This document shows positions 1 through 64,000 of a DNA stretch of 64,000 nucleotides, piece after piece. Every line of letters starts with the position of its first letter. Positions within the stretch are counted from its first letter, which is position 1. Origin of the DNA: Candidatus Nomurabacteria bacterium RIFCSPLOWO2_01_FULL_42_17. GTDB taxonomy: Bacteria > Patescibacteriota > Minisyncoccia > Phycocordibacterales > UBA9973. Under the pieces are notes generated by a model. The model saw nothing but the letters and a program-made list of their open reading frames with translations. It was not told the origin of the DNA and did not search any database. Both the position numbers and the translations under genes were made by a program. The DNA is taken from NCBI GenBank assembly GCA_001785985.1, contig MFVE01000002.1, forward strand, positions 28,600 to 92,599, in the 5' to 3' direction.

Positions 1-48
1 TCTACCGATTCTGCCAAAACCATTAATGCCAACTTTGATTGTTTTCAT
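1..48 (-). CDS. gap: Glyceraldehyde-3-phosphate dehydrogenase, N-terminal fragment; the gene continues beyond the window edge
   Basis: The reverse complement of bases 1-48 translates to MKTIKVGINGFGRIGR, the classic GAPDH NAD-binding N-terminus. Confidence 0.55.
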   Translation of the reverse strand, partial: MKTIKVGINGFGRIGR

Positions 49-72
49 GTTATTACTATAACACTTTTTAAA

Positions 73-375
73 CTAAATTTTAATCTCCAACTTTCCACCA
101 AGCGCGGTGGAAAGTTTCTTTAGAAAAGAAAGTGTCGGATTGTATGCGCCAGATTCAAATCGAGCTATAGCAGGTTGTTTTGTGCCAAGTTTCTTTGCTA
201 AATCTTTTTGAGACATTTTATTTTTTATTCTCATTTTTATCATTGCCTCAACAATAGCAAACTCTGGTTCCCAATCTTCGTAGGCTTTTCTATATTTAGG
301 ATCTTTCATCCATTTTTCATGCAGATCGGAAAATTTAGTCATATCCTTTATTGATTTTTTTTGTTCTTTTTTCAT
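73..375 (-). CDS. XRE-family HTH protein, putative HigA-like antitoxin
   Basis: A 100-aa protein with an HTH motif (QKDLAKKLGTKQPAIARFESG). It lies immediately downstream of a RelE/Gp49-like toxin gene on the same strand. Confidence 0.6.
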   Translation of the reverse strand: MKKEQKKSIKDMTKFSDLHEKWMKDPKYRKAYEDWEPEFAIVEAMIKMRIKNKMSQKDLAKKLGTKQPAIARFESGAYNPTLSFLKKLSTALGGKLEIKI

Positions 376-418
376 ACTTTACAATATAACATATACGTTA
401 TATTAAACAAGTGGATAA

Positions 419-727
419 CTATGAGATAGCAGTCTGCCTTCTTTTCGCTAAATCTAATTCCCTTTTTGCTATTCTATCAGTCTTTTTTGCGAAAGCATGA
501 AGTAAAATAGCACAATTCTCATGAAAACAATATATTATCCTGATAGGAACTTTACCAGATATACGCAATTCAAAAAGTCCCCCACCTAAGCTTTTACTGT
601 AAGGCATTTCTATTTCATTTCCAACCATAATTAACATGTGCAAAACTTTTGAAACTTTACTTCTAGTAATTTCTTCCAAGCTCTCTAAGAATTTATCTAC
701 ATCAGTTGAAAAGTTTCTGATTTCCAT
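419..727 (-). CDS. RelE/ParE-superfamily toxin, HigB/Gp49-like (DUF891-type)
   Basis: A 102-aa protein with LFELRI..RIIYCF..ILLHAFAKKT signatures of phage Gp49-like HigB toxins. It sits upstream of the HTH partner, the usual higBA order. Confidence 0.6.
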   Translation of the reverse strand: MEIRNFSTDVDKFLESLEEITRSKVSKVLHMLIMVGNEIEMPYSKSLGGGLFELRISGKVPIRIIYCFHENCAILLHAFAKKTDRIAKRELDLAKRRQTAIS

Positions 728-732
728 CGTAA

Positions 733-1011
733 CTAAATACCTTTATTTCTATTTTTAATTTTTCCGTAAATCCAGCCAATCAGAGCCCCGTAAGCAAAAC
801 CATTTAATATGACAACAATAATCTGTCCTAATATTGGCATTGTTCCAAGTATCATGCCTGGTCCTGAAAGAACGTACATAGTTGTTGGCAGATAAAAGTA
901 GTTAATGGCATCAGCCAGATTACCATCAGTCCCTTTGAAAAGATAAATAGGAACCGAAATAATCCCACACATAAGACCTATCCACAACCAATATTTTGTT
1001 TTCATCTTCAC
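733..1011 (-). CDS. Small membrane protein, hypothetical
   Basis: A 92-aa ORF with two or three hydrophobic helices. Confidence 0.3.
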   Translation of the reverse strand: MKMKTKYWLWIGLMCGIISVPIYLFKGTDGNLADAINYFYLPTTMYVLSGPGMILGTMPILGQIIVVILNGFAYGALIGWIYGKIKNRNKGI

Positions 1012-1050
1012 ATTATACCAAATAATAAAAAAAAAGGTATAATCACAGAA

Positions 1051-4000
1051 ATGGAAAAAGACTTAAAATTCATACACCTCCACACCCATTCCCACTATTC
1101 TCTATTAGACGGGCTTTCGAAGCTTGAAGATTTAGTCGCTCTCGCCAAGAAGGCGGGAATGCCGGCGATGGCCATCACAGATCACGGCAACATGTATGGG
1201 GCGATTGAATTTTATAAACTTGCTAAAAAGGAAGGTATCAAGCCCATCATCGGAGTGGAAGCATACATGACAGCGGGAAATCGTAAGGACAAAACGACGG
1301 AAGCTGGAGGCACGAAGCGATATTATCACCTCACCTTGCTCGCAAAAAATCTAGAGGGCTATAAAAATCTGATGAAGTTGGTGACCATTGCCAACCTCGA
1401 AGGATATTATTACAAACCGAGAATGGATAAAGAAATCTTGCGAAAATATTCTGACGGAATTATAGCTTTGTCTGGATGTCTCGGCGGAGAACTATCACAG
1501 ACAGTAATGAAGGGCGACACGAAAAAAGCGGATGAACTCGTCCGCGAATATCAAGATATCTTCGGCAAAGAAAATTATTTTATAGAAATTCAATGCCATC
1601 CCTCAGTAGAGAATGATAAGAATGTTCGGGAAACATTAATTGGACTCGCCAAAAAGCACAATATCCCAGTTGTCGGCACACAAGACTCGCATTATCCATG
1701 CAGTGACGACCATGACGCGCACCACACGCTACTTCAGATAAATACCCAGGGTGATGGAAAAGATGGTGCGAAGTTTGAATTCTCCAATGATGATTTTTCT
1801 TTTATTGATACAGAGAAAGCTTTAGAAGTGTTTAAAGATATTCCAGAAGCCGTAGAGAATACAATGAAAATAGCGGATATGTGCAACCTAGAACTCGAAC
1901 TCGGTAAATGGGTCTTCCCTGATTTCAAGATTGAAAGTGGAAAAAGTTATGACGAAGAACTGCGCGCATTAACCTATCAGGGCTTCCAAAGATTGCAATT
2001 AAAAGAAACACCAGAAATAAAAGAGCGAGTGGAATACGAATTAAAAATAATCAAAGACAAAGGCTATGCTCCGTATTTTCTAGTAGTGGGTGACCTCCTA
2101 AGATACGCAAAAGAAAATGGAATTTTGACTACTATCCGAGGCTCGGTCGCTGGCTCAATGGCGACCTATCTGCTCGGAATCACCAACGTCAATCCGATAG
2201 AATACAAAATACCTTTTGAAAGATTTTTAAATCCTTTTCGTCCATCTGCGCCGGATATTGATATGGATTTTGCTGATAATAGAAGGGATGAAATGATCGA
2301 ATATGTTAAAAAGAAATACGGCGAAGATAAAGTGGCACAAATCGGAACTTTTGGTACGATGATGGCCAGAGGCGCAGTACGCGATGTCGCTCGAGCGCTC
2401 GGCTATCCCTACACCATCGGCGACCGACTCTCTAAAATGATTCCGATGGGCTCACAAGGTATGCCAATGACCATCGATCACGCAATGGAAATAGTGCCAG
2501 AGTTATCACAAGCTTATAAAACAGAAAAAGATACAAAAAAAATAATAGACTTGGCAAAAAAACTAGAGGGATGCGTCCGGCACATCTCCGTCCACGCCGC
2601 GGGAGTGGTTATTTCTCCTATGCCACTTATAGAATACGTTCCACTTCAATACGACCCGAAAGGCGAAAATAAAATAATTACTCAATACGACATGTACAAT
2701 ATTGAAGAGGCGGGACTTTTAAAATTTGATTTCCTCGGCATTAGAAACTTATCTATTTTATCCGATAGTGTCAGTCTCGTAAAAAAATTTTATAACATTA
2801 ATATAGACATCGAACACGTCCCCCTAGATGATAAGAAAACTTTTGAACTTTTGGCAAATGGACAAACAGAAGGGCTCTTTCAACTAAATGGTTCCGGCAT
2901 GACCAGATATTTAAAAGAATTGAAACCCACGTCCATCCACGACATCAATGCGATGGTCGCCCTCTATCGTCCAGGACCAATGGAGACAATTCCAGAATAT
3001 ATCAAACGCAAACATAATCCTAGACTAGTAAAATATTTAGATCCGAGAATGAAAAAATATTTAGGAGAGTCTTATGGACTCATCGTGTATCAAGACGACC
3101 TTTTATTCTCTGCCATAGAGCTCGCCGGCTACAACTGGGAAGAAGCCGATAAATTCCGCAAAGCTGTCGGAAAAAAAATCCCCGCAGAAATGGCAGCGCA
3201 GAGAGAAAAATTTACTAAAGGAATTATATCAAACGGACAAACTCCAGAATTTGCCGAAAAACTTTGGAAACTTTTTGAACCATTCCAAGCTTACGGCTTC
3301 AATAAAGCTCATGCAGCCAGCTACGGAAAAGTCGCCTATCAGACGGCTTATATGAAGGCAAATTACCCTGTCGAATATATGGCTGCGATTCTGACAGCCG
3401 AATCCGGCGACGTAGAAAAAATTTCCGAAATAATCAATGAATGCAAGAATATGAATATTTCGGTTTTGCCTCCGCACATAAATGAAAGTTATGGCGGCTT
3501 CACTTGTCTGCCTAATGAAAAAGACACGACGATCAGCGACAAAAATAAAAGCGTAAAAATAAGATTTGGATTCTACACTATCAAGCATCTGGGCACGGAC
3601 ATCGCCGATAGCATTATCGCTGAAAGAAAGTCGCAGGGTAAATTTAAATCAATCAGCGATTTCTTGGACAGAATTAAGCATAAAAATTTAAACAAAAAGT
3701 CCTTGGAAGCACTGATCAAGTCCGGCTGCATGGACGAATGGGGCGATCGAGGCGTAATGCTCTCAAATGTAGAGGCCATGCTCGCATACAATCACGAAAT
3801 AAACAAACAAAATCAAAATCAGGTTTCTCTTTTTGGTGGGACCGCTAAAATCAAAGCTCCAGAATTTAAATTACAAAACGCACCGGCGGCGACCCAGGCA
3901 GAAAAACTTCTTTGGGAAAAAGAGTTGTTGGGACTTTACATTTCCGGACATCCGCTCGATCGCATTCGCGAGAAATTGGAAAGCCGAGATATGAACATAA

Positions 4001-4272
4001 AAAAAATAAAAGAATCTGTGGGCAATGGCATCCAAATAACTATCGCGGGAATTATAGAAACCGCCAGAGTTGTAATCACGAAAAATAATGAAAGAATGGC
4101 CTTCTTGAAGATTGCCGACTTGACTGACTCTATCGAAGCTGTCTGTTTCCCCTCCATCTTTAAAGAATCCGTCGAAATATTTGTCCCCGAAAAATGCATC
4201 GCGCTGTCCGGCAAAGTCTCTTTGCGTAACGGCGAAAAGAGCATTATAATAGAGGCAGTGAAGGAGGTCTAG
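1051..4272 (+). CDS. dnaE: DNA polymerase III alpha subunit
   Basis: A 1073-aa protein with an N-terminal PHP domain (HLHTHSHYSLLDG), the polymerase core and an OB-fold region. Confidence 0.95.
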   Translation: MEKDLKFIHLHTHSHYSLLDGLSKLEDLVALAKKAGMPAMAITDHGNMYGAIEFYKLAKKEGIKPIIGVEAYMTAGNRKDKTTEAGGTKRYYHLTLLAKNLEGYKNLMKLVTIANLEGYYYKPRMDKEILRKYSDGIIALSGCLGGELSQTVMKGDTKKADELVREYQDIFGKENYFIEIQCHPSVENDKNVRETLIGLAKKHNIPVVGTQDSHYPCSDDHDAHHTLLQINTQGDGKDGAKFEFSNDDFSFIDTEKALEVFKDIPEAVENTMKIADMCNLELELGKWVFPDFKIESGKSYDEELRALTYQGFQRLQLKETPEIKERVEYELKIIKDKGYAPYFLVVGDLLRYAKENGILTTIRGSVAGSMATYLLGITNVNPIEYKIPFERFLNPFRPSAPDIDMDFADNRRDEMIEYVKKKYGEDKVAQIGTFGTMMARGAVRDVARALGYPYTIGDRLSKMIPMGSQGMPMTIDHAMEIVPELSQAYKTEKDTKKIIDLAKKLEGCVRHISVHAAGVVISPMPLIEYVPLQYDPKGENKIITQYDMYNIEEAGLLKFDFLGIRNLSILSDSVSLVKKFYNINIDIEHVPLDDKKTFELLANGQTEGLFQLNGSGMTRYLKELKPTSIHDINAMVALYRPGPMETIPEYIKRKHNPRLVKYLDPRMKKYLGESYGLIVYQDDLLFSAIELAGYNWEEADKFRKAVGKKIPAEMAAQREKFTKGIISNGQTPEFAEKLWKLFEPFQAYGFNKAHAASYGKVAYQTAYMKANYPVEYMAAILTAESGDVEKISEIINECKNMNISVLPPHINESYGGFTCLPNEKDTTISDKNKSVKIRFGFYTIKHLGTDIADSIIAERKSQGKFKSISDFLDRIKHKNLNKKSLEALIKSGCMDEWGDRGVMLSNVEAMLAYNHEINKQNQNQVSLFGGTAKIKAPEFKLQNAPAATQAEKLLWEKELLGLYISGHPLDRIREKLESRDMNIKKIKESVGNGIQITIAGIIETARVVITKNNERMAFLKIADLTDSIEAVCFPSIFKESVEIFVPEKCIALSGKVSLRNGEKSIIIEAVKEV

Positions 4273-4299
4273 ATTTTATCAGTAACTTTTTTAAAAATA

Positions 4300-4485
4300 A
4301 TGAGACACACAATAGAAAAATCTCCAAGTTCCTCGCCAGATCAACCAAGCCCAGAAGAAAAGATGGCAAACATTATACGCGCCAAACTTGCCCGAGGATT
4401 GACACTCACAGAGACAGAAGAAGCATTTCTAAGAGAACAAAAAAGAGAAAATTGGCGAGATGATAATCCTAGATACGAGCATTAA
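4300..4485 (+). CDS. Hypothetical small protein
   Basis: A 61-aa ORF, acidic and basic, with no recognisable domain. Confidence 0.2.
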   Translation: MRHTIEKSPSSSPDQPSPEEKMANIIRAKLARGLTLTETEEAFLREQKRENWRDDNPRYEH

Positions 4486-4535
4486 TTATATAAATACTAG
4501 AAAGGAAGTTAAATTGCTATGAGATTTTCTTTATT

Positions 4536-4568
4536 CACATTTACGCCATGGCTTAAATGTGTAAAGAG
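4536..4568. repeat. Left copy of a roughly 30-bp imperfect direct repeat (core ACGCCATGGCT) flanking the Cas2-like ORF
   Basis: TTTACGCCATGGCTTAAATGTGTAAAGA here compares with TATACGCCATGGCTGATATATGTAAAAA at 4976-5008. Confidence 0.6.
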
Positions 4569-4579
4569 GATTTTACAGA

Positions 4580-4954
4580 TTACTTGCCTGTAGTATACGA
4601 TCTTGCTAATTTGAACGTTTTTAATTTATCTTTTAAGCCAATAACTTTTATATACTCTAGAAATTCTTTTGGTAAAGTTGATGGACCAACCCAGACACTT
4701 TTTTGAATCATTATATAATCAAAATTTACTAATTGCCTACGAAACCAATCGCGCTCTTTTTTCTTATTTTGAGGAATATCATACATAACGATCAAATTCT
4801 TTGGTGCATCCTTTTTGAACTCTGATTCAAAAGTCAGATAATAGAATTTCCTTTTTCTGTACTCCTTCTTTATACGAGACTTCTGGCCACTTCCACTTAC
4901 TGGCAAGCCAAAAATATTTACTCTCATACCTTTATAGGAAAAAGTTCTGCTCAT
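4580..4954 (-). CDS. Cas2-like protein; orphan, no CRISPR array or other cas genes in the window
   Basis: The 124-aa protein has the segment NLIVMYDIPQNKKKERDWFRRQLVNFDYIMIQKSVWVG. This matches the Cas2 beta1-alpha1 pattern (LVLVxYDI...RRxLxKxLxxYGxRVQxSVF). It also carries a roughly 50-aa N-terminal extension. Confidence 0.35.
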   Translation of the reverse strand: MSRTFSYKGMRVNIFGLPVSGSGQKSRIKKEYRKRKFYYLTFESEFKKDAPKNLIVMYDIPQNKKKERDWFRRQLVNFDYIMIQKSVWVGPSTLPKEFLEYIKVIGLKDKLKTFKLARSYTTGK

Positions 4955-4975
4955 ATTATTATTTTACTACACAAT

Positions 4976-5008
4976 ACATATATACGCCATGGCTGATATA
5001 TGTAAAAA
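4976..5008. repeat. Right copy of the direct repeat flanking the Cas2-like ORF
   Basis: See the left copy at 4536-4568. The exact 11-bp core ACGCCATGGCT is shared, with similarity extending about 30 bp. Confidence 0.6.
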
Positions 5009-5010
5009 TA

Positions 5011-5340
5011 TTATTTTTTCTTCTTTAGAATCCACGAACCTATCAAAGTACCCATAATTGGTATAATGATTACTGGCCAGTATGAGGAATTAAGAATCTT
5101 GAACACAAATTTATAACTCACACAAATATCACCACCAGTTTGATAACCACATCGAGATGCGAGCATTAATCCTAAAATGTTAGTGTTAAAAATTAGACCG
5201 ACAATATAATTTATTGCTAATATAATCAGACCAATTGTCATCAACAAACATATCGCATATAACAAAAATAAAAACCAAAAAAGTGTCGTCGGAATCCGTG
5301 CTTTATATAAAGAATTACTATCTTTTTTATCTGGATTCAT
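5011..5340 (-). CDS. Membrane protein, hypothetical
   Basis: A 109-aa protein with three predicted TM helices. Confidence 0.35.
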   Translation of the reverse strand: MNPDKKDSNSLYKARIPTTLFWFLFLLYAICLLMTIGLIILAINYIVGLIFNTNILGLMLASRCGYQTGGDICVSYKFVFKILNSSYWPVIIIPIMGTLIGSWILKKKK

Positions 5341-5343
5341 AAT

Positions 5344-5871
5344 TTAATTATACAAACTCATTGCCTTCTCTTTACCTTCGGAGAAGATAGTTTCCACTGC
5401 TTCGGCAACTTTCTTAGAAAGTTTTTTGATTGTCTCTAATTCTGATTTTTTGAATTCGCCCAGTAAAAAATTTAATATCGCCTTTTCGCCTTTTGGTTTT
5501 TTCACCACGCCCTTTGGGGTAGCTGGTGAAATACCGACTCTAATACGCAAAAATTCTTCACTCTTGAGCGCTTTGATTATTGACCCCAAGCCGTTATGCC
5601 CGCCCGAAGATCGATTAAAAGAAATTTTGATTTTCCCTAACGGCAAATCTATATCGTCGTAAATTACAATTAAATCCTTCAGAGCTTTCTTGCCCGCCAA
5701 AGCCTTGGCGACGGCGGGACCCGAATTATTCATAAAAGTATCTGGAGTGATAAATTTTATTTTATGGCCCTCTATTTTTTTTTCCACCAAACCAACCATA
5801 ATCCGCCCAGTATTATGTCTGGTATTTTCATATTCATTTCCCGGATTTCCTAAGCCAACAACAAGTTTCAT
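5344..5871 (-). CDS. pth: Peptidyl-tRNA hydrolase
   Basis: The N-terminus MKLVVGLGNPGNEYENTRHNTGRIMV and the HNGLGS region are typical of Pth. The start is taken at MKLVVG rather than the upstream MCY. Confidence 0.9.
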   Translation of the reverse strand: MKLVVGLGNPGNEYENTRHNTGRIMVGLVEKKIEGHKIKFITPDTFMNNSGPAVAKALAGKKALKDLIVIYDDIDLPLGKIKISFNRSSGGHNGLGSIIKALKSEEFLRIRVGISPATPKGVVKKPKGEKAILNFLLGEFKKSELETIKKLSKKVAEAVETIFSEGKEKAMSLYN

Positions 5872-5896
5872 TTTCTTATGATAACACAAAAAAGAA

Positions 5897-5942
5897 CCTC
5901 TCCCAACCCTCTCCTTACCAAGGAGAGGGCGAAGGGTGAGGT
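5897..5942. repeat. Palindromic GC-rich repeat (CCCTCTCCTT...AAGGAGAGGG...GGGTGAGG family) in the pth-lepB divergent intergenic region
   Basis: The sequence cctctcccaaccctctcctt-acca-aggagagggcgaagggtgagg is a near-perfect hairpin. The same family occurs at 8201, 63322, 63381 and 63780. Confidence 0.7.
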
Positions 5943-6003
5943 GAATTTATTACAAAACAAATAACAATACTATGTCAAGGATTTTTTGTGTTATATTACA
6001 ACG

Positions 6004-6564
6004 ATGGAACCAACGAAAACCAGAGGTCAGTCGTTTTGGGAACTCGTACGTTTTATATTTCTGGCGCTAATAATAGTCATTCCCGTCCGCGTACTGATCG
6101 CGGAGCCATTTGTGGTTTCAGGAAATTCTATGGTCCCTACTTTTGAGAATGCAGATTATTTAATTGTAGATAAAATATCTTATAGATTCAGCGAACCAAA
6201 GAGAGATGACATTGTGATCTTTCGATATCCAAATGATCCGACAAAATTCTTTATCAAAAGAATAATCGGCCTGCCACAAGAGACGGTGGACATAAAAGGC
6301 AGTACAGTAACTATAATCAATGAAAAATATAAAGAAGGATTCACTCTCAATGAACCTTATGTAAAAAATAATGCAAACAATCTGACTCATTTTGAACTGA
6401 AGAATGATGAATACTTCGTAATGGGAGACAATCGAAGCGGGAGTTCGGATTCCAGATCTTGGGGAGCGGTAAAAAGAGAGCTGATCACAGGCAAAGCCTT
6501 CTTGCGATTATTGCCGATAAAAAAACTTAGTATCTTGCCGGGCAATTATAAACAAACAGAGTAA
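6004..6564 (+). CDS. lepB: Signal peptidase I
   Basis: The protein has an N-terminal TM helix, an SGNSMVPTF catalytic Ser box and a GDNRSGSSDSRSWG box. Confidence 0.85.
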   Translation: MEPTKTRGQSFWELVRFIFLALIIVIPVRVLIAEPFVVSGNSMVPTFENADYLIVDKISYRFSEPKRDDIVIFRYPNDPTKFFIKRIIGLPQETVDIKGSTVTIINEKYKEGFTLNEPYVKNNANNLTHFELKNDEYFVMGDNRSGSSDSRSWGAVKRELITGKAFLRLLPIKKLSILPGNYKQTE

Positions 6565-6578
6565 ACAGTCAAATTAAA

Positions 6579-7880
6579 ATGAAAAAACCAACTAATAAAA
6601 ACAGGATGCAAGATATTTCATCGCCCAAAGGAATGAGAGATTTGATGAATGAAGAATATTATTCTTTTCAAGGATTTTTTGAAAAAGCGCAGGAAGTGGC
6701 AGTGTATTATGGCTTTAAACCAATCGACACTCCGATCTTAGAACACGAAGAAATTTTTACCACGGGGATAGGCGAAGGAACAGATATTGTGGATAAAGAA
6801 ATGTACACGCTGAAGACCAAAGGCGGCGACCACTTGGCGCTCCGACCAGAGCACACCGCGCCACTCGCTCGCGCCTATGTCGAACACGGAATGCAAGCAC
6901 TCCCCCAGCCAGTAATGCTTTACCAATACGGTCCGATCTTTCGACATGACAAGCCTCAGCGCGGACGCTACAGGCAATTTTGGCAATTTGATTTGGATTC
7001 ACTAGGAAACGATAAAAGCATTATGGACGCGCTGGTGATCAAAGCTGGCATGAGCATTTTAGAAGAAGCTGGAGCTTCGAGCCTTTCGATCGATATCAAT
7101 TCCATCGGAGACAAAGAATGCCGAAATGGATACATCAGAGAGCTGACAAACTACTACAAAAAGCACATTGGCCAACTCCCGGGTATTGATCGAGAACGCC
7201 TGAAGACAAATCCGCTGCGCATCTTGGACTCCAAAGAAGAAAAGACAAAAGAAATAAACGAGGGCGCTCCAGACTCGATATCTTTCCTTTGCCCTTCTTG
7301 CAAAAAACACTTCAAAGAAGTCTTGGAATATTTAGAAGAAATGAATATTCAATACAATATAAACAAAAATTTAGTGCGGGGGCTTTCCTATTATACCCGC
7401 ACTGTTTTTGAGATAATGGAACAAGGAGGCGCTGAGGATGGCGGAGCGCTCGCGCTGGCTGGCGGCGGACGCTATGACTATCTAGCTCGCCATCTTGGAA
7501 GCAAAAAAGATGTGCCAGCAGTCGGGATTTCGATCGGAGTAGACAGAATAGTCGCCTCGGCTTGGTACAAGAAATTAACGCCGCGCATATTAAAAAAGCC
7601 GAAAATTTATTTCATCCAGCTCGGGTCTGAAGCAAAATTGAAAAGTTTGAATATAATTGAGATATTAAGGAAGGCGCATATCCCCATCGCCCAATCGCTT
7701 TCCAAGGATAGCCTAGGCTCGCAATTGGCCATCGCCGAGAAGCTGGCTATCCCTTACGCGCTCATCTTCGGAGTCAAAGAAGCCCTAGATAATTCAGTGA
7801 TAGTGCGAGATATGAGCAATCGATCCCAAGACACTGTGAAATTGCCGAAGCTTCTGGAATATTTGAAAGAACTAAAATAA
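6579..7880 (+). CDS. hisS: Histidyl-tRNA synthetase
   Basis: A class II aaRS with HisRS motifs (RPEHTAP, GGGRYDYL) and a C-terminal anticodon-binding domain. Confidence 0.9.
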   Translation: MKKPTNKNRMQDISSPKGMRDLMNEEYYSFQGFFEKAQEVAVYYGFKPIDTPILEHEEIFTTGIGEGTDIVDKEMYTLKTKGGDHLALRPEHTAPLARAYVEHGMQALPQPVMLYQYGPIFRHDKPQRGRYRQFWQFDLDSLGNDKSIMDALVIKAGMSILEEAGASSLSIDINSIGDKECRNGYIRELTNYYKKHIGQLPGIDRERLKTNPLRILDSKEEKTKEINEGAPDSISFLCPSCKKHFKEVLEYLEEMNIQYNINKNLVRGLSYYTRTVFEIMEQGGAEDGGALALAGGGRYDYLARHLGSKKDVPAVGISIGVDRIVASAWYKKLTPRILKKPKIYFIQLGSEAKLKSLNIIEILRKAHIPIAQSLSKDSLGSQLAIAEKLAIPYALIFGVKEALDNSVIVRDMSNRSQDTVKLPKLLEYLKELK

Positions 7881-7909
7881 AGCTAGCTTGTAGGGATTAG
7901 TAAAATACA

Positions 7910-8518
7910 ATGCTAAAAAAAATTTTACAATTTCAAAAAGAACCTGCCCGCAATGCTTCGCATAGCGATGCAGGCGGGGAAAAAATTCTGCGCCAAGTCG
8001 CGAAAGAAGTGCCTCTGCCTGAGATCACAACCATTAAAATAAAAAAAATATTAAGAGAGATGTCCGAAGCTTTGGAAAGCCAAGATGATGGCGTAGCGAT
8101 AGCGGCGCCGCAGATCGGATACTCACTGAAGATATTTTTAGTGTCTAGTAGGGTTTTGAAAGCAGGATTCGCTAAGAATCAGGAAGCATTCGAAAAAGAA
8201 CCTCACCCCGACCCTCTCCTTGTAAAGGAGAGGGAGAAAATAGTAAAAGACCTAGTTTTTATCAACCCAAAAATATCCAAACTCTCCCGTGAAAAGAAAT
8301 GGGTGCCAGAAGGCTGTCTCTCTGTCCGCCCTCTCTACGGTAAGACATTTAGATCTATCAAGGCGACAGTCACAGCCTATGATGAAAATGGCAAGAAATT
8401 TAAGAGAGGCGCCTCGGGATTGCTCGCACAAATCTTTCAGCATGAGACGGATCATTTAAATGGAATACTTTTTATTGATCAAGCCAAAGATATAAGGGAA
8501 GAGTTACCGAAAAAATAA
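7910..8518 (+). CDS. def: Peptide deformylase carrying an in-frame insertion derived from the palindromic repeat
   Basis: The three PDF motifs are present: GVAIAAPQIG, EGCLS and QHETDHLNG. The repeat copy at 8201-8235 encodes ...EPHPDPLLVKEREK... between motifs I and II. Confidence 0.85.
   Translation: MLKKILQFQKEPARNASHSDAGGEKILRQVAKEVPLPEITTIKIKKILREMSEALESQDDGVAIAAPQIGYSLKIFLVSSRVLKAGFAKNQEAFEKEPHPDPLLVKEREKIVKDLVFINPKISKLSREKKWVPEGCLSVRPLYGKTFRSIKATVTAYDENGKKFKRGASGLLAQIFQHETDHLNGILFIDQAKDIREELPKK
8201..8235. repeat. Copy of the palindromic repeat family embedded in frame in def
   Basis: The sequence is cctcaccccgaccctctcctt-gtaa-aggagaggg. Confidence 0.65.
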
Positions 8519-8519
8519 T

Positions 8520-9362
8520 ATGCAAAATTTTGTATTTTGGGGAACTCCAGACGTGGCATCCGAAACACTTGAGATATTAAAGCAAGCCGGATTTTTACCT
8601 TCTCTCATTATTACTTCCCTAGATAAACCTCAGGGACGCAAAATGCTTATAACTCCCCCGCCGGTAAAAGTCTGGGCAACTTTAAACAAGATTCCGTATT
8701 TACAACCTGAGAAACTAAACGAGGATTTTTTTAATCAGCTACAAGCTACCAGCTACAAGCTATCCGTCGTCGTCGCTTACGGAAAAATCATACCAGAAAA
8801 AATATTAAATATGCCTGAATTTGGCTCAATCAATATTCATTATTCTCTGCTGCCAAAATATCGCGGGGCTTCCCCTGTAGAATCAGCTATCTTAAATGGT
8901 GACGTAGAAACCGGTGTGACTATCCAGAAAATGGAATTTAAAATGGACTCTGGTCCGATCATCGCTCAAGAAAAAGTGAAGATATCGCCAGATGAAAAAG
9001 CGCCAGAGCTGCGCAAGAGGCTCATAAAACAAGGCGGGGAGATTTTAGTGAAAATCCTACCAGAATTTATTTCTGGAAAAATCAAACCCATCCCGCAAGA
9101 CGAAAGCCTTGCTTCCGTTTGCGGAAAAATTAAAAAAGAAGACGGACTGATAAATTTGGGAGCCGAGCTCCCAAATGTTTTATATAACAAGTTCAGAGCC
9201 TATGCCACCTGGCCGAGGATTTTCTTTTTCAAAGACGGCAAAAGAATTATCATCACTAATGCCGAACTGATAGACAATAAATTTGTAATTAAAAAAGTTT
9301 TACCTGAAGGCAGAAAAGAGATTACGTGGGAGGAATTTAAAAAGACTAATACTTCGAAGTAA
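8520..9362 (+). CDS. fmt: Methionyl-tRNA formyltransferase
   Basis: The SLLPKYRGASP formyltransferase motif is present. The start lies 2 nt after the def stop, consistent with a def-fmt operon. Confidence 0.9.
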   Translation: MQNFVFWGTPDVASETLEILKQAGFLPSLIITSLDKPQGRKMLITPPPVKVWATLNKIPYLQPEKLNEDFFNQLQATSYKLSVVVAYGKIIPEKILNMPEFGSINIHYSLLPKYRGASPVESAILNGDVETGVTIQKMEFKMDSGPIIAQEKVKISPDEKAPELRKRLIKQGGEILVKILPEFISGKIKPIPQDESLASVCGKIKKEDGLINLGAELPNVLYNKFRAYATWPRIFFFKDGKRIIITNAELIDNKFVIKKVLPEGRKEITWEEFKKTNTSK

Positions 9363-9744
9363 AAGGATTACGCTTGGAGAGGCCTTTCATCATTTTTTTG
9401 ACGCTCCTGGCTCCGCGATGCAAAAGCGTCTGACTGCGGTCTTTGTTTTTATTTATTTCATAATAGAGACTGTCTTTGATAGCATCAATGGCTTGATACA
9501 AGTCTTCTTTGTCAGCGCTGCCGTAAAATTCTTTGCCATCTATTTTGATCAAACAATCCGCGTGGAAAATTTCCCCCGATTTATGATGATTGGTAGACTT
9601 GCTCACCTCAAAATTTACCATCACTTTCCCCTGCCTTTCTTCTATCCTAGATAGCAATTTTTCCAAGTTGGTCACCCTCTTGGAAACATAGTCCTTAATG
9701 GCCTCCGTCAATTCAATATTTTTACCTTGTAGATTGATTTGCAT
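9346..9744 (-). CDS. hpf: Ribosome hibernation promoting factor (RaiA/YfiA family)
   Basis: The N-terminus MQINLQGKNIELTEAIKDYVSKRV and the overall pattern match the sigma-54 modulation / HPF fold. Confidence 0.8.
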   Translation of the reverse strand: MQINLQGKNIELTEAIKDYVSKRVTNLEKLLSRIEERQGKVMVNFEVSKSTNHHKSGEIFHADCLIKIDGKEFYGSADKEDLYQAIDAIKDSLYYEINKNKDRSQTLLHRGARSVKKMMKGLSKRNPFTSKY

Positions 9745-9756
9745 AGCTTTATTGTA

Positions 9757-11730
9757 TCATTTTTTAAGATGCCTAGTAAGAGCTTTCAAAACAATCTCAA
9801 GTTCAATTGTTGCCACACCGATTACTGTGTCTGCCGCACCATAATAAATGTAAAGGAGGTCGCCCTCGCCTTTCCGACGCTCAGGTTGTAGAGCCATACC
9901 GCACGGAAAAACAACATTATTAACGATCCCGACTTTTTCGTAAAACTCTTTTGGCTGAAATATCGGGTCCGTCGTGCGAGCTAGAACTATTGCTGGATCA
10001 TTTAAATCCAGGAGCACCGCCCCTATGCGATAAGTACTATGGCTTTTAGAAACTCCATGATAAAGAAGCAGCCAACCGGATTTTGTTTTTAGGGGCGGCG
10101 CAGAAATGCCAACTTTCGAGTTATCCCAAGAGTTTATCCTTGGTCCTATAATCCTAATGCATTTTTTCACAAACTCTGTTTTGAAATCGAGCGATTTAAT
10201 ATAATCCCCGCATAATTCATTGCCAACACGATGCAAGATGAAGTATCGCCCTTTGATTTTTTCGGGTAAAATACAGGTGTCTTTATCATCAAAACCAGCA
10301 GGAGTGATCAAAATAGGTTTTTCCCATTCCCATTTTTTTTGCAAAAAGTTTTTCTCCGTGATGGAAGTGATAGCGACTCGCGGCGGACCGATGCCATCAA
10401 AAGCCGTGTAGCACATATAAATAATCTTCCCTATTTTGGTCAGACGCGGATCTTCACAACCAGAATTAGCTCCAGCTATTTTTTTTGATTCAAACTCTTC
10501 TCTCGGGCCATAGATGGGCTCTAGTAAACGTTCGTCGATATTCACCCCATCTTTGGTTGCGGCATAGCCGATATAAGAAGTGTTGTCGTCGGAAAATGTG
10601 CGGTACAATATGTGTGTTGTATTTCGAATTCTAAGCACGGCTGGATTGAATGTCGCTTTGGCTTCCCACGGATGTTTTTTGTCGGGAGTAATGATGGGAT
10701 TTTTGTCGGAACGTTTGAAATACCAGCGAGAATTCTCTTCTCTACGCATAGTGCCAAGAAGGTCGCTCAAATTCAAATGGGCGACGCAATTTGTCATATC
10801 CGCTGCTCCGTAATAAATATAAAGAGTGTCCCCGCCTGCCAATCCGCGGGCAGGTTTTTTTATAATGGCGCCTGTTGGGAAAATCACATCGGGAACATGT
10901 CCCAAAAGTTCGTATGATTCTCGAGGAGCAAAGATCGGGCCGTGAGTAAGACCCACAATTTTAAGCGGATCATTTATGTCTAGGAGGACTGCCTCAACCC
11001 CAAAGATACGAGGGAGACCACTCCCGCCAAAATAATTTTGAATGTGTGAATATATCAAGAGCCAGCCATGCGAAGTTTTGACAGGCGGAGCGCCGACTTC
11101 GATATGGTCATAAGGAGATCTTTTAGGATCAATAACGTGCTTATCGACGTTCTTGTACCACTCTTCCCAAAATTTTGGATTCCACAATTCCTCTATCTTG
11201 TCGCATTGCGCTATAGCAATTTTTACGGGAGGCATATCTGTATTGACGGATACGATCACGGTAATCTTACCATTGATGCGCTCGGGGAACAGGGTCATCG
11301 CTTTAGCATTAAAGGGAGTGACTAGATGACGTTCCTTTATTTTTTTGAGATCTTTAGAAATAGCGACAGCGACTTTGATCCCACTAGCTTCAAATGGATA
11401 TTTAGAGAGTGCCGTATAAAATATATAATATTCTCCTTCAAAATAAGTCACCCTCGGATCTTCACAACCATAAATTTCCCATTCTTTTTCCGGTATTATA
11501 AAAGGCATTCGTTCCTTAAAATGTCTGCCATCCCTGCTTTTCCCAATCCCAATGATCGAAATCTGTTCGGGTGTACGCAGTCTGTCTACCGCCGAAATAG
11601 CGCGATAAACGCCATAAAACATTCTGCCCGCTTTGACGACACTCATATTGAAAGAGGCGTAAGCCTCCCAATAATGGTCTTTGTCCGGAACAAGAATTGG
11701 ATTGTGATGTGATCTTTTTACGACAAACAT
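9757..11730 (-). CDS. Glycosidase with two tandem GH130 (DUF377) beta-propeller domains
   Basis: The pattern NPI(I/L).P....WE....FN plus GCEDPR and IYYGAAD occurs twice in 657 aa. Confidence 0.7.
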   Translation of the reverse strand: MFVVKRSHHNPILVPDKDHYWEAYASFNMSVVKAGRMFYGVYRAISAVDRLRTPEQISIIGIGKSRDGRHFKERMPFIIPEKEWEIYGCEDPRVTYFEGEYYIFYTALSKYPFEASGIKVAVAISKDLKKIKERHLVTPFNAKAMTLFPERINGKITVIVSVNTDMPPVKIAIAQCDKIEELWNPKFWEEWYKNVDKHVIDPKRSPYDHIEVGAPPVKTSHGWLLIYSHIQNYFGGSGLPRIFGVEAVLLDINDPLKIVGLTHGPIFAPRESYELLGHVPDVIFPTGAIIKKPARGLAGGDTLYIYYGAADMTNCVAHLNLSDLLGTMRREENSRWYFKRSDKNPIITPDKKHPWEAKATFNPAVLRIRNTTHILYRTFSDDNTSYIGYAATKDGVNIDERLLEPIYGPREEFESKKIAGANSGCEDPRLTKIGKIIYMCYTAFDGIGPPRVAITSITEKNFLQKKWEWEKPILITPAGFDDKDTCILPEKIKGRYFILHRVGNELCGDYIKSLDFKTEFVKKCIRIIGPRINSWDNSKVGISAPPLKTKSGWLLLYHGVSKSHSTYRIGAVLLDLNDPAIVLARTTDPIFQPKEFYEKVGIVNNVVFPCGMALQPERRKGEGDLLYIYYGAADTVIGVATIELEIVLKALTRHLKK

Positions 11731-11733
11731 AAA

Positions 11734-12936
11734 TTATCTTTTAATAATATTAATTTTTAACTTGGAACCACTCCTTTGAGTCAGTTCTTGCAAAAATTTA
11801 TCCAAATCTGCGGTAGCGACGCAGGAAACTTTGTCCGCGCCCCCGTAATACACAAATAATTTTCCATCTTTAATAATTGCCCCGCAAGAATACACCACCC
11901 CCTCTTTGTATCCTTCGTTTTCATACCATTCATCTGGCTCCAAAATTGGCTGCTTGGAATCATAGAGAATCTTGGTCGGATCTTTCAGGTCTAAAATCAT
12001 CGCCCAGAGCTTGTAGCGATGCGTTTCACCCTTTTCCATCTTATGGTATAAAATCAGCCAGCCATATTTCGTATGAAGCGGTGTGGGCCCGACTCCCCTG
12101 ATCAACTTATCTCGCGCTCCCCACATGGGACTGCCCTGATGAATGCTATAAATGTATTTAGTCCCATCAAGTTCATCCAGACTGTCGAGGTAATCTATCA
12201 TTATTCGCGGAGAAATACTGTGCAAGATCGCGTATTTTTCTTTTCCGTCTTTTTTTATTTTTTCTGGAAAAAGCACCCAATTTTTATTTATCTGTCCGGG
12301 AGGAGAGATCAATACCGGGGACCGCCAGTTCCAGCGATGCGAAATAAAATCTTCCAAACTGATAGAAGTCAAAGTCATGCGGACAGATCCCCATCCGTCA
12401 AAAGCCGTATAGATCATGTACAGCCTATCGCCTAAAAGAGTGAGACGAGGATCCTCACAGCCGCCGCCCCATCCTCCGCCGGAGCCATAAGAGATAAGAG
12501 AAATAAGTGGAAAAGTATCTCTATTTTGTGGCGGGCAATGAAAATAGACGGGTTCTGGCAAACTTTTAGAAATCGTTACCCCATCCTTGCTCACCGCATA
12601 ACCCAAAACCGAATTATCAGAATCTCCGATTGCTCTATAAACAATGTGCACCTTGCCATCATGATAAAGGGCAGTAGGATTGAAGGTAGCTTTTGATTCC
12701 CAATATCTTTTACTGGTTGGTTCGATAATGGGATTTTTTTTAAATCTTTTGAGGTCAAGAACAGTTACCTTTCTGCCAATTTTTATAATTTTTGCAGTTT
12801 TTATTTTGCGGCGGCGAACTTCCGCCCCGACGCGACGCACTACTCGCTTAGAGCTTGGGCTCCTTTTGGCTGAAGATTTGATTCGAGATCCCGACCCATT
12901 CAGGCGTTTTGTTGTCTTTTTTTTAGGCGCGGCCAT
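11734..12936 (-). CDS. GH130 (DUF377) glycosidase with a roughly 65-aa lysine/arginine-rich N-terminal tail
   Basis: It carries KNPIIEPTSKRYWESKATFNPTAL, GGCEDPRLT and YYGGAD motifs. The N-terminus is highly basic and low-complexity (MAAPKKKTTKRLNGSGSRIKSSAKRSPSSKRVVRR...). Confidence 0.7.
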   Translation of the reverse strand: MAAPKKKTTKRLNGSGSRIKSSAKRSPSSKRVVRRVGAEVRRRKIKTAKIIKIGRKVTVLDLKRFKKNPIIEPTSKRYWESKATFNPTALYHDGKVHIVYRAIGDSDNSVLGYAVSKDGVTISKSLPEPVYFHCPPQNRDTFPLISLISYGSGGGWGGGCEDPRLTLLGDRLYMIYTAFDGWGSVRMTLTSISLEDFISHRWNWRSPVLISPPGQINKNWVLFPEKIKKDGKEKYAILHSISPRIMIDYLDSLDELDGTKYIYSIHQGSPMWGARDKLIRGVGPTPLHTKYGWLILYHKMEKGETHRYKLWAMILDLKDPTKILYDSKQPILEPDEWYENEGYKEGVVYSCGAIIKDGKLFVYYGGADKVSCVATADLDKFLQELTQRSGSKLKINIIKR

Positions 12937-13273
12937 ATTTATCTTCTATTCTGACAATATCATTTTCATCAAAATCCCCAGAAGAGATTTCCAAAATTTC
13001 CGCATCAGTAGAGGCAGCATAAACACGATGATTTGTTTTTGGTAATATTACAAATTCATCTCCGAACTTTGCATTTATGATAGATTCGCCCAAAGTAATC
13101 TCCGGAGTACCAGAAAGAACTTTCCAAAACTCAGTCCGATGATTATGATATTGCAAACTAAAAGCCTCACCCTTTTTTACAAAAATAATTTTTACAGTTG
13201 ATAAACTATTATGAGTAAACTGTCTAAAATTACCCCACGGACGCTCCTCTTGAAATGGTTTAAATTCTGACAT
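12923..13273 (-). CDS. Cupin-domain protein, mannose-6-phosphate isomerase type II C-terminal-like
   Basis: RPWGNF....SLQYHNHRTEFWKVLSG are cupin_2 / PMI type II signatures. Confidence 0.55.
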   Translation of the reverse strand: MSEFKPFQEERPWGNFRQFTHNSLSTVKIIFVKKGEAFSLQYHNHRTEFWKVLSGTPEITLGESIINAKFGDEFVILPKTNHRVYAASTDAEILEISSGDFDENDIVRIEDKYGRA

Positions 13274-13288
13274 ATTCCTAATATTGTA

Positions 13289-14080
13289 TCATAGAATCCT
13301 TTTAATGATTGCCTTGGTTTCTTCGGGTCCCTTGACCTGCAGGTGATCAACTCCGGTTTTTACCACAGCATAGTCATTCCCACCCGGAAAAATCGCGTCC
13401 CCAATAAAAAGCATTTTATTTATTGGGATTTTTAAGTGTTTTTCGATCTGGTGAATACCGTAAGCTTTATTAATCCCTTTTTTGGTTATATCAATTGTTG
13501 TAAATCCAGCGGCATGAACCTCTAGATCGGGAAGTTTTTTGGATAATAATCCGGCAATTTTCATTTTAAGTTTAAAATTATTTCTAGACCATTCTTCCTT
13601 CATTTTCACTCCTTTATCACCCAATTCTGCTACTAGGTCCTGTCCATAGACAGAAAAAGAAATTTGAGTTCCTCTGTGTTCAATTATTTTTCCATAAGTT
13701 TTTTGCGGATGCTCATAGCCAATTTCTTTAAATACGTCTTTAAATGCTTTTGTAATCTTTTTTGATTCCGAAACAGTCAAATGTAAAGCGTAAACTTTTT
13801 TCCAACCGCTACTGTACCTATAAAAAGCAGTGGCGGTAGTTGGAAATAGAAAAAGTTTTTTTAAAAGTTCTTTAGAACATTTTAGTTTACGCAAGAAGAG
13901 TTCTTGAAAGATAGAATATTTTCCCCCGCCGATGATAGCGACTTTCTTAGCCACGAGGAGCTTCGCCATCAATCGAGACATATCCGCTTCCATCGGCGAT
14001 TTAGTCCGGATAATCGTGCCGTCTAAATCAAAAACAATTAAATCTTTTTGCTGAAGTTTTTTTAAATTTAAAATTTTCAT
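13289..14080 (-). CDS. HAD-superfamily hydrolase (IIB-like, PMM/Cof-like)
   Basis: It has motif I (VFDLDGT) and a C-terminal GDAIFPGGNDY motif. It lies between sugar-nucleotide pathway genes. Confidence 0.55.
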   Translation of the reverse strand: MKILNLKKLQQKDLIVFDLDGTIIRTKSPMEADMSRLMAKLLVAKKVAIIGGGKYSIFQELFLRKLKCSKELLKKLFLFPTTATAFYRYSSGWKKVYALHLTVSESKKITKAFKDVFKEIGYEHPQKTYGKIIEHRGTQISFSVYGQDLVAELGDKGVKMKEEWSRNNFKLKMKIAGLLSKKLPDLEVHAAGFTTIDITKKGINKAYGIHQIEKHLKIPINKMLFIGDAIFPGGNDYAVVKTGVDHLQVKGPEETKAIIKRIL

Positions 14081-14551
14081 CTATTTCTTGCTTATTTTTA
14101 TTTTTCTTTTTTGCGCTTTTTTTACCAATTCTGAAGAACTTTGGACCTTGCCGCCAAAACCGACATCATTGACTATCTTACAACCTATTTTGTCGCAAAC
14201 TAAAACTTCTGGGGTCGGAAGATTCCCAGTATGGCGATCGCCTCCTTTGGCAAAAATGTGTGGACGCAAAGACAATATATCTTTGCTGATACTGATATCT
14301 TTTGTATTTTTTTTGTGACTGCTTAAAATGACGCGATCAACCGGTTCGAAGGCTTCGATGATTTCCTTGCGCTCGTGTTCCGGCATAAAAACATAACCCT
14401 TCTTCAACTTGAGCCAATTATCATTGTTGATCACAACCACGAGCTCATCCCCCAAGCGTTTGGCTTCTTTGAAGAGCCGGACATGGCCGATATGCACCGG
14501 ATCAAACCCCCCGCTCACCATGACTATTTTCTTTGATTTTTTTTTCTTCAT
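14081..14551 (-). CDS. Cytidylyltransferase-like nucleotidyltransferase (HldE domain II / RfaE-like)
   Basis: It carries a (H/T)xGH motif (GGFDPVHIGH) and is about 156 aa. Confidence 0.7.
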   Translation of the reverse strand: MKKKKSKKIVMVSGGFDPVHIGHVRLFKEAKRLGDELVVVINNDNWLKLKKGYVFMPEHERKEIIEAFEPVDRVILSSHKKNTKDISISKDILSLRPHIFAKGGDRHTGNLPTPEVLVCDKIGCKIVNDVGFGGKVQSSSELVKKAQKRKIKISKK

Positions 14552-14574
14552 ATATTACTGGGGTTATTATATAT

Positions 14575-15072
14575 TTATTTAAAGTAACTATCAAAGTATA
14601 TCGCATGGCAAGTGTATCCGCCAGGATTTTTCTCTAAATAGTCTTGATGGTAATCTTCCGCCGGATAAAACTTTGCTAACGGTTCTAATGTTGTCACTAC
14701 CGGATCACTCCAACGCTTGGATTTATTGACAATGTCTATGAAATCCTCTGCTTCTTTTTTCTCCTCTTCATTACTATAAAAAATAGCTGAACGATAGGAA
14801 GTGCCCTGGTCGTTGCCTTGCTGATTGAGCGTAGTGGGATTGTGTATTTGGAAGAAAAAATCGAGCAACTTTTTGTAAGAAGTTTTTTGGTCGTCGTATT
14901 CTATCTCTACTGCTTCCGCATGACCTTCGTGATCCTCATAAGTCGGCGCTTGTGGTGAGCTTGTCGAACCACCCGTATAGCCAACGGTCGTCCCTATTAC
15001 GCCTTCTTGTTTTCTAATTAAATCTTCTAAACCCCAAAAACATCCTCCTGCTAATACAATTTTTTTTGTCAT
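14575..15072 (-). CDS. msrA: Peptide methionine sulfoxide reductase A
   Basis: The GGCFWG active site is present. Confidence 0.9.
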
Positions 15073-15073
15073 A

Positions 15074-15427
15074 TTACTTTGATAAAAATTTCATTGATAT
15101 CGAATTCACGCAATGCCGGATATTTTTTTCTGTTAAATGTTCGCCTTTGAATAAATGCCCCAGATGCCCGCCGCATCTAGCGCAGGTGATCTCGGTGCGC
15201 ATGGCGTCTTTGTCTAGACTTTTATTTATTGCGCCCGGTATCTCATCGTCAAAACTGGGCCAGCCGCAGGTGGACTCAAATTTTTGTGCGGAAGTATAAA
15301 GTGGCGCATCGCACTGACGACAGACATACATGCCGTTTTCTTTGTTATTTACATACTCGCCGGTAAAAGGCGTTTCTGTCCCCTTTTCAATAATCACTCG
15401 CCTCTCTTCAGCTGTAAGCTGATTCAT
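15074..15427 (-). CDS. msrB: Peptide methionine sulfoxide reductase B
   Basis: It has two CxxC pairs and a CGWPSF motif. Confidence 0.9.
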
Positions 15428-15467
15428 GCATAAATTATAACATAAAATAAATTATCCTAGCCAAACT

Positions 15468-15494
15468 TGCGTTAGGTCTTGCCTAACGCAAGTT
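15468..15494. repeat. REP hairpin (CTTGCGTTAGG-tctt-GCCTAACGCAAG) at the 3' end of the RAYT gene
   Basis: It is a perfect 11-bp stem. Related copies lie at 16166 and 16933. Confidence 0.8.
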
Positions 15495-16142
15495 AAGCCA
15501 CTCAAATATTTCTGCAACAAATGAATTTTTGTTAGGAAAATAATTTGGAAATGATTCTATATTTAATATTTTATTTTGAATTCTTTTTTCTTCTATATAA
15601 TCTAGATAACTTGAATAAGAATATTGATTTAAATAGACTACGGCTTCTTTTTTATTTTTAATCCCCTTTTCCTTCCAATCCTTTTGAATTAATTTGATTG
15701 GATTTAAATGTATATATGAAAATAAGTATTTCAAATGACGATCCGTGTCTGCGTGTTGTGATTTAAACTTACCCTCAAATAATCCGCCGGTTCTTTCATA
15801 TTTTTTATTGTAATACATTGAATAAGCAGTGCCCAGTTTCTGCATAAATTTACTTATTCCGCCTTCTGTTATTTCGGTTATTAAGATGTGAAAGTGATTG
15901 GGCATCAAACAATATGCTCCTATATTAACGAGAAGATTGTTCCTTTCTATCTCATAAATATTAAAATTGTGGTCTCTGGCTAAATCATAAAGATTAAAGT
16001 TTTCACTCGTATTTGAAATATAAAGTAAAGAAATAAATCTTAAATAATCTTCCTTGTCGTGAAAAATTTTTTGTTTACTATTGCCACGATTGTAAATGTG
16101 GTAATACTCACCTTCAACAAAAGGTGTCAGCCTGATAGACAT
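15483..16142 (-). CDS. REP-associated tyrosine transposase (RAYT; IS200/IS605 TnpA-like Y1 HUH enzyme)
   Basis: YHIYNRG, the HuH motif LMPNHFHIL and the Tyr motif GGLFEGKFKS are present. The ORF-track start at 16178 lies inside the REP hairpin, so the start was moved to the MSIRL methionine. Confidence 0.7.
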   Translation of the reverse strand: MSIRLTPFVEGEYYHIYNRGNSKQKIFHDKEDYLRFISLLYISNTSENFNLYDLARDHNFNIYEIERNNLLVNIGAYCLMPNHFHILITEITEGGISKFMQKLGTAYSMYYNKKYERTGGLFEGKFKSQHADTDRHLKYLFSYIHLNPIKLIQKDWKEKGIKNKKEAVVYLNQYSYSSYLDYIEEKRIQNKILNIESFPNYFPNKNSFVAEIFEWLNLR

Positions 16143-16165
16143 AAGAATATAATAGCAAATAACTC

Positions 16166-16190
16166 TTGCGTTAGGCAAGACCTAACGCAA
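16166..16190. repeat. REP hairpin in inverted orientation at the 5' end of the RAYT gene
   Basis: The sequence is ttgcgttagg-caaga-cctaacgcaa. Confidence 0.8.
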
Positions 16191-16272
16191 AATCGTATCT
16201 AATTTTTTGGCTCTAAACTTGAGAAGATGTTGTAAATACTTTTATTAAAAAAGGTATGCTAATATTGATTAA

Positions 16273-16878
16273 ATGGAAAATATTAAAGTAATTGTGAGTA
16301 TTTTTGCCATCCTATTAACATGCGTGGCATATATCCCATACATTAGGGATACCCGAAAGGGAAAAACTACACCACATGCTTTTACATGGTTTGTGTGGGG
16401 GCTGTCCACTACGCTTGCTTTTGCTTTACAGTTAAGCGCCGGCGGCGGCATCGGCTCATATGTAACTTTAATAATCGGGGTTGCTGCCTTTTCGATTTTT
16501 GGATTAAGCTTATTTAAAGGAGAAAAACATATCACCAAATCCGATGTCGTGTTTTTTATTTTAGCTCTAGTCGCCTTGGGATTTTGGGTAATCGCTGAAA
16601 AACCAATTATTTCTGTAATATTGATATCTCTCACGAATACTTTAGCTTTTGCGCCAACAGTACGAAAATCTTGGAAAAAGCCTTTTTCGGAGACATTATT
16701 CACGTATATATTAAACTGCACAAGACAATGTCTAAACCTACTCGCATTAGAGAATTACAATCTTATCACTTCCCTTTTCCCTGCATCACAAATACTTGTT
16801 ACACTTTCATTTATTATCTTTATTTTGATCAGAAGAAGTTTACAGAAAAAAGAAATACAAAATACAACAAGATATTAA
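16273..16878 (+). CDS. Polytopic membrane protein, possibly a PQ-loop repeat (SWEET-like) family member
   Basis: A 201-aa protein with six or seven TM helices. Two PQ-loop-like segments are present (IPYIRDTRKGKTT and PTVRKSWKKPFSETL). It was chosen over the overlapping minus-strand ORF because of its hydropathy. Confidence 0.35.
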   Translation: MENIKVIVSIFAILLTCVAYIPYIRDTRKGKTTPHAFTWFVWGLSTTLAFALQLSAGGGIGSYVTLIIGVAAFSIFGLSLFKGEKHITKSDVVFFILALVALGFWVIAEKPIISVILISLTNTLAFAPTVRKSWKKPFSETLFTYILNCTRQCLNLLALENYNLITSLFPASQILVTLSFIIFILIRRSLQKKEIQNTTRY

Positions 16879-16932
16879 ATCCGTTTAGACGAATCTTGTA
16901 AAAATTTTATAGGCTCTGAGGTAGGGATATTC

Positions 16933-16955
16933 TGCGTTAGGTCTTGCCTAACGCA
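16933..16955. repeat. Third REP hairpin, in the same orientation as the copy at 15468
   Basis: The sequence is tgcgttagg-tcttg-cctaacgca. Confidence 0.8.
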
Positions 16956-16959
16956 AAGT

Positions 16960-17085
16960 TTATCGAGACTTCCTACGGAGAGCTTTTTTCGCAAGCATTT
17001 CTCTCTTTATCCCAAGTCGCTTCTTGGTCTTATGAGAACGTCTGGACCTATTTTTAGGACTAAGTGTGGTGTTTCTTTTTGCCAT
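16960..17085 (-). CDS. rpmH: 41-aa basic protein resembling ribosomal protein bL34 (or bL32); it falls below the ORF-track size cut-off
   Basis: The reverse complement translates to MAKRNTTLSPKNRSRRSHKTKKRLGIKREMLAKKALRRKSR. This resembles bL34 (MKRTFQPS..KRNRSHGFR...GRQVLARRRAKGRKRL). A REP hairpin follows immediately 3' of the ORF. Confidence 0.35.
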   Translation of the reverse strand: MAKRNTTLSPKNRSRRSHKTKKRLGIKREMLAKKALRRKSR

Positions 17086-17244
17086 AGCCCCATTATAACA
17101 ATAAGTGAGGAGCATAAGCAAATACATTTGTTTGATGTCCGAGCGCCATTGTTATATGGTAATCCATATAGCACATTTCCCTACTCGTGTATAACCCGGT
17201 AGTGAGACTTTCTTAAAAGCTCTACTACCGGGTATAATGTATCT

Positions 17245-18291
17245 ATGAATTATAAATTCTTCACTAATTCAGAGAAAGCTTGGGAAGCGATGTTTAGAGA
17301 CATAACAAACGCCCAAAAATCCATTTATCTGGAGATGTATATTTTCCAAAACGATATGGAACAGTTTAATTTCTTTAACTTGCTGAAAGAAAAAGCCCAA
17401 AAAGGCCTGCAGGTTAAAATAATCATCGATGCTTTCGGAAGCGTCTGGTTGAAGAGCAGCGCCGTCTCTGAATTAAAAAAAGCAGGGATAGAAATTCTCA
17501 CCCTATCTTACCTGCTCCACCACATGCACAGAAAAGTCTTGGTGGTAGACGAACGAATTGCCTTTATTGGGGGCGTGAATCTTTATCAAACTGCGAGATT
17601 TTGGAATGATCTAATGGTCAGAATAAAAGGCAACCTGGTAAAAAAAGTGGTGATGTCTTTCGCAAAATCTTACACAAACGCCGGAGGCAAAGACCCAATG
17701 CTCCTTTCGAAAAACAACAGGAGGACAAGAACCAAAATGGATACTTCGATAGTGGAGCATCATCCTTTCAAAAAAAAGTTTCATTTCAAAGGGATGTACA
17801 AAAAATATTTTAACCAGGCAGAAAAGAACATCACCTTGATTACTCCGTATTTTTTACCAAAACGTTGGCTCGCCGCGGCTCTGCATCAAGCAGTCTTGCG
17901 CGGAGTTAGAGTGGAGGTACTAGTGCCAAAGAACGCTGGAAACTTCATGATTGACCGCGTAAATTATTTTTATATATACAAACTCTCAAGGTTAGGCATC
18001 GAGTTTCATATGGAAGAAAAAATGAATCACGCCAAGGCCATCATCATCGACCAGAGAGAAGCGATGGTCGGATCGCAAAATCTAGACTTTTGGTCTTTTG
18101 ATTTTAATTCAGAAATAGGCATTTTCTTTAGGGACGCAAAGGCAGTCTCAAAACTTTGTTATATCGCAAGCGAGTGGAAAAAGGATGCTGTTTTATTTGA
18201 CTACAAAATTCATAAGCCAAAATGGTTTGACTATATTATGTCGCCGATCATAAATCTTTTTTCTTTCTTTTCCAGAATCTTTTTAGATTAG
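17245..18291 (+). CDS. Phospholipase D / cardiolipin-synthase family protein
   Basis: Two HKD motifs are present: HRKVLVVD(..)GGVNL and HAKAIIID(..)GSQNLD. Confidence 0.8.
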   Translation: MNYKFFTNSEKAWEAMFRDITNAQKSIYLEMYIFQNDMEQFNFFNLLKEKAQKGLQVKIIIDAFGSVWLKSSAVSELKKAGIEILTLSYLLHHMHRKVLVVDERIAFIGGVNLYQTARFWNDLMVRIKGNLVKKVVMSFAKSYTNAGGKDPMLLSKNNRRTRTKMDTSIVEHHPFKKKFHFKGMYKKYFNQAEKNITLITPYFLPKRWLAAALHQAVLRGVRVEVLVPKNAGNFMIDRVNYFYIYKLSRLGIEFHMEEKMNHAKAIIIDQREAMVGSQNLDFWSFDFNSEIGIFFRDAKAVSKLCYIASEWKKDAVLFDYKIHKPKWFDYIMSPIINLFSFFSRIFLD

Positions 18292-18300
18292 CAAAAAAGA

Positions 18301-18828
18301 TTAAGATTGTTTTTTCAGCCAATCGATCATTGCTCGGAAGGTGTCAGCGCCTGCCTCTCCATCAGCATTTAGTCCTGAGGCTTTTTGGAAGGCCATCACT
18401 GCTTTCACTGTCCCTTCGCCATAGTCATTATCAATTTTATTGGAGGTATTGTTATAAATATTTAAAAACTTTTGCACCGTGCCGACTCTCGTCCCCCGAG
18501 ACTTCAGCTTCAGAAAAATATTATCATCGATGAGTTTTTGCAACTCATTTATAAGATCCTGATATTTATATACGATCACCGCGCTCGCCGCGGGAGCGGG
18601 TGGCGGCGTCAGCTCTGCCAACTTAAACTGCAAGGTGCTCTTTTCCCCGCTTAGTTTTTTTATTTCTTTCGCTAGCTCCGCATTCTGTTTTTCGAGCGCC
18701 TGAATTCTCTGTCTTGCTTTGCTCTCCGGTCCGGATTGCAAGGTGCTGATAGACCAGTATCCGAGAATTCCCACTAGAGCCAAAGTAACAACTGAAAATA
18801 ATATGAATTTTAATTTTTCCATATACAT
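18301..18828 (-). CDS. Membrane-anchored coiled-coil protein with a C-terminal peptidoglycan-binding (PG_binding_1-like) domain
   Basis: It has an N-terminal TM helix, a coiled coil, and a C-terminal GEGTVKAVMAFQKASGLNADGEAGADTF segment. Confidence 0.5.
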   Translation of the reverse strand: MYMEKLKFILFSVVTLALVGILGYWSISTLQSGPESKARQRIQALEKQNAELAKEIKKLSGEKSTLQFKLAELTPPPAPAASAVIVYKYQDLINELQKLIDDNIFLKLKSRGTRVGTVQKFLNIYNNTSNKIDNDYGEGTVKAVMAFQKASGLNADGEAGADTFRAMIDWLKKQS

Positions 18829-18893
18829 TATTCTAACAAAAATATTTAGAAATGGGTAGACGGATATTTATAATGATATTTAGAAAAATATCA

Positions 18894-19088
18894 TTAATTA
18901 TGTTTTGCCATTCGAAAACCCTGAAAAGAAAGATAGAAAGCTACCACAACTGCCACAAAGCTAATCCACATCGGAATGACAAAGCTACCTATCTGAGCTT
19001 CCCAACCATTTAATAAGCGCAAGATATGCAAAATGCCTATAATTAAAAATATAACGGAAACGACATAAACAAATTTATTTTTAGTCAT
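18894..19088 (-). CDS. Small membrane protein
   Basis: A 64-aa ORF with two TM helices. Confidence 0.3.
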   Translation of the reverse strand: MTKNKFVYVVSVIFLIIGILHILRLLNGWEAQIGSFVIPMWISFVAVVVAFYLSFQGFRMAKHN

Positions 19089-19215
19089 ATGTATATTTTA
19101 TACCAACAGTTTTAAATAGCAATCCTTGCAATAACGTTGTGTAAAAAGTATTATTCTATGTTGTTTTTTTTATGATTTCTGATAATATAATAGGGTTCTT
19201 TGAATTTAAGTAAAT

Positions 19216-19287
19216 TCCGGGGTAGCTCAGCGGTAGAGCGATCGCCTGTTAAGCGATTGGTCGTAGGTTCGATCCCTACCCCCGGAG
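19216..19287 (+). tRNA. tRNA-Asn (anticodon GTT)
   Basis: Manual fold: a 7-bp acceptor stem (tccgggg/ccccgga), a canonical D arm, anticodon loop cuGUUaa, and a GGTTCGATCC T arm. Confidence 0.85.
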
Positions 19288-19306
19288 CCCCCGGTTATAA
19301 AAACAA

Positions 19307-19379
19307 GGGCCGTTAGCTCATCTGGTAGAGCACCTCATTTGCAATGAGGGGGTGGCAGGTTCGAGTCCTGTACGGTCCA
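19307..19379 (+). tRNA. tRNA-Ala (anticodon TGC)
   Basis: Manual fold: a G3:U70 pair in the acceptor stem, anticodon loop uuUGCaa, and a GGTTCGAGTCC T arm. Confidence 0.85.
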
Positions 19380-19408
19380 CAAAAATTTGCCTTTGGTGAA
19401 TTTTTTAT

Positions 19409-20428
19409 ATGAAAAAAAATCTAGAAACCTTAGAATTCATTTTGAAGAATTATAAAAATTTCAACGCTCGAGCCACCCGCGACGCGCTTTTGGCTTATTG
19501 GCGGCACTTAGAGAAAGGTGGGAAAATGTTCTGGGCGATGGCGGGAGCGATGTCTTCCGCCCAGCTCGGCATCACGCTGGCGCCCGCTATTCGAGAGGGC
19601 CTCATCCACGGCCTGTCCGTCACCGGCGCCAACCTGGAAGAATCGCTTTTTCGCCTAGTCGCGCACGATAGCTATAAAGATTTTCCAGATTATCGCTATT
19701 TTACCAAGGAGGATGACACAAAGATTCTAAAAAATAGAATGCGCCGAGTTACAGACACTAGCATTCCGGAAGATGAAGCATTCCGCGCGGTGGAAAGTCT
19801 AATTTTACCAGTTTGGGAAAAAGCAACCAAAGAAAAAACACGAAAATTCTGGCACGAATATTTTTATGATCTAATCCAAGCCATTGATAAAAAGAAACAT
19901 GAAGGGAAGGCCGAAGAATGCTGGCTCTTGGCGGCCGCTCTAAAAAACCTCCCGATAGTGGTGCCCGGCTATGAAGATTCTACTTTCGGAAATATTTTTG
20001 CTTCGCATGTAAAGCTGGGCGACGCGAGCGCGAACATCGCCAAAAGCGGCATCGAATATATGGGAGCATTTTACGACCAATATCAAAAGCTCTCGGAGGG
20101 CAAAGGTATCGGATTCTTCCAGATCGGCGGAGGCATCGCCGGAGACTTCCCTATCTGCGTCGTGCCATCCTTGAAATATGACATGGAGGTTTCCGCCAAA
20201 CCCTGGGCATATTTTTGCCAGATCTCAGACTCTACCACCTCGTATGGCTCGTATTCCGGCGCCACCCCGAACGAAAAAATAACCTGGGACAAATTGACCA
20301 AAGACACCCCCATGTTCGTCATCGAGTCAGACGCCACCATCGTCGCTCCGCTCATCTTGACTGCCCTCTTGGAATGCAAAGCAAACCCGAAAGAAGCAAA
20401 TAAATTGATAGAGAAATATACAGCTTAA
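19409..20428 (+). CDS. Deoxyhypusine synthase-like protein (DS family; homospermidine/deoxyhypusine synthase homolog)
   Basis: The segment AMSSAQLGITLAPAIREGLIHGLSVTGANLEESLF aligns with the DHS core (SGLRE...VTTAGGIEEDLIK). The gene is GC-rich relative to its surroundings. Confidence 0.65.
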   Translation: MKKNLETLEFILKNYKNFNARATRDALLAYWRHLEKGGKMFWAMAGAMSSAQLGITLAPAIREGLIHGLSVTGANLEESLFRLVAHDSYKDFPDYRYFTKEDDTKILKNRMRRVTDTSIPEDEAFRAVESLILPVWEKATKEKTRKFWHEYFYDLIQAIDKKKHEGKAEECWLLAAALKNLPIVVPGYEDSTFGNIFASHVKLGDASANIAKSGIEYMGAFYDQYQKLSEGKGIGFFQIGGGIAGDFPICVVPSLKYDMEVSAKPWAYFCQISDSTTSYGSYSGATPNEKITWDKLTKDTPMFVIESDATIVAPLILTALLECKANPKEANKLIEKYTA

Positions 20429-20429
20429 C

Positions 20430-21329
20430 GTGTTCAAAATGAAATCCATAAATATCGCGCTGGTGCAAACAAAAGTTTCAGAGAATATCGAAGAAAACGT
20501 CAAAAAAACTGCGAAATTGATCGAACAGGCAGCTAAAGCGGGCGCGAAAATAGTCGCCCTGCAAGAACTTTTCCAGACGCCGTATTTTCCGCAGTGGAAG
20601 AATAAAAATAAGGATGATTATGCGGAAAAAGTCACCGGACCCACCGTCACTGCGATGAAGAAAATCGCCCGAAAGTTGAAAATTACTCTGATCGTACCAT
20701 TTTATGAAAAAATTTCCGCCCAAGGCGGACCAGCCTCTGGCTGGAAAGATAAATATTTCAACACTGCCGTTGTGATTGATAAAAATGGAAAACTGCTGGG
20801 CCGATATCACAAAATTCATATTCCCCAGGACCCGAGTTTTTATGAAAAAGAATATTTCAGAGAGGGCGAGTTGGGATACAAGATATTTTCAGTTGACGGA
20901 ATCAAATTCGCCGTACTGATCTGCTACGACCAGTGGTTCCCCGAGGCCGCCCGCCTGGCCAAGCTCTCCGGAGCGGAAATAATTTTTTATCCGACCGCGA
21001 TCGGCAATATCATCGGAGATGATGCGCCGGAGGGCGATTGGCATGACGCCTGGGAGACAGTCCAACGCGGACATGCGATCGCAAACAGCGTCTATGTGGC
21101 CGCGATCAATCGAGTCGGCAGAGAAGGACAGACGCGATTTTTCGGCCAGTCTTTTATTTCCGATCCATTCGGCAAGATTATCAAACGAGCGAGCCCGAGC
21201 AAAGAGGCAGTCCTTGTGGCCAAGCTGGATTTGGGGAAAAATAAATTTATAGAAAAAGGCTGGGGCTTTATGCGAAATCGTCGGCCGGACACCTACAAGC
21301 CCTTAGCCATAAAAACTTTGAAAAAATAA
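20430..21329 (+). CDS. aguB: N-carbamoylputrescine amidase (CN-hydrolase family)
   Basis: The carbon-nitrogen hydrolase fold, with the ALQELF, ICYDQWFPE and catalytic Cys context, is adjacent to aguA. Confidence 0.8.
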   Translation: MFKMKSINIALVQTKVSENIEENVKKTAKLIEQAAKAGAKIVALQELFQTPYFPQWKNKNKDDYAEKVTGPTVTAMKKIARKLKITLIVPFYEKISAQGGPASGWKDKYFNTAVVIDKNGKLLGRYHKIHIPQDPSFYEKEYFREGELGYKIFSVDGIKFAVLICYDQWFPEAARLAKLSGAEIIFYPTAIGNIIGDDAPEGDWHDAWETVQRGHAIANSVYVAAINRVGREGQTRFFGQSFISDPFGKIIKRASPSKEAVLVAKLDLGKNKFIEKGWGFMRNRRPDTYKPLAIKTLKK

Positions 21330-22373
21330 ATGCGAGAGACGCCGACACAACTTGGTTTTTTGATGCCCGCTGAATGGGAAGCGCACGAAGCGGTCTGGCT
21401 CGCTTGGCCTCACGACCAGACCACTTTCCCTAATCGATTGTCCAAGGTAGAAAAAGTTTATTGCCAGATAATAAAAACCCTCGGAGATCAGACAGGTAGT
21501 GAGCGAGTTCACTTACTGGTGCTTCCCACTATAAAGAGTAAAGTGGAAGAAATTTTAAAAAGAAGCGGAGTTGATTTGAAACAAATCACATTTTATCCGA
21601 CTGATTATGCCGATGTCTGGACTAGAGACTACGGACCTATATTTTTGATCAATCGGAAAGAAAGCACCCTAGGCTGGGTCAAAGCGCGACACAATGCTTA
21701 TGGCAAAAAAGAAAACGCATTTTATGCTCCCCTACTCAAAGACGACGAAGTCTTTAATCGAATCAAGACAGAGGGGCAAAAATTTAATCTAGATATTGTG
21801 TTAGAGGGCGGTTCGATTGAGGTGAATGGAGCAGGCGTTCTCGTAACGACTGAACAATGTTTATTAAATCCAAATCGCAATCCGCATCTCGATCGCGGCG
21901 AGATTGAAAATCATTTAAAAAATTATTTCGGATTAAATAAGATCAGTAGGATCGTCTGGCTGAAACGGGGGCTCACCAATGACCATACAGACGGCCACAT
22001 CGATGATCTGGTGAAATTTGTTTCCCCCAATAAAATCCTTTGCTGTTATGAAGACGAGGAGGAGGATGAAAATTATGAAATTTTAAAAACTAATTTTGAG
22101 ATTTTAGTAAAAGAATCTTTCGAAGTGATCAAATTGCCCATGCCGCATATGAACTATGATGACAACACCAAAGCGCCGGCATCTTACGCAAATTTCTATA
22201 TTGGCAACAAAGTCGTTTTGGTTCCCACTTACAATGACCCAAACGACGAAAAGGCTCTAAAAATAATTGAAGATTGTTTCCCAGATCGCAAAGTAGTCGG
22301 CATAGATTGCCGCGACCTGATCTATGGCGGCGGAGCAATCCACTGCATCACTCAGCAACAACCTGCGGTTTAA
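21330..22373 (+). CDS. aguA: Agmatine deiminase
   Basis: MPAEWEAHEAVWLAWPH, VWTRDYGP and the C-terminal GGGAIHCITQQ motif are present. Confidence 0.85.
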   Translation: MRETPTQLGFLMPAEWEAHEAVWLAWPHDQTTFPNRLSKVEKVYCQIIKTLGDQTGSERVHLLVLPTIKSKVEEILKRSGVDLKQITFYPTDYADVWTRDYGPIFLINRKESTLGWVKARHNAYGKKENAFYAPLLKDDEVFNRIKTEGQKFNLDIVLEGGSIEVNGAGVLVTTEQCLLNPNRNPHLDRGEIENHLKNYFGLNKISRIVWLKRGLTNDHTDGHIDDLVKFVSPNKILCCYEDEEEDENYEILKTNFEILVKESFEVIKLPMPHMNYDDNTKAPASYANFYIGNKVVLVPTYNDPNDEKALKIIEDCFPDRKVVGIDCRDLIYGGGAIHCITQQQPAV

Positions 22374-22496
22374 AGTGTAAGCAAAAGTGTTCTCTAAAAT
22401 ATCGTACGGAGGCTGACGAGCCGTAGTCTTAGCAAATTTCAAGCCTAAAAATTATGCGGGTATTTTAGAGAATACTTTTGCTGGAACTCATGAAAA

Positions 22497-22524
22497 CAAA
22501 ACCCCGTCTTGCGACGGGGTTTTG
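22497..22524. terminator. Bidirectional rho-independent terminator between convergent genes
   Basis: The sequence is aaaaccccgtc-ttgc-gacggggtttt, a GC-rich stem flanked by A and T runs. Confidence 0.75.
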
Positions 22525-22611
22525 CGGCACTTATGTTGTTTACGATAAATGTAAGAATTGCCTTACACTCACTCCTCTAGCATAGCATACTTGCCCAAAG
22601 AACGCAAGTTT

Positions 22612-23469
22612 TTACCACCTAATATTTATAACGTTGTTGTTATTGTTATTATTGTTGTTGTTATTAACATTCGCCGGAGGAGCAATAACTGCTGGAGGAG
22701 GAAGCGCGTAGCGACAAGGCAAGCTGCCACGATAATTTATCGCGCCCGGATCTTGGCAAAGTTCGGCATGGTATAGACAAGGAAGCGTCCCGCCATAATT
22801 TCTTGCGAATGGATCTCTGCAAAAATTATTTTGAGGAAAATATACACAAGGCAAAGTTCCCCCGTAATTTATTGCAGTTGTATCCAGACAAAGATGAGGA
22901 GCAGCAGTCCCGGGAGCAGTGCGGAAACTTTTTATCTTTCCGGACTTATCAAACAAAATATTTTCAGCTTTCACTCGATAATAATAGACAGTATTTGGAG
23001 TGAGTCCCTCTAAAGTGACGTCGATAGTTACCGGCAGTGGCGCCGCCACCTTACTCGTGGAATTCCCTAAACTGCGAGTAGTCCCCCATTGAAACCATGC
23101 GCGAGTATCCGGAGCTCCATGCGGATTGACATATCCATTCAAGCGGGCAGAAGTCGCAGTGATGCCGCTCGCGTTTTGTGTTTTCACAACTGGAACTAAA
23201 ATAGGCGAAGTCACTAGATCGAGCGGATTAGGCAATGTTGGGATACCAAAATCTCCTCCTAACCCCGGCAATCCAGGCAGACTAGGAATCGGCGGAAGTG
23301 GCAGTTTACCTTTACTTAGCTTCTTGATATGTTCTTTTGGGTTTAAAAAGTCCACAACGTCGTCAAAAAAGCCCGCCTCTGCCTTCGTGCCTGCATAGAT
23401 ACTCCCCGAGAGGACGATGATGGCCAACACCCCCAAACCCTTTAAAAATAATGTTTTTGAGCTTTTCAT
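22612..23469 (-). CDS. Secreted protein with an FN3-like segment, three 17-aa Cys-containing repeats and a C-terminal poly-Asn tail
   Basis: It has a signal peptide and a VYYYRVKAENI FN3-like strand. Three repeats follow: CLDTTAINYGGTLPCVY, CRDPFARNYGGTLPCLY and CQDPGAINYRGSLPCRY. The N12 tail is encoded by an (AAY)n microsatellite. Confidence 0.5.
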   Translation of the reverse strand: MKSSKTLFLKGLGVLAIIVLSGSIYAGTKAEAGFFDDVVDFLNPKEHIKKLSKGKLPLPPIPSLPGLPGLGGDFGIPTLPNPLDLVTSPILVPVVKTQNASGITATSARLNGYVNPHGAPDTRAWFQWGTTRSLGNSTSKVAAPLPVTIDVTLEGLTPNTVYYYRVKAENILFDKSGKIKSFRTAPGTAAPHLCLDTTAINYGGTLPCVYFPQNNFCRDPFARNYGGTLPCLYHAELCQDPGAINYRGSLPCRYALPPPAVIAPPANVNNNNNNNNNNNVINIRW

Positions 23470-23588
23470 AATCTGTTTCAGACAAAAATTATAATCTATA
23501 TTTCAAGTTCTATCATATAATGGTTTAGATGTCAATAGTTAGATGCAATAGAAAAATCCTCTCTTACGAGAGGATTTTTCATGTTCTT

Positions 23589-23891
23589 GGTCTTGTGCCT
23601 ATAAGCCGAATTCTGTGTCCGTAAGGCAAGGCCTTGCGGAGATAGCAATTTGTCTAGGTCCAGCATTACTGCGAGACTCAAGCGATTCTCTCTGACCGAA
23701 GTCAGAGCGCGATCTTGCACGCGCGTAAGGATTTTGCCGTTTCACCCGAACTTAATCGGTTCGTCACTGTTCGCACCTCAACCCTTGCGGGCGGCGGGCG
23801 TTACCCGCTACGTTTAATTCTTTACAGAACTACGTGTTCGGACTTTCCTCTCCGACTTTGTATATCGGAGTAGCTATCCAGCGCAGGACCA
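23589..23891 (-). ncRNA. rnpB: RNase P RNA (bacterial type, reduced in length)
   Basis: On the minus strand the conserved GAGGAAAGTCCG (P4) and GGGTGAAACGG boxes are present. The 3' region ACAGAATTCGGCTTATAGGCACAAGACC resembles the E. coli M1 3' end. A terminator hairpin at 23551-23580 follows. Confidence 0.7.
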
Positions 23892-23913
23892 AATCCAATC
23901 ATACCATAAATTA

Positions 23914-24366
23914 TTAATATGTAAACTGCACCCTATCCCCTACCTTTAAATTAAATTTATCGGAAAAACCAGAGACGACTTCTAAAACATATTTAACCTG
24001 CTCATCAGGGCCGAAGATACCAGGATACGACTGGGGCCTAGCGTCTTTTTTTAGGTAAACTATCTTCCCCTCTTCACTAATCCAGATGATGTCTATCGGG
24101 AAATTCATATCTTTCATCCAAAAAGGATAATTACCGGGTTGTGGAAATACAAAGAGCATGCCTTCATCTTCTTTTAGTCCACTCCTGCCCGAAAGGCCAA
24201 GCTCTCTTTCTGCATTGGTTATCGCGAGTTCAACTTTGATACTCTGCCCTGCAATTTCGACTGACTTGATTGCGGAGGAGTTTCCTCCGTATGGAAAATG
24301 GTTAATGAGAAAAAATCCTAGTAAAAATAAAGTAGTAACTAAAACAAAACTGCCTTTTTTATTCAT
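23914..24366 (-). CDS. DUF192-domain protein (COG1430)
   Basis: The segment LGLSGRSGLKEDEGMLFVFPQPGNYPFWMKDMNFPIDIIWISEEGKIV matches the DUF192 core. The start was taken at MNKK, directly after the stop of the upstream gene. Confidence 0.6.
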   Translation of the reverse strand: MNKKGSFVLVTTLFLLGFFLINHFPYGGNSSAIKSVEIAGQSIKVELAITNAERELGLSGRSGLKEDEGMLFVFPQPGNYPFWMKDMNFPIDIIWISEEGKIVYLKKDARPQSYPGIFGPDEQVKYVLEVVSGFSDKFNLKVGDRVQFTY

Positions 24367-24367
24367 G

Positions 24368-25810
24368 TTAATGAATCCCATTCGTCCAGCCGAACATTTT
24401 CCCGATAGAATCAGCCGTCTCGCGCTTGCGAGCAATTTTGATCATTCCGTCGGAAGCCACTATCTTCATCGGCGAGGAAAGAAGGCAATGATGGGAAGAA
24501 AGTCCGTCTTGATACGCCCCAGTATCCAAAACCGCCACAAACTGCTCCTGATTTGCGTGAAGTTTAGGCAAAAGAATATAATTGCCCCCGGCCGTATATT
24601 TATCATCCGAATCGCAAGTACTGCCCGCGAGCCAAGTGGTCTTCAAAACGCCGTGCATATTGTTCGCCGGAATCACATGCCACTTTTGATGGATCGCCCA
24701 CGTATCTTTGAGGTCGTTCATAAAACTCCCGTCCACAACATACCAAGATTTAGCGTTTGCCTTCGGTATGATTTTTTCCGAAAGCACTTTGTAGATTGTG
24801 ATCTCCGCCGGAGCGACGATGTATTGCCCCCATTCCACCACCAGATTCGGGTGCCGAATCCCCGCCTTGTCCGATAAATTTTTAAGTATTTTGATGATCT
24901 TACTGGAGACCCCTTTGGCGGTATAAAATTTCTTTTTTTCATAGGGAATGCCGAATCCGCCACCGATGTCGAGCGTGTCTAGGTTTGGATGTGTCTTTTG
25001 CAACTGCGCATAGAGTCCAAAGGCCCGTTTGACTCCTTCGAAAATGCTTTTCTGAGTCTTGATCTGCGAACCCATGTGGTAATGCAGAATTTTCAGATTT
25101 TTCATTTTGCCTAAATCCAGAATATCTTTTTCCGAAAGCCCGAAACGGTCGAATTTTTTATCCCAATGCGTGTCTGCTTTGATATTCAGATCCACGCGCA
25201 AGCCGATGTCACCGCGGTATTTCAAAAGCCTCTCGATCTCTTCCGGACCCTCGATGATCGGGACGATATTCATACCTTTCCCGCGAAGCTCTTCGATCAG
25301 GTCGAGATAGCTTTCGGTCTTTGGGCCATTGCACAGCACGCGGATCTTGCTGTTGAATTTCTCCCCTTCCCAAAGTTTTTTCACCAGCCAGAGTTCGTTG
25401 GCAGAAGTCACCTCCAAGTTCGCCCCTTCAGACAAAAGCGGCAAAATAAATTCTTTATTCTGATTGACCTTCATCGGATAATGATAAAAGAACTTGCCTT
25501 TATAGCCGTAAATTTTCATATAAGCTTGAAAATAGCCGATCAGATCTTTCAGCCGATCTTCTAAAATGAAAGGAAAGATCACTTGCAAAGGCGTCCCGTA
25601 TTTACTCGCGATGTCGTGGAGATTATAGATATGGTGGCCTTCGGTCACTGTCAACTCGCCGTCCTTGCTCACGTTGAAAAACTGCGTATTCCATTCATCC
25701 ACTCCTAGCTTCCAAAATTTTCTCCAATTCTTTCCCGGTTTTTTTATTTTTTTCTTAGCCATCAAATTAGAAATCAAGTATATCAAGCGCCTAAAAAATG
25801 TAAAGAGCAT
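24368..25810 (-). CDS. Type III PLP-dependent decarboxylase (Orn/Arg/DAP decarboxylase fold; candidate arginine decarboxylase)
   Basis: It has the GGGFGIPY motif, a TIM-barrel plus beta-sandwich layout and is 480 aa. Proximity to aguA and aguB suggests agmatine production. Confidence 0.75.
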   Translation of the reverse strand: MLFTFFRRLIYLISNLMAKKKIKKPGKNWRKFWKLGVDEWNTQFFNVSKDGELTVTEGHHIYNLHDIASKYGTPLQVIFPFILEDRLKDLIGYFQAYMKIYGYKGKFFYHYPMKVNQNKEFILPLLSEGANLEVTSANELWLVKKLWEGEKFNSKIRVLCNGPKTESYLDLIEELRGKGMNIVPIIEGPEEIERLLKYRGDIGLRVDLNIKADTHWDKKFDRFGLSEKDILDLGKMKNLKILHYHMGSQIKTQKSIFEGVKRAFGLYAQLQKTHPNLDTLDIGGGFGIPYEKKKFYTAKGVSSKIIKILKNLSDKAGIRHPNLVVEWGQYIVAPAEITIYKVLSEKIIPKANAKSWYVVDGSFMNDLKDTWAIHQKWHVIPANNMHGVLKTTWLAGSTCDSDDKYTAGGNYILLPKLHANQEQFVAVLDTGAYQDGLSSHHCLLSSPMKIVASDGMIKIARKRETADSIGKMFGWTNGIH

Positions 25811-25873
25811 TTTTGCTGGAACTATAGCCTAAGAGGGTTTGCATTCTTGTCCTTAATATGCAATAATCGTGGA

Positions 25874-26116
25874 ATGAATTTAGTAGCATCAATACTGCCT
25901 TATGCCCAGATCATCCTTTCGGTTGTGCTGGTAGCGGCAATTTTATTTCAACAGTCTAGCGCCGGAGTAGGCGGAGCCTTGGGCGGAGGTGAAGGCGGAA
26001 GTTTCCACCACACTCGCCGAGGCTTTGAAAAGTTTCTTTTTTATTTGTCCATCGTTTGCGGAACTCTTTTTGCTTTATTTGCATTGTTAAGTATAATAAT
26101 TAAAGCTCACAGCTAA
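25874..26116 (+). CDS. secG: Preprotein translocase subunit SecG
   Basis: Two TM helices flank a Gly-rich loop (LFQQSSAGVGGALGGGEGGSF). The start was set at MNLVAS. Confidence 0.65.
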   Translation: MNLVASILPYAQIILSVVLVAAILFQQSSAGVGGALGGGEGGSFHHTRRGFEKFLFYLSIVCGTLFALFALLSIIIKAHS

Positions 26117-26118
26117 CT

Positions 26119-26217
26119 AGCAAGAGCAATTTTATAAAGTTTTTTCGGGTCCTCGGTTCCCCGGGGCCCCCCACCCCGGCCAGACCAGCTCAAAAACTTT
26201 ACAAAATTGCTCTTGCT
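26119..26217. repeat. Long inverted repeat forming a hairpin (26-bp stem, 47-nt GC-rich loop)
   Basis: The arms are agcaagagcaattttataaagttttt and aaaaactttacaaaattgctcttgct. The loop contains ccccggggcccc. Confidence 0.7.
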
Positions 26218-26236
26218 TATTAAGATTTTAATCTGT

Positions 26237-27991
26237 ATGCGTAAGTTTAAATTGCCTTCAAAAAAAGAAATAAATTTTGTCTTTTCCTCTTTCTCTAAAA
26301 AAGAGCGAGCTCTTTTTATTGGATTCACCGTGGTCTTGCTCCTGAGCACACTCCTCATCTTGGAATCGATCAATAAATCTTTCCTAGTGGAGGTGCCGAT
26401 GAAAGGAGGCTCGGTAGATATCGGCATCGTCGGAGTGCCACGTTTTATCAATCCAGTGCTAGCGAGTGCAGAGGCGGACTTGGATTTGGTCTCGCTCATT
26501 TATTCCGGTTTGATGAGAAAAAATGGAAACGAGCTCATCCCGGATTTGGCGTCAAAATATGAAAGATCAGAAAATGGACTCATCTATACTTTTACTCTGA
26601 AAGACAATTTGTATTTTCAAAATGGCAAACCCGTCACTGTCGACGACGTGCTATTTACTATAAACAAAGTCAAGGACGGAGTCATCGAAAGTCCGCGCAA
26701 AGTGAATTGGGACGGCGTCAGTGTCGAGAAAATAGATGAAAGAACTGTCAAATTTACTTTAAAACAGCCCTATGCGTCATTCCTAGAAAATACGACCCTC
26801 GGCATCATGCCGTCGCACCTATGGGACAATGCTCCCCTAGAGCTCAACAATGCAAACACAAAACCAGTGGGTTCCGGACCATATATGGTGAGCTCGATAG
26901 GCAAAAGATCATCCGGCATCATAGATTATTATGAATTGATACCCTTCAAAAAGTTCGTACTAGGCGCCCCCTATATCAAAAATATAACTTTGCATTTTTA
27001 TCAAAATGAAGAAGGCCTGGTCAAAGCCCTCGTGAGCAAAGAGGTAGAAGAGATAAGCTCAATCACACCTATCAACGCGGAGAATTTAAAAGAAAAAAAT
27101 TATCGGGTGGAGTCCTCAGTCCTGCCTAGAATCTTCGGACTTTTTTTCAATCAAAATCAAAACCAACTTTTTATTGATAAGACTATCATCCGCGCGATCG
27201 ATCAAGCGATCGACAAGGATAGGATCGTCAGAGATGTGCTCCTTGGATATGGGACCGTCATTGATAGCCCGATACCGCCCAACCTGACTGAATATCACAC
27301 ATCAAAGAGCGGAACCAGCATTACTCGGACAGAAATACTGCAAAAGGTCAAGGATGATTTGGCAAAAGCCGGTTGGAAAGCTGGTGCAGATGGATTTTTA
27401 GAAAAAACTACAACTGAGAAAAAAAAGAAGACAACTAAAAAACTAGAATTTTCTATCTCGACGGGCAATGTCCCCGAGCTCGCCAAAACAGCCGAGCTGA
27501 TAAAACAAGATTTGGCTGCTGTCGGCATAAAAGTCGAGATAAAAACTTTTGAAACCGGCAATTTAAATCAAAATGTAATCCGACCGCGCAAGTACGATGC
27601 CCTATTGTTCGGAGAAATTGTAAATCACGAATCTGATCTCTTTGCTTTCTGGCATTCCTCGCAGAGAAACGATCCGGGGTTCAACATCGCCATGTACACC
27701 AGCGCCAAAGTGGATAAAATATTGGAAGACGCCTCAACCACGGTCGATGAAACCTCTAGAATAAAAAAATACGTCCAATTCAACGAAGAGATCAAGAAAG
27801 ACATGCCAGCAATCTTTTTATACAGTCCGGATTTTATATATGTAGTGTCGAAAAATCGCAGTGGACCAAGTGGATCAAGTGGACTCAGAGCAGAAAATAT
27901 CATAACGCCTTCAGACCTTTATCTCGACATATACTTGTGGTACATAGAAACAGAAGAAGTTTGGAAAATATTCGCCCCGACGCCAAAATAA
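26237..27991 (+). CDS. ABC transporter substrate-binding protein, family 5 (peptide/nickel)
   Basis: It has an N-terminal anchor helix and Opp/Dpp-type SBP architecture. The start was set at MRKFKL, past the hairpin. Confidence 0.8.
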   Translation: MRKFKLPSKKEINFVFSSFSKKERALFIGFTVVLLLSTLLILESINKSFLVEVPMKGGSVDIGIVGVPRFINPVLASAEADLDLVSLIYSGLMRKNGNELIPDLASKYERSENGLIYTFTLKDNLYFQNGKPVTVDDVLFTINKVKDGVIESPRKVNWDGVSVEKIDERTVKFTLKQPYASFLENTTLGIMPSHLWDNAPLELNNANTKPVGSGPYMVSSIGKRSSGIIDYYELIPFKKFVLGAPYIKNITLHFYQNEEGLVKALVSKEVEEISSITPINAENLKEKNYRVESSVLPRIFGLFFNQNQNQLFIDKTIIRAIDQAIDKDRIVRDVLLGYGTVIDSPIPPNLTEYHTSKSGTSITRTEILQKVKDDLAKAGWKAGADGFLEKTTTEKKKKTTKKLEFSISTGNVPELAKTAELIKQDLAAVGIKVEIKTFETGNLNQNVIRPRKYDALLFGEIVNHESDLFAFWHSSQRNDPGFNIAMYTSAKVDKILEDASTTVDETSRIKKYVQFNEEIKKDMPAIFLYSPDFIYVVSKNRSGPSGSSGLRAENIITPSDLYLDIYLWYIETEEVWKIFAPTPK

Positions 27992-28001
27992 CAAAATTAA
28001 A

Positions 28002-30011
28002 ATGAAAAAAACAAGACTACCTTTCAGTTCGCTAAGTAAGGATTCCACGGAACAAAAAACCTCTCTACATAATGCAGGAGAAACTAGAGAAATCAGAGAA
28101 ACCGCAGGAGGCAACCATGCTGCGCCTCCCCGCTCGCAAGAACGGTTCTCAAGAGAGCACAGAGCGCACAGAACAGAAGACAAAAAAAAGCCGATGAAAA
28201 GCTCTACTTATCAGTATCGAAAGAAAAGATACGGGGGGGGAGCTCCGAGCCAATTCAAGGGAGGGCCTAAATCAAGCGCAAGTAATATAAAAATCCCGCC
28301 GGTAGAGCCGGGTATCATTCGCATCATCCCGCTAGGAGGCGTGGAAGAAATCGGCAAAAATATGACAGCCATCGAGATCGGGGATGACATCATCGTCATC
28401 GACGCCGGCATGCATTTTTCCAACGAAGCCACGCCCGGAGTAGACTATGTTATTCCAAATACGACCTATCTCGAAGAACGCAAAGGCAAAATCCGCGCGC
28501 TCATCATCACTCATGGACACTTGGACCACATCGGCGGCGTGCCGCTCGTTCTCTCACGCATCGGAAATCCTCCGGTCTATTCCAGAAATCTTTCTATTCT
28601 GATGATGCGCAAGCGCCAGACGGAATTCCCCCACTTGCCGGCAATGAAAGAAAATATCGTTGAAAAAGATGAAACGATAACCTGCGGAAAAATAAAAGTC
28701 AGGTTCTTTGGGGTTACCCATACCATACCGGACTCCATGGGCATCATCGTAGAGACAGAACATGGATGGATCGTCACTCCCGGAGATTACAAGCTCGACC
28801 AAGTGGATGGAATCGTCTCGAAAGAAGAAGAGAAAGAATATGCCATTTTTGATAAAGCAAAAGTTCTCCTCTTGATGACCGACTCCACCAATATAGAAAA
28901 CGAGGGCTTCTCCCTGCCAGAGATAAAAGTGCACCAAGGACTCGAAAATCTGGTGAGGAAAGTTCCCGGCAGAATGATCATCGCCGCTTTTGCCTCGCAT
29001 ATCACCCGACTCGCCCATGTGGTGAAATTTGCGGAATCACTCGGGAAGAAAATAGTGCTAGATGGACGTTCGATGAAGACCAACATAGATGTAGCAATCG
29101 AAGCCGGACTCTTCACTCCGAAAAAAGATACAATCATACCGATCGAAGAAGCGGACAATTATCCTCCAAATAAAGTGGTGGTGTTGATGACTGGCGCGCA
29201 AGGCGAAGAATTCGCATCGCTAAATCGGGTGGCGAACAAAACTCACACAAAATTCAGACTACATACGGGAGACACCGTCATCCTCTCTGCTTCGATCATT
29301 CCGGGGAATGAAAGAGCGGTAGAAAAAATGAAAGACGGACTGACCAGGCAGGGCGCGCGGATCATCAGCTACCGCACCGCCGGCGAGGATTTCGTCCACG
29401 CCACGGGACACGGCAATCAAGAAGACGTCAAATGGCTGCACCGAAAAACACATCCAAAGTTCTTTATTCCAATTCACGGCAATCACTACCGTCTCGTGCT
29501 ACATAAAGAACTCGCAATGGACCTCGGTATGAGTGAAGAGAATGTCGTCGTCCCAGACAATGGCTCAATTATTGAGATATCCGCTGACGGACAAAAAATA
29601 GTAACTCGCAAAGAGAAAGCGCCTTCGGGCCTGATGATGGTAGACGGCACATCCGTCGGGGATGCGCAAGACGTAGTCATCCGCGACCGGGTGATGCTCG
29701 CGCAAGATGGTATGTTCGTCATCATCGCCTTGCTCGATCAAAAAACTGGCAAATTAAAAAAGTCCCCGGACCTGATCTCGCGCGGATTTGTCTACTTAAA
29801 AGAAAACCAGGAGCTCCTGCGCCAAGTGCGAATAATTATCAAAAAATCAGTGGAAGATGGAGCGGCCAGGATTCCTGTCCGATCTCATTCTGCCCCAAAC
29901 CAAATAGATTTCGACCACATCAAAGCAGACCTGGGAGAAGTAGTTTCAAAATTCTTATATCAAAAAACTGAAAAAAGGCCTCTGGTCATACCAGTGATCC
30001 TAAGCGTCTAG
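28002..30011 (+). CDS. rnj: Ribonuclease J (metallo-beta-lactamase / beta-CASP) with a roughly 105-aa basic N-terminal extension
   Basis: The HGHLDHIGG motif and the beta-CASP and C-terminal domains are present. The conserved core begins at IRIIPLGGVEEIGKN. A G8 tract at 28233-28240 lies in the extension. Confidence 0.9.
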   Translation: MKKTRLPFSSLSKDSTEQKTSLHNAGETREIRETAGGNHAAPPRSQERFSREHRAHRTEDKKKPMKSSTYQYRKKRYGGGAPSQFKGGPKSSASNIKIPPVEPGIIRIIPLGGVEEIGKNMTAIEIGDDIIVIDAGMHFSNEATPGVDYVIPNTTYLEERKGKIRALIITHGHLDHIGGVPLVLSRIGNPPVYSRNLSILMMRKRQTEFPHLPAMKENIVEKDETITCGKIKVRFFGVTHTIPDSMGIIVETEHGWIVTPGDYKLDQVDGIVSKEEEKEYAIFDKAKVLLLMTDSTNIENEGFSLPEIKVHQGLENLVRKVPGRMIIAAFASHITRLAHVVKFAESLGKKIVLDGRSMKTNIDVAIEAGLFTPKKDTIIPIEEADNYPPNKVVVLMTGAQGEEFASLNRVANKTHTKFRLHTGDTVILSASIIPGNERAVEKMKDGLTRQGARIISYRTAGEDFVHATGHGNQEDVKWLHRKTHPKFFIPIHGNHYRLVLHKELAMDLGMSEENVVVPDNGSIIEISADGQKIVTRKEKAPSGLMMVDGTSVGDAQDVVIRDRVMLAQDGMFVIIALLDQKTGKLKKSPDLISRGFVYLKENQELLRQVRIIIKKSVEDGAARIPVRSHSAPNQIDFDHIKADLGEVVSKFLYQKTEKRPLVIPVILSV

Positions 30012-30012
30012 G

Positions 30013-30050
30013 AAGTAGTTGAAGGTTATAAAGTTCATAAAGTTATAAAG
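30013..30050 (+). repeat. Dispersed AAGTT-ATAAAGTT tandem motif, copy a, directly upstream of the MFS start
   Basis: The sequence is aagtagttgaaggttataaagttcataaagttataaag. Confidence 0.7.
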
Positions 30051-30058
30051 AAAATACT

Positions 30059-31210
30059 TTGAATAAAAAAAGAAAAATAATATATTTAGTAGGTTTCATT
30101 TTTTCCCTATCGATCGCGCTGATGGCCTACATAAACTCGAGCTTCATCGCTTCTTTTATCGATGAAAAATCGGTGGGAACAGTCTACACTCTCGGATCCG
30201 TCGTTTCAATATTTGCGCTTCTCGTAGTCCCAAAGATTTTTAGGAAAGTGGGCGGGTATAAGTTTCTACTCTGGGCGATCGCCACAAATGCCCTCGCCAC
30301 AGCGCTTTTTGCCTTTGCCCAAAATGCTTGGAGCGCAATTGTGCTATTTACTATCATCTTCACTCTCAACATCCTGATATTTTTCGCCCTGGATGAACTT
30401 TTAAAAATAATTTCAAAAGATTCTTCAACTGGCAAAACCAGAGGAAGCTATCTGGCCCTCGCTAGCCTGGCTTGGATCATTGCCCAATTACTCCTCGGTA
30501 CAATTCTGGGCGAATCTTCCTTTCAAATGATCTATCTGACCAGTTTTGTGGTAATGCTATTATTTTTTAAAATTGTGCATGCATACCTCCGAGATATACC
30601 AGACCCGGAATATGACAAAACAAATACAAAAAAGTATCTCGGAGAATTTCTAAAAAACAAAAATCTATTTCGCGCGTATGTCTTGGCTCTCTTGCTACAA
30701 TTTTTCTACTGCTGGATGGTGATCTATACGCCGATATACCTTTCTTCCTACTTGGGCTTTTCTTGGAGCCAGATCGGTATAATTTTCGCCATCATGCTCT
30801 TGCCTTTTTCCATCATCCCCTTCCACTTGGGCAGATATTCGGATAAAATCGGCGAAAGAAAAATATTAATGTTCGGATTCGCCGTCGCCTCTGTTGCCAC
30901 TCTATCCCTCTTTTTTATAGGACAGCCGGAGGTATGGATATGGGCAGGACTGTTATTTCTCACCCGAATCGGGGCCGCCAGCATCGAAGTAGTGGGCGAT
31001 GCCTATTTTTTCAAACATATCAGGCCGGAAAATGAAGAATTTGTGGGAGTCTATCGTAGCGCCACTCCAGTCGCTTATATCTTCGGGCCGCTCTTTGCTT
31101 TTCTAGTTTTCATTTTCGTTCCGTCTTTTAATTTTCTCTACCTCGTACTCGGCGCTTTTCTGCTATACGGAATTTATCTCTCCTCCACTATTGCTAAAAG
31201 CGATATTTAA
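30059..31210 (+). CDS. MFS transporter
   Basis: A 383-aa protein with 12 predicted TM helices and a TTG start. Confidence 0.7.
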   Translation: MNKKRKIIYLVGFIFSLSIALMAYINSSFIASFIDEKSVGTVYTLGSVVSIFALLVVPKIFRKVGGYKFLLWAIATNALATALFAFAQNAWSAIVLFTIIFTLNILIFFALDELLKIISKDSSTGKTRGSYLALASLAWIIAQLLLGTILGESSFQMIYLTSFVVMLLFFKIVHAYLRDIPDPEYDKTNTKKYLGEFLKNKNLFRAYVLALLLQFFYCWMVIYTPIYLSSYLGFSWSQIGIIFAIMLLPFSIIPFHLGRYSDKIGERKILMFGFAVASVATLSLFFIGQPEVWIWAGLLFLTRIGAASIEVVGDAYFFKHIRPENEEFVGVYRSATPVAYIFGPLFAFLVFIFVPSFNFLYLVLGAFLLYGIYLSSTIAKSDI

Positions 31211-31225
31211 TTCTTTGAAATTTTT

Positions 31226-31254
31226 TGACATAAGACCCTAGATATGCTATAATA
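31226..31254 (+). promoter_or_regulatory. Canonical sigma-70-type promoter (TTGACA-17 bp-TATAAT) upstream of the Nudix gene
   Basis: The sequence is ttgaca taagaccctagatatgc tataat. A perfect AAGGAGG Shine-Dalgarno sequence lies 8 nt before the ATG at 31347. Confidence 0.6.
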
Positions 31255-31346
31255 AGCAAGTAGGGACTTTGTATTTTTGAAAACAAAAAATGTCGTTGAA
31301 GCAATCGACATACAAAAAACAGCTTCAAAAATGAAAGGAGGCCAAA

Positions 31347-31889
31347 ATGGCCAACAAGAAAAGATCTGTCGGGGTGATACTCGTCAGCTGGACAGAAATC
31401 GGTTTTGTCGCGGTACTTCAGGTACGAGCCAAATGGAATGAGGAGAAGAATGCTCCAGAATCCTGGCCCGGCGCATGCCAGGTCACCGTCCATGGAAAGC
31501 TCGAGGGAGAGGAAGGTTTCCTTGAAGCTCTCATACGAGAAATCAAGGAAGAGTTAGGAAGTGCATCGACCTCGGTGATCAACGCGTTAGTCAATAACGG
31601 GAGATTGACCAGGTTGGTTAACGATGAGACCGAAGATAAACAAAGCCTGACTTACGGGGGTGTGGTCAAAGAGCAGGTAGTCGGAGCGCTCTTGGCAATA
31701 GCAAAAACCCCCACTTGCGGCGGATTCCAGATTATCCGCAGTAAAGATGTAGACAATATTGTCGACATACATACATTCGACAAAGCAAGTGGCGTAATGG
31801 ACGAAAATGTCATCGCAATGTTTCCCGACGAGAAGGAAGCCGTCAGGCTCGCCTTCGAGAAACTCGGCTGTGAAAAGAAGCCAGCGTAA
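31347..31889 (+). CDS. NUDIX hydrolase
   Basis: The Nudix box GKLEGEEGFLEALIREIKEELG is present. The gene is more GC-rich than its flanks. Confidence 0.7.
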   Translation: MANKKRSVGVILVSWTEIGFVAVLQVRAKWNEEKNAPESWPGACQVTVHGKLEGEEGFLEALIREIKEELGSASTSVINALVNNGRLTRLVNDETEDKQSLTYGGVVKEQVVGALLAIAKTPTCGGFQIIRSKDVDNIVDIHTFDKASGVMDENVIAMFPDEKEAVRLAFEKLGCEKKPA

Positions 31890-31961
31890 AATTTTCCCCA
31901 AGTCGCTAGGGTGTAGCGACAAAAACCAAACAACCGCGCTAGTATCACTGCGCGGTTTGTT

Positions 31962-32393
31962 TTATTTTTGGGCGCGGATTAGGTGATTTTTGTATAATTT
32001 TTCCTTATAAGGCTTCAAGCGCGCCAGCTTTATTTCTATGCCCCTGCTTTTCAAATCCTTTTTCAGATTTTTAACATACGCCTTCTGATCATACCCCAGA
32101 GCAATAATATCCGGACTTTCTTTGATGATATGCGGAAGATGATCGCGGGCCCCCGACAAAACCACTTTGTCAACTAGAGGACAATTTCTGACTAGAGCCA
32201 TCCTTTTTTTCTCATTCAAGAATGGCCGCTTCCCTTTTATCTGTTTTACATTTTTATCTCTCGCCACAGAAACAATCAAAAATGGTTTCAAAGGTCTCTT
32301 GACCAATTTTTGCGCCTGCTTGAAAAAATTAAGATGCCCTTGGTGTAATCCATCAAAAGTGCCGAAGACCATTATTTTCTTACTGACTCTCAT
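31962..32393 (-). CDS. Cytidylyltransferase-like nucleotidyltransferase (FAD synthase RibL-like / adenylyltransferase)
   Basis: It has a GTFDGLHQGH (HxGH) motif and is 143 aa. Confidence 0.55.
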   Translation of the reverse strand: MRVSKKIMVFGTFDGLHQGHLNFFKQAQKLVKRPLKPFLIVSVARDKNVKQIKGKRPFLNEKKRMALVRNCPLVDKVVLSGARDHLPHIIKESPDIIALGYDQKAYVKNLKKDLKSRGIEIKLARLKPYKEKLYKNHLIRAQK

Positions 32394-33064
32394 TGAAAAG
32401 AAATACTTTTTATGACCACTGCGGTGATTGGCCGATCAGCTTCTCCGGTCGGCGTATTTACAATTTTTGTTACAACATCCATTCCAGATGTCACCTTCCC
32501 AAAAACGACATGCTTGGTATCTAGAAAATTATTTGCCGCCACGTTGATGAAAAACTGGCTGCCATTTGTATTTGGACCCGAGTTCGCCATCGATATCGTG
32601 CCAACATCATTCCTATTTTGAGTGTTTGTAGAGCCTAATTCATCAGCAAAAGAGTAGCCCGGTCCACCCGTGCCCCAGAGAGCCATCTTAGAGTCGTCTT
32701 TGGTAAGAGGGTCCCCTCCCTGAATCATAAAACCTTTGATCACTCGATGAAACTTGGTCCCATTATAAAACCCCTCCTTGGCCAGCTTGATGAAATTCGC
32801 CGACGTCTTTGGAGTTTGCGATTCAAAAAATTCTATTACGATGTCTCCCATGCTTGTACGTAGTGTAGCGGTTGTCATTTTTTTTGTATCTTCCATGTTA
32901 TTTGTATTTTCTAAATTATCCCCAGTTTTTATTTCAGAAGTGATGCTTAAATTGTTTCCCGCCGTTGTAAATTCATTGTTCAAAGATTCTTTATTCTGCG
33001 TTAAAAAACTAATAAATAAAATACTTGAAACAAGAACAACGCCAATAATTATATATTTTTTCAT
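32390..33064 (-). CDS. Secreted cyclophilin-type peptidyl-prolyl cis-trans isomerase
   Basis: It has a signal peptide, and FHRVIKGFMIQGGDP and WGTGGPGY motifs. Confidence 0.85.
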   Translation of the reverse strand: MKKYIIIGVVLVSSILFISFLTQNKESLNNEFTTAGNNLSITSEIKTGDNLENTNNMEDTKKMTTATLRTSMGDIVIEFFESQTPKTSANFIKLAKEGFYNGTKFHRVIKGFMIQGGDPLTKDDSKMALWGTGGPGYSFADELGSTNTQNRNDVGTISMANSGPNTNGSQFFINVAANNFLDTKHVVFGKVTSGMDVVTKIVNTPTGEADRPITAVVIKSISFQ

Positions 33065-33089
33065 GGCTCTATATTACACAATCAATCAA

Positions 33090-33866
33090 TTAGTCGCAAA
33101 CCACCACCGTCATGTTATAACTTGCTGTTGTATCATGCATTGAAAATGCAGTACTACTTGTCTCTGTTCCAGATCTATCATCAGTTACCCAAGTACCGTC
33201 TCTATTGCCGAAGACAGTGCTTGCTGTGCCCTCACCTTGTGTGCCTACGTATTCGTTATTACCGGCCCAAATTGATGACCATGTACTGTTAGCAAGTTGT
33301 TTATAAAATGAAGGTTCAAAATTTCTTAGTGTGCCAGCGGTGGCGATAGTAGTACCCCATATCGTGCACCCATCATCATCCGCACAAATATTTTGTCCAT
33401 TGACTAACATAGTAACCGCAACATATGAAGGATTACCACTAGTGCTCAGAGGAGCTGTACAAATACGTTCTGCTGTCGTCGCCCCCGTCGCCCATGAGGC
33501 ATTTCCTGATGCATCAGATGTGAGCACTTTATTAGCACCCGCGCCTGTCGTCATCTGGAAAGTAGAAGTCTTTGTCTGTCCAGATACATCGAGCTTGGCC
33601 GCAGGGGCAATAACTCCGATCCCCACATTGCCATTTTCTACGATTAATCCATTCGCCAAAGTTTGACCCGCATCGTTTAATCCCTTCAACCAGAGACTGG
33701 CCTGTTTGGTTTGTCCGATTCCGCCGACGTTGAGAGGAGCAGGTGTGTTTTCATTTGGCGGAGAAGAAGGCGGATTGGTCCAATCTGCCATCACTGAAAT
33801 AGCCGAGGCTCCGATGATCAGACCGAGAGTCAAAGTTCCTAAAGCTGTTAATAAATGTTTTTTCAT
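33090..33866 (-). CDS. Secreted Gly/Thr-rich protein with a tail-fibre-like motif
   Basis: It has a signal peptide. The segment NGNVGIGVIAPAAKLDVSG resembles the repeat found in phage tail-fibre proteins. Confidence 0.35.
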   Translation of the reverse strand: MKKHLLTALGTLTLGLIIGASAISVMADWTNPPSSPPNENTPAPLNVGGIGQTKQASLWLKGLNDAGQTLANGLIVENGNVGIGVIAPAAKLDVSGQTKTSTFQMTTGAGANKVLTSDASGNASWATGATTAERICTAPLSTSGNPSYVAVTMLVNGQNICADDDGCTIWGTTIATAGTLRNFEPSFYKQLANSTWSSIWAGNNEYVGTQGEGTASTVFGNRDGTWVTDDRSGTETSSTAFSMHDTTASYNMTVVVCD

Positions 33867-33910
33867 ATTTTTTTATTTGCTATAGATTAATTTATTTATA
33901 ATGGGAATAC

Positions 33911-34123
33911 TTATGATGTCTTGTTGATAAGCTTCATTCGTTCTTCGTCGGTCATTTTTGGATTGGCTGGAGGAATGTTTGATGTTTTGTTGATGATTTC
34001 AAATCGCTCTTCGTCAGTCAAAGTAGGTGGCGGGGATTTGGAACGAGGAGAATAGAAAAAAAGAAATACGCAGAGGAAAACTACAATTAAAATAAGCAGT
34101 AAAATTTTCGCATTTCTAGTCAT
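33911..34123 (-). CDS. Small membrane-anchored protein with an internal duplicated 17-aa motif
   Basis: The pairs TDEERFEIINKTS and TDEERMKLINKTS form the duplication. Confidence 0.3.
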   Translation of the reverse strand: MTRNAKILLLILIVVFLCVFLFFYSPRSKSPPPTLTDEERFEIINKTSNIPPANPKMTDEERMKLINKTS

Positions 34124-34182
34124 ACCTAGATAAAGTATATAACAAAAGGGAGAGGGTGAAAAATATGGGTGTGGATAACCCG

Positions 34183-34719
34183 TTATGGCATGATTATTCC
34201 TTCGGGGCCCTTGCCTCTGTTGCGTAAAATAAACTCTAGTATTTTTGCTTCATCATAACTGTCCAACTTCTCTAGCCTAGTCCAAGATGCTAGTACAATC
34301 TTTGAATCATTGGCGTCTCTAGGTGACAAGATAATATTGCCACCATTTGCTTTGGTAATTTTTTCTAAATTTTCCTTTGTATCTGAATCAATATCTTTAT
34401 AAGTGATCCATATACCGCCATGTTCTAGATTGTGTATTGCTTGTTCGTCCGCGAGAGGTCTACCATACACTCCCCAATTCGCTGGCAGTACATAATGCCA
34501 GCCCGAAGTCGGAGGATTGGAATTATATGAGGGATGCGATTCGCCATTTTTTATGTGCACTTGCCCTTGGTTTTCAAATTCTTGTCCGATAGATTCTAGG
34601 TTTTGAACATTTTTGCCGACTCTGTAATTGACATATTTAGCATCCTGAATGCTTGTAAGCCAGATAATTAGACCGATCGATACAAACGCGATTATCAAAA
34701 TAATGATAAATTTTTTCAT
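34183..34719 (-). CDS. Secreted DUF3105-like protein
   Basis: It has a signal anchor and a PTSGWHY...HNLEHGGIWITY pattern. Confidence 0.4.
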   Translation of the reverse strand: MKKFIIILIIAFVSIGLIIWLTSIQDAKYVNYRVGKNVQNLESIGQEFENQGQVHIKNGESHPSYNSNPPTSGWHYVLPANWGVYGRPLADEQAIHNLEHGGIWITYKDIDSDTKENLEKITKANGGNIILSPRDANDSKIVLASWTRLEKLDSYDEAKILEFILRNRGKGPEGIIMP

Positions 34720-34736
34720 GTCAAAAATATATCATA

Positions 34737-35126
34737 TTAAAAAAGCTTAGGCAAGAAAATAATCAGTCCGATAATGACAGCCGTAAATACAGAAAGCAAA
34801 ACGGCCGCTGCGGCCACGTCTTTGGTATCCCTGGCGTAAGGGTGATATTCGGGCGAAGTCAAATCTATATCTATTTCGACTGCTGTATTCAGCGCTTCGG
34901 TCACAAAGACAAAGCCAATTGCAAAGATGAGCGCTAGCCATTCATAGAGAGAAACCTTAAAATAGAACCCAAAAACTACCACGAGCAAAGCTGCTATTAT
35001 ATGTATAAACAAATGCCTGGTAGTTTTAGACAAAACGTACAGACCTCGAAAAGCGTTAGCGAATTTTTCGCTGTATCTCACCTCTCGCCAAGCCTTTTTT
35101 TCTTTCTGTGTTTCTTTGGAATTCAT
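34737..35126 (-). CDS. dgkA: Diacylglycerol kinase / undecaprenol kinase (DgkA family)
   Basis: Three TM helices and ANAFRGL....LNTAVE...AKDVAAAAVLLSV motifs are present. Confidence 0.75.
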   Translation of the reverse strand: MNSKETQKEKKAWREVRYSEKFANAFRGLYVLSKTTRHLFIHIIAALLVVVFGFYFKVSLYEWLALIFAIGFVFVTEALNTAVEIDIDLTSPEYHPYARDTKDVAAAAVLLSVFTAVIIGLIIFLPKLF

Positions 35127-35128
35127 TA

Positions 35129-35165
35129 TTTACTTTATAACTTTATGAACTTACGAACTTTCTAC
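35129..35165 (-). repeat. Dispersed AAGTT-ATAAAGTT motif, copy b, between the cupredoxin stop and the dgkA start
   Basis: The reverse complement is gtagaaagttcgtaagttcataaagttataaagtaaa. Confidence 0.7.
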
Positions 35166-35599
35166 TCGACTCGGAGAGTCCCTTTCATGCCGGCCGCTCG
35201 GTGACTGCCAACAGAGCAATAATATTCAAAACTTCCAATCTTATCCGCCGTAAATTCTAAAACTCCGGTATTCGGTGACTGCGCTTGTTGTGTGGCAATC
35301 CCGAATTCATCTATCTTAAAATCATGAAATCCATTTTCATTTTTGAAAATTATTTTTACCCTATCTCCTTTTTGCACTGTCAAAAGAGACGGAGTGAAAG
35401 AAAAATTCTGGCCAACGACGGTAAACTCTCTGACTGCTGGGGTAATTACAGATGCAGTTATAGTCGGAGTGAGAGTTGTATTTATTTGATTGTTCTCCAC
35501 TCCGGCAGGCGCTTCAGCTCTCTTGCCTTTTCCCAAAAAAAACACTGCCCCGGCTACTAAAATGATCAAAATAATTATGATTATGTAATTCTTTTTCAT
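35162..35599 (-). CDS. Secreted cupredoxin (type 1 blue-copper, plastocyanin/azurin-like)
   Basis: A signal peptide is present. The C-terminal YYCSVGSHRAAGM segment supplies the Cys, His and Met copper ligands. Confidence 0.7.
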   Translation of the reverse strand: MKKNYIIIIILIILVAGAVFFLGKGKRAEAPAGVENNQINTTLTPTITASVITPAVREFTVVGQNFSFTPSLLTVQKGDRVKIIFKNENGFHDFKIDEFGIATQQAQSPNTGVLEFTADKIGSFEYYCSVGSHRAAGMKGTLRVE

Positions 35600-35662
35600 G
35601 GTTCTATATTATCACCATGACCCTGAGTTTGTCGAATGGGTCATGGAATTATTGTAGCATAA

Positions 35663-36859
35663 TTACTGATATTGTATATAGATAGGCTGTGGGCGCAATT
35701 GAAGCAGGTCATGCGGAGTCATGAGGGTAGTGCCGGGGGTGAGAAGATCATTTTTATAAAACAATTTAAAGCCGGTAAATTGAACTGGCTCTGGAAAAAT
35801 AAAATTCCGATAAGTACCGATTTTTTTCGCCATCACTCCCCAGCCGTCCATGTGCATGACGATTTGCACTTCGGGCAACGGTTTTATTGCTTGATAATTA
35901 GTCAACATTTTTTGAGTGTAGCGATGAATTACCAGGACTTTCGGCGGAATATTATTTTCTCTAACAATCTGGGCTAAGTAATTGGCCGTAAAATTTATAT
36001 CTGTAGCGTCCAAGGTGCCGACAATTTTCCCCGGCCGAATGCCAGTCTTCATAGAAAATTCTGGATCGACGCCCAAATGCACATTTGGCAATTTTAGGTA
36101 TTTTTGTAAACGCGGAACTTCCGTTTGTAAATTAGAAAAACCAACTTGAATATCTAAAAAAACAATCGCATTCCCGCCTGCATCAGCTATGCCTGAAGCA
36201 TTGCGAGCAGGTATTTTCGCCGCAATCGCTAAAACTTTATCTATTTCCGAGTCTGGCATTCGAAATCTGTATTTGCCGTCCGCCCCAGGACTCCCCTGTG
36301 CGACAACCGCGATATAGTGAAGCGCTGGTACAACTGGAGTATCTGGGTCTGCCGCTTCCCATTTTTTTACTTCCGCGTCTAGCCTCGCGAGCATTTCGGC
36401 TTCGGGATATTGGCCCAGAGCTCCCATCTTGGTGGAATATAAATTGCCATAGTAAGCGATGATGCGCCGAAACGGCAATATCGCCCCCGCATTCGGATAA
36501 ACTGTTTTCACCGGCCAAATGTTGGGCGGAGCAGGCGGAGGCGGGATGGTCACAGTCGTTTCTTCTCCAGTCTTTGGGTCTTTTACAATTTTGGTTGTAG
36601 ACGCTTTGGGTGGCGGATTATTTGCTAAGGCTTCCAGCTTTTTATCATATGCCGCGGTATCGAGTGGCGGAAGAGCAGTAAGTTTCTTTTCTTTTTTATT
36701 CTCTGTTAGTGTATTGGCATTTTGCTCATCTTTTATATAGGAAACACCACCAAAAAACTTTGGAAATACAAAGAACAAAAGTACCAGCAATAAAAGTAGA
36801 ATTGCAAAGAATTGCAAAATATTTTTTTTCATTACAAAGACATCATAACAGAGTTTCAT
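35663..36859 (-). CDS. Secreted hypothetical protein
   Basis: A 398-aa protein with an N-terminal TM anchor and a Pro/Ala-rich linker. No confident domain was found. Confidence 0.35.
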   Translation of the reverse strand: MKLCYDVFVMKKNILQFFAILLLLLVLLFFVFPKFFGGVSYIKDEQNANTLTENKKEKKLTALPPLDTAAYDKKLEALANNPPPKASTTKIVKDPKTGEETTVTIPPPPAPPNIWPVKTVYPNAGAILPFRRIIAYYGNLYSTKMGALGQYPEAEMLARLDAEVKKWEAADPDTPVVPALHYIAVVAQGSPGADGKYRFRMPDSEIDKVLAIAAKIPARNASGIADAGGNAIVFLDIQVGFSNLQTEVPRLQKYLKLPNVHLGVDPEFSMKTGIRPGKIVGTLDATDINFTANYLAQIVRENNIPPKVLVIHRYTQKMLTNYQAIKPLPEVQIVMHMDGWGVMAKKIGTYRNFIFPEPVQFTGFKLFYKNDLLTPGTTLMTPHDLLQLRPQPIYIQYQ

Positions 36860-36947
36860 CTGGATTCACAATTTGATTAAAGAGCTTCTTTGTACTATTG
36901 TACTTATATTGCCGGATCATCTAAAAAATTAGTTGCTGTGCAAAGCT

Positions 36948-37018
36948 GGGAGATCGTCTAACGGTAGGACACGTCCCTCTGGAGGACGTTATCTTGGTTC
37001 GAATCCAAGTCTCCCAGC
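36948..37018 (+). tRNA. tRNA-Gln (anticodon CTG) nested inside a 16-bp extended flanking stem
   Basis: Manual fold: acceptor tgggaga/tctccca, anticodon loop cuCUGga, and a GGTTCGAATCC T arm. The flanks agttgctgtgcaaagc and gctttgcacagcaac pair with each other. Confidence 0.75.
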
Positions 37019-37078
37019 TTTGCACAGCAACAATACTTGAGATAGCAAAACACTCGACTTGTATGCTATACTAACAAC

Positions 37079-37264
37079 ATGAAAAATAGTGACTTAACTA
37101 AGATTTTAAATAGAGATCATGAGAATAAATGGGTGGCCTTGTCCGCAAATAGGGACAAAGTTCTTGGTGCTTCGTCTAGCCTAGTTGAACTTAAAAATAA
37201 AATAAGTAACAAAGATGTTATATACATGAAGGTGCAGCCTCGTGATGTATCATTTGCCTTCTAA
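37079..37264 (+). CDS. Small protein, DUF5678-like (tentative)
   Basis: A 61-aa ORF with a ...NKWVALSANRDKVLGASSSLVELKNKI..VIYMKV pattern. A TATACT -10 box lies 7 nt upstream, suggesting a leaderless transcript. Confidence 0.3.
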   Translation: MKNSDLTKILNRDHENKWVALSANRDKVLGASSSLVELKNKISNKDVIYMKVQPRDVSFAF

Positions 37265-37269
37265 ACAAA

Positions 37270-37458
37270 ATGCAGGACTGGAAAGAGTATCAATACACCG
37301 GTCAATTTAGCGCCAAAAGTGGTGACATAAGATATCGTCCAATGATATCGGCTACTATCACTGCTAATAATAAATCAGACAATTGTTTCTCTTTAATTGA
37401 TTCAGGTACTGATGATACCCTTAACCATGCAAAAAATAACTCCACATTTTTGGTTTGA
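37270..37458 (+). pseudogene. Truncated retropepsin-like aspartic protease (N-terminal half only)
   Basis: The segment RPMISATITANNKSDNCFSLIDSGTDDTL fits the clan AA D(S/T)G active-site context. The ORF stops after 62 aa and is overlapped by the next gene in another frame. Confidence 0.4.
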
Positions 37459-38308
37459 CAAAGAAGCCAGAGAAGCCACGGCTTTGTATGCATCTCTTTT
37501 TCCAGATTCAAAAATCACAAACACCACGACGATCACCGACACTCCTTCCGGAGATTGCGACATTGTCACCTTCCGTCTTGCTGGCCAAGATTTTATGGCC
37601 ATCAGCGCGGGTCCGTATTTCAAATTAAATCCTTCCATATCTATGTTTGTAGTTTTCGATAATGAAAAAGATATTGAAAAAGTTTGGAATAAATTAATCG
37701 AGGGAGGCAAAGCCTTGATGTCTTATGACACTTATCCTTGGGCGCAGAAATACGGCTGGTTGCAGGATAAGTATGGGCTTTCTTGGCAACTATCCTGGAG
37801 CGAGCATCATCAGATGGAGCAAAAAATCACCCCATTTCTAATGTTCACCAAAGAAATGGCTGGCAAGACCAAGGAAGCGATCGCCTATTATGCAAGCATC
37901 TTCCCAAACTCGAAAACAGAAATGCTTGTGCACTATGGGAAAGGCGAAGGCGATAAAGAAGAATTCATCAAACACTCCCGTTTTACGTTGGGTGGACAGA
38001 ATTTTATGGCAATGGATAGTTCTGGGCCACATGATTTCATTTTTAATGAAGCAATATCATTTGTCGTCAATTGCGATACTCAAAAAGAAATAGATTACTA
38101 CTGGGAAAAATTATCTGCGGTCCCGGAGTCGGAACAATGCGGCTGGTTGAAAGACAAATACGGCGTGTCCTGGCAGATCGTGCCAGCAGTTATGAATACA
38201 ATGATGACAAGCGGCAACAAAGAAAAAATCGCACGAGTAACTCAAGTATTTCTCAAAATGAAAAAATTCAATATTGAAGCTCTCGATCGAGCGTACAAGG
38301 GAGAATAA
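37430..38308 (+). CDS. Tandem-duplicated VOC-superfamily protein (3-demethylubiquinone-9 3-methyltransferase-like / PhnB-like domain x2)
   Basis: The pattern FWFDKEAREA...YGWLQDKYGLSWQL is repeated as FLMF...CGWLKDKYGVSWQI. The start was set at MQKITPHF. Confidence 0.65.
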   Translation, partial: QKITPHFWFDKEAREATALYASLFPDSKITNTTTITDTPSGDCDIVTFRLAGQDFMAISAGPYFKLNPSISMFVVFDNEKDIEKVWNKLIEGGKALMSYDTYPWAQKYGWLQDKYGLSWQLSWSEHHQMEQKITPFLMFTKEMAGKTKEAIAYYASIFPNSKTEMLVHYGKGEGDKEEFIKHSRFTLGGQNFMAMDSSGPHDFIFNEAISFVVNCDTQKEIDYYWEKLSAVPESEQCGWLKDKYGVSWQIVPAVMNTMMTSGNKEKIARVTQVFLKMKKFNIEALDRAYKGE

Positions 38309-38349
38309 AAGACCTTGAATAATAGGCGCATCTGTGTTAAAATAGCCAA

Positions 38350-40587
38350 GTGAGATACATTTTTACCATTATCGGTAGTGTTGTTTTAACCGTCACCCTG
38401 GTTGCATTTTTTTTTAATCTCCGGCAAGTCAACGAGGAGCGCGCAACACTGACGATCAACTTGGAGCAACGAGCAACCTTGCTCGCCGACAGCTTGAAAG
38501 AATCTGTGGAACCTTCCTATGTAAATTCTTCCGGAGCTTCCCTGCATACCGCTCTCCAAAGAACCGTGGACAAATTCGCCAACCGTGAGAGGTTGGCGGG
38601 CATTGCTCTGTACGACAACAAAGGAGCACTCCTAGCCACTTCCTCGGGTCTGCCAAAAACAATTATTGAAAACACCAAATCCGTTTCCGACGCGATGGAT
38701 AGTAATAAATCAAAGAGCGACTTTGTGGACGCCGACGGAGAGACGCGCTATGTCTTTGTCGACCCCTTGCACAACGATGAGGGAAGCATCCTGGGAGCTT
38801 TGATGATCGTCCAAAATGCCGGATATATAAATAATACTATTGCTGAAATGTGGCGAGGCAGCCTGATACGACTAGTCACGCAAATCATAATCTTCTCCAT
38901 CACCATTTTTATAATCCTGCGATTTTTCGTTTTCCGGCAAGTTGTCCGCTTGGTCGAGTCTATCAAGCAAATCCGCATGGGCAAAAAGACTGAGATTTTC
39001 AAGGACACGGATAAATATTCTTTCTTTGCGCCGCTAGCCAAAGAGATCAACCAGATAACCAAAAGCTTATCCCAGGCACGTTCATCGGCCAGTGAAGAAG
39101 CGCGCATGAGGCTGGAAAAACTTGATACACCTTGGACAGCCGAACGTTTGAAAGAATTCATTAAGGCATATTTAAAAGGTAGAAAGATCTTTGTTGTTTC
39201 TAATCGTGAACCGTATATACACAATAAAATTAAAAATGAAATCAAATATCTTGTACCCGCGCACGGCATGGTCACAGCTGTTGAATCAGTCATGGAAGCA
39301 TGTGGAGGCTTATGGATTGCGCACGGCAGTGGAGACGCTGACAAGGAAACATCTGATAAAAATGGAAAAATTCAAGTTCCACCCGAAGAGCCTAAATATA
39401 CCTTGAAACGTATTTGGTTAACTCCTGAAGAAGTGCAAGGACACTATGTCGGTTTTTCCAACGAAGCTCTCTTCCCTCTTTGTTTGATGTCTCATACCCG
39501 CCCAGTATTTCGAAAAGAAGATTGGATGATATACAAACAAGTCAATGGCAAATTTGCGGAAAGTTTACTAAGAGAGATAAAAAATGTCTCCCAGCCGATT
39601 GTATTAGTGCAAGACCTCCATTTTGCGCTAGTGCCAAGTATAATCAAAAAAAATCGTCCTGATGCACAAGTAGGGCTCTTTTGGCATCATCCATGGCCTT
39701 CACCTGAACAATTTAGCATTTGTCCTTGGCGACATGAAATTATTAAAGGAATGTTGGGAGCAGACGTTATCGGTTTTCATATTCAACAACATTGCAACAA
39801 TTTTCTCGAAACAGTCGGACAAGAGTTGGAATCAATAATAGATTTCGAACGCTTTTCTGTAACTCACAATGGCCACACTACCATCATTCGTCCTTTTCCT
39901 ATATCAGTTGCACTAACAAATGATGTTTCTCCTAAAGAAGATAATAAAAATATTAAAACATTCAAATCATTCGGCATAAAAACAGAATTTCTAGGACTCG
40001 GTGTTGATCGACTTGATTACACGAAAGGTATCCTCGAGAGATTTAGGGGTATTGAATATTTTCTTGATACCTACCCAGAGTACATAGGAAGATTTTCTTT
40101 TTTACAGATTGCGGCACCGAGCCGAGAAGGCGCCCAAAAGTATAAAGAATACGCAGAAAGCGTTAAACTAGAGGTTGACCGTATAAATAAAAAGTTTGAG
40201 TTTGGAGATTGGAAACCAATTATATTTGAAAAAAAACACCACTCCCACGCAGAGCTTACACCTCTGTACCGTGAGACACATTTTTGCCTCATCACTTCAC
40301 TACATGACGGCATGAATTTAGTTTCAAAAGAGTTCATTGCGGCACGAAACGATGAACAAGGAGTACTAATACTGAGTGAACTTACAGGAGCGGCAAGAAG
40401 TTTAAAAGAGGCCATATTATTTAATCCCTATAATATTGCTGAAATTGGCGAAGCTATCAAGCGCGCTATCCAGATGCCTCCTTCTGAACAGCATGTGAGA
40501 ATGAAAACTTTACGCGGAAGGGTAAAAGACTACAATGTATACCGTTGGGCGGCAGAATTTATAAAAGAAGTTACTAATCTCGGCTAG
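38350..40587 (+). CDS. otsA: Trehalose-6-phosphate synthase (GT20) fused to an N-terminal two-TM extracytoplasmic sensor-like module
   Basis: The first roughly 210 residues contain two TM helices flanking a roughly 150-aa loop, followed by a HAMP-like helix. The GT20 core follows (VVSNREPY..., LFWHHPWPSPE, GVDRLDYTKGI). Confidence 0.85.
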   Translation: MRYIFTIIGSVVLTVTLVAFFFNLRQVNEERATLTINLEQRATLLADSLKESVEPSYVNSSGASLHTALQRTVDKFANRERLAGIALYDNKGALLATSSGLPKTIIENTKSVSDAMDSNKSKSDFVDADGETRYVFVDPLHNDEGSILGALMIVQNAGYINNTIAEMWRGSLIRLVTQIIIFSITIFIILRFFVFRQVVRLVESIKQIRMGKKTEIFKDTDKYSFFAPLAKEINQITKSLSQARSSASEEARMRLEKLDTPWTAERLKEFIKAYLKGRKIFVVSNREPYIHNKIKNEIKYLVPAHGMVTAVESVMEACGGLWIAHGSGDADKETSDKNGKIQVPPEEPKYTLKRIWLTPEEVQGHYVGFSNEALFPLCLMSHTRPVFRKEDWMIYKQVNGKFAESLLREIKNVSQPIVLVQDLHFALVPSIIKKNRPDAQVGLFWHHPWPSPEQFSICPWRHEIIKGMLGADVIGFHIQQHCNNFLETVGQELESIIDFERFSVTHNGHTTIIRPFPISVALTNDVSPKEDNKNIKTFKSFGIKTEFLGLGVDRLDYTKGILERFRGIEYFLDTYPEYIGRFSFLQIAAPSREGAQKYKEYAESVKLEVDRINKKFEFGDWKPIIFEKKHHSHAELTPLYRETHFCLITSLHDGMNLVSKEFIAARNDEQGVLILSELTGAARSLKEAILFNPYNIAEIGEAIKRAIQMPPSEQHVRMKTLRGRVKDYNVYRWAAEFIKEVTNLG

Positions 40588-40596
40588 AAATCAAAA

Positions 40597-41415
40597 ATGA
40601 AAATCGAGCATAGAATGGAGCAACCAATGAGAAATCTTTTTGAAAATATTACTGAAATAAAAAGTCAGATCGAGCAAGCTGGAGGGGCTACCCTGCTTCT
40701 AGACTTCGACGGCGTACTCTCGGCTATTGCGCCCACTCCAGATGAAGCATTCATTTCGGAAGAAAATAAAGCACTTCTAAAAGCGTGTGCCGAGCGTTTT
40801 CCAGTCGCTGTGATTACCGGTCGGGAACTTTCTGAGATAAAGAAAAAAATGAAAGTCGAAAATCTTTTATATATCGCTAGCCACGGCCTCGAATGGGAAG
40901 AAGATGGCAAGGACCATGCCAAAACCGTTCCGAAAGAAACAATGGAAGCTATTAATTTAGCAAAAGAAAAGATCAAACCCCTGCTCCCTCGCTATCCAGG
41001 AATGATTTTCGAGGATAAATCTTTCATGTTTGCGGCTCACTACCGGATAATGGACCCAGCGCTGATTGATGCTTTCGTAAAAGAAGTAAATTCTATTTTA
41101 GAACCAATTGTCAAACAATACAATCTCCGCCTGGATCATAATCTAATGACTTTTGAATTACGACCAGAAATTGATTGGGACAAGGGGGATAGCGTCAAAT
41201 TTGCCGAGGAGCATTTAAGTAAAAAAACTGGGAAAAAATTCATGCCTATATACATTGGAGATGGCCTGACTGACGAAGACGCTTTTGCGGTATTAAAAGA
41301 AAAAGGCATCTCCATTCGCGTAGGTGAAGATAGGAAAAGCGTCGCAAAGTGGTACATGAAAGATCAAAAAGAAGTGGCACTTTTCTTGAAGTGGTTATTG
41401 TCTTTAAAGCAATAG
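40597..41415 (+). CDS. otsB: Trehalose-6-phosphate phosphatase (HAD IIB)
   Basis: It has a LLLDFDGVLS motif I and a C-terminal GDGLTDEDAF motif. Confidence 0.8.
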   Translation: MKIEHRMEQPMRNLFENITEIKSQIEQAGGATLLLDFDGVLSAIAPTPDEAFISEENKALLKACAERFPVAVITGRELSEIKKKMKVENLLYIASHGLEWEEDGKDHAKTVPKETMEAINLAKEKIKPLLPRYPGMIFEDKSFMFAAHYRIMDPALIDAFVKEVNSILEPIVKQYNLRLDHNLMTFELRPEIDWDKGDSVKFAEEHLSKKTGKKFMPIYIGDGLTDEDAFAVLKEKGISIRVGEDRKSVAKWYMKDQKEVALFLKWLLSLKQ

Positions 41416-41416
41416 C

Positions 41417-43072
41417 TTATTTCTTTGCGTTTAAGGTACAAGCTTTGATGAAAGCAGTGAAAAGCGGATGCGGGCGGAGTGGATGGGCAAGAAATTCCGG
41501 ATGAAACTGGGTACCGAGGAAAAAAGGATGCTTATCTTTTGGAAGCTCTGCAATTTCCATCAGTCTTCTGTCTGGCGAGACGCCAGAAAAAACGAGACCG
41601 CCTTCGGTAAACTTTATATGGTATTGCGGATTCACTTCATAACGGTGCCTGTGACGCTCGATGACCTCCTGCACGCCATAAGCCTCTTGTGCGATAGAAC
41701 CTTTCCTTAAATGCGCTGGGTATACGCCGAGACGCATCGTCGCGCCGTAATTTTTGTTGGCAATCTTTTCTTTTTGTTCAGGCATGATGTCGATCACCAG
41801 ATTCTTGGCATTCGGATTGACTTCCGAAGTATTCGCATCTTTCATGCCTAAAACATTGCGCGCATATTCTATGACCATCATTTGCATACCGTAACAAAGC
41901 CCGAAATAAGGGATTTTATTCTCGCGCGCAAATCTAATGACTTTTAGATTGCCTTCCAGGCCGCGAGAACCGAAACCGCCCGGCACCACGATGCCATCAT
42001 ATTTTTTAAGTTCTTTTAGTTTGGCCCCTCCATTTTCATAGTCCACAGAATTCAACCACGAAATAATCGGCTTTTTATTTTGAGCATAACTCGAATATTT
42101 GATCGCCTCAATCACCGAGAGATAAGAATCAGACAACATGAAATCCCCTGTCTCAAAATACTTGCCAACCACGGCGATCTTGATCGTATCTTTGTTATTG
42201 TGAGCTTGTTTGGCAAAATTTTTCCATTTATTCCAAGACGCAGCATCTGGTTTTTTACAAACCATTCCCATAATCTCGCAAAGTTTGTCGGAAAGTTTTT
42301 CTGCTTCAAAATTCAGCGGTATATCATATATGCTATCCACATCCGGCGCGGAAATGATCCGGTCATGAAACATATTGCACAAAACAGAAAGCTTTTCTTT
42401 TCTTTTTTCATCCATTTTCGTCTCACCCCTCGCGAGAAGTATGTCCGGCTGGATACCCGAAGCATTCAGGGTGCGGATAGCATGCTGGGTCGGCTTGGTT
42501 TTCATCTCGCCCAGCTTGCCCGGCGTCGGCAGATAAGAAACCATCACAAAACTCACGTCTTTGGGAGCTTCGAGTTTCATCATTCTGGCCGCTTCGAGGA
42601 ATAAAATATTTTCATATTCCCCGACCGTGCCGCCGATTTCAATGATCACCACATCTGCTTTCGCGATGACTCCCGCTTTTTTAATTCTGCCTATGACCTC
42701 GAGCGGAATATCCGGCACGACTTGCACATTTTTGCCCTTGTATTCTAGATTGCGTTCTTTAGCGATGACAGTCTGATATACTCGCCCAGTCGTCATATAA
42801 TTTGCCCTGGTTAAATTTAAACCCATGAATCTCTCGTAATTTCCCATGTCTTGATCCGTCTCGTCTCCGTCAGAAAGCACAAAAACCTCTCCATGCTCCG
42901 TCGGATTCATCGTGCCAGCATCGATATTTATATAAGCGTCGATTTTTACCGCAGTCACATTCAGCCCGCGATTTTTTAGAATAAATCCAATCGAAGATGT
43001 AGTAATACCCTTCCCCACTCCGGAAATAACTCCCCCCACTACAAAAATATATTTTGTTTGTTTTTTCTCCAT
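41417..43072 (-). CDS. pyrG: CTP synthase
   Basis: It has a synthetase domain plus a GATase domain (GLCYGMQ) and is 551 aa. Confidence 0.95.
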   Translation of the reverse strand: MEKKQTKYIFVVGGVISGVGKGITTSSIGFILKNRGLNVTAVKIDAYINIDAGTMNPTEHGEVFVLSDGDETDQDMGNYERFMGLNLTRANYMTTGRVYQTVIAKERNLEYKGKNVQVVPDIPLEVIGRIKKAGVIAKADVVIIEIGGTVGEYENILFLEAARMMKLEAPKDVSFVMVSYLPTPGKLGEMKTKPTQHAIRTLNASGIQPDILLARGETKMDEKRKEKLSVLCNMFHDRIISAPDVDSIYDIPLNFEAEKLSDKLCEIMGMVCKKPDAASWNKWKNFAKQAHNNKDTIKIAVVGKYFETGDFMLSDSYLSVIEAIKYSSYAQNKKPIISWLNSVDYENGGAKLKELKKYDGIVVPGGFGSRGLEGNLKVIRFARENKIPYFGLCYGMQMMVIEYARNVLGMKDANTSEVNPNAKNLVIDIMPEQKEKIANKNYGATMRLGVYPAHLRKGSIAQEAYGVQEVIERHRHRYEVNPQYHIKFTEGGLVFSGVSPDRRLMEIAELPKDKHPFFLGTQFHPEFLAHPLRPHPLFTAFIKACTLNAKK

Positions 43073-43110
43073 ACTTTATGACTTTATGAACTTTCCACTT
43101 TATAACTACT
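43073..43110 (-). repeat. Dispersed AAGTT-ATAAAGTT motif, copy c, between the ftsX stop and the pyrG start
   Basis: The reverse complement is aagtagttataaagtggaaagttcataaagtcataaagt. It ends 1-2 nt before the pyrG ATG. Confidence 0.7.
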
Positions 43111-44023
43111 TATTTAAATATCTCCTCACCGCCAAGAAACTGGAAATCACCCCAAAGAGTATACCTGATAATAAAATTATTGCAAAAATTTGGAAGAAAT
43201 TTGAAAGATAATAATTGTACAAATTGAGACCCAGGAAAGCGGTCATATTACGCCCCAGCCAAGCCGTAACCGGCAGAAATAGCGCCAAGGTTACAAAGGT
43301 AGCGACAATACCATAAAGCGCGCCCTCGATCATAAAGGGCCCTCGCACATGCATTTTAGAAGCGCCTACCAGACGCATCACCCCGATCTCTTCCCTAGAG
43401 ATATAGATCGTCAGTCGAATAGTATTGAAGGTGATAATAATAGAAGAAATTATCAAATAGAGCGTCAGCAGAAATCCAAGTTTTTGCGCGCCAGATATTA
43501 TTGTTTTCAATCTTTCAATCACTAATTTATTGTCGTGATAATTTGAATGATTTATGATATCCGATGAACCCAAGACGAGCGCATTATCGGACTTTAAAAA
43601 ATTCGCAATGTTTTCATATTGAGAAATTTCTTTGGTTTTGATGTTCAAAGTGGCGCCGAGCGGATTTTCTCCTATTTCATCCAAGGCGGCAATCGTCGAA
43701 TAATCGCTCGCATGGCGTTCTCGGAAAAGTCTGATCGCTTCGTCCGCGCTAGTATAAGAAATATTCTCTACTTCTGGCAATTTCAAGAGGGATTCTTTTA
43801 AAGACAGGATCTGAACTTCAGGCGCACCGACATTAAAATAAATTGTAACATCCACCTTGTCTTTTATGACGCTGAGCGCAGAATAGAGCACTGCCTGCAA
43901 AAGAATGATGGTGACGATCACAGCTAGAGTATTCAAAACTTGCAAGACAGCCGCGAAAGAAACCAAACCGCCCCGTCTGAAGTTTATAAAACCTGCTTTG
44001 ATAATTCTTTTTAATTCAGTCAT
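43106..44023 (-). CDS. ftsX: Cell-division ABC transporter permease FtsX
   Basis: It has four TM helices with a large periplasmic loop and is adjacent to ftsE. Confidence 0.8.
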   Translation of the reverse strand: MTELKRIIKAGFINFRRGGLVSFAAVLQVLNTLAVIVTIILLQAVLYSALSVIKDKVDVTIYFNVGAPEVQILSLKESLLKLPEVENISYTSADEAIRLFRERHASDYSTIAALDEIGENPLGATLNIKTKEISQYENIANFLKSDNALVLGSSDIINHSNYHDNKLVIERLKTIISGAQKLGFLLTLYLIISSIIITFNTIRLTIYISREEIGVMRLVGASKMHVRGPFMIEGALYGIVATFVTLALFLPVTAWLGRNMTAFLGLNLYNYYLSNFFQIFAIILLSGILFGVISSFLAVRRYLNK

Positions 44024-44028
44024 GGCTA

Positions 44029-44066
44029 TAAGTTTATAAAGTTATAAAGTTGAAAGTTATAAAGTC
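44029..44066 (+). repeat. Dispersed AAGTT-ATAAAGTT motif, copy d
   Basis: The sequence is agtttataaagttataaagttgaaagttataaagtcaa. Confidence 0.7.
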
Positions 44067-44113
44067 AAATTATAATTCATTTGCTCCAGTAATTATAGCA
44101 TATAGTCACGCAT

Positions 44114-44152
44114 TTTACTTTACGAACTTTATGAACTTGATAACTTTCCACT
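44114..44152 (-). repeat. Dispersed AAGTT-ATAAAGTT motif, copy e, forming an inverted pair with copy d
   Basis: The reverse complement is gtggaaagttatcaagttcataaagttcgtaaagtaaaa. Confidence 0.7.
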
Positions 44153-44819
44153 ATTTATGGTGCTTTGTGTCCCTGATAACTTTTCCATTTTCCATTGTAA
44201 TAACTCTTTTGCCGATCGCATCAATGATGCCCCTGTTATGCGTAGCCAGAATCACGGTAGTTCCGAGGTCATTTATTTTTTTCAGGATTTGCACTATCTC
44301 GTGGGTATTTATGCTATCTAGATTGCCAGTCGGCTCGTCGGCAATGATGAGTTCGGGCTGATTGATGATAGCTCGCGCGATCGCCAGCCTTTGTTGTTCG
44401 CCGCCAGAGAGCTGGCTCGGAAAATGGTGCGAACGGTGGCTCAAATCCACCAGCTCCAGCACATGTGGAACATCTGAAGCTATCTCTAGATCCGTCTTGC
44501 CCAGCGCTTCCATCGCAAAAGATATATTTTCATAAGCAGTTTTATTTGAAAGCAATTTAAAGTCTTGGAAGACTACTCCGATGCGCCTGCGCAACTTGGT
44601 CAGATCTTTATTTTTAAGCGTATGCACATTGATAGATTCAAAAAAGACGGTGCCGTCGGAGGGATTTTCATCTGCCACGATCATTTTGGTCAAAGTCGTC
44701 TTGCCCGCGCCGGAATGCCCGACAATCGAGACAAATTCTCCCGCTGTGATAGTGACGCTGACGTTATCTAACGCCACCGCATCCTTATAAATTTTAGAAA
44801 CATTGTTGAAGTAGATCAC
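44151..44819 (-). CDS. ftsE: Cell-division ATP-binding protein FtsE
   Basis: Walker A (GHSGAGKTT), the ABC signature LSGGEQQR and Walker B are all present. Confidence 0.9.
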   Translation of the reverse strand: MIYFNNVSKIYKDAVALDNVSVTITAGEFVSIVGHSGAGKTTLTKMIVADENPSDGTVFFESINVHTLKNKDLTKLRRRIGVVFQDFKLLSNKTAYENISFAMEALGKTDLEIASDVPHVLELVDLSHRSHHFPSQLSGGEQQRLAIARAIINQPELIIADEPTGNLDSINTHEIVQILKKINDLGTTVILATHNRGIIDAIGKRVITMENGKVIRDTKHHK

Positions 44820-44846
44820 CTACCTATTTTAGCACGAAAATTATTT

Positions 44847-45185
44847 TTATCGAAACAAAGTGGAAATTTTAGCCAAAATCTCTTGCACTTCTAATTCACT
44901 AACTTTACCTGCTAACCTTTTCACTCTTTCTATAGTATCAAAGGATCGCACATGGTCACATAAAACAAAAGACTTTCCATCCGGTCCGTCTACAGGAACT
45001 TCAAATGGATGGTTTTTAGACTTAGTTGTCATAGGACAAACAAGAACTATATTAGAGAAAGAATTATACTGGAGTGGAGAAATTATAACAGCTGGGCGTA
45101 AACCTGACTGTTCATGTCCTTTTGTAGGGCTGAAGTCAATCCATGCTATATCGCCCCTCTCTAAAATCATGCGGCTTTTTACCAT
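44847..45185 (-). CDS. mazF: MazF/PemK-family endoribonuclease toxin
   Basis: The RGDIAWIDFSPTKGHEQSGLRPAVIIS pattern is present. Confidence 0.8.
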   Translation of the reverse strand: MVKSRMILERGDIAWIDFSPTKGHEQSGLRPAVIISPLQYNSFSNIVLVCPMTTKSKNHPFEVPVDGPDGKSFVLCDHVRSFDTIERVKRLAGKVSELEVQEILAKISTLFR

Positions 45186-45433
45186 ACTTCTTTTCCTCTC
45201 GGTTCATCATCTGGCCATATAAGTTTATGACGATTTTTAGGAGTAATGCCAGCAACAAGCTCCTCCAATGTATACTTTGGAACTTTTACTTTAATCTTAG
45301 GTCGAACTATAAAACCATCATTGCTCGTAGTAAAAGAAATTTGTGAACCCGCTTTCAAGTTGAAGCTGTCCGCTAATTCCTTAGGCAATCGCATTGCCAA
45401 ACTATTTCCCCACTTTTGTATTTTAGTTGTCAT
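45179..45433 (-). CDS. mazE: MazE / AbrB-type antitoxin
   Basis: IQKWGNSLAMRLPKEL matches a SpoVT/AbrB swapped-hairpin. It overlaps mazF by 7 nt. Confidence 0.75.
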   Translation of the reverse strand: MTTKIQKWGNSLAMRLPKELADSFNLKAGSQISFTTSNDGFIVRPKIKVKVPKYTLEELVAGITPKNRHKLIWPDDEPRGKEVW

Positions 45434-45476
45434 ACTTTAAGTATATACAATGTATCTACATTGTCAAGCGATTTAA

Positions 45477-46358
45477 CTACAAATTCTTCTCTGCCTCGAT
45501 AAACACGTCTAGCTCACCATCCAAGACAGCGTCCACATTTGAAGTTTCAGCGTCCGTCCGATGGTCTTTGACCATTTTATATGGATGAAGTACATAGGAA
45601 CGAATTTGATTCCCCCATTCTATTTCGGTATTTTTCAACTTCATACTCTCATCTACAGATTTTTTTTCTTCCTGCGCTTTTTTGAATATTTTTGCGCGCA
45701 AAATGGCCATAGCCTGTTGTCGATTTTGCTCTTGTGAGCGTTCCTTTGAAGCATGAACCGCAATACCGGAAGGAATATGAACAATGCGAACGGCTGTTTC
45801 TCTTTTATTTACATTCTGTCCCCCCGGTCCCCCGGCGCGAGAAAATTCTATTTTTAAATCGGTTTCCGGAATCATTATATCTTTCTCTTCCAGCTTGCTG
45901 AATTTCGGCAACACCTCAACTAATGCAAAGCTGGTATGGCGCTTTTGATTTGCGTTAAAGGGAGAAACGCGCACGAGACGGTGCACTCCGGATTCATTTT
46001 TTAAATTTCCGTATGCATTTTTGCCGGAAATTTCTAGAGTGATATTTCGATAACCTCCATGATCATTTTGATGCTCGTGAATAAAAGAAATTCCCCAGCC
46101 TTTTTTATCCGCGTATTTCAGATACATCGATAAAAGCATTCCGGAAAAATCTTCGGCATCGTCTCCGCCAGCACCGGAAATGATAGCCATAATCGCATTT
46201 CCCTTGTCATATTTTCCAAAACCTTCCAGTTTTCCTTTTAATTCTGATAGTTCTTTCAGGGTCGCCTGTGCTTTATTTTTATCACTCCAAAAATCTGGAC
46301 TCTGCATGAACGCTTCAAGTCTCTTGATCTCTTCATTTATTTGCTTGGTGTCTTCCAT
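45477..46358 (-). CDS. prfB: Peptide chain release factor 2 (short form; no programmed frameshift evident)
   Basis: The SPF tripeptide (VRVSPFN) and the GGQ motif are present. The single continuous ORF of 293 aa is shorter than the typical roughly 365 aa. Confidence 0.8.
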   Translation of the reverse strand: MEDTKQINEEIKRLEAFMQSPDFWSDKNKAQATLKELSELKGKLEGFGKYDKGNAIMAIISGAGGDDAEDFSGMLLSMYLKYADKKGWGISFIHEHQNDHGGYRNITLEISGKNAYGNLKNESGVHRLVRVSPFNANQKRHTSFALVEVLPKFSKLEEKDIMIPETDLKIEFSRAGGPGGQNVNKRETAVRIVHIPSGIAVHASKERSQEQNRQQAMAILRAKIFKKAQEEKKSVDESMKLKNTEIEWGNQIRSYVLHPYKMVKDHRTDAETSNVDAVLDGELDVFIEAEKNL

Positions 46359-46361
46359 GAT

Positions 46362-54755: not shown

Positions 54756-55394
54756 TTAAATAAATCCGTACTCCCGAAAAATCTGCTCATACAAAGCGAT
54801 CACTCTTTTGGCTTCGTGCTGTGAAAGCTGAAAAGAGGCACCTTCGTGAGCTATCCTATTTCGAATGGTATGCACTTCCCACGCAGACGTAAGGCTGTGA
54901 AATTTTTCAGTAGTAGCGGCAGATTTCAGTTTATCGCCCAAAGTTTCGCCCGCAAATCCTAATTGGCTCATCAAATCGTCGAGCATCGAATCAGCTTCAA
55001 TGATCGCGAGCTTCCAATCGCTGATGTGTTGCGAAAAAATATAACCGAGAGTCTTTACCCATCTTTCATTTTTAGACACTCCCTCCCCTTCTTGGAGTTT
55101 TTTCTCTCGCTCGGCCTGATGATGCGCATATTCAGCGATCTCGTGCTCTAGATGTTTTTTCTCCTTACTTCTAATCTCAAACATTCGAACCGCGCAATAA
55201 GAAATCAACGTCAGAAAAAATAATGCAAGAAAGAAAAGAACAGTATGGAAAAGAGATAATATTTGCGGCCAATTAGAAATATTAAAATTGGAAAGACTCT
55301 GAAAAAAAGAGACGCCTTGATTGAATAAATAGTCCGGATTAAACCATTTGGAACCCAAAAATGAATCTCCGAAAATATTACTTGATGAATCCAT
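54756..55394 (-). CDS. Membrane protein, hypothetical
   Basis: A 212-aa protein with one or two TM helices near the N-terminus. Confidence 0.35.
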   Translation of the reverse strand: MDSSSNIFGDSFLGSKWFNPDYLFNQGVSFFQSLSNFNISNWPQILSLFHTVLFFLALFFLTLISYCAVRMFEIRSKEKKHLEHEIAEYAHHQAEREKKLQEGEGVSKNERWVKTLGYIFSQHISDWKLAIIEADSMLDDLMSQLGFAGETLGDKLKSAATTEKFHSLTSAWEVHTIRNRIAHEGASFQLSQHEAKRVIALYEQIFREYGFI

Positions 55395-55419
55395 ATAAAA
55401 ATTATACCACGATTTTCAT

Positions 55420-56832
55420 TTATTTTATCGCCTCAAAACGCTTCCCGATTTCAAAAAGAGAACTCTCGCAAAAATAAGGCGCCATAAACTGAATAGAAAA
55501 TGGCAAACCGTCTTTTGATGTCCCCGATGGTAAAGCAATAGAAGGAACGCCAGTTAAATTTGCTGGCGCAGAAAAGATATCACACAAATACATCGCCACT
55601 GGATCATCTAATTTTTCTCCTAACTTAAAAGGAAGCACTGGTACAGTTGGAGTAAGAATATAATCAACCTTTTTAAAAGCATTAAAAATTTCTTCTCTTA
55701 TTTTTTCTCGCACGTTCAAAGCTTTATTATAATAAGCGTCGTAGTATCCATGAGATAGAACATAAGTACCAAGCAAAATTCTGCGACGAGCCTCTTTACC
55801 AAAACCACCTCCTCTGCTTTTCTTATACACATCCATCAAACTCTCTCCTTTCACACTATAGCCATAACGTATTCCATCAAAACGTGCCAAATTCGTAGAA
55901 ACTTCGGCAGGCATAATAATATAATAAACAGCTAAAGAATATTTACAATATGGAAGTTCTATATCTACAATTTCATATCCGGCTTTTTTAAATTTTCCTA
56001 AAGATTGCTTAAAATTTTCTTGAACTTCACTATCTACACCTTCTTTAAATAAATGCCAAGGAACACCAATCTTTTTACCACCTAAAACATGATTCCTTAA
56101 ATTATCTGGCACAGAAGTGCTATCTTCTTTATCATATCTAGATAAGAAATTAAATATTATCTCTGCATCTCTTACATTTTTACCAAAAGGTCCCACTTGA
56201 TCAAGTGAATTACCCATAGGAATAACTCCTTGTCTAGAGATTGCGCCATAAGTAGACCTCAACCCAACTAATCCACAAAATGCTGATGGCTCTCGTACAG
56301 AACCACAGGTTTCAGTGCCCAAAGCAGCCAAGGCCATACCTCCAGCGAGAGCTGCTGCCGAACCGCCAGAAGAACCTCCAGGCACTCTAGATAAATCAAT
56401 AGGATTACGTGTAACACCATAGGCTGATGTCTGTGTAGAAGAACCCATTGCAAATTCATCCATATTGGTCCTACCTAAAAAAACAGCTCCAACTTTTTTT
56501 AGATCTTTTATCACTGTAGCGTCATAGGAGGCCTTATAATTTTCCAAAATTTTTGAGCCTGCAGAAGATATTTTACCTTTAATTAAGATAATATCTTTTA
56601 TGGCAAATGGAATACCAGTCAACTCTGATGCTACCCCATTTTTAAACATTTCTTGAGCAATATCGGCTTGTTTTAATACATCATCATAAATTTCCAAATA
56701 TGCATTTATTTCAGGATTTTTTTCTTTAATAACTTTCAAATATTCCCCTGCTAATTCACGACAAGAGTATTTACCACTTTTAAAATCTTGATGCGCTTTT
56801 TCTATTGTTAAATTTTTTAAATCTATCTTCAT
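55420..56832 (-). CDS. gatA: Glutamyl/aspartyl-tRNA amidotransferase subunit A
   Basis: The amidase signature GGSSGGSAAALA is present, and gatC lies upstream. Confidence 0.9.
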   Translation of the reverse strand: MKIDLKNLTIEKAHQDFKSGKYSCRELAGEYLKVIKEKNPEINAYLEIYDDVLKQADIAQEMFKNGVASELTGIPFAIKDIILIKGKISSAGSKILENYKASYDATVIKDLKKVGAVFLGRTNMDEFAMGSSTQTSAYGVTRNPIDLSRVPGGSSGGSAAALAGGMALAALGTETCGSVREPSAFCGLVGLRSTYGAISRQGVIPMGNSLDQVGPFGKNVRDAEIIFNFLSRYDKEDSTSVPDNLRNHVLGGKKIGVPWHLFKEGVDSEVQENFKQSLGKFKKAGYEIVDIELPYCKYSLAVYYIIMPAEVSTNLARFDGIRYGYSVKGESLMDVYKKSRGGGFGKEARRRILLGTYVLSHGYYDAYYNKALNVREKIREEIFNAFKKVDYILTPTVPVLPFKLGEKLDDPVAMYLCDIFSAPANLTGVPSIALPSGTSKDGLPFSIQFMAPYFCESSLFEIGKRFEAIK

Positions 56833-57134
56833 AATATTTTTTTCACTTTCACAAAGCCATCCTGAGCGTCCGGAAACTGCCCGATAATCAGCTCCTTGGA
56901 AAATTCTCTAGGCTCCAACACATCCTCCCGCCAAATATTTGTGAGGCTATATTCCGCCTTTACATCATCTACTTTTACTCCCTCGATCTGCTTGACGTAC
57001 TCCAAAATACCCTCCATATCCTTCAACATGGCCTTCTTTTCATCTTCTCCCAGCTCGATTCTGGCTAGATTGGCTAAATTCTCGACGTCCTTGATATCCA
57101 TATGATAACAGTATACATCAACACTTCTATCCAA
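56829..57134 (-). CDS. gatC: Glutamyl/aspartyl-tRNA amidotransferase subunit C
   Basis: A 101-aa protein that overlaps the gatA start by 4 nt. Confidence 0.75.
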   Translation of the reverse strand: MDRSVDVYCYHMDIKDVENLANLARIELGEDEKKAMLKDMEGILEYVKQIEGVKVDDVKAEYSLTNIWREDVLEPREFSKELIIGQFPDAQDGFVKVKKIL

Positions 57135-58017
57135 TCAAAGCTTTGACTCGCTCTTCTACCGGCGGATGCGTAGCAAAAAGGCCCAAAAAGACTTTGGTTT
57201 TTCTGCCGAAACCCACCCCTTTTGGATCAGCGATGTAGAGATGCGCGATGGCATTCGATTGGCGCGCCATGGGTTTGCTATATTGAGAGATTTTACGCAG
57301 AGCATTTGCCAAACCTTCCGGATAGCGAGTGAGCAGAGCCCCAGAAGCATCTGCTAAAAATTCACGCTTTCTAGAGATAGCCAGTTGAATAAGTATTGCA
57401 AAAATCGGCGCTAAGATTGAAAGAATAATCCCCACAAGCATGAGTACCCCCGCGGCCTTATTATCGCTGTCTCTCCTGCCGAAAAATAAATGTCTGGTAA
57501 AAATGTCTGCGACGATAGTGACAAAGCCCACCAGCACGACAACTACGGTCGAGAGCAGCATGTCGCGATTGCCAATATGCGATAGCTCGTGCGCGATGAC
57601 GCCCTCTAATTCATTTTTATTCAAAATCGCCAAAAGCCCCGTAGTTGCGCAGACCACCGCGTGATTTTTATCTCGGCCAGTAGCAAAAGCGTTCGGCGCT
57701 TGATCTAACACGACGTATATTTTCGGCATTGGCAATCCCGCAGTGATAGAAAGATTTTCCACACTGGTATACAAGTCAAAATATTCTTCTCTCTTTGCTT
57801 CTTTTGCCCCAGAGAGCTTCAAGACGATCTTGTCCGAATACCAATAGGAAAAAAAATTCATCAAAACGCTAAAAATCACAAAGAAATACAATATATTCGG
57901 ATTGTTGTAATAAAAACTAAAAAACCAGCCGAAAAGAATTACCACCACAAAAAACACCGTCATGAGCATCCATGTTTTTGTGACATTTTTAGATTGATGC
58001 GTATAAAGCGTCGCCAT
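57127..58017 (-). CDS. htpX: Zinc metalloprotease HtpX (M48)
   Basis: It has four TM helices and an HELSHIGNRD (HExxH) motif. Confidence 0.85.
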   Translation of the reverse strand: MATLYTHQSKNVTKTWMLMTVFFVVVILFGWFFSFYYNNPNILYFFVIFSVLMNFFSYWYSDKIVLKLSGAKEAKREEYFDLYTSVENLSITAGLPMPKIYVVLDQAPNAFATGRDKNHAVVCATTGLLAILNKNELEGVIAHELSHIGNRDMLLSTVVVVLVGFVTIVADIFTRHLFFGRRDSDNKAAGVLMLVGIILSILAPIFAILIQLAISRKREFLADASGALLTRYPEGLANALRKISQYSKPMARQSNAIAHLYIADPKGVGFGRKTKVFLGLFATHPPVEERVKALIG

Positions 58018-58023
58018 GAATAC

Positions 58024-58950
58024 TTATTGAGACTGCATTCTATTATAACTCGTGATGACAGAGTCAATATAGGATCCGCTGCAGCCGAGATTTTGAATTT
58101 TATTTTTCTCCAAATTATTTTCTACAAAAACTCCGAGACTGCCGTAAAAGTGTATCTGGCTCGCGTATTTAACCGGATTGTCTTTGCTCGGGGCAGTAAA
58201 CGTTGGAGGGTTTTTACTTTCATCTATCGCCTTGACGATATTCACAGGACAAGAAATAGACTGGCCGGCCAATTTCTTGCCTGCTCTATCAAATAGAGTG
58301 CTGTCCAATCCATACGACAATTTAAAATTGCAAGTCTCCCCGGTTTTAATAATTTGGAAGACATCTGGAAATAGATCACTTTTCAAAACAGCTTTAGCAT
58401 TTTCGCAAGATAAAGCGCTAGTGCCTAGACAATTTAACACAGAAATATGACTTATTGTAGTTGTGGCATTTTTTAGGTCCGGCGCCGTGCTAGTCCCGCA
58501 ATCCTTTGCGCTAGTTGCATCTGACGCGACTCCATTATTGCTATCTCCCGCGGTAGACGTATCTGCGGTCTCAGGTGTTTTTGGACTAAAATAAGAAGAA
58601 AACAAGCCCTTTATATTATCTACTCCACTATTCCAGAAACCGATGATCTGCGGTTGATAGAAATACCAAACGACTAAACAAATCAAAGCTACGATAATAA
58701 AAATTAAATTTTCAGAAGTTTTTCTGGATAATTTTTTCTCACTTTTTACCTCTGGATTAATAGTGTATTGATTAGTCGCGCTTGGAGCGACAAAATTCTG
58801 CATTGGAATTGCCATTCTGAATCCTTCATTCAAGTCCACTTCGCTCCACCCCCCGTTTCTGACTAATTCGGCGCGAATATCCTCGCGCGTGCGACCTTTC
58901 GCAAACTCCCCTTTTATATATCCTATAAGTTCTGGTGTGATCATAAACAA
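58024..58950 (-). CDS. Membrane-anchored hypothetical protein
   Basis: A 308-aa protein with one TM helix and a Ser/Thr/Ala-rich linker. Confidence 0.35.
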   Translation of the reverse strand: MFMITPELIGYIKGEFAKGRTREDIRAELVRNGGWSEVDLNEGFRMAIPMQNFVAPSATNQYTINPEVKSEKKLSRKTSENLIFIIVALICLVVWYFYQPQIIGFWNSGVDNIKGLFSSYFSPKTPETADTSTAGDSNNGVASDATSAKDCGTSTAPDLKNATTTISHISVLNCLGTSALSCENAKAVLKSDLFPDVFQIIKTGETCNFKLSYGLDSTLFDRAGKKLAGQSISCPVNIVKAIDESKNPPTFTAPSKDNPVKYASQIHFYGSLGVFVENNLEKNKIQNLGCSGSYIDSVITSYNRMQSQ

Positions 58951-58975
58951 AAAAAATTTCTATTAATAAATTCGA

Positions 58976-59527
58976 CTAAAACTTTACTTCCACTGGATTT
59001 TGAGCGACATCATTGTCCGCCAAATCAAAAAATTCTTTTTTGGTAAATCCAAAAATCCCAGCTAAAATATTCGAGGGAAAAGACTCAATCTTAATATTCA
59101 AGTCGCGCACATTGCTGTTGTAAAATCTGCGCGCAGCCTGGATTTTATTTTCTGTATCAGAAAGCTCATTTTGCAGAGCCAAGAAATTTTGATTAGCTTT
59201 AAGATCTGGATAAGCTTCGGCAATAGCAAAAATAGATTTTAATGCGCCAGTGAGCATATTTTCGGCTTCGGCATGTTCCTTTGTAGGGCCTTGCGCGCCC
59301 ATCGCCATGCTCCTGGCCTTGGTCACATTTTCAAAAGCGGAAGACTCGTGCTTGGCATATCCCTTGACTGAATTTACTAAATTTGGAATCAGATCGTATC
59401 GGCGTTTTAATTGCACTTCAATATCCGCCCAAGCCTCCCCCGCGCGAGTGCGCAAAGTAATAAAGCCATTATAGATAATAATCGCCCACAGAATGAGAAC
59501 CCCTAAGACTATCAAAATGTATATCAT
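58976..59527 (-). CDS. lemA: LemA-family protein
   Basis: It has an N-terminal TM helix and a NGFITLRTRAGEAWADIEVQLKRRYDLIPNLV segment. Confidence 0.8.
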   Translation of the reverse strand: MIYILIVLGVLILWAIIIYNGFITLRTRAGEAWADIEVQLKRRYDLIPNLVNSVKGYAKHESSAFENVTKARSMAMGAQGPTKEHAEAENMLTGALKSIFAIAEAYPDLKANQNFLALQNELSDTENKIQAARRFYNSNVRDLNIKIESFPSNILAGIFGFTKKEFFDLADNDVAQNPVEVKF

Positions 59528-59547
59528 GAGTATATTGTACTACAAAT

Positions 59548-60570
59548 TTATTTAATTTCCATACCAGTCATTAAATTGCTAAAAAGGTACATAAAGTCAG
59601 TAGAATTCGCCGGAGCTTTTATTTCCACTGGGCTAGCACCGTCAATGATCACAGATAGATCCATAGTCCCAGTATTTTTCCCCGTCTCATCAGATATTTC
59701 TATAGAAGACTTCACTTGAATTGGAAGATAATTCTCCTTATGAACAAGCAATTCAATATTATGAATATCGATCATTTGGAGAGCATCTTCGATTCCGGCT
59801 GCGATCTCTAAAGCATCAACTTTCTGACCCTCTCCAGCATTTTTGACTATAACGCCCAAAAGCTCTGTCAGCATATTTTTCAATTCTGTTTTTTCTAAAG
59901 TTATACTGAAACGATAGGACGGAGATCCTTCTATTTGTCCATCCCCAAGTTTTTTAATGCGTGCTGCATTTTCATATTTTTCTACAATAGCCAGCTGCTC
60001 TTGCCTCTCTTCTTTGGAAACATTGGGAATTCCTCCTTGCTCTACTGCTTTTAATATGTCATCACTTTCCGTTCCACCAAGGTTCTTAACTAATGCTTTT
60101 AAATCCATTCTCCACCATTTTCCTTTTATAGAAGAAAGATCCATCGGGAACCCACTTAATTCATTGAGTTTTACATACAAAAGCATATCCTTCGGCATGC
60201 TTATTACTTCGGCTGCAAATAAGACAGGATCGTTGGCGAAATCTTCCAATAAAATTCTTATATTGGAAAGATATGGTTTCGTGCCGCCCAGCAGAATGCC
60301 TGCATCAGTAGAAACTACCTGGTCCAGAGAAAAATGTATTTTAGGATACACTCCCGCCGGCAGATTGTTTAGAGCAGAGAGCTCATCATCTTTGACCGTG
60401 AAAATACCATCTACCCTTTCTCGGATAAATTCCTTGGAAGCAAGTTCTGCTGAAACTTTAGAAAATATTTCTTTAAACGAATCTGTACTTTTATTGTAGG
60501 AAAAAATACCCCCAGCCACGATCAAAATCCCCAGAACAACTACTATTATTTGCGCTTTATTTATATTCAT
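59548..60570 (-). CDS. Membrane-anchored hypothetical protein
   Basis: A 340-aa protein with an N-terminal TM helix. Confidence 0.35.
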   Translation of the reverse strand: MNINKAQIIVVVLGILIVAGGIFSYNKSTDSFKEIFSKVSAELASKEFIRERVDGIFTVKDDELSALNNLPAGVYPKIHFSLDQVVSTDAGILLGGTKPYLSNIRILLEDFANDPVLFAAEVISMPKDMLLYVKLNELSGFPMDLSSIKGKWWRMDLKALVKNLGGTESDDILKAVEQGGIPNVSKEERQEQLAIVEKYENAARIKKLGDGQIEGSPSYRFSITLEKTELKNMLTELLGVIVKNAGEGQKVDALEIAAGIEDALQMIDIHNIELLVHKENYLPIQVKSSIEISDETGKNTGTMDLSVIIDGASPVEIKAPANSTDFMYLFSNLMTGMEIK

Positions 60571-60591
60571 AAATTTGTTAATTATATTATA

Positions 60592-61494
60592 TTATTTTCT
60601 ATCCTGCCATTCCTTGATCCAAACCAGCATCGGTGAAGCAAAGAAAAGCGATGAATAGATGCCGAAGAAAAGACCGATGGTCAGAATAAAGGCAAAATTC
60701 TTTGTCGTTTCCGGACCAAAGAAATAAAGCGGCACCAGTACGCCGATAATAGTGAGAGTAATGTTGATGGAACGGACGATGGTCTCCTTAGTGCTCTTGC
60801 CGACTGTTTCCGCAAAATCTTTTTGCTCTTCGTCTCGTAAATTTTCTCTGATCCGATCAAAAACGACGATCTTGTCATGAACAGACAAGCCTAAAATAGT
60901 CAGTAGCGCTAAAACGAAAAGCGTATCCACCTCCGCGCCCGTATAGTGAGACACCAAGGCAAAAATCCCAGTCGGAATGATGATGTCATGGAGAAGTGTG
61001 ATAATGGTGATGATTCCGTATTTCCACGATGGCACCGGTTTTGAGACTTTGCGAAAAGCGTAAGTGATAAAAAGAATAATCGCGATAATAACAAAAATCA
61101 TGGAAAGAATCGCTTTGCGCGCCAGTTCGCTCCCGACCGACGGACCGATAGAAGTATAGCTTTTCTCTGTGGCATTATATTTCCCCGCCTTTGACCAAAA
61201 TGCCAAAATCTTTTGATGTTCCTCTTCCGTTAGATCCCTAGTCTTGATGAGATATCCCAAGTAACCATCGCCTCCCGTGGGCTGAATGAGAGCCTGGTTG
61301 ATACCAAGAGAATTCAAACTATTCTGGACAGAATCGGCCTCCGGACGATCTCCTACGAAATCTAACTCTAGGAGTGCTCCCCCTTTAAAATCGATCCCGA
61401 GTTTTAAGCCGAAAGTAAAGATAAAAACGATAGAGACGATCATTAGGATGACCGAGAGGGCAAGGAATATTTTTTTGTATTTAACGATAAACAT
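60592..61494 (-). CDS. secF: Protein translocase subunit SecF
   Basis: It has six TM helices and lies downstream of secD. Confidence 0.85.
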   Translation of the reverse strand: MFIVKYKKIFLALSVILMIVSIVFIFTFGLKLGIDFKGGALLELDFVGDRPEADSVQNSLNSLGINQALIQPTGGDGYLGYLIKTRDLTEEEHQKILAFWSKAGKYNATEKSYTSIGPSVGSELARKAILSMIFVIIAIILFITYAFRKVSKPVPSWKYGIITIITLLHDIIIPTGIFALVSHYTGAEVDTLFVLALLTILGLSVHDKIVVFDRIRENLRDEEQKDFAETVGKSTKETIVRSINITLTIIGVLVPLYFFGPETTKNFAFILTIGLFFGIYSSLFFASPMLVWIKEWQDRK

Positions 61495-61500
61495 GGTTTA

Positions 61501-61535
61501 GTGGAAAGTTATAAAGTTCATAAAGTTGAAAGTCA
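61501..61535 (+). repeat. Dispersed AAGTT-ATAAAGTT motif, copy f, between the secD stop and the secF start
   Basis: The sequence is gtggaaagttataaagttcataaagttgaaagtca. Confidence 0.7.
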
Positions 61536-62894
61536 TTTTGAAAAGCCGGAACTGAATAAAAATCGGGTTAATTTATTGCTCTTCTTAATGCCCAAAGCGA
61601 AAAGGAAAATTCGAGAAACGGTAATCGCCGAGAACATTGAAACCAAAACACCCAAGCCAAAAGTCAGCGCAAATCCCTTGATAAGTGGCGTGCCCAGCCA
61701 AAACAGAATAATAGAGGTGATGATACTGGAGGTGTTTGAATCCCGCACAGATGTCCAAGCTCTCTTGAAACCATCATGGATGCCATCGTGAATATTGTGT
61801 CCTTTTCTTATTTCTTCTTTCATTCTTTCGAAAATAAGCACATTCGCATCCACCGCCATTCCGAGAGATATGATAAATCCGCCGATACCGGCCGCGGTCA
61901 AAGTTACCGGCAGAATTTTGAAAATAGCTAGAAGGATCGCGGTGTAAAATGAGAGCGCCACGACTGCGATCAGTCCAGGCAATCGATACCAGACAATGAG
62001 GAAGATAGCCACCAATATGAATCCGATGACAGCTGCTTTCACTCCAGCCCGGACAGCCGACTCTCCGAGAGTGGCTCCGATAGTCTGAGTGGAGAGCAGG
62101 GTGATCGGCACCGGCAAAGCGCCTGAATTTAATCTGCCCACCAAGAGTTTCGCTTCCTTGGGAGTAAAGTCCCCCGAGATCACTGCCTGCCCGCCGGTGA
62201 TTTCTTCACGAACTATCGGAGTAGATACCGGCGCACCGTCTAAATAAATCGCTACTGTTTTGCCGATGCTGCTTCTGGTGATCTCTGCAAAAAGTTTTGT
62301 GCCCGTTTCATCAAATTGCAAACTTACTATCGGCTCGCGAGTATTTGGATCAAATTCTAAAGTCGCTCTCTTTAAATATCGGCCAGTAAGTTCGGTAGCA
62401 ATAAATTGAGGACCGATGTCTACATTTACCTTGCCATCTTTAATTGTCGCCTTTTGCGGAGCTCCCGTAGGTGCCTCTATCTTAAATTCCAAGACTGGAG
62501 TCTGCCCAATCATTTCCACCGCTTTTTTTACATCAGTCACTCCAGGCAAATCAACAATGAGCTGCTCGCCCCCACCGGAGATGATACTGCCATGCTGCAC
62601 CTGAACCACCGGCTCGGAAACTCCGAAAAGATTCACTCTGCGTTCTATCACATCCCGAAGTGCATCCATCGAACTTCCCACTTCATTTGCCGGGATAGCG
62701 CTGACATCAGCTTTGTAGATCAAATGACTACCCCCAGACAGATCCAAGCCCAAGCGAAAAGGAAATTTCTTCCAGAAAGCGCCTTGAGTCTCAAAATTTT
62801 TATTCAATTTGGGCTCGGTCTTAAAAACAAAAAAAGCTACCCCCGAGCCTAAAATTAAAATTATTAAAGCCAGTATAACTCTCTTTTTTAACAT
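61533..62894 (-). CDS. secD: Protein translocase subunit SecD
   Basis: It has a large periplasmic domain followed by a six-TM SecD/F core. Confidence 0.85.
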   Translation of the reverse strand: MLKKRVILALIILILGSGVAFFVFKTEPKLNKNFETQGAFWKKFPFRLGLDLSGGSHLIYKADVSAIPANEVGSSMDALRDVIERRVNLFGVSEPVVQVQHGSIISGGGEQLIVDLPGVTDVKKAVEMIGQTPVLEFKIEAPTGAPQKATIKDGKVNVDIGPQFIATELTGRYLKRATLEFDPNTREPIVSLQFDETGTKLFAEITRSSIGKTVAIYLDGAPVSTPIVREEITGGQAVISGDFTPKEAKLLVGRLNSGALPVPITLLSTQTIGATLGESAVRAGVKAAVIGFILVAIFLIVWYRLPGLIAVVALSFYTAILLAIFKILPVTLTAAGIGGFIISLGMAVDANVLIFERMKEEIRKGHNIHDGIHDGFKRAWTSVRDSNTSSIITSIILFWLGTPLIKGFALTFGLGVLVSMFSAITVSRIFLFALGIKKSNKLTRFLFSSGFSK

Positions 62895-62986
62895 AAATAT
62901 ACAGCTATACTATCTGTTTTTGCTCAAATATGCAACCAGATAAGCACAACAACTAGGCCTTGCCTAGAATCTAGCTATATTAGAAT

Positions 62987-63295
62987 TTATTGTTGTTTTC
63001 TAAGTAAACCACTATTGATCCACTCAGAGTGATCTTTAAATTCTTCCCCATCCCATCTAACTAGAAGCTCAAGACCTTTTGTTTCTAAAACAGTTCCTGC
63101 TACTCCCATTGTTTTTAAACCACCACTATCAGTGCGTTTAACTTTGTCTCCTGTTTTTATAAACTCTGGAGGCCTCCCACCCTGAGGAAAAGGTCTAGGG
63201 TCAAAATTTATTCCCTCTCCCATTTTTCTAGTTGAACGAGGTAGCGGTTCACCCATATTTTCTTTAGACATATCTATATAATACTCCTCTATCAA
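62987..63295 (-). CDS. Hypothetical protein
   Basis: A 102-aa protein with no confident domain. Confidence 0.3.
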   Translation of the reverse strand: MIEEYYIDMSKENMGEPLPRSTRKMGEGINFDPRPFPQGGRPPEFIKTGDKVKRTDSGGLKTMGVAGTVLETKGLELLVRWDGEEFKDHSEWINSGLLRKQQ

Positions 63296-63321
63296 ACACT
63301 GTCAACATATCCGCAATACCA

Positions 63322-63360
63322 CCTCATCCCCTACCCCTTCTCCTGGAAAGGAGAAGGGGT
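63322..63360. repeat. Palindromic repeat family copy (CCCCTTCTCC-tggaaa-GGAGAAGGGG), downstream of the DUF559 gene
   Basis: It is a perfect 10-bp stem preceded by ACCTCATCCCCTA. Confidence 0.7.
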
Positions 63361-63767
63361 TATTGCACGATATCTGGAAACTTCGCCCTCTCCTTTCCAG
63401 GAGAGGGTTGGGGTGAGGCTCTTTTTAATTCAATTAAAATTTTATGAATTACCAGAGTTATATTTTTGTTAACTTCATTATTCCAAAATCTCAAGGTTTT
63501 AATTCCTAGAACCTTAAACAACTCAGCACGTTCCTTGTCATATTCCTTATTATCCAAATGCTGTGAACCATCGAGCTCGATAACCAGTAATTTTTCGCGA
63601 CAATAAAAGTCGGCAATATAATTTCCTATACTGACTTGCCTCCTCCATTTATATCCTATTTGATTATTTCTTAATTTTGACCAAAGTAAAATTTCTTCTT
63701 TTGTTTGTTTCTTCCGGAGAGTCCTGCGAATTTCTTTCTTATGTAAATTATTTACAATTCTTGGCAT
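63360..63767 (-). CDS. DUF559 (Vsr-like / restriction-endonuclease-fold) domain protein
   Basis: WRRQVSIGNYIADFYCREKLLVIELDGSQH matches the DUF559 core. The C-terminal 15 aa are encoded by the palindromic repeat. Confidence 0.7.
   Translation of the reverse strand: MPRIVNNLHKKEIRRTLRKKQTKEEILLWSKLRNNQIGYKWRRQVSIGNYIADFYCREKLLVIELDGSQHLDNKEYDKERAELFKVLGIKTLRFWNNEVNKNITLVIHKILIELKRASPQPSPGKERAKFPDIVQ
63381..63418. repeat. Palindromic repeat family copy overlapping the 3' end of the DUF559 gene
   Basis: The sequence is cttcgccctctcc-tttcca-ggagagggttggggtgagg. Confidence 0.7.
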
Positions 63768-63779
63768 CTTCGTATTTTG

Positions 63780-63815
63780 CCCCTCGCCTTTCCAGGAGAG
63801 GGGTCAGGGGTGAGG
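63780..63815. repeat. Palindromic repeat family copy immediately upstream of the DUF559 start
   Basis: The sequence is gcccctcgcc-tttcca-ggagaggggtcaggggtgagg. Confidence 0.7.
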
Positions 63816-63827
63816 TTACTAATTAAA

Positions 63828-64000
63828 ACTTAGAAACAATCTCGTCAACAACATCTGCGAGTGGACGGTCAGTGTTTATGGAAATGGCACCCTTGTTTAA
63901 TATATCTTTTTCGAAATCTTTATACCAACCTAATATCATCTCTTTTTCTGAATTATGCTTCCCAAAATCATGGCTCGTTCTTTCTGTAATTCTTTTAATA
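63828..64000 (-). CDS. C-terminal fragment of a protein (nucleotide-kinase-like tail) running off the window
   Basis: The reverse complement translates to ...ILGWYKDFEKDILNKGAISINTDRPLADVVDEIVSKF*. Confidence 0.25.

Follow-up and report, generated by a model that had tools for sequence, protein, structure and literature searches.

Does a cas2-like gene that stands alone between two repeats, in the interval between dnaE and pth of a Candidatus Nomurabacteria genome, belong to a CRISPR system, to a toxin, to a mobile element or to something else? We address this question in the window (the whole 64-kb stretch of DNA that was analysed) and in homologous loci from related genomes.

Layout of the unit and family of its protein

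The sequence-only reading of the window had described one ORF between two direct repeats with an exact 11-bp core in common. Both points hold: the repeats (4533-4565 and 4974-5006, start-to-start distance 441) are 82% identical across 33 nt, the layout recurs at homologous genes, and the 11-mer ACGCCATGGCT is found in both, at 4543-4553 and 4984-4994. The end at 5008 that it gave for the second repeat is correct, while the string that it gave for the first starts at 4540, not at 4536. Taken alone, the 11-mer is not significant in 64 kb (at least two matches with at most one mismatch in 14 of 100 shuffles). Both repeats are themselves palindromic (CACATTTAcGCCATGGCtTAAATGTG and TACATATATacGCCATGGCtgATATATGTA), a point absent from that reading, and a position-weight matrix (PWM) made from about 114 homologous palindromes finds exactly two matches in the window, with the scores given in Table 1, against a null maximum of 11.2 bits over 0.93 M shuffled positions.

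Table 1. Features of the unit, in window coordinates
Feature	Position	Strand	Basis
124-aa ORF, truncated short PaaX-like protein	4580..4954	minus	family and homologue searches, AF2, Foldseek, alignment with 160-aa relatives; dN/dS 0.09-0.14
Upstream palindrome TTTTTACATATATCAGCCATGGCGTATATATGTA (gene sense)	4975..5008	minus	PWM 33.5 bits; orthologue conservation
Downstream palindrome TTTACACATTTAAGCCATGGCGTAAATGTGAAT (gene sense)	4533..4565	minus	PWM 34.9 bits; orthologue conservation
Predicted -10 hexamer TAAAAT	4961..4966	minus	sequence reading, prediction only

The upstream palindrome is centred between 4989 and 4990, about 35 nt 5' of the ATG, and begins 3 nt past the stop codon (5011-5013) that ends the ORF before it, a gene for a 109-aa membrane protein. 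Its downstream counterpart, centred at 4548/4549, about 31 nt beyond the base that follows the stop codon (4580-4582), is placed between the convergent unit and the orf61/dnaE genes; folded as single-stranded DNA it reaches -9.5 kcal/mol (z = -6.0). Only 6 nt separate the predicted -10 hexamer from the ATG (4954-4952), which predicts a leaderless or near-leaderless mRNA.

The core of the ORF reads LIVMYDIP...RDWFRRQLVNFDYIMIQKSVWVG, and the Cas2 signature recognised there earlier is borne out by three family models above their cut-offs, Pfam PaaX_M (PF20803; 3.1e-13, 50.1 bits against a cut-off of 24, residues 55-116), Pfam CRISPR_Cas2 (PF09827; 9.5e-7, 29.4 bits against 23.8) and NCBIfam cas2 (TIGR01573; 28 bits against 24.5), as well as by Foldseek, whose best matches are Cas2 chains at a probability of 0.99 with weak E-values (~1e-2). 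Most Cas2 models align over beta1-alpha1-beta2 only, and a sequence search of solved structures returned marginal Cas2 matches only (E = 0.07-0.4). The AF2 model has a pLDDT of 71, its N-terminal third being of low confidence (about 50). Asp59, which lies in MYDIP where beta1 ends, does not vary among 45 family members or within an 18-sequence superfamily alignment.

What had been taken for an unusual N-terminal extension of about 50 aa is really a winged-helix remnant: residues 1-50 are basic and lysine/arginine-rich (YKGxxVNxFGLP...RIKKxxRKRxFY), and alignment with 160-aa relatives shows the first helix, the recognition helix and the wing deleted in this subfamily, the Cas2-fold domain being intact. 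In the long relatives, the segment deleted here gives only weak winged-helix matches. The 124-aa protein has no match to PF07848 (N-terminal winged helix), PaaX_C is absent, the protein stopping about 5 residues past the Cas2-like domain, and its TIGR02277 score is 13.8 bits where 264 are required; neither a PF01797 (Y1_Tnp) match nor an HUH or Tyr motif was found, and His is absent among the invariant residues. Judged from these comparisons, the protein is a truncated winged-helix plus Cas2-fold (short PaaX-like) protein that has lost its recognition helix, and the ORF is one member of an extensive family in CPR bacteria, the short PaaX-like proteins with a winged helix and a Cas2-fold domain. 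Databases name this family 'CRISPR-associated endonuclease Cas2' or 'transcriptional regulator PaaX', and both names are ill-fitting.

The unit is unrelated to CRISPR and is not a CRISPR component. The orphan status proposed earlier stands: there is no CRISPR-like array within the 64-kb window, and in six relatives with Pfam annotation no Cas1 or other cas Pfam family lies closer than about 4-5 kb. A CRISPR link was rejected on these grounds together with the lack of a CRISPR-DR match in Rfam.

Recurrence of the unit and dispersal of its palindrome

Parcubacteria/Paceibacterota share a conserved, self-contained unit, of which positions 4533-5008 of the window are one copy. The searches returned 1311 homologues at 65-87% identity and 321 loci among GTDB species representatives, and about 80 related Parcubacteria/Paceibacterota loci, placed between housekeeping genes, have the identical layout: a 30-32 bp palindrome, ~7 nt, TATAAT, 6-9 nt, the ATG of a ~125-aa ORF, and a second palindrome at or over the stop codon. 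Palindromes stand at -30 to -45 and at +360 to +430 in ~80 of 89 copies, and 154 of the ~164 positions expected around 82 homologous genes are occupied, with flanking copies in about 94% of units. In 70 of 74 units TATAAT (at least 5 of 6 bases matching) is placed 21-24 nt from the centre of the palindrome, with the ATG 6-9 nt further on in 63; solo palindromes lack this TATAAT/ATG geometry. An extended -10 element was considered and dropped, since a TG at the canonical position occurs in 9 units only. At least five recurrent intergenic sites are occupied by the unit, in up to four copies per MAG, its neighbours including the core genes rpsG-fusA, dnaE, argS and gatC, and the orientation of the gene is constant at each recurrent site. 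We found no published description of the family in the literature searched.

Each half-site of the palindrome has six invariant positions (ATnTnnGCnA|TnGCnnAnAT), and the remaining positions vary symmetrically. Paired cells amount to 85.4%, against 72.4% in shuffles (0/500 as high), double changes occur in 10 of 14 pairs, and slid-register controls are 24-56% paired. Hence, the alignments indicate that the symmetry is under selection and that the arms covary. Since the symmetry reaches positions 11-15, where base identity is free, it is easier to reconcile with a hairpin or cruciform than with a classical operator. Moreover, the palindromes are kept in three orthologous loci (L086, L088 and L089) in which the sequence outside is unalignable and dS is about 0.9-1.7 (synonymous sites saturated); by this comparison they are under purifying selection. 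The two palindromes of one unit resemble each other in their arms (6.84/12) more than palindromes of different units do (4.74 +/- 0.22/12), and distant winged-helix paralogues are flanked by another palindrome class, CACGG|CCGTG.

Beyond the flanking copies, gene-anchored loci (1.22 Mb) contain 12 palindromes and pattern-anchored metagenome loci (0.65 Mb) contain 115, almost all of them intergenic; in the latter sample, these 115 solo palindromes compare with 54 unit palindromes. Solos lie 10-40 nt past stop codons, often between convergent genes, and at L147 and L143 they stand between cistrons, directly 5' of the ribosome-binding site; a minority form doublets 43-109 nt apart (L099, L133, L136, L157). 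While ~90% of palindrome pairs enclose the Cas2-like gene, others bracket accessory genes, namely X207 (L075, L040), HAD (L047), c137 (L055) and Cys-rich (L143/L147), the flanking palindromes being near-identical at L055 (32/40) and L040 (30/40). The palindrome is thus a dispersed extragenic family, apparently of low copy number, made up of solos after stop codons, doublets and brackets of accessory genes, at about 10-20 copies per genome by our estimate from incomplete genomes. A plain intrinsic terminator was rejected as its identity: there is no consistent T-run, canonical terminators often lie beside the solos, and the core sequence is conserved. No Rfam family, CRISPR-DR or other RNA, matches it.

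Regarding mobility, these comparisons suggest that the gene and its two repeats behave as a discrete cassette-like unit, since different intergenic sites, empty sites free of the palindrome and solo palindromes are all found. The cassette between dnaE and pth that the sequence-only reading envisaged is therefore retained as a cassette-like unit, but not as a recent or local insertion, which is ruled out by orthologues at the same site: the unit is found at the same pth>...<dnaE position in relatives whose proteins are 77-79% identical (dS ~0.9-1.7), so that its presence there is old. The empty sites that were to be sought in relatives do exist, those without a palindrome in related genomes and one with a solo palindrome, and a single site is occupied by different protein lineages. 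Instead of a repeat-free gene in a conserved operon, which that reading would have counted against a cassette, we find positions that are conserved, yet repeats that are always present.

A target-site duplication was looked for and rejected (outer-flank sharing of 4.35 against 4.31 +/- 0.12 in random pairings, with no conserved flanking tag). Copies within a genome are mostly just 57-70% identical, hence no recent bursts are seen. Two copies of one genome, L019 and L025, are 95% identical, but this identity is confined to the stretch between codon 6 and the outer edge of the downstream palindrome, and their upstream palindromes differ; this homology-limited extent is better read as gene conversion than as proof of transposition. 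A neighbour-joining tree (~120 residues) groups the copies by site only in part, and its noise is too great for ancient paralogy to be told from mobility. A phage origin was likewise discarded, with one palindrome match in 2.9 million IMG/VR viral contigs and no PHROG match. Site-specific recombination of the unit is possible; no recombinase gene is linked to it in six Pfam-annotated contexts.

Candidate roles of the protein and its palindromes

We favour, at a probability of roughly 0.45, the reading in which the protein recognises its own palindromes and represses its own leaderless promoter, in a REP/RAYT-like layout built on a different fold. A protein dimer would recognise the palindrome in duplex form or extruded as a hairpin. 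By occupying the upstream copy, whose centre lies ~35 bp before the start of the predicted leaderless transcript, the dimer would repress its own promoter, and the downstream copy would act as a second binding site closing or insulating the unit. The solo copies would be extra sites of binding or traces that lost units left behind; lying at gene 3' ends, they cannot serve in autoregulation. The loss of the recognition helix and wing, the normal readers of a palindromic operator, counts against binding of the palindrome by this protein, and the reader might instead be a full-length paralogue or another host protein.

That the unit is a mobile, hairpin-ended cassette appears unlikely. The Cas2-fold protein would then act as the nuclease or 'transposase' (or as a specificity factor essential to it) in cutting and joining at the palindromes, folded as single-stranded hairpins or cruciforms, and would so move its own gene, the solo palindromes and the bracketed cargo, in analogy to IS200/IS605 TnpA or to RAYT on REP/REPIN. 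Such a role agrees with the covariation, which keeps pairing and not base identity out to position 15, with the stability of the hairpins as single-stranded DNA, with the invariant beta1 Asp and with the nuclease activity reported for Cas2 proteins (PMC6452270), but HUH and Tyr motifs and a Y1_Tnp match are absent. Sites shared by different protein lineages or left empty, solos and doublets (43-109 nt apart) that resemble REP singlets and REPIN doublets, and cargo between the near-identical palindromes of L055 and L040 would also be expected of a mobile element, and a Y1 transposase with its own hairpins in the same window places such a lifestyle in this genome. However, the unit lacks a target-site duplication and a conserved flanking tag, its copies show no recent bursts (mostly 57-70% identity within a genome), the sole near-identical pair looks like gene conversion, positions are conserved over long divergence, and only one match was found in the 2.9 million viral contigs. 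Tyrosine-recombinase core sites consist, in general, of two inverted arms and a centre. The palindromes, with inverted arms of 12-13 bp and a 6-bp CYATRG centre (30-32 bp in all), fit this layout, and it would be possible, at quite low odds, that they are core sites of an Xer-like host tyrosine recombinase, the Cas2-like gene being just the most frequent cassette of a system akin to pdif modules or integrons, or an accessory factor in it. Single-gene modules of varied content (X207, HAD, c137, Cys-rich) and the existence of solo and empty sites are in keeping with this, yet ~90% of pairs enclose the Cas2-like gene, which argues that protein and site are cognate. Furthermore, a palindromic centre gives no directionality although gene orientation is constant per site, no recombinase is linked in the six annotated contexts, and no likeness to dif consensus sequences is apparent by eye.

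We regard as very improbable a function at the RNA level, in which hairpins at transcript 3' ends or between cistrons are bound by the Cas2-fold protein, as a hairpin-binding RNase or an RNA-binding protein, to set the 3' ends or stability of mRNAs including its own. Cas2/VapD-family proteins are known as RNases (PMC6452270), the solos lie 10-40 nt past stops or, at L147 and L143, between cistrons before the ribosome-binding site, and the downstream copy would fall in the gene's own 3' UTR; the upstream copy, by contrast, is outside the predicted leaderless transcript. Nor are G:U-type mismatches enriched over A:C-type ones (about 30 against 24, with 98 others), position 2, the would-be loop, still covaries, canonical GC-rich terminators often adjoin the solos (L090, L115, L132, L151), and Rfam offers no family match. 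Least credible of all is the toxin role suggested by the sequence-only reading, here taken as a stand-alone Cas2/VapD-like addiction or abortive-infection gene, even if Cas2 has been placed in the VapD interferase family (PMC6452270) and the conserved Asp of the Cas2/VapD fold is present. The gene has no conserved adjacent partner or antitoxin, neighbouring ORFs falling into different clusters at each site; the family adjoins housekeeping genes, in several copies per tiny genome and under strong purifying selection (dN/dS = 0.08-0.14), and matches of the protein in the defence database are to Cas2 models only, over residues 54-90 only.

Significance and relation to known systems

CPR bacteria have tiny genomes with few recognised mobile elements or regulators. 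If protein and palindromes are cognate, these bacteria would hold a dedicated palindrome/protein system, in several copies beside core genes, and the unit would offer a case from nature of a Cas2-fold protein linked to palindromic repeats of ~30 bp outside CRISPR; recognising it would also correct a systematic mis-annotation that inflates 'orphan Cas2' counts in CPR genomes. We hold it doubtful that the Cas2-fold family is the cognate partner, as a binding factor or even a nuclease, of dispersed 30-bp palindromes outside CRISPR, and that the two together form a previously unrecognised class of hairpin-bounded cassettes in CPR bacteria. Were this true, it would be a non-HUH counterpart of REP/RAYT that extends the REP/RAYT principle to another protein fold, as well as the first Cas2 relative with sequence-specific ties to palindromic repeats, bearing on how Cas2 and repeats joined. 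At about 475 bp, the unit is short enough for the hypotheses of binding and autoregulation to be put to direct test in vitro and in a heterologous host.

The unit resembles REP/RAYT (PMC3116915, PMC3337134, PMC5581495) in that copies of a ~30 bp palindrome stand on either side of a gene for a small protein and are also dispersed outside genes, near their 3' ends, as singlets and doublets; in both, each protein lineage has its own palindrome variant and the genes are largely inherited vertically. It differs in its protein, which has a Cas2/PaaX_M fold and is not a Y1 (HUH + Tyr) transposase, in its palindromes, which appear to be low-copy (~10-20 per genome by estimate, with doublets a minority) where REPs number tens to hundreds and are organised as REPIN doublets, and in having several gene copies per genome, RAYTs being typically single-copy (PMC5581495). 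Additionally, it has no GTAG/CGTC tag and carries a built-in, predicted promoter at a fixed distance from the upstream palindrome. With the PaaX regulators (PF07848 + PF20803 + PF08223) it shares its best family match, the central Cas2-like domain PaaX_M, an N-terminal winged helix in its nearest longer relatives, and a predicted operator-over-promoter geometry that fits autoregulation. Unlike them, the protein has just 124 aa, with the recognition helix and wing deleted and PaaX_C absent, no paa genes are near (dnaE, pth and further housekeeping genes surround it), and palindromes stand on both sides of the gene and elsewhere.

CRISPR Cas2 has in common with the unit's protein the YDI(P) beta1 motif with its Asp, the Q-SVW/F beta2-beta3 motif and an association with ~30 bp palindromic repeats, whereas the unit lacks Cas1, an array and other cas genes, its two 'repeats' enclose the gene itself, the protein has an extra N-terminal segment, and the loci are housekeeping ones in organisms that are mostly CRISPR-free. 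The pdif modules and the Xer-dependent and integron cassettes are also single-gene modules bounded by imperfect palindromes of ~28-32 bp, with varied cargo between like sites; the unit departs from them in having no linked recombinase, one gene family in ~90% of modules and a symmetric site centre. Finally, IS200/IS605 elements likewise place a small gene (125-230 aa) between two subterminal hairpins, with neither classical terminal inverted repeats nor a target duplication, but the unit's protein is not a Y1 HUH enzyme, its two hairpins are near-identical perfect palindromes, and it shows no sign of recent transposition. Elsewhere in the window, the ORF at 15483-16178 encodes a Y1 transposase (Y1_Tnp, 8.1e-10) and is flanked by hairpins of its own.

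The Cas2-fold protein and its domain history

The orphan gene, whose orphan status holds, encodes a 124-aa protein of the Cas2 fold, as the sequence-only reading had proposed. Pfam PaaX_M ('PaaX central Cas2-like domain', 3.1e-13) and CRISPR_Cas2 (9.5e-7) were matched over their curated cut-offs, as was the NCBIfam cas2 model over its own, and Cas2 chains were the best PDB matches of an AlphaFold2 model built with 45 homologues (pLDDT 71 overall, 80-87 over residues 50-120), while solved Cas2 structures were marginal matches by sequence alone. Among 1.84 billion representatives, a profile search yielded 2001 clusters at E <= 1e-3; very few of these are of the 124-aa form, whose nearest relatives are 157-170 aa long. 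In the alignment, these long relatives possess an extra N-terminal helix and, separating the shared YKGxxVNxFGLP motif from the Cas2-like domain, an insert of ~37 residues; weak, recurrent winged-helix matches (HTH_45, WH_AprA, Mrr_N, PaaX-N) fell within this insert in seven of the ten proteins tested. Hence, the N-terminal ~50 aa, earlier taken for an unusual extension, are what remains of a winged-helix domain whose recognition helix and wing have been lost, and the protein is derived from winged-helix + Cas2-like proteins. The basic stretch KSRIKKEYRKRKFYY is left in this remnant. The residues invariant throughout the superfamily are D59 (Cas2 beta1 motif), R68, R72, S86-V87-W88 and G90. 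Comparison of the window copy with three orthologues gave a dN/dS of 0.08-0.14 (dS ~0.9-1.7).

We detected 1311 homologues of ~125 aa (65-87% identity), named either 'Cas2' or 'PaaX' in their sources, and our literature search found no description of this Cas2-like family or its palindromes. The interest of the system rests on the Cas2 fold, the CPR host range and this systematic mis-annotation.

A conserved unit with palindromes under selection

Both repeats around the window gene (82% identity, spacing 441 nt, exact 11-mer ACGCCATGGCT in common) are themselves palindromes of ~30 bp with the centre CCA/TGG, which the first reading overlooked. A position-weight matrix from ~114 homologous palindromes found only these two sites in the 64 kb (33.5 and 34.9 bits vs a null maximum of 11.2 bits). 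In gene sense, the stop codon of a preceding 109-aa membrane-protein ORF is followed after 3 nt by the upstream palindrome; a TAAAAT hexamer comes 8 nt further on, and the ATG (4954) after another 6 nt. The downstream palindrome lies 15 nt past the Cas2-like stop codon and separates the gene from the convergent orf61/dnaE. The 61-aa putative ORF next to dnaE is without family match; L088 has a called ORF of 59 aa in the corresponding place.

Scanning GTDB species representatives gave 321 loci. We retained 80, and the label on nearly all of them is Parcubacteria, Paceibacterota, Nomurabacteria or Zambryskibacteria; six contexts retrieved through an exact match of the protein completed the comparison set. 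In this set, family palindromes at -30..-45 from the ATG and at +360..+430 flank the homologous genes, with 154 palindromes assigned by the matrix around 82 genes. A TATAAT match of at least 5/6 lies 21-24 nt from the upstream-palindrome centre in 70 of 74 units, and in 63 of these 70 the ATG follows 6-9 nt past the hexamer. Therefore, a leaderless transcript is predicted, with the palindrome centre ~35 bp upstream of its start. Palindrome, predicted promoter, presumably leaderless Cas2-fold ORF and second palindrome form a conserved unit, and the cassette-like character noted earlier stands.

The palindromic symmetry and six core positions are under selection. Numbered outward from the centre, the invariant positions are 1, 3, 4, 7, 9 and 10; complementarity is kept despite variation at 2, 8 and 11-15, position 8 occurring as all four Watson-Crick pairs. 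Among 74 distinct upstream copies, 85.4% of cells were paired vs 72.4% after shuffling (0/500 shuffles as high), 10 of 14 pairs carried changes on both sides, and a slid-register control gave 24-56% paired. A consistent asymmetry was also seen: the gene-sense 5' half often reads TCAGC, not TACGC, above all in downstream copies. At four orthologous dnaE/pth loci the palindromes are as conserved as the coding sequence, and the DNA just outside is unalignable.

Genomic sites and dispersed palindromes

Occupancy of intergenic sites by the unit is polymorphic (see table). The upstream-palindrome centre lies a median of 46 nt past the stop codon of the upstream gene, which is co-oriented with the unit in 62/78 cases, and several MAGs (MFWB01, MFUG01, JACPXJ01) carry 3-4 copies at different sites. 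Empty sites are short gaps without a palindrome, as at the window htpX-gatC junction (29 nt); only L063 differs, in that a single solo palindrome is retained there, complete in its six invariant positions. In a neighbour-joining tree, copies group partly by site, and several lineages occupy the same site. Relatives close to the window copy (proteins 77-79% identical) share its pth/dnaE site; the window copy is therefore old, which contradicts a recent insertion. Two copies in one genome (L019/L025) share ~95% identity over a stretch that opens at codon 6 and closes with the outer end of the downstream palindrome; their upstream palindromes differ. We interpret this as gene conversion limited by how far the homology reaches. 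Upstream of fusA, L001 and L002 carry a conserved TTGCAA-N17-TATATT promoter and, after it, a hairpin with T-run (AGCGCxxxxGCGCTTTTTTT) that ends right at the fusA ATG and looks like an attenuator or leader element.

The palindrome family is also dispersed apart from the gene. Public contigs were searched with ATNTACGCYATRGCGTANAT: in 2.9 million IMG/VR contigs the sole family palindrome was a solo one (without Cas2-like gene) on a 130-kb contig that may be a misclassified CPR fragment, between two ORFs and adjoining a canonical terminator. Metagenomes gave at least 120 stretches with ATNTACGCYATRGCGTANAT; among those listed, the matrix found 54 unit-associated palindromes vs 115 others, and 12 others occurred in 1.22 Mb of gene-anchored GTDB loci. 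The two samples roughly agree, and we estimate that each genome contains a few units, with solos about two times as numerous. Solo palindromes are almost all intergenic, centred 10-40 nt past a stop codon, often in the gap of a convergent gene pair or in a short gap between tandem genes; a canonical GC-rich terminator is frequently beside them, and the TATAAT geometry is absent. Doublets 43-109 nt apart also occur. One perfect 20-nt copy, ATCTACGCCATGGCGTAGAT, lies inside a called DHFR ORF.

Features of the window copy, sites of the unit and related elements (window positions unless an L-number, a locus outside the window, is given)
Feature	Location	Strand	Size or remark
Cas2-like ORF	4580..4954	minus	124 aa
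Downstream palindrome (repeat 1)	4533-4565		33 nt
Upstream palindrome (repeat 2)	4974-5006 by repeat comparison, 4975-5008 as palindrome		33-nt repeat
TAAAAT hexamer	4966-4961
Putative ORF, dnaE to downstream palindrome	4300-4485	plus	61 aa
gatC	56832-57101	minus
htpX	57130-58017	minus
Y1 transposase ORF	15483..16178	minus	231 aa
Hairpin repeat TGCGTTAGGTCTTGCCTAACGCAA	15468-15491, 16167-16190, 16933-16956		third copy apart
GC-rich hairpin CCCTCTCCTTTCCAGGAGAGGG	5907, 63336, 63386, 63781		four copies
AAGTTATAAAGTTCATAAAGTT-type motif clusters	30016-30061, 44030-44060, 61499-61536		reverse orientation 35139, 43072, 44125
rpsG > unit > fusA	about 25 loci
pth > unit < dnaE	window, L045, L055, L071, L086-L089
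argS > unit			recurrent
folD > unit > PAP2 phosphatase			recurrent; empty in L072, L075, L076, L080
htpX > unit > gatC			recurrent; empty in L009, L035, L036, L043, L047, L063, window
c5 > unit < c6 (sixth site, neighbour-gene clusters)			recurrent
Other sites of unit			many
Promoter upstream of fusA	L001 4440-4506, L002 4800-4868
ATCTACGCCATGGCGTAGAT	L001 ~789-808		DHFR ORF 508-1011, minus
Solo palindrome, IMGVR_UViG_3300008090_000010	L090 1248-1267
Palindrome-bracketed 207-aa protein	L075 9161-9784, L040 539-1162
Palindrome-bracketed HAD hydrolase	L047
Palindrome-bracketed S51 peptidase	L009
Palindrome-bracketed 402-aa ORF	L055
Palindrome-bracketed tandem Cys-rich genes	L143, L147, L041		~600 aa
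Cys-rich family	L143 2639-7682, L147 377-5825, L041 3591-4874, L017 10459-12201		~430-655 aa
CACGG/CCGTG palindromes	L045 19275-19933, L013 7352-7381, L115 about 925		L045: both sides of gene

Possible roles of the protein and other palindrome-bracketed genes

In their variable arms, palindromes of the same unit are more alike than those of different units (6.84 vs 4.74 +/- 0.22, of 12 positions). We rate the system as a protein gene bracketed by dispersed, presumably cognate palindromes, or as an autoregulated palindrome-binding protein: bound to the upstream palindrome, the Cas2-fold protein would repress its own promoter, and the downstream palindrome would close or insulate the unit. The main weakness of this operator reading is that the subfamily is without the winged-helix part that normally reads DNA. 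Moreover, a classical operator accounts for the long symmetric arms less well than would a hairpin or cruciform; as single-stranded DNA, palindrome copies fold at -4.8 to -19.9 kcal/mol. Such arms, like the polymorphic occupancy, could fit a mobile hairpin-ended cassette with the Cas2-fold protein as its enzyme, which we consider unlikely. That the palindromes serve as sites for a host tyrosine recombinase appears decidedly doubtful. Slightly less probable again are RNA hairpins handled by a Cas2-like RNase: G:T-type mismatches in the arms are not commoner than A:C-type ones, so there is no RNA-wobble signal, and no Rfam family matches the palindromes. The lone toxin suggested by the sequence-only reading is the least supported rival and very improbable.

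Palindromes also bracket other genes. One encodes a 207-aa protein with no Pfam match; at two different genomic sites it lies on the upstream side of the Cas2-like unit (L075) or on its downstream side (L040), and so behaves like a cargo cassette. The Cys-rich proteins (no Pfam match, N-terminal CxxC motif, end often CEKCYQQEVY) are encoded by tandem copies with palindromes of the same family interspersed, once directly downstream of a Cas2-like unit. Distant winged-helix + Cas2-like paralogues (160-193 aa) are flanked by another class of perfect palindromes of 30-38 bp with the core CACGG/CCGTG (e.g., GTATACTATACTCACGG/CCGTGAGTATAGTATAC on both sides of the L045 gene); therefore, the bracketing of a gene by its own palindrome characterizes the superfamily.

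In layout, the Cas2-like unit resembles the REP/RAYT system (repetitive extragenic palindromes with their associated transposases), which employs an HUH/Y1 enzyme; the protein of the unit is not HUH/Y1. The window itself offers the contrast: ~11 kb from the unit, an ORF with the HUH motif YCLMPNHFHIL (Pfam Y1_Tnp, IS200-like, 8.1e-10) is a genuine RAYT/IS200-like gene flanked by its own palindromes, two copies of the hairpin repeat TGCGTTAGGTCTTGCCTAACGCAA. Elsewhere in the window, the copies of CCCTCTCCTTTCCAGGAGAGGG are terminator-like and unusually alike, and the AAGTTATAAAGTTCATAAAGTT-type motif may be a regulatory or origin-related box.

Follow-up and report, generated by a model that had tools for sequence, protein, structure and literature searches.

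The window, that is the whole 64-kb stretch of DNA analyzed here, contains five copies of a short hairpin element (c1–c5). Three of them surround the sole DUF559 (PF04480) gene of the window, which is encoded on the minus strand (63360–63767) and codes for a 135 aa nuclease of the Vsr-fold PD-(D/E)XK type. The remaining two are located in the spacer between pth and lepB and within def, the gene for peptide deformylase. Number and placement of the copies agree with a preliminary description of this DNA, since fuzzy scans of the whole 64 kb revealed exactly five hairpin elements and no more. Within the window, CCCTCTCC occurs 10 times in comparison to 1.3 expected occurrences (0 of 100 shuffles reached 10) and CCTCACCCC occurs 3 times in comparison to 0.11. 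All five copies fold into DNA hairpins of 9–12 bp with energies of -9.4 to -16.5 kcal/mol and z-scores of -2.3 to -5.4.

The solo repeat c1 (5897–5941, listed without a strand) reads CCTCTCCC aa CCCTCTCC ttaccaa GGAGAGGG cgaa GGGTGAGG and folds with -16.5 kcal/mol (z -5.4); the surrounding genes pth and lepB were confirmed by a Pfam search. In relatives, the same spacer is either 44 bp long and free of the repeat (L219) or harbors different hairpins in the place of c1 (L220, L221). For c2 (8201–8236, minus strand), the G-rich strand of the motif is the minus strand and reads CCCTCTCC tttacaa GGAGAGGG tcg GGGTGAGG. Downstream of the DUF559 gene, c4 (R_d1; 63386–63418, plus strand; CCCTCTCC tttcca GGAGAGGG ttg GGGTGAGG) overlaps the 3′ end of the ORF and is followed by the distal copy c3 (R_d2; 63322–63359, minus strand), which is inverted relative to c4 and reads on the minus strand CCCCTTCTCC tttcca GGAGAAGGGG ta GGGGATGAGG. 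Upstream, c5 (R_up; 63780–63815, plus strand; CCCCTCGCC tttcca GGAGAGGGG tca GGGGTGAGG) is located 13 nt in front of the DUF559 ATG. Its stem mismatch CCCTCGCC / GGAGAGGG, a G-for-T exchange, matches the E. coli ‘mm’ TMECO types (Table 1).

Judged by their sequence, the five hairpins are copies of the known intrastrand-triplex motif BoxC / PIT / TMECO. On the G-rich strand, the grammar of this motif comprises a pyrimidine arm, a loop, a purine arm, a linker of 2–4 nt and a G/T/A mirror of the purine arm; due to this mirrored segment, one strand could fold as a hairpin plus a purine-motif third strand. The published pattern CCCTCNCCC-N3-6-GGGNGAGGG-N3-GGGNGAGGG is fitted by all five copies. Each displays the C-rich arm CCCTCNCC(C), a short loop and the complementary G-rich arm GG(G)NGAGGG, followed by a second loop of about 3 nt (linkers of 2–4 nt) and a mirrored G-rich block, in which G is opposite G and A or T is opposite A. 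Outer arms on both sides had been assumed previously. However, only c1 carries the mirrored block on both strands, so that its motif can be read from either strand, whereas the other four copies have the tag on a single side, so that it does not represent an arm of a longer hairpin. The CCTCACCCC/GGGGTGAGG ‘outer arm’ corresponds to the third-strand segment of the motif and not to a second hairpin arm.

This assignment was extended to 80 DUF559 loci, in which 101 hairpin sides carry a 3′ flank whose compatibility with reverse-Hoogsteen pairing reaches 87.5% or more. A linker of 3 nt is present in 79 of these 101 sides, and opposite A, T was counted 122 times, A 114 times and G and C twice each. 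The mean third-strand compatibility in the 80 loci is 0.933, in comparison to a maximum of 0.799 over 1000 re-pairings. For the repeats found here, the putative triplex is seen as this covariation across families. An intrastrand triplex has been shown in vitro, by CD and NMR, only for an E. coli motif oligonucleotide, and Holder et al. detected no stable triplex by DMS footprinting in vivo (PMC4666352). The motif ranges from E. coli through Patescibacteria. The repeats do not constitute a new, lineage-specific MITE family, since the sequences belong to an already described motif present in many phyla. In E. coli the copies are intergenic, whereas c2 is part of def and c4 part of the DUF559 ORF; a strictly intergenic placement characterizes the E. 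coli copies and does not define the motif.

The DUF559 protein matches its Pfam family with an E-value of 4.8e-33 (113.7 bits, cut-off 20.6) over residues 11–114 of 135, and PDB 3HRL matches it with an E-value of 1e-32. The residues D53, E64, D66 and H70 (D...ExDGxxH) are invariant in an alignment that took in homologs of 37–38% identity from high-GC genomes. DUF559, Vsr and 3r3p are listed within one clade. An identity as Vsr very-short-patch repair endonuclease was rejected, since Vsr PF03852 gave no match to the protein at an E-value of 0.01 or better and no methyltransferase, Dcm-type or other, is present among the neighbors (AAA_18, PAP2, a 94-aa ORF and SecD). The JGI label ‘very-short-patch-repair endonuclease’ is an automatic name.

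Gene and repeats form a cassette of ~494 bp (63322–63815, minus strand), consisting of R_up, DUF559, R_d1, a 26-nt spacer and the inverted R_d2, with which it ends on the right. The cassette is bounded by CCTCACCCC... and ...GGGGATGAGG, its ends are inverted repeat copies, and c4 and c3 represent an inverted doublet. The last 15 residues of the protein had been described as repeat-encoded; actually, about 12 residues (ASPQPSPGKERA) are derived from the repeat and 7 further ones from the c4–c3 spacer. A repeat-encoded C-terminal tail is present in nearly all of the 120 best DUF559 homologs. The layout of the cassette is identical in the relative L003, and L220 displays an equal three-copy layout built from a variant repeat. 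L017 contains a minimal version, and in L085 and L061 repeat doublets are found on both sides of DUF559. Compared with the L003 ortholog (76% identity), dN is 0.12 and dS 0.53 (dN/dS ~0.23), which indicates purifying selection on DUF559. Despite this dS of the ORF, c3 is identical in L003 at 38 of 38 nt, and c5 is conserved at 35 of 38 nt. Purifying selection on the one hand and conservation of the repeats on the nucleotide level on the other hand indicate that both the gene and the repeats are maintained.

Within the window, the 494 bp around its only DUF559 gene contain three of the five copies (p 5e-6). The association was also seen in 80 GTDB DUF559 loci from Patescibacteria, Legionella, Alphaproteobacteria, Verrucomicrobia, Chloroflexi, Desulfuromonadales, cyanobacteria and others, for which the region within 200–250 bp of DUF559 was compared with 3-kb flanks. 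Here, the canonical motif occurs at 1.13/kb near DUF559 in comparison to 0.053/kb in the flanks (p ~1e-42), and a sequence-agnostic triplex-motif detector yields 0.97/kb and 0.034/kb, respectively (p 1e-47), which corresponds to a 21- to 28-fold enrichment. In a total of 472 kb from 80 secD loci of Patescibacteria that lack DUF559, the detector found a single motif, and 72 distant viral loci of the Vsr-like type contained none. The canonical motif is absent nearby in 28 of the 80 DUF559 loci, and a strict generic detector finds no motif in 36 of the 80; of 39 loci without canonical motif, 28 share other repeats between their two flanks. In the opposite direction, 118 of 120 IMG/VR repeat loci have no DUF559 within several kb. 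Furthermore, the repeat type clusters with the clade of the DUF559 protein, and the position of the repeat relative to start and stop of the ORF is fixed across phyla. A specific association of repeat and DUF559, in line with the preliminary description, is thus well supported, both in this window and across phyla. In the searchable literature on the BoxC / PIT / TMECO repeat no mobility gene or nuclease is reported, and the link appears to be new.

The cassette is located at the 3′ end of PAP2, upstream of secD. Directly upstream of secD, a stretch on the minus strand (62895–62947) aligns with the intact PAP2 3′ end and PAP2–secD spacer of L223 and L225, in which the PAP2 stop codon is 15 nt away from the secD ATG and DUF559 is absent. 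This remnant adjoins secD in both cassette carriers, the window genome and L003, and represents a scar left behind by the insertion, through which PAP2 and secD are now set apart. In SecD relatives of 75–82% identity, PAP2 abuts secD and the cassette is absent. Empty sites in relatives, named as a check in the preliminary description, are thus found for the cassette as well as for solo repeats (the L219 spacer), and, as for homing genes, close relatives differ in whether a nuclease ORF occupies an otherwise conserved site. The empty PAP2–secD site carries no repeat, which argues against a simple homing into an existing repeat. No convincing target-site duplication was found at the cassette junctions of L003 or the window, and a non-exhaustive scan of the window revealed no transposase. 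Since the L003 ortholog is syntenic, vertical inheritance must have maintained this particular cassette over some time; DUF559 homologs of 67–72% identity are found in unrelated gene neighborhoods, and in some genomes DUF559 is inserted within other genes.

An extra feature is the presence of two in-frame repeat insertions in def (7910–8518, plus strand; Pep_deformylase match with an E-value of 1e-37), in which the motifs GVAIAAPQIG, EGCLSV and QHETDH are all intact. As already described, c2 keeps the frame and adds 12 codons (36 nt, encoding PHPDPLLVKERE) between the catalytic motifs I and II. This segment is predicted to be a disordered, hypervariable loop, and in the AlphaFold model, with a pLDDT of ~90 in the core, values below 50 are seen only for residues 1–25 and 90–110. 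In comparison to the ortholog of L221, c2 is identical at 32 of 33 nt, and third codon positions match at 10 of 11 sites within c2 and at 62 of 130 elsewhere (Fisher p 0.005). The insertion had been considered lineage-specific, with the same extra loop in repeat-free orthologs named as a finding that would speak against this. About 30 of the 120 nearest orthologs share the insert, which is thus not restricted to this genome. In orthologs lacking it, the loop is still extended and often filled by other repeat-like peptides, which in part corresponds to the contrary finding. A second GC-rich hairpin (7943–7978, plus strand), absent from the preliminary description, lies in frame at the N-terminus of def, encodes PARNASHSDAGG and belongs to a repeat family different from that of c1–c5. 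It is present in some def orthologs at two alternative positions and absent in others, and matches L220 at 34 of 36 nt, in comparison to a third-position identity of 41% elsewhere.

For E. coli, the DUF559 gene ycjD has been described to substitute for the eef operon at a variable locus, and the phylogroups carrying it have been reported (PMC12817139). TMECO loci are unstable rearrangement hot spots, their repeats block DNA polymerase in vitro, and Holder et al. found no remnants of a transposase or integrase in their vicinity (PMC4666352). The end of ycjD falls within a degenerate hairpin, with TMECO no. 9 located 168 bp downstream (p 0.004). Strains that we take to belong to ycjD-carrying phylogroups contain 19–30 TMECO copies and those that we take to be B2 strains 1–2, a correlation that covers few independent lineages. 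The same combination, a DUF559 gene plus a triplex motif of a variety particular to it, is thus found again and again in different phyla of bacteria, and also for ycjD of E. coli.

These observations would fit best to a compact selfish system of the DUF559 nuclease and its cognate triplex motifs, a reading to which we give, as a whole, an even chance. The nuclease would recognize its cognate repeat, either folded or as duplex, and nick or cut it. Recombinational repair between dispersed copies would then keep the repeats uniform and might occasionally transfer a copy of the nuclease gene, or of a solo repeat, to another position. The solo copies in the pth/lepB spacer and the def loop would represent non-autonomous derivatives, and the 36-nt copy in def may persist since the frame is kept and the surface loop is disordered. 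We infer that DUF559 cleaves the repeat and that this cleavage drives the spread, although a mobilization of the repeats by the nuclease has slightly less than an even chance, and it has to be counted against it that a PD-(D/E)XK domain of 110 aa alone cannot perform strand transfer.

Another explanation would be that DUF559 is a structure-specific repair nuclease beneficial to the host, which removes or processes hairpins and triplexes of the repeats at replication, comparable to Vsr on mismatches and SbcCD on hairpins, and is co-inherited because it makes the repeats tolerable, without any spreading. The Vsr-fold relatives are repair enzymes, DUF559 is under purifying selection, unstable loci are marked by the repeats, which also block DNA polymerase in vitro (PMC4666352), and a high TMECO number where ycjD is reported and a low one in B2 would fit to tolerance, too. 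We nevertheless consider this unlikely, since a repair enzyme acting in trans needs neither bracketing repeats nor a copy fixed on its own stop codon, and the presence/absence polymorphism, the unrelated neighborhoods and the location of DUF559 inside other genes in some genomes also speak against it. Alternatively, the motifs might be recombinogenic fragile sites between which small horizontally transferred genes such as DUF559 become integrated and are kept, or such genes might just bring their flanks with them, with no biochemical recognition involved. TMECO loci are rearrangement hot spots (PMC4666352), the locus at which ycjD takes the place of the eef operon is variable, several unrelated hairpin families have gathered in the pth/lepB spacer and in the def loop, and the co-variation of repeat type and clade could arise by descent alone, if cassette and flanks move as a unit. 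However, motifs are 21–28 times fewer in the 3-kb flanks, although these harbor many further genes and spacers, the repeat position is fixed relative to start and stop of the ORF across phyla, and no other gene family was seen to be bracketed in this way in the loci examined, which makes this quite unlikely.

That the stable stems, placed directly before the start and on the stop codon of the ORF, act as terminators, insulators or mRNA stabilizers limiting a potentially toxic nuclease, and the solo copies likewise for other genes, appears very unlikely. A U-tract is absent, and copies are present in both orientations and even inside coding sequence (def). Furthermore, according to the account given in PMC4666352, PIT elements were inactive as promoters or terminators (Hoyne and Maher, 2002) and RNA does not form purine-motif triplexes (Semerad and Maher, 1994). 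A simple terminator would also have no use for a conserved third-strand segment. HUH enzymes act on a hairpin plus a short tag at REP and IS200/IS605 ends, and the short tag beside the hairpin resembles this type of substrate. However, the mobilization of the repeats by such an enzyme encoded elsewhere (a RAYT or an IS200-type HUH transposase), with an incidental position of DUF559, is hardly to be expected, as no RAYT/HUH gene adjoins the repeats in any locus examined and transposase or integrase remnants are missing near TMECO sites (Holder et al., PMC4666352). DUF559 is the only consistently adjacent gene.

Among known systems, free-standing homing endonuclease genes, with the Vsr-like EDxHD family (I-Bth0305I, PDB 3R3P) among them, are likewise small ORFs of the Vsr / PD-(D/E)XK clan, inserted at otherwise conserved sites with empty sites in close relatives, and the DUF559 gene also lacks a promoter of its own. 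In contrast to homing endonuclease genes, it lies outside of an intron or intein and is bracketed by dispersed repeats instead of the halves of a unique target, and the empty PAP2–secD site displays no repeat as a possible former target. Rickettsia palindromic elements (RPE) and yeast mitochondrial GC clusters are short GC-rich palindromes of AT-rich genomes, which are inserted in frame and tolerated in surface loops. In this respect they resemble the def copy. They are longer (100–150 bp for RPE) than the repeats described here and unrelated in sequence, and they are known to have neither the grammar of the triplex motif nor a dedicated nuclease partner.

REP/REPIN–RAYT systems are similar in architecture: a single-copy enzyme gene is flanked by tagged short hairpin repeats, which are also scattered elsewhere, either alone or in inverted doublets, and the repeat type co-varies with the lineage of the enzyme. 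RAYTs, however, are HUH Y1 transposases (PF01797), whereas the gene flanked here encodes a Vsr-fold PD-(D/E)XK nuclease, DUF559. A REP/RAYT system was therefore rejected, although flanking and doublets are both present. REP tags are GTAG or CGTC and REP sequences are species-specific, in contrast to the motif described here, which is nearly identical across phyla.

The BoxC/PIT/TMECO elements (Hoyne and Maher, 2000, 2002; Holder et al., 2015, PMC4666352) share the grammar and nearly the same bases, as seen for E. coli TMECO CCCTCTCCC tgt GGGAGAGGG ccg GGGTGAGGG and CCCTCTCC tttcca GGAGAGGG ttg GGGTGAGG from the window, as well as the recurrent stem mismatch CCCTCGCC, the inverted doublets and the locally variable loci. 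Previous descriptions were confined to Proteobacteria and cyanobacteria, in which the elements were strictly intergenic and lacked a gene linked to them (PMC4666352). In contrast, the copies of the window are present at low number in a Patescibacteria genome of 40% GC, two of them belong to reading frames and are translated, one within def and one as the tail of DUF559, and the motif is tied to a nuclease gene. For a motif that has been without known function for thirty years, this association gives the repeat and the nuclease each a testable partner.

Exactly five repeat elements were identified in the window by reading of the sequence and by fuzzy scans, as had been proposed in the preliminary description. 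These are c1 (5897-5941) in the spacer between pth and lepB, c2 (8201-8236) inside def, and c3 (63322-63359), c4 (63386-63418) and c5 (63780-63815) of the DUF559 cassette, where c4 encodes part of the DUF559 tail. The genes pth, lepB and def as well as the 135-aa DUF559 protein were confirmed by Pfam. Folded as single-stranded DNA, each copy forms a hairpin of 9-12 bp. Outer arms on both sides, which had been described for the family, are present in c1 only, and the other four copies are single-sided. A chance origin of the enrichment is ruled out by the counts of octamer and tag in comparison to expectation, together with the clustering around DUF559. Here, the window has 10 occurrences of the core octamer CCCTCTCC, compared to an expectation of 1.3 (a count not attained in any of 100 shuffles), and three of CCTCACCCC, compared to 0.11, and three of the five copies lie within a 494-bp span around the sole DUF559 gene of the window (p 5e-6). 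Isolated octamer matches at 34149, 59828 and 63213 were rejected as further copies, since the partner arm is absent. A scan for 30-nt GC-rich islands yielded about 130 regions of the window and was of no discriminatory value, and an Rfam search with the repeat returned chance matches to microRNA models only, far under the gathering scores. Other GC-rich paired hairpins at 20702-20758 and 26129-26207, for example CCGCCCAAGGCGG-ACCAGCCTCTGGCTGG and GGGTCC...CCCCGGGGCCCCCCACCCCGG, lie outside the triplex-motif family.

More than 120 IMG/VR contigs, whose GC content ranges from 0.38 to 0.73, contain the exact 17-mer CCTCACCCC-N2-3-CCCTCTCC. It is followed by GGAGAGGG in 96 of its 144 occurrences there, and the right-hand arm is almost never present. 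Accordingly, the repeat unit is asymmetric and by no means restricted to one lineage. The outer arm, or tag, is the mirror image of the stem and co-varies with it across variant families. A test of this mirror relation and its triplex compatibility, counting tagged sides only (101 cases) and read on the G-rich strand, revealed a purine arm and a linker, which measures 3 nt in 79 of the 101 cases, followed by a segment in which G faces G and either A or T faces A. The base facing A was T in 122, A in 114, G in two and C in two instances, and the mean triplex compatibility was 0.933, with a maximum of 0.799 in 1000 re-pairings. This rule corresponds to the reverse-Hoogsteen code of a purine-motif triplex, which explains the equivalence of A and T. 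A pyrimidine-motif (parallel) third strand was rejected, since it leaves the T-to-A change unexplained.

The mirror symmetry and the idea of an intrastrand triplex led to the identification of the repeat in the literature. By its pattern, CCCTCNCCC-N3-6-GGGNGAGGG-N3-GGGNGAGGG, which is present in all five copies of the window, the family is BoxC, also termed PIT elements or TMECO; c5 even has the stem mismatch typical of the E. coli copies. Knowledge of these repeats in E. coli dates from the early 1990s, and thousands of copies occur across bacteria; some lineages such as Salmonella are free of them. To our knowledge, neither a function nor a spreading mechanism has been assigned to them. The repeat itself is already known, and the copies in the window are new members in a new phylum. 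For TMECO, E. coli K-12 is reported to have 23 copies, and 3610 were counted in 262 proteobacterial genomes (PMC4666352).

The DUF559 domain ends at residue 114 of 135, so that the tail is encoded by c4 and by the spacer after it. The last 15 residues had previously been regarded as repeat-encoded; about 12 residues of the tail stem from c4 and seven more from the spacer. A repeat-encoded tail terminates nearly all of the 120 best DUF559 homologs, for example QPHPSPLLKGEGK, TSPQPSPGKER... or TPSPFQEKG. At the locus of an ortholog with 76% identity (L003), the layout is identical, namely an upstream copy (R_up, c5 in the window), the ORF, a first downstream copy (R_d1, c4), a spacer and an inverted second one (R_d2, c3), and a minimal version is found at locus L017. 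The gene is under purifying selection (dN 0.12, dS 0.53). The flanking repeats are conserved far above synonymous sites, R_d2 being identical at 38/38 nt. The DUF559 family, to which E. coli YcjD and PDB entry 3HRL belong, comprises a very large number of uncharacterised nucleases.

An association between the repeat and DUF559 had been put forward for checking beyond the window. Here, 80 DUF559 loci were sampled from genomes that represent species of many phyla. A canonical motif lies within 200 bp of the gene in 52 of these, and the density is 1.13/kb near DUF559 vs. 0.053/kb in the 3-kb flanks (p 1e-42). Most commonly, one copy ending in GGGGTGAGG stands right before the start and another one beginning with CCTCACCCC lies on or right after the stop. 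A sequence-agnostic detector of the triplex grammar, which in its strict form misses c2 (pyrimidine run above 12 nt) and c5 (stem mismatch), gave 0.97/kb near the gene vs. 0.034/kb in the flanks. With this detector, a single motif was found in 472 kb of control sequence (80 Patescibacteria secD loci lacking DUF559) and none in 72 distant viral Vsr-like loci. The enrichment near the gene is thus 21- to 28-fold, and the association is established as strong, specific and replicated. Among 39 loci without a canonical motif, 28 have other repeats common to both flanks, above the control maximum, and on inspection these variants follow the same triplex grammar. Furthermore, the repeat types fall in blocks on the DUF559 protein tree. 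In a Nomurabacteria relative (L220, 860-1365), a DUF559 gene with the three-copy layout of the window, built from the variant repeat AACCCCCTAA-TCCCCCTTGTCAGGGGGA, is located at a different site, between dnaE and pth, a place taken in the window genome by two small ORFs unrelated to it. CCCCTCCT is an example of a non-cognate motif type. In Legionella pneumophila, segments containing DUF559 occur repeatedly and act as hot spots of recombination (PMC12308824).

At three loci, two from cyanobacterial MAGs and one from a low-GC MAG labelled Rickettsia typhi (L205 ~2850-4900, L211 ~2850-4300, L195 ~2850-4200), the DUF559 domain and its flanking triplex motifs are in frame inside a larger ORF, with 1503, 870 and 846 nt of open frame after the domain, respectively. 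The cyanobacterial ORFs run on into ...LFDYILGNPPFVGKH..., motif IV of an N6-adenine methyltransferase.

The genome of E. coli K-12 offers a comparable case. Its DUF559 gene ycjD terminates within a degenerate hairpin, and TMECO no. 9 lies 168 bp downstream (p 0.004), with a ~45-nt duplicate of the 3' coding end of ycjD in between (L302, NC_000913.3 1351200-1351830). Directly upstream of ycjD at this locus, a perfect 16-bp inverted repeat, CACCTCATTCTGACAA...TTGTCAGAATGAGGTG, is present. BoxC was first described beside envM (fabI), in this same spacer. ycjD is present in 3377/5426 complete E. coli genomes. For the TMECO numbers of individual strains, the phylogroup placement is assumed here, and few independent lineages stand behind their comparison. 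These numbers are 19-30 in K-12, BL21, HS, IAI1, 55989 and W, 6-15 in O157, 042, UMN026 and IAI39, and 1-2 in CFT073, UTI89, IHE3034, S88 and APEC O1 (Holder Table S7, PMC4666352). In phylogroups A, B1 and C, the eefRABCD operon that lies between fabI and sapF is replaced by ycjD, and the same replacement arose independently in ST69 and ST182 (PMC12817139).

Empty sites, which the preliminary description had proposed to look for in relatives, are indeed present. At L223 and L225, the stop codon of PAP2 lies 15 nt from the ATG of secD, and none of the 80 SecD relatives among the matches listed (46-82% identity) has DUF559 upstream of secD. The metagenome matches listed for SecD include neither the source contig nor a locus of the L003 type, and thus document empty sites rather than their frequency. 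Directly upstream of secD, the window retains a ~40-nt remnant (62895-62947, minus strand) that stems from the ancestral 3' end of PAP2 and its spacer to secD, and this remnant is also present in L003. In L003, the cassette separates this remnant from PAP2; in the window, the cassette, an AAA_18 gene and a 94-aa ORF do so, which places PAP2 at a distance of more than 1 kb today. A clear target duplication was seen at the insertion in neither genome. DUF559 homologs with 67-72% identity are located in a pilus cluster and beside recO. On the same contig, past the right end of the window and a few kb from the cassette, a LAGLIDADG_2 ORF (L001 202-789) probably encodes a homing endonuclease.

Solo copies are polymorphic as well. 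The pth/lepB spacer is empty in L219, and other, unrelated hairpins replace c1 in L221 (600-700) and L220 (1900-2000). Small palindromic inserts of various kinds thus have a hot spot in this spacer. At L223 (2440-2485), the closest SecD relative among the matches listed, a solo triplex motif overlaps the stop of FolD (...AQHLTP*), another ORF whose end is supplied by the repeat.

Within def, the c2 insert comprises 36 nt, or 12 codons, and keeps the frame between motifs I and II, as described before; the catalytic motifs are intact. An alignment of orthologs, proposed as a check of lineage-specificity, shows that the insertion is shared beyond this genome: (E)PHPxPLLxKERE is found in this loop in about 30 of the 120 nearest ones. 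Compared to E. coli Def, the loop is long and hypervariable in all Nomurabacteria orthologs; those of the nearest orthologs lacking the repeat have other repeat-like peptides or a plain loop. An extra loop in orthologs without the repeat had been named as a refuting observation, and it is partly seen here; a few of the nearest orthologs have short loops. On a low-resolution tree built from the remaining part of Def, the loop types are intermixed. In comparison to L221, c2 is identical at 32/33 nt, and third codon positions match in 10/11 codons of the insert vs. 62/130 elsewhere in def (p 0.005), which points to DNA-level constraint or recent conversion. Another GC-rich hairpin, which belongs to a different family (cctgcccgcaatgcttcgcatagcgatgcaggcgggg; 7943-7978), lies in frame at the N-terminus, where it encodes PARNASHSDAGG. 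It behaves like c2, matching L220 at 34/36 nt, and is present in some orthologs, at two alternative positions, and absent from others. The AlphaFold model of Def has a confident core, and pLDDT falls below 50 only at residues 1-25 and 90-110, the two repeat-encoded segments. At the same loop position, many orthologs (P0135, P0163, P0173, P0177, P0195, P0203 and others) carry the peptide RGVSQA(D/G)EPRGSA...DSDP, which suggests a further repeat family sharing this insertion hot spot, and duplicated or nested copies occur in the loop of P0126, P0145, P0152, P0164 and P0168. Triplex elements can hence sit in frame within an essential enzyme, which matters for the annotation of many 'PHPSPLLKGEG'-type low-complexity peptides in candidate-phyla proteomes.

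The preliminary description envisaged a MITE-like element mobilised by, or homing with, DUF559. Of this, the association is replicated; the element turned out to be a known triplex motif, and we infer the mechanism linking both partners, mobilisation included. A selfish pairing of nuclease and repeat is favoured. Here, the DUF559 nuclease would act on its cognate motif, recombinational repair between copies would homogenise the repeats, and such repair could occasionally move the DUF559 gene or a solo copy. This pairing would jointly explain why the gene is bracketed, why repeat type and protein clade vary together, why the repeats are conserved at the nucleotide level and why presence/absence polymorphism is seen. 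As the main rival, DUF559 may have a guardian role and process structures formed by the repeats, which would thereby become tolerable. A less likely option is passive hitch-hiking at fragile sites; triplex motifs have been associated with locally unstable loci (PMC4666352). A role of the repeats in expression control is also less likely, and triplex motifs are reported to show neither promoter nor terminator activity (PMC4666352). The same holds for mobilisation by an unseen transposase; Holder et al. (2015) state that near triplex motifs, neither transposases nor integrases nor other mobility functions were detected (PMC4666352).

The text of that study contains neither the word "endonuclease" nor "DUF" (PMC4666352). 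In the literature searched, mostly outside subscription journals, no report of in-frame coding copies or of a DUF559 partnership was found. Both, and above all the partnership, may therefore be new, and an earlier report is possible. Taking the selfish pairing further, it is conceivable, if somewhat short of an even chance, that DUF559 proteins are structure- or sequence-specific nucleases with the BoxC/PIT triplex motif as natural substrate. Both would then constitute a class of mobile or selfish elements, so far unrecognised and found across bacteria, in which a Vsr-fold nuclease and not a transposase maintains and spreads triplex-forming repeats, each clade having co-evolved with its own variant. 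If the partnership is specific, DUF559 and the triplex repeat would each gain a first concrete and easily testable function, the instability reported at triplex-motif loci would be explained, and with DUF559 a natural protein possibly able to recognise non-B DNA would be at hand. Such a partnership would also represent a nuclease-driven counterpart to the REP/RAYT model.

Follow-up and report, generated by a model that had tools for sequence, protein, structure and literature searches.

Six short tandem-repeat arrays in a 64 kb window (the whole stretch of DNA analysed, 64,000 nucleotides) of a Candidatus Nomurabacteria (CPR) contig are probably the ORF-less arms of a cassette of the intervening-sequence (IVS) type. 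A complete cassette would consist of a short-tandem-repeat array, a gene of the PF05635 family encoding ~114 aa, and the array again in inverted orientation, placed exactly between one stop and the next start codon or inside 23S rRNA. The blocks had been noticed in an earlier sequence-only reading; what is new relative to it is that the arrays form a cross-phylum family tied to a PF05635 gene.

Arrays at operon junctions of the window

Each array is 35–40 nt long, and all six lie in tiny stop-to-start gaps between genes. The sequence-only reading located and oriented them correctly and named the flanking genes correctly (RNase J/MFS, cupredoxin/DAGK, FtsX/PyrG, FtsE/FtsX and SecD/SecF). A profile built from the six copies recovers them (all E≤0.005) and no further array in the 64 kb; the best match beyond them has E=2.4. 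The 13-mer AAGTTCATAAAGT, with at most one mismatch, matches 7 times, where shuffles predict 0.14; of 100 shuffles, none reaches 7. The internal make-up differs from the strict 9-mer in two to four units that had been described: the tandem repetition stands, but there are four or five units of 8–9 nt per copy, the invariant core is AAAGTT, and the array consensus is TAGTgGAAAGTT-ATAAAGTT-CATAAAGTT-ATAAAGTa. The features are as follows.

30016–30052, + strand: solo AAAGTT array, sense; fills the gap from the rnj stop (30009–30011) to the MFS TTG (30059)
35129–35166, − strand: solo array, sense; its 5' TAG (35162–35164) is the cupredoxin stop, and the DAGK ATG (35126) is 5 nt on
43073–43108, − strand: solo array, sense; its 5' TAG (43106–43108) is the ftsX stop, and the last unit abuts the pyrG ATG (43072)
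44029–44068, + strand: arm of the inverted pair, antisense; its 5' end is 5 nt from the ftsX start codon (44023)
44069–44113, − strand: loop of the ftsE/ftsX pair, with an extended −10-like TGCTATAAT at 44092–44100 on the − strand
44114–44153, − strand: arm of the inverted pair, sense; its 5' TAG (44151–44153) is the ftsE stop
61499–61535, + strand: solo array, antisense; fills the secD/secF gap, overlaps the secD TGA (61533–61535) and is 4 nt away from the secF ATG (61494)

Four copies are thus sense to the genes (30016, 35129, 43073 and 44114) and two antisense (44029 and 61499). Three of the sense copies contain the TAG stop of the upstream gene (cupredoxin, ftsX and ftsE), a feature absent from the earlier reading. 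The short spacing to the start codon given there (1–5 nt) holds for DAGK (5 nt) and pyrG (0 nt); the MFS copy ends ~8 nt from the TTG. A seventh copy, also solo, lies between ftsW and folD, just past the window's right-hand edge (L215 4570–4610). Within the window four copies are solo and two form an inverted pair, so that five of the seven copies are solo. Other assemblies of this locus are at least 99.86% identical, so strain-level variation there is uninformative. No Rfam family matches the arrays, and no description of these arrays at operon junctions was found in the full-text literature searched, with the repeat sequences included as queries.

Only the ftsE/ftsX inverted pair has repeats able to form a long stem. 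The predicted fold of the pair is a long A/U stem (−28.6 kcal/mol, z=−3.5), which resembles the stems that RNase III cuts in 23S rRNA intervening sequences (PMC4990558). The four solo copies of the window cannot do this; their folding energies of −1.3 to −4 kcal/mol do not surpass those of shuffled sequence (z approximately −0.9 to 0). Of the RNA-processing role suggested earlier for the motif, a plausible case remains only for the pair, the solo copies being unstructured. In the full cassette, a long-range stem is present in the minimum-energy fold and absent from the centroid. A scan of positions 42900–44400, which include three of the copies, showed no terminator-like site. Promoter function was also considered and rejected, as a two-hexamer scan found no promoter inside the arrays; the TATAAA of the last unit is in the register of a leaderless promoter for two copies only.

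A repeat family shared across phyla and its link to PF05635 genes

A pattern scan of genome contigs matched at least 120 loci for the AAAGTT-type array. Among the matches listed, true arrays are present at 108 loci (168 arrays), and the commonest format has four units. By record title, ~56 of these listed loci are from Bacteroidota and ~36 from Patescibacteria, isolates included; one cyanobacterial match, Microcoleus (L098), also carries an AAAGTT array. Carriers in culture include Segatella hominis, Butyricimonas muris and Flavobacterium sp. Root186. All 24 inverted pairs among the matches listed are ordered AAAGTT-array, loop, AACTTT-array, the hairpin-forming arrangement (p=1e-7), and TTAGTT...AACTAA is frequent at their outer ends. 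The polarity of solo arms is fixed: their 5' (TAGTT) end faces a gene end. The number of units varies between strains (L206 versus L207; L212–214), indicating that slippage occurs. The flanks and loops of the 24 listed pairs are unrelated and show no constant target duplication, and TA is not a consistent flanking dinucleotide. The analysis found no cleanly bounded insertion event and none with a target duplication, and no transposase is associated with the arrays. Phage vectors were rejected: a scan of viral contigs gave 53 matches, with real arrays at 9 loci and no IVP gene at any, so most viral matches appear to be chance.

The ORFs between the arms match PF05635 (E 1e-15 to 1e-37), a four-helix bundle family named 23S_rRNA_IVP (alias S23p), and the subfamily flanked by AAAGT-type arrays is 114 aa long. 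Arm-to-arm intervals of 240–370 nt contain a PF05635 gene in three of three cases (one gene truncated), whereas shorter loops contain none. The association also holds from the protein side. Four IVPs picked by protein similarity alone, P0013 (Segatella), P0053 (Vicingaceae), P0057 (Saprospirales) and P0009, are all flanked on both sides by AAAGT-type arrays, in operons such as sufS/IVP/sufE and pta/IVP/ackA. AAAGT-type arms accompany all nine distinct IVPs that share 57% identity or more with the L117 protein, whereas nine IVPs of 42% identity or less mostly have other units (TAGGTTC, ATTGGTT, GCGAA.., AATAACC and AAATCTA). A single search with one PF05635 member yields more than 4,000 homologs; the function of the IVP was still called uncharacterised as late as 2024 (PMC11270868).

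The window copies match the array profile that flanks the 114-aa IVP subfamily. Because neither the window nor ~16 kb of additional flank has a PF05635 ORF, they are filed as ORF-less derivatives rather than complete elements; gene-less arrays far outnumber complete copies. The arrays would have entered or spread as cassette parts, with the gene lost by internal deletion. In a compact genome they may then persist because the stop-to-start gap would be the sole tolerated site and removal would need a precise deletion. Transcription of solo arms would yield A/U-rich spacers that lack structure and have hardly any specific effect, and the ftsE/ftsX pair, with its predicted stem of ~35 bp, may be a target of RNase III by analogy with rRNA IVSs. 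A wider proposal is advanced tentatively, as one that is somewhat more doubtful than not: PF05635 genes and their subfamily-specific arms may constitute an unrecognised class of mobile cassette that, with no conventional transposase, inserts precisely into stop/start gaps and into rRNA helices in many bacterial phyla, the IVP pentamer recognising its own unit and the ORF-less arrays of CPR and Bacteroidota being non-autonomous derivatives.

Conservation at ftsE-ftsX-pyrG and alternative readings

The gene order ftsE-ftsX-pyrG is conserved in 80 relatives, but the junctions differ. They may be bare, or contain an AAAGTT array, unrelated palindromic elements, or an IVP cassette with TTCTAGG arms. 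Conservation at orthologous junctions, a check proposed in the sequence-only reading, is only partial: orthologous copies of the ftsX/pyrG array, with unit order unchanged, occur in eight relatives, but the distribution is patchy and many relatives have no array. Of the junction types with an array, 7 of 8 have TAG as the FtsX stop codon, versus 10 of 44 of those without (p=0.0009). The array is common to lineages that have only 71–84% FtsX identity, and its copies are 78% identical versus 53% at ftsX third-codon positions, although low complexity inflates such identities. Such a difference is a hint that the array is constrained or homogenised and not an inert leftover. In relatives without arrays a putative ftsX promoter alone makes up the whole ftsE/ftsX gap, and the loop of the ftsE/ftsX pair appears to hold this ancestral promoter. 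Two arm insertions, or local growth, would therefore fit this pair better than a single cassette that lost its gene.

It had been proposed that the arrays are Shine-Dalgarno (SD)-independent translation-initiation or standby elements. Unstructured A/U-rich sequence is generally permissive for initiation, and the sense copies are of this kind and end 0–8 nt from the next start. However, the absence of an SD is not particular to the genes behind arrays: GGAG, GAGG or AGGA occurs upstream of only 4 of 63 window genes, below the 8.6% background. TGnTAtAAT is found 6–8 nt before the ATG in many window genes, and this placement suggests that many of their mRNAs are leaderless. Two window copies are antisense, and orientation is unbiased among the matches listed from the ≥120 loci, where solo arrays between co-directional genes are sense in 30 cases and antisense in 21 (p=0.26). 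The listed sense arrays are anchored at stops rather than starts (median 6 nt from the upstream stop versus 60 nt from the downstream start). In most relatives the ftsX-pyrG gap is 0–7 nt with no array and still no SD, so the array is not kept wherever the downstream gene would need it. On these grounds an initiation role is not supported and is very improbable. The A/U-rich translational enhancers (S1-binding leaders, T7 epsilon UUAACUUUA) are likewise A/U-rich and unstructured, but the arrays are not confined to one strand upstream of genes and have no start-codon register. T7 epsilon is resembled by the reverse complement of the array unit, that is, on the wrong strand for sense copies; with this likeness on the antisense strand and orientation unbiased, the epsilon/16S-complementarity idea was rejected.

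A working role of another kind, as RNA- or DNA-binding arrays that regulate coupling, stability or processing where genes of an operon meet, is unlikely but deserves more weight. The obvious trans-acting candidate would be a pentameric IVP whose gene lies in another part of the genome, and the putative ligand of the LSGLIKTL-subfamily IVP would be (AAAGUUCAU)4 RNA or the matching DNA. Co-variation of the repeat unit with the IVP subfamily is what specific recognition predicts, although it is equally expected from co-inheritance of arms and gene. The fixed polarity of solo arms relative to gene ends and the excess identity of the ftsX/pyrG array across divergent lineages also argue for such a role. 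Against it stand the patchy presence at orthologous junctions, the lack of an IVP gene in the window and its ~16 kb flank, and the uncharacterised function of the IVP (PMC11270868). The notion of mRNA elements like REP/BIME, selected for differential stability or processing of operon segments, draws on the location within operons, the use of either orientation, the length of 35–40 nt, the occasional inverted pairs and the good fold of the ftsE/ftsX pair. It is rendered quite improbable by the single copies, which are non-palindromic, unstructured and in the majority, and by the lack of a terminator-like site between 42900 and 44400.

Ordinary AT-rich low complexity from local slippage, or a transposon-derived MITE targeting TA, is hardly credible. 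Variable unit number and the TTAGTT...AACTAA outer ends are features that slippage and a MITE, respectively, could account for. However, shuffled window sequence gives no arrays, and the unit and the four-unit format recur across phyla; the span of the family across phyla refutes a purely local slippage origin. A MITE is contradicted by flanking dinucleotides that are not consistently TA and by loops that are unrelated between copies. LytTR binding sites were also considered. The 9-mer consensus [TA][AC][CA]GTTN[AG][TG] matches AAAGTTCAT, but LytTR sites are spaced 21–22 bp apart and the array units are contiguous; the candidate was rejected on account of this spacing and of the common architecture of several unrelated unit families.

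Relation to known elements and significance

The closest counterpart of the favoured IVS-type cassette is the 23S rRNA IVS itself. In Coxiella it combines an S23p ORF with terminal inverted repeats and with tandem heptamers that vary between strains, and RNase III excises it; IVSs bearing S23p/IVP in 23S rRNA are known from Leptospira, Coxiella and Xanthomonas, where they are regarded as selfish or neutral (PMC4990558). The two share terminal inverted repeats of strain-variable short tandem units around a PF05635 gene and the existence of ORF-less hairpin versions, the IVS stem being an RNase III substrate. The differences are that all window copies occupy gaps inside operons, flanked by protein-coding genes, and not rRNA helix 25 or 45, that most are single arms for which a stem is impossible, and that the unit is AAAGTT(N)2-3, with some copies supplying stop codons. 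No rRNA is present in the window, and ten scanned loci with arrays far from ORFs had tRNAs only.

Other dispersed repeats are more distant. REP/BIME elements of enterobacteria are likewise 35–40 nt long, within operons, in either orientation and often in inverted pairs. However, each REP forms an imperfect palindrome by itself, and REPs are linked to RAYT transposases, whereas the arrays are direct tandem repeats without self-complementarity. The STRR heptamer arrays of heterocystous cyanobacteria, reportedly described by Mazel et al. in 1990, are likewise dispersed, intergenic short tandem repeats, with different units and hosts, and are not known to have been examined for a link to IVP genes. 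Correia, RUP and BOX MITEs are also small and non-autonomous, have inverted ends, build up in intergenic regions and can donate gene signals. In contrast, the arrays have no conserved interior, consistent target-site duplication (24 pairs among the matches listed) or transposase, and solo arms are common.

Members of PF05635, a family of very large size, carry the annotation 'four helix bundle protein', and the link to arrays supplies a genomic grammar for the family: a gene between inverted, subfamily-specific short-repeat arrays, wedged at the stop/start junctions of housekeeping operons. The link connects repeats in protein-coding operons with rRNA intervening sequences, a puzzle now thirty years old, and it accounts for a class of assembly-breaking repeats in the MAGs of Patescibacteria and Bacteroidota. 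It is also a warning for annotation, as the repeat itself can supply the stop or start codon at such junctions.

Tandem arrays in the window

All six repeat blocks named by the sequence-only reading are present in this contig of Candidatus Nomurabacteria bacterium RIFCSPLOWO2_01_FULL_42_17, a CPR/Patescibacteria MAG, and the names it gave to the flanking genes are correct. A search with a profile built from the six copies recovers exactly these in 64 kb, with everything else at noise level. Each copy consists of 4–5 units of 8–9 nt, rather than the two to four proposed, with the consensus TAGTgGAAAGTT-ATAAAGTT-CATAAAGTT-ATAAAGTa. The 13-mer AAGTTCATAAAGT, with at most one mismatch, occurs 7 times in the window where 0.14 occurrences are expected, and no arrays were found in shuffled windows. 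From the sequence and the ORF table, the 5' TAG of the array doubles as the stop of the preceding gene in three of the window's four sense copies. A seventh array lies just past the right end of the window, while the ~9.6 kb beyond its left end (L217) contain none.

Array copies in and next to the window
30016-30052, +, sense, RNase J/MFS junction
35129-35166, -, sense, cupredoxin/diacylglycerol kinase junction; 5' TAG is the cupredoxin stop
43073-43108, -, sense, FtsX/CTP synthase junction; 5' TAG is the ftsX stop
44029-44068, +, one arm of the inverted pair at the FtsE/FtsX junction
44114-44153, -, sense, the other arm of this pair; 5' TAG is the ftsE stop
61499-61535, +, antisense, SecD/SecF junction; overlaps the secD stop and lies 4 nt away from the start of secF
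4570-4610 of the right-flank contig L215, sense, ftsW/folD junction; begins at the TGA stop of ftsW and ends 3 nt short of the folD ATG

Other features seen in the window
54470-54689, +, Rfam group I intron match (76 bits), on the strand opposite all neighbouring genes
54294-54367, -, tRNA-Met, adjoining the group I intron match
53568-54230, -, ORF with a faint LAGLIDADG match, adjoining the group I intron match
44847-45433, -, MazE/PemK-type toxin-antitoxin pair, directly upstream of ftsE
23586-23889, -, RNase P RNA

One repeat family at gene junctions and around IVP genes

Scanning the pattern AAGTTCATAAAGTN{2,4}AAAG against one genome per species returned at least 120 loci. Among the matches listed, ~56 are from Bacteroidota and ~36 from Patescibacteria, as counted by record titles, and the remainder come from Ignavibacteria, Chloroflexota, some Gammaproteobacteria MAGs, one cyanobacterium and others; cultured isolates are represented. 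Further YRTAAAGTT units surround the pattern in nearly all of these matches, giving 168 arrays in 108 of 120 loci, most commonly of 4 units. On viral contigs the same pattern yields mostly isolated chance matches, with arrays in only 9 of 53 loci.

Among the listed matches the arrays are mostly intergenic and abut gene ends. Solo arrays show no bias relative to gene direction (30 sense, 21 antisense, p=0.26), and their 5' end tends to face a gene end (51/78, p=0.009), with median distances of 20 nt from the 5' end and 77.5 nt from the 3' end. Between co-directional genes, sense arrays start within or right at the stop codon of the preceding gene (median distance 6 nt), with the next start a median of 60 nt away, and antisense arrays are close to the following start codon (median 17 nt). 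All 24 inverted pairs listed have the order AAAGTT array, loop of 0–200 nt, AACTTT array (p=1e-7), which puts the TAGTT ends outermost and lets the arms pair. The ftsE/ftsX pair of the window folds into such a paired-arm stem (-28.6 kcal/mol, z=-3.5).

The window arrays belong to the same repeat family as the AAAGT-type arrays that flank a number of IVP (PF05635) genes. An IVP gene is precisely bracketed by AAAGTT and AACTTT arrays in loci from Flexilinea (L117), Bacteroidales (L122) and Patescibacteria (L032). Every arm-to-arm interval of 240–370 nt contains one, truncated in L032, and none of the shorter loops examined does. The L117 protein retrieves more than 4,000 homologs, many on very short contigs. 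Four were picked for a flank check by protein similarity alone; all four have AAAGT-type arrays on both sides and are wedged into operons (sufS/IVP/sufE, pta/IVP/ackA, and avd/IVP/reverse transcriptase of a diversity-generating retroelement). At one locus (L206) the ATG of sufE belongs to the terminal AACTTTATG unit of the array, and unit numbers in IVP-flanking arrays vary between strains. Each of the nine distinct IVPs with 57% identity or more to the L117 protein has arms of the AAAGT type, and nine IVPs at most 42% identical to it have mostly other units (TAGGTTC, ATTGGTT, GCGAA.., AATAACC, AAATCTA). The cassette within the retroelement occurs in Segatella hominis and relatives (L203-L205), between the reverse transcriptase and bAvd, a gene that is itself related to PF05635.

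The organization resembles the published intervening sequence (IVS) of Coxiella 23S rRNA, in which inverted repeats on either side of an S23p ORF pair into a 28-bp stem cleaved by RNase III, and strain-variable numbers of tandem GACAGAT heptamers make up its 5' part (PMC4990558). The IVP protein was still termed functionally uncharacterised in 2024, in a survey of insertions in CPR rRNA (PMC11270868). Our literature search returned no account of these arrays at operon junctions, or of a rule tying repeat unit to IVP subfamily.

The ftsE-ftsX-pyrG junctions in relatives

The order ftsE-ftsX-pyrG is kept in 80 metagenomic relatives (FtsX 68–84% identical). The ftsX/pyrG junction carries an AAAGTT array in eight distinct lineages, is a bare gap of 0–7 nt in many relatives, and in a third form holds unrelated palindromic elements of ~100 nt. 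The arrays here share an odd unit order, TTATAAAGT followed by [AG]GAAAGTT, and on this basis are orthologous; their scatter over the FtsEX tree implies that they are old and have been lost or exchanged repeatedly. Of the 8 junction types with an array, 7 have TAG as the FtsX stop, against 10 of the 44 others (p=0.0009), and therefore the array brings its own stop codon.

At ftsE/ftsX, array-less relatives have a gap of 15–30 nt holding only a TGnTAtAAT promoter. In the window and one relative (L157), a promoter-like box of this kind lies in the loop between the two arms. In L174 and L187 this junction contains an ORF, a PF05635 gene, enclosed by inverted arrays of a second repeat family (TTCTAGG / CTAGAACC). 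Arms of this family also enclose a peptidase S51-like gene in L174, and form an empty pair in L125.

Each of these two stop-to-start gaps is a hotspot where several families of small repeats occur. Unrelated palindromic elements of ~100–135 nt (GAGAAAGGAAAATTTGAAAGATTTT...AAAATCTTTCAAATTTTCCTTT is an example) occupy them in L136, L159, L172, L181, L138, L142, L195 and L202. The pyrG genes 3' of ftsX in the relatives L123-L202 are of two types, 53–61% or 75–86% identical to the window protein, and these are interleaved on the FtsEX tree among close relatives. This suggests replacement or recombination near the ftsX/pyrG junction.

Translation initiation and origin of the arrays

The lack of a Shine-Dalgarno sequence that had been observed in three genes preceded by arrays does not set them apart, since an upstream GGAG/GAGG/AGGA motif is found in only 4 of 63 window genes, below the 8.6% background. 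Many window genes instead have an extended -10-like TGnTAtAAT 6–8 nt before the start codon, which suggests that leaderless mRNAs are widespread in this genome (example starts: 1051(+), 5340(-), 9744(-), 13273(-), 15427(-), 17245(+), 35599(-), 54230(-), 55394(-) and 59527(-)). Solo arrays are unstructured as RNA and therefore permissive for initiation, yet they show no sign of being a dedicated signal. Given this scarcity of Shine-Dalgarno motifs, the unbiased orientation, the position of sense arrays at the upstream stop and the bare junctions in relatives, the SD-independent initiation mechanism that the sequence-only reading named first is not supported. The arrays may still serve in RNA processing or protein binding, the other two roles that it named.

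The window copies most probably represent arms of an IVS-type cassette that lack the gene. They would derive from complete cassettes through loss of the IVP gene, as indicated by the series of interval sizes (370 and 341 nt, 240 nt with the gene truncated, and below that loops that contain no gene) and by the ~20-to-1 excess of gene-less over gene-bearing arrays. However, the promoter-like box in the ftsE/ftsX loop suggests that each of the two arms arrived, or grew, on its own, and counts against a simple dead remnant. So does the identity of the ftsX/pyrG arrays, ~78% against 53% at ftsX third-codon positions, a figure that low complexity inflates. For both reasons, the arrays may instead serve as binding arrays for a putative IVP protein acting in trans. 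The feature is best described as a set of IVS-type elements outside rRNA, mostly solo arms turned gene boundaries.

Follow-up and report, generated by a model that had tools for sequence, protein, structure and literature searches.

Organisation of the locus

The DNA analysed, a 64,000-nt window (contig MFVE01000002.1, 28,600 to 92,599, forward strand) whose positions are used as coordinates throughout, carries a reading frame in which an N-terminal membrane and sensor module precedes a GT20 catalytic domain, followed on the same strand by a gene for trehalose-6-phosphate phosphatase (Table 1). More than 120 clusters of homologs, 740–750 aa in length and aligned to the query over 100% of its extent, support the position of the start codon, and the database label attached to these homologs is simply "trehalose-6-phosphate synthase". 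The original prediction had put some 260 residues ahead of the catalytic domain, a figure that the domain boundaries now revise only slightly, to ~277.

Table 1. Features of the sensor-GT20 fusion gene and the adjoining otsB gene (positions in the window).
Feature	Position	Strand	Basis or remark
Sensor-GT20 fusion gene, whole	38350..40587	+	745-aa ORF, GTG start, TAG stop 40585-40587
TM1, aa ~1-24, N-terminal membrane anchor	38350..38421	+	Hydropathy, AF2
Extracytoplasmic single-Cache (PAS-like) sensor domain, WalK type, aa 25-169	38422..38856	+	
TM2, aa ~170-196	38857..38937	+	Hydropathy, charge, AF2
HAMP-like helix-connector-helix, aa 197-242	38938..39075	+	AF2, conservation pattern, hhalign
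Coupling linker, aa 243-277, ARSSASEEARMRLEKLDTPWTAERLKEFIKAYLKG	39076..39180	+	Conservation, AF2
GT20 (OtsA/Tps1-type) catalytic domain, aa 278-745	39181..40584	+	Pfam, structure match
otsB, 272 aa, trehalose-6-phosphate phosphatase	40597..41415	+	TIGR00685, Pfam Trehalose_PPase

The downstream gene was identified as otsB by both TIGR00685 (163 bits; cutoff 68) and the Pfam Trehalose_PPase model (E 2.9e-40). It starts 9 nt beyond the fusion gene with no terminator-like site between the two, and they are probably co-transcribed.

Membrane topology and fold of the N-terminal region

Kyte-Doolittle hydropathy averaged over 19 residues exceeded 1.6 only at aa 1-25 and aa 170-202, both peaks reaching 2.5, and the same two hydrophobic regions were common to all 51 aligned full-length homologs. 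Averaged over these 51 members, net charge was -1.1 directly past TM1 and +3.4 directly past TM2, a distribution that places the C-terminal part of the protein in the cytoplasm and the domain of ~145 aa between the two segments outside; the GT20 domain must in any case face the cytoplasm because its nucleotide-sugar and sugar-phosphate substrates are located there. In the AF2 model the TM1 helix was continuous over aa 2-59, running into the sensor domain, while TM2 sat inside a helix spanning aa 158-209. A cleavable signal peptide was considered for TM1 and rejected given its hydrophobic stretch of more than 20 residues, the lack of an AxA site and the continuation of the helix to aa 59. The N-in/C-in topology so obtained, rather than a protein devoid of TM helices, agrees with the original prediction of two such helices enclosing an extracytoplasmic domain of about 150 aa.

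That prediction had also called for a search for sensor folds in this region, which returned a single Cache domain closest to the extracellular domain of WalK, in which a long N-terminal helix leads into a PAS-like alpha/beta core, and significantly matched to WalK domains in a profile-to-PDB comparison (E 1.6e-4). The structural matches were all to extracytoplasmic sensor domains, and the possibility that the N-terminal region is one of the cytoplasmic regulatory domains known from GT20 enzymes was thereby discarded. The Pfam Cache models scored below their gathering thresholds with the query (dCache_1, 24.1 against 45; Cache_WalK, 21.8 against 27), one or other of the two being matched at E<=0.01 in just 12 of the 51 members, and SMP_2 was weakly matched in 34 of them. 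Since the sCache domain of Bacillus subtilis WalK is needed for sensing altered cell-wall endopeptidase activity (PMC7299342), this fold class includes a genuine extracellular sensor.

Mean pairwise identity within the sensor parts was 0.41-0.48, with many polar residues near-invariant, and conserved polar positions were found in both the Cache domain and the long helix, including the motif LADSLKESVEP; a mean identity of 48% together with retention of these polar residues indicates that the sensor part is under purifying selection. When the first 277 aa were used in a word-indexed search for homologs, every match was a fragment or belonged to this family and none was a kinase; in an exhaustive profile search with the N-terminal part the best 150 of 1,621 hits (E<=1e-3) likewise belonged to the same family.

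The HAMP-like segment and the coupling linker

Directly after the last TM helix lies a segment of two amphipathic helices and a connector, modelled by AF2 as a helix ending at aa 209 and a further helix from aa 227, with a loop of low confidence between them at aa 210-226 (pLDDT <50 at aa 212-223). Heptad positions were assigned at 198/201/202/205/208 in the first helix and 229/233/236/240 in the second, and the conservation pattern of the 51 members includes P197 (28/51), G211 (41/51), F225/F226, P228 and an invariant E232 (51/51) that aligns with the Glu of the DEIG motif. The HAMP signature used for comparison has a Pro opening AS1, a Gly closing it and a conserved Glu near the beginning of AS2. 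Comparison by hhalign with the HAMP domain of Af1503 gave a probability of 67.5% (pairwise E 5e-5), the connector being 7 residues longer here; Af1503 HAMP structures were also among the top PDB profile matches, in full register and at non-significant values (E 0.6-1), and the alignment to the NCBIfam WalK profile runs through this region. The Pfam HAMP model found no match in the 51 full-length members or in 24 excised post-TM2 segments at E values up to 10, which makes the HAMP call less secure. The amphipathic, HAMP-like helix of the original prediction corresponds to a helix-connector-helix element with a supporting conservation pattern, whereas a formal family match was not obtained, and the HAMP-like assignment may be regarded as moderately supported. 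The AF2 models are of monomers, and a parallel dimeric four-helix bundle is assumed for this segment.

Between the HAMP-like segment and the enzyme lies the most conserved stretch of the protein, in which an output helix and a DxPWT turn precede a helix leading into strand 1 of the GT20 domain (helices at aa 227-257 and 264-275 separated by a turn in the AF2 model, pLDDT about 87). Its mean pairwise identity of 0.76 exceeds that of the GT20 domain (0.62) as well as that of the sensor parts; A243, A247, E250, A251, R254, W262, T263 and L267 were each invariant (51/51), and the conserved core reads SASEEARMRLEKLDxPWTAERL. Conservation of this order is what would be expected of a linker that acts as the transducing element, although it could come instead from packing of the linker on the GT20 domain.

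The GT20 catalytic domain

The Pfam GT20 model (Glyco_transf_20) matched aa 280-742 over profile positions 3-472 of 473 (E 5.8e-108; 362 bits, cutoff 32.5), and the domain aligned end to end with Tps1 of Candida albicans (5hut; E 6e-74). An AF2 model of mean pLDDT 85 superimposed on 5hvl, 5hut, 5jio and 1gz5 with target-normalised TM scores of 0.86-0.91 (E down to 2.5e-34). The SNR(E)P motif on strand 1 lines up with the beginning of the solved Tps1 structure; in OtsA of Escherichia coli its Arg contacts the phosphate of glucose-6-phosphate. G306, H446, R554, K559, R592, D653 and E661 were invariant in the 51 members, while D422 was kept in 48 and R286 in 43, the latter being replaced by Q or G in the other 8. 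These positions were mapped by motif onto what we take to be the equivalent residues of E. coli OtsA, namely R9, G22, D130, H154, R262, K267, R300, D361 and E369. Judged from its sequence, the catalytic domain is complete and its active site intact.

The OtsA equivalog cutoff (TIGR02400) was not reached (397 bits against 565), and the best NCBIfam score, that of PRK14501 (457 bits against a cutoff of 634), covered profile positions 3-462 of 729; the fusion protein represents a divergent GT20 subfamily. PRK14501 describes bifunctional OtsA-OtsB proteins (~729 aa) similar in total length to the fusion protein and matched through their GT20 half. However, they possess a C-terminal phosphatase, whereas the fusion protein has an N-terminal membrane sensor and OtsB is the product of a separate gene; since the match stops at position 462 and the phosphatase is a separate ORF, identity as a bifunctional OtsA-OtsB was rejected.

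The state of the active site also bears on a reversed flow of information, in which the GT20 domain would serve mainly as a cytoplasmic sensor of sugar phosphates or nucleotide sugars that steers some activity or interaction of the Cache-like domain outside the cytoplasm, or would be catalytically irrelevant. Precedent of a kind is provided by an OtsA of Arthrobacter, which reportedly also acts as a sensor of osmotic stress and controls morphogenesis (PMC5685639), and the replacement of R286 in 8/51 members speaks for the same view. Such a reversal is nevertheless highly improbable in view of the seven invariant catalytic or substrate-binding positions, the close structural match to active Tps1/OtsA and the co-location of a dedicated trehalose-6-phosphate phosphatase in most loci. 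Moreover, we know of no effector activity for Cache domains.

Relationship to known receptor and enzyme families

The closest counterpart of the N-terminal region is WalK (YycG/VicK) of Firmicutes, whose modelled N-terminal 280 residues follow the same order of TM1, Cache domain, TM2 and helix/loop/helix. The NCBIfam WalK match covers profile positions 17-261 of 594, the remainder of the present protein being GT20, so that the sensor histidine kinase layout noticed in the original prediction is borne out for the input half. Identity between the two sensors is only about 18-22%, and WalK has cytoplasmic PAS, DHp (HisKA) and ATPase domains in place of which the fusion protein has a GT20 glycosyltransferase as output. 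Pfam and NCBIfam profiles detected neither HisKA nor HATPase_c in it, and a sensor histidine kinase identity was rejected, only the input half being WalK-like; because the PAS, DHp and ATPase domains are missing, there is no phosphotransfer. No WalH or WalI partners were seen nearby.

Soluble OtsA and Tps1 enzymes (1gz5/1uqu from E. coli, 5hut from C. albicans and 5jij from Mycobacterium thermoresistibile) share with the fusion protein a GT-B GT20 domain about 30% identical, with the motif residues kept, and the fusion gene also has an adjacent otsB partner. By way of contrast, those enzymes are chains of ~455-515 residues that lack any sensor or membrane module, whereas the fusion protein has ~277 more at its N-terminus, which place the enzyme beneath a transmembrane sensor.

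HAMP-adenylyl cyclases and Cache-HAMP-GGDEF diguanylate cyclases combine an extracytoplasmic sensor, two TM helices and a HAMP domain with a fused, allosterically regulated cytoplasmic enzyme and operate with no phosphorelay. The fusion protein follows the same layout logic, but the cyclases make signalling molecules, whereas GT20 is a primary metabolic enzyme whose product is a stress-protectant precursor (in the sibling family described below the output is a GCS2 ligase). In a census of Cache domains whose search set was restricted to proteins with known signalling outputs, only such outputs were recorded, apart from SMP_2 (PMC4822843).

Distribution of the fusion and reuse of its sensor module

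A survey of OtsA architectures in related genomes, suggested in the original prediction, found the sensor and GT20 joined in one frame in all 80 of 80 related loci, a result that excludes an artefact of assembly or gene calling. These loci are almost all from Patescibacteria, one soil contig being labelled Acidobacteria, and the MAGs concerned span Parcubacteria-type, Microgenomates-type and Gracilibacteria lineages. The fusion was also present on a contig of 60.6% GC, where it adjoins an outer-membrane beta-barrel gene.

In five protein clusters the TM-Cache-TM-HAMP-like module was joined at the HAMP boundary to a GCS2 ligase, the GCS2-fused and GT20-fused modules being 31% identical over 207 aa (E 5e-34). 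These clusters lie on contigs of up to 316 kb, and the other GCS2 homologs among the matches listed are soluble proteins of 420-521 aa. The GCS2 fusions lack the coupling linker, the module common to both families extending only as far as the HAMP-like part. Domain swapping at the HAMP boundary is typical behaviour of signalling modules and, because the same module is fused to an unrelated ligase, the sensor behaves as a transferable unit.

Proposed function

Taken together, the architecture points to external gating of trehalose synthesis, as the original prediction had proposed, a reading strengthened by the grafting of the same module onto a second enzyme family. We give a probability of roughly 55% to the protein being a one-component transmembrane receptor-enzyme in which the sensor allosterically controls trehalose-6-phosphate synthesis. 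The N-terminal module, of WalK design (TM1, single Cache, TM2 and HAMP-like segment) and probably dimeric, would respond to an extracellular signal, for which a small molecule or a cue from the envelope is the most plausible candidate. The resultant conformational change would pass through TM2 and the HAMP-like bundle to the conserved output helix and DxPWT turn, which reaches strand 1 of the intact GT20 domain within about 20 residues, and would thereby raise or lower the synthesis of trehalose-6-phosphate, from which OtsB would then make trehalose.

A wider claim, to which we give slightly less than an even chance, is that these proteins represent an unrecognised class of HAMP-coupled receptors with a primary metabolic enzyme as output in place of a kinase, chemoreceptor or second-messenger cyclase, in which a WalK-type Cache domain directly and allosterically switches the synthesis of a stress protectant (through GT20 or, in the sibling family, a GCS2 carboxylate-amine ligase). 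In the literature searchable without subscription, neither a Cache/HAMP-GT20 protein nor regulation of trehalose synthesis in Patescibacteria was found to have been described.

Should the sensor indeed control the enzyme, a single protein would constitute the whole pathway from an outside cue to a protective sugar with no need of kinase, regulator or transcription, and ordinary metabolic enzymes would join the output repertoire of Cache/HAMP receptors. Such control would also illustrate a way for CPR/Patescibacteria, whose genomes are tiny and regulators few, to react rapidly to stress or to hosts; were the class as a whole real, it would offer these genome-reduced bacteria a transcription-independent, single-protein route from envelope, host or environmental cues to protective metabolism. 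The fusion protein could further serve as a tractable model for control of a GT-B glycosyltransferase by a HAMP-type coiled coil, the SASEEARMRLEKLDxPWTAERL linker being the obvious target. To our knowledge the exact signal of WalK is still not defined, and identifying what a WalK-like Cache domain binds in so simple a setting could inform work on that kinase.

Gene neighbourhood and alternative roles for the sensor module

Of 68 related loci that could be evaluated, 38 had an otsB homolog immediately downstream of the fusion gene and a further 3 had one within 1.2 kb; such a homolog also occurred downstream in three lineages with differing flanking genes. With the 9-nt gap recorded here, this supports the co-operonic arrangement originally proposed. 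Elsewhere (27/68) otsB was not adjacent and genes of the GT4, GT2 or IMPase families were found instead, so the fate of the product, and possibly its identity, may differ among lineages. No functional link to the neighbouring genes was found in the present locus, where the neighbours encode housekeeping functions (CTP synthase, FtsEX, RF2 and a PhnB-like protein) and the flanks vary among lineages. In the locus of one member (L005) a mechanosensitive-channel gene (MS_channel_2nd) lies ~1.9 kb upstream.

The variable position of otsB is what might be expected if the module were a membrane tether or scaffold that dimerises a constitutively active trehalose-6-phosphate synthase, the Cache-like domain being structural or envelope-binding and no switch being involved; one role might be the delivery of product to the envelope, to exporters or to glycosyltransferases associated with the membrane. 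A GT4 glycosyltransferase gene 4-13 nt downstream in Microgenomates-type loci and a convergent GT2 gene in close Nomurabacteria relatives both hint at glycoconjugate synthesis, and the lower conservation of the sensor parts relative to the enzyme points in the same direction. We nevertheless consider a tether, with or without channelling, to be unlikely: one TM helix would be enough for an anchor, leaving a conserved two-TM Cache and HAMP-like module with near-invariant polar residues superfluous, and the most conserved segment of the protein is precisely that which joins the HAMP-like part to the enzyme. The presence of the same module on a GCS2 ligase with soluble relatives is, moreover, hard to fit with channelling specific to trehalose.

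The receptor-enzyme design favoured above could also accommodate a physical rather than a chemical input, with osmolarity, ionic strength, membrane tension or envelope stress acting via the TM/HAMP region to give direct osmotic control of compatible-solute synthesis and with no ligand in the Cache pocket. The evidence of architecture fits chemical and physical input alike, and the mechanosensitive-channel gene of L005 lends this variant some support, as does the role of trehalose as a classical osmo- and desiccation protectant (PMC3518184, PMC3308980). We nonetheless consider a physical stimulus unlikely; the conserved polar positions of the Cache domain and long helix, LADSLKESVEP among them, point to a specific surface for binding or interaction.

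Organisation of the fusion gene and its surroundings

Analysis of the fusion gene and its homologues established the topology, folds, intact active site, conservation and modularity of the encoded protein, for which a one-component receptor-enzyme, consisting of an N-terminal TM1-Cache-TM2-HAMP-like module joined through a linker to a trehalose-6-phosphate (T6P) synthase (GT20) domain, is the best-supported reading. A full-length GT20 domain was located at aa 280–742 (Pfam, E 5.8e-108), and the protein encoded downstream was confirmed as trehalose-phosphatase (NCBIfam TIGR00685, 163 bits against a curated cutoff of 68). A scan of the gap between the two genes returned no terminator-like site, and no obvious Shine-Dalgarno-like sequence preceded either gene.

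Features of the window and of homologous loci (L-handles, other genomes or contigs)
Feature	Location	Strand	Remarks
398-aa ORF	window:35663-36859	-	N-terminal hydrophobic segment and Pro-rich stretch
Two PhnB-like (3-dmu-9_3-mt, glyoxalase-fold) repeats, 303 aa	window:37397-38308	+	Co-directional; ends 41 nt upstream of fusion gene
Promoter-like site	window:38315-38343		TTGAAT, 17 nt, TAAAAT, extended -10 TG
Fusion gene	window:38350-40587	+	Single ORF, 745 aa, GTG start
otsB	window:40597-41415	+	272-aa ORF; 9-nt gap after fusion gene
CTP synthase, FtsX, FtsE, peptide-chain release factor (PCRF and RF-1 domains)	window:41417-46358	-	Downstream, opposite strand
GT4 genes	L048:6242-7429, L051:6230-7366, L064:6243-7415, L042:6221-7366		Downstream of fusion
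Inositol-monophosphatase-family gene	L087:6225-6986		Downstream of fusion, one locus
GT2 genes	L012:6265-6975, L010:4748-5467	-	Convergent; close Nomurabacteria relatives
Module-GCS2 protein P0212	L007:3373-5445		
Split otsB	L003:7223-8011		Doudnabacteria MAG
761-aa member P0188	L088:3232-5517		Soil contig, 60.6% GC

The -10 hexamer of the promoter-like site ends 6 nt ahead of the GTG start, so that the transcript would be leaderless or nearly so if the site is real, the promoter scan of this ~41% GC window being near chance overall (17 matches against 12.4 expected). Small glyoxalase-fold genes likewise lie upstream of the homologue at locus L005, and no evidence of a functional link between such genes and the fusion was seen there or in the window. 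The 398-aa ORF had no Pfam match at E ≤ 0.1. The synteny extending from CTP synthase to the release factor recurs beside the homologue of a Paceibacterota MAG (L001), and is absent from Doudna- and Magasanikbacteria loci.

Topology and the extracytoplasmic domain

Both transmembrane helices of the original prediction were recovered: 19-residue Kyte-Doolittle averages exceeded 1.6 only at aa 1–25 and 170–202 (peaks ~2.5), and both hydrophobic regions were present in all 51 aligned full-length homologues. The mean net charge over these homologues was -1.1 for the 15 residues past TM1 and +3.4 for the 18 past TM2, which by the positive-inside rule places the post-TM2 part in the cytoplasm, and hence aa 25–169 outside the cell; a cytoplasmic GT20 agrees with the enzyme drawing its nucleotide-sugar and sugar-phosphate substrates from the cytoplasm. 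A cleavable signal peptide was ruled out for TM1, the hydrophobic stretch being too long and too uniform; in the AlphaFold2 model TM1 runs on as one helix to aa 59.

The sensor-like domain predicted between these helices proved to be a Cache domain of the WalK type. The N-terminal profile matched the whole extracellular domain of S. aureus WalK (5is1, 7dud, 4ywz; E 1.6e-4 to 1e-3), and the NCBIfam WalK model aligned aa 11–256 with profile positions 17–261 (E 2.5e-12), while Pfam Cache models matched the window protein weakly, under their gathering scores. In an AlphaFold2 model of aa 1–277 (pLDDT 76), a PAS-like alpha/beta core was flanked by two long helices, one N-terminal and the other C-terminal and extending into TM2. 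Foldseek aligned 280 columns of this model with 9a5d_A, an integrative model of WalK from the WalK-YycH complex (E 8e-12, query TM 0.68), from TM1 through sensor and TM2 to the cytoplasmic helices next to the membrane, a layout that the module resembles.

HAMP-like segment and coupling linker

The proposed HAMP-like helix received partial support: past TM2, structure models predicted helix, loop and helix, and the Pfam HAMP model gave zero matches there in any family member. The conservation pattern of the family alignment points towards HAMP hallmarks, namely Pro197 (28/51), Gly211 (41/51), an invariant Glu232, heptad hydrophobics at 198/201/202/205/208 and 229/233/236/240, and connector hydrophobics at F217 and F225/F226. 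Comparison with the Af1503 HAMP domain by hhalign gave 67.5% probability, with Glu232 on the DEIG glutamate and a connector 7 residues longer; of the six best PDB profile matches, three were likewise Af1503 HAMP structures, in full register at non-significant E values of 0.6–1. The segment is accordingly termed HAMP-like, the evidence apart from the Pfam model pointing towards a divergent HAMP.

The best-conserved region of the protein was the succeeding linker (aa 243–277, ARSSASEEARMRLEKLDTPWTAERLKEFIKAYLKG), with a mean pairwise identity of 0.76, compared with 0.62 in the GT20 domain and 0.41–0.48 for TM1, Cache, TM2 and HAMP-like parts; A243, A247, E250, A251, R254, W262, T263 and L267 were invariant in 51/51. 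In the full-length model (pLDDT 85), the second HAMP-like helix reaches aa 257 and is followed by a DxPWT turn and a helix (aa 264–275, pLDDT ~87) that runs into GT20 strand 1. This strand carries an SNREP motif, seen in alignment with C. albicans Tps1, the arginine of which (R286) is presumably the contact to the phosphate of glucose-6-phosphate, equivalent to R9 of E. coli OtsA.

The GT20 enzyme

The GT20 enzyme is intact. It aligned over its whole length with C. albicans Tps1 (E 6e-74), as it did with other solved OtsA/Tps1 proteins, on which the model superposed at TM 0.86–0.91, and G306, H446, R554, K559, R592, D653 and E661 were invariant in 51/51 homologues. At R286 (window:39205-39207), 43 homologues carried Arg, 6 Gln and 2 Gly, and the 8/51 substitutions may reflect altered acceptor binding in a subset of the family; the other catalytic positions examined were invariant or nearly so. 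Scores under the NCBIfam OtsA equivalog cutoffs indicated a divergent subfamily. Catalytic residues that do not vary and an otsB partner make it unlikely that the protein works inside-out or moonlights.

The module on other outputs

In P0212, a homologous protein, the module leads into GCS2 (glutamate-cysteine ligase family 2) and not into GT20; the profile match stops past the HAMP-like segment, and P0212 lacks the GT20-specific linker. A dedicated search placed this architecture in five clusters (P0212, P0327-P0330; 682–717 aa) from Paceibacterota and Parcubacteria MAGs, on contigs of up to 316 kb, the window module sharing 31% identity over 207 aa with that of P0330 (E 5e-34). The other ~115 GCS2 homologues among the matches listed were soluble proteins of 420–521 aa from CPR and DPANN archaea. 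Exchange of outputs at the HAMP boundary is the behaviour expected of a signalling module, not a mere anchor. A 913-aa homologue (P0186, from a single Logan contig) bears two tandem Cache-like domains ahead of TM2, HAMP-like part, linker and GT20.

Proposed mechanism and precedents

In the receptor-enzyme reading, a stimulus acting on the Cache domain would change TM2 and the HAMP-like bundle, and this change would reach the GT-B enzyme at its N-terminal lobe, by way of the conserved output helix and DxPWT turn; T6P synthesis would be altered in response, and OtsB would then finish trehalose synthesis. That the protein is dimeric, that its enzyme is under allosteric control, and in which direction and to what signal it responds are matters of inference. 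Since B. subtilis WalK needs its sCache domain to respond when cell-wall D,L-endopeptidase activity changes (PMC7299342), a cell-envelope-derived cue is, by analogy, one candidate signal; an osmotic or physical input is equally open, trehalose acting as a stress protectant.

Full-text literature searches found no prior description of a Cache/HAMP-like-GT20 architecture. The 2016 Cache census recorded Cache only with known signalling outputs, SMP_2 excepted, but its data set was drawn from proteins with such outputs (PMC4822843), and Cache-GT20 fusions would escape it. Databases name these fusions plainly 'trehalose-6-phosphate synthase' or 'hypothetical protein'. Every part is already known; the combination and the output class it implies are, as far as can be told, undescribed.

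Distribution and genomic neighbours

The closest homologues (85–91% identity) came from Patescibacteria/Nomurabacteria metagenome-assembled genomes, and more than 120 clusters of 740–750 aa spanned the full query at 56–91% identity. An exhaustive search with the module profile returned 1,621 representatives at E ≤ 1e-3, of which 140 reached E ≤ 1e-30; the set includes many fragments. Species-representative genomes held 204 module-encoding stretches, the best 80 of which were labelled Nomura-, Kaiser-, Taylor-, Doudna-, Jackson-, Magasanik-, Davies- and Levybacteria, Gracilibacteria, Peribacteria, Microgenomates and similar, a few carrying Gammaproteobacteria or Bacteroidales as database labels only. 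The module was in frame with GT20 at 80/80 of these loci, which excluded an artefactual fusion.

Over the same 80 loci, otsB lay immediately downstream in 38 and within ~1.2 kb in 3, was absent within ~2.5 kb in 27, and was not evaluable in 12; the pair recurs amid differing flanking genes. Where no otsB was adjacent, the gene that followed the fusion by 4–13 nt encoded a GT4 glycosyltransferase in Davies-/Levybacteria-type loci and an inositol-monophosphatase-family protein in one locus, and close Nomurabacteria relatives had a convergent GT2 gene instead. What becomes of the enzyme's product may thus vary from lineage to lineage. Such GT4 and GT2 neighbours in place of otsB somewhat favour a constitutive, membrane-tethered T6P synthase, a reading that leaves the conserved Cache and HAMP-like features, the linker and the GCS2 graft without explanation.

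At L003 the downstream otsB is broken up into ORFs of 88 and 163 aa, possibly a frameshift or pseudogene; the related contig L004 carries a 206-aa version past a 170-nt gap. Two contigs of one MAG (SRP050083_co2_53; L036 and L071) each bear one fusion copy, and these could be paralogs or the product of a mixed bin. The neighbours of the P0188 gene on its contig are an Ada/AraC regulator and a gene for an outer-membrane beta-barrel, and the P0188 cluster, which includes PYV27934.1, is labelled Acidobacteria; the fusion therefore extends beyond CPR.
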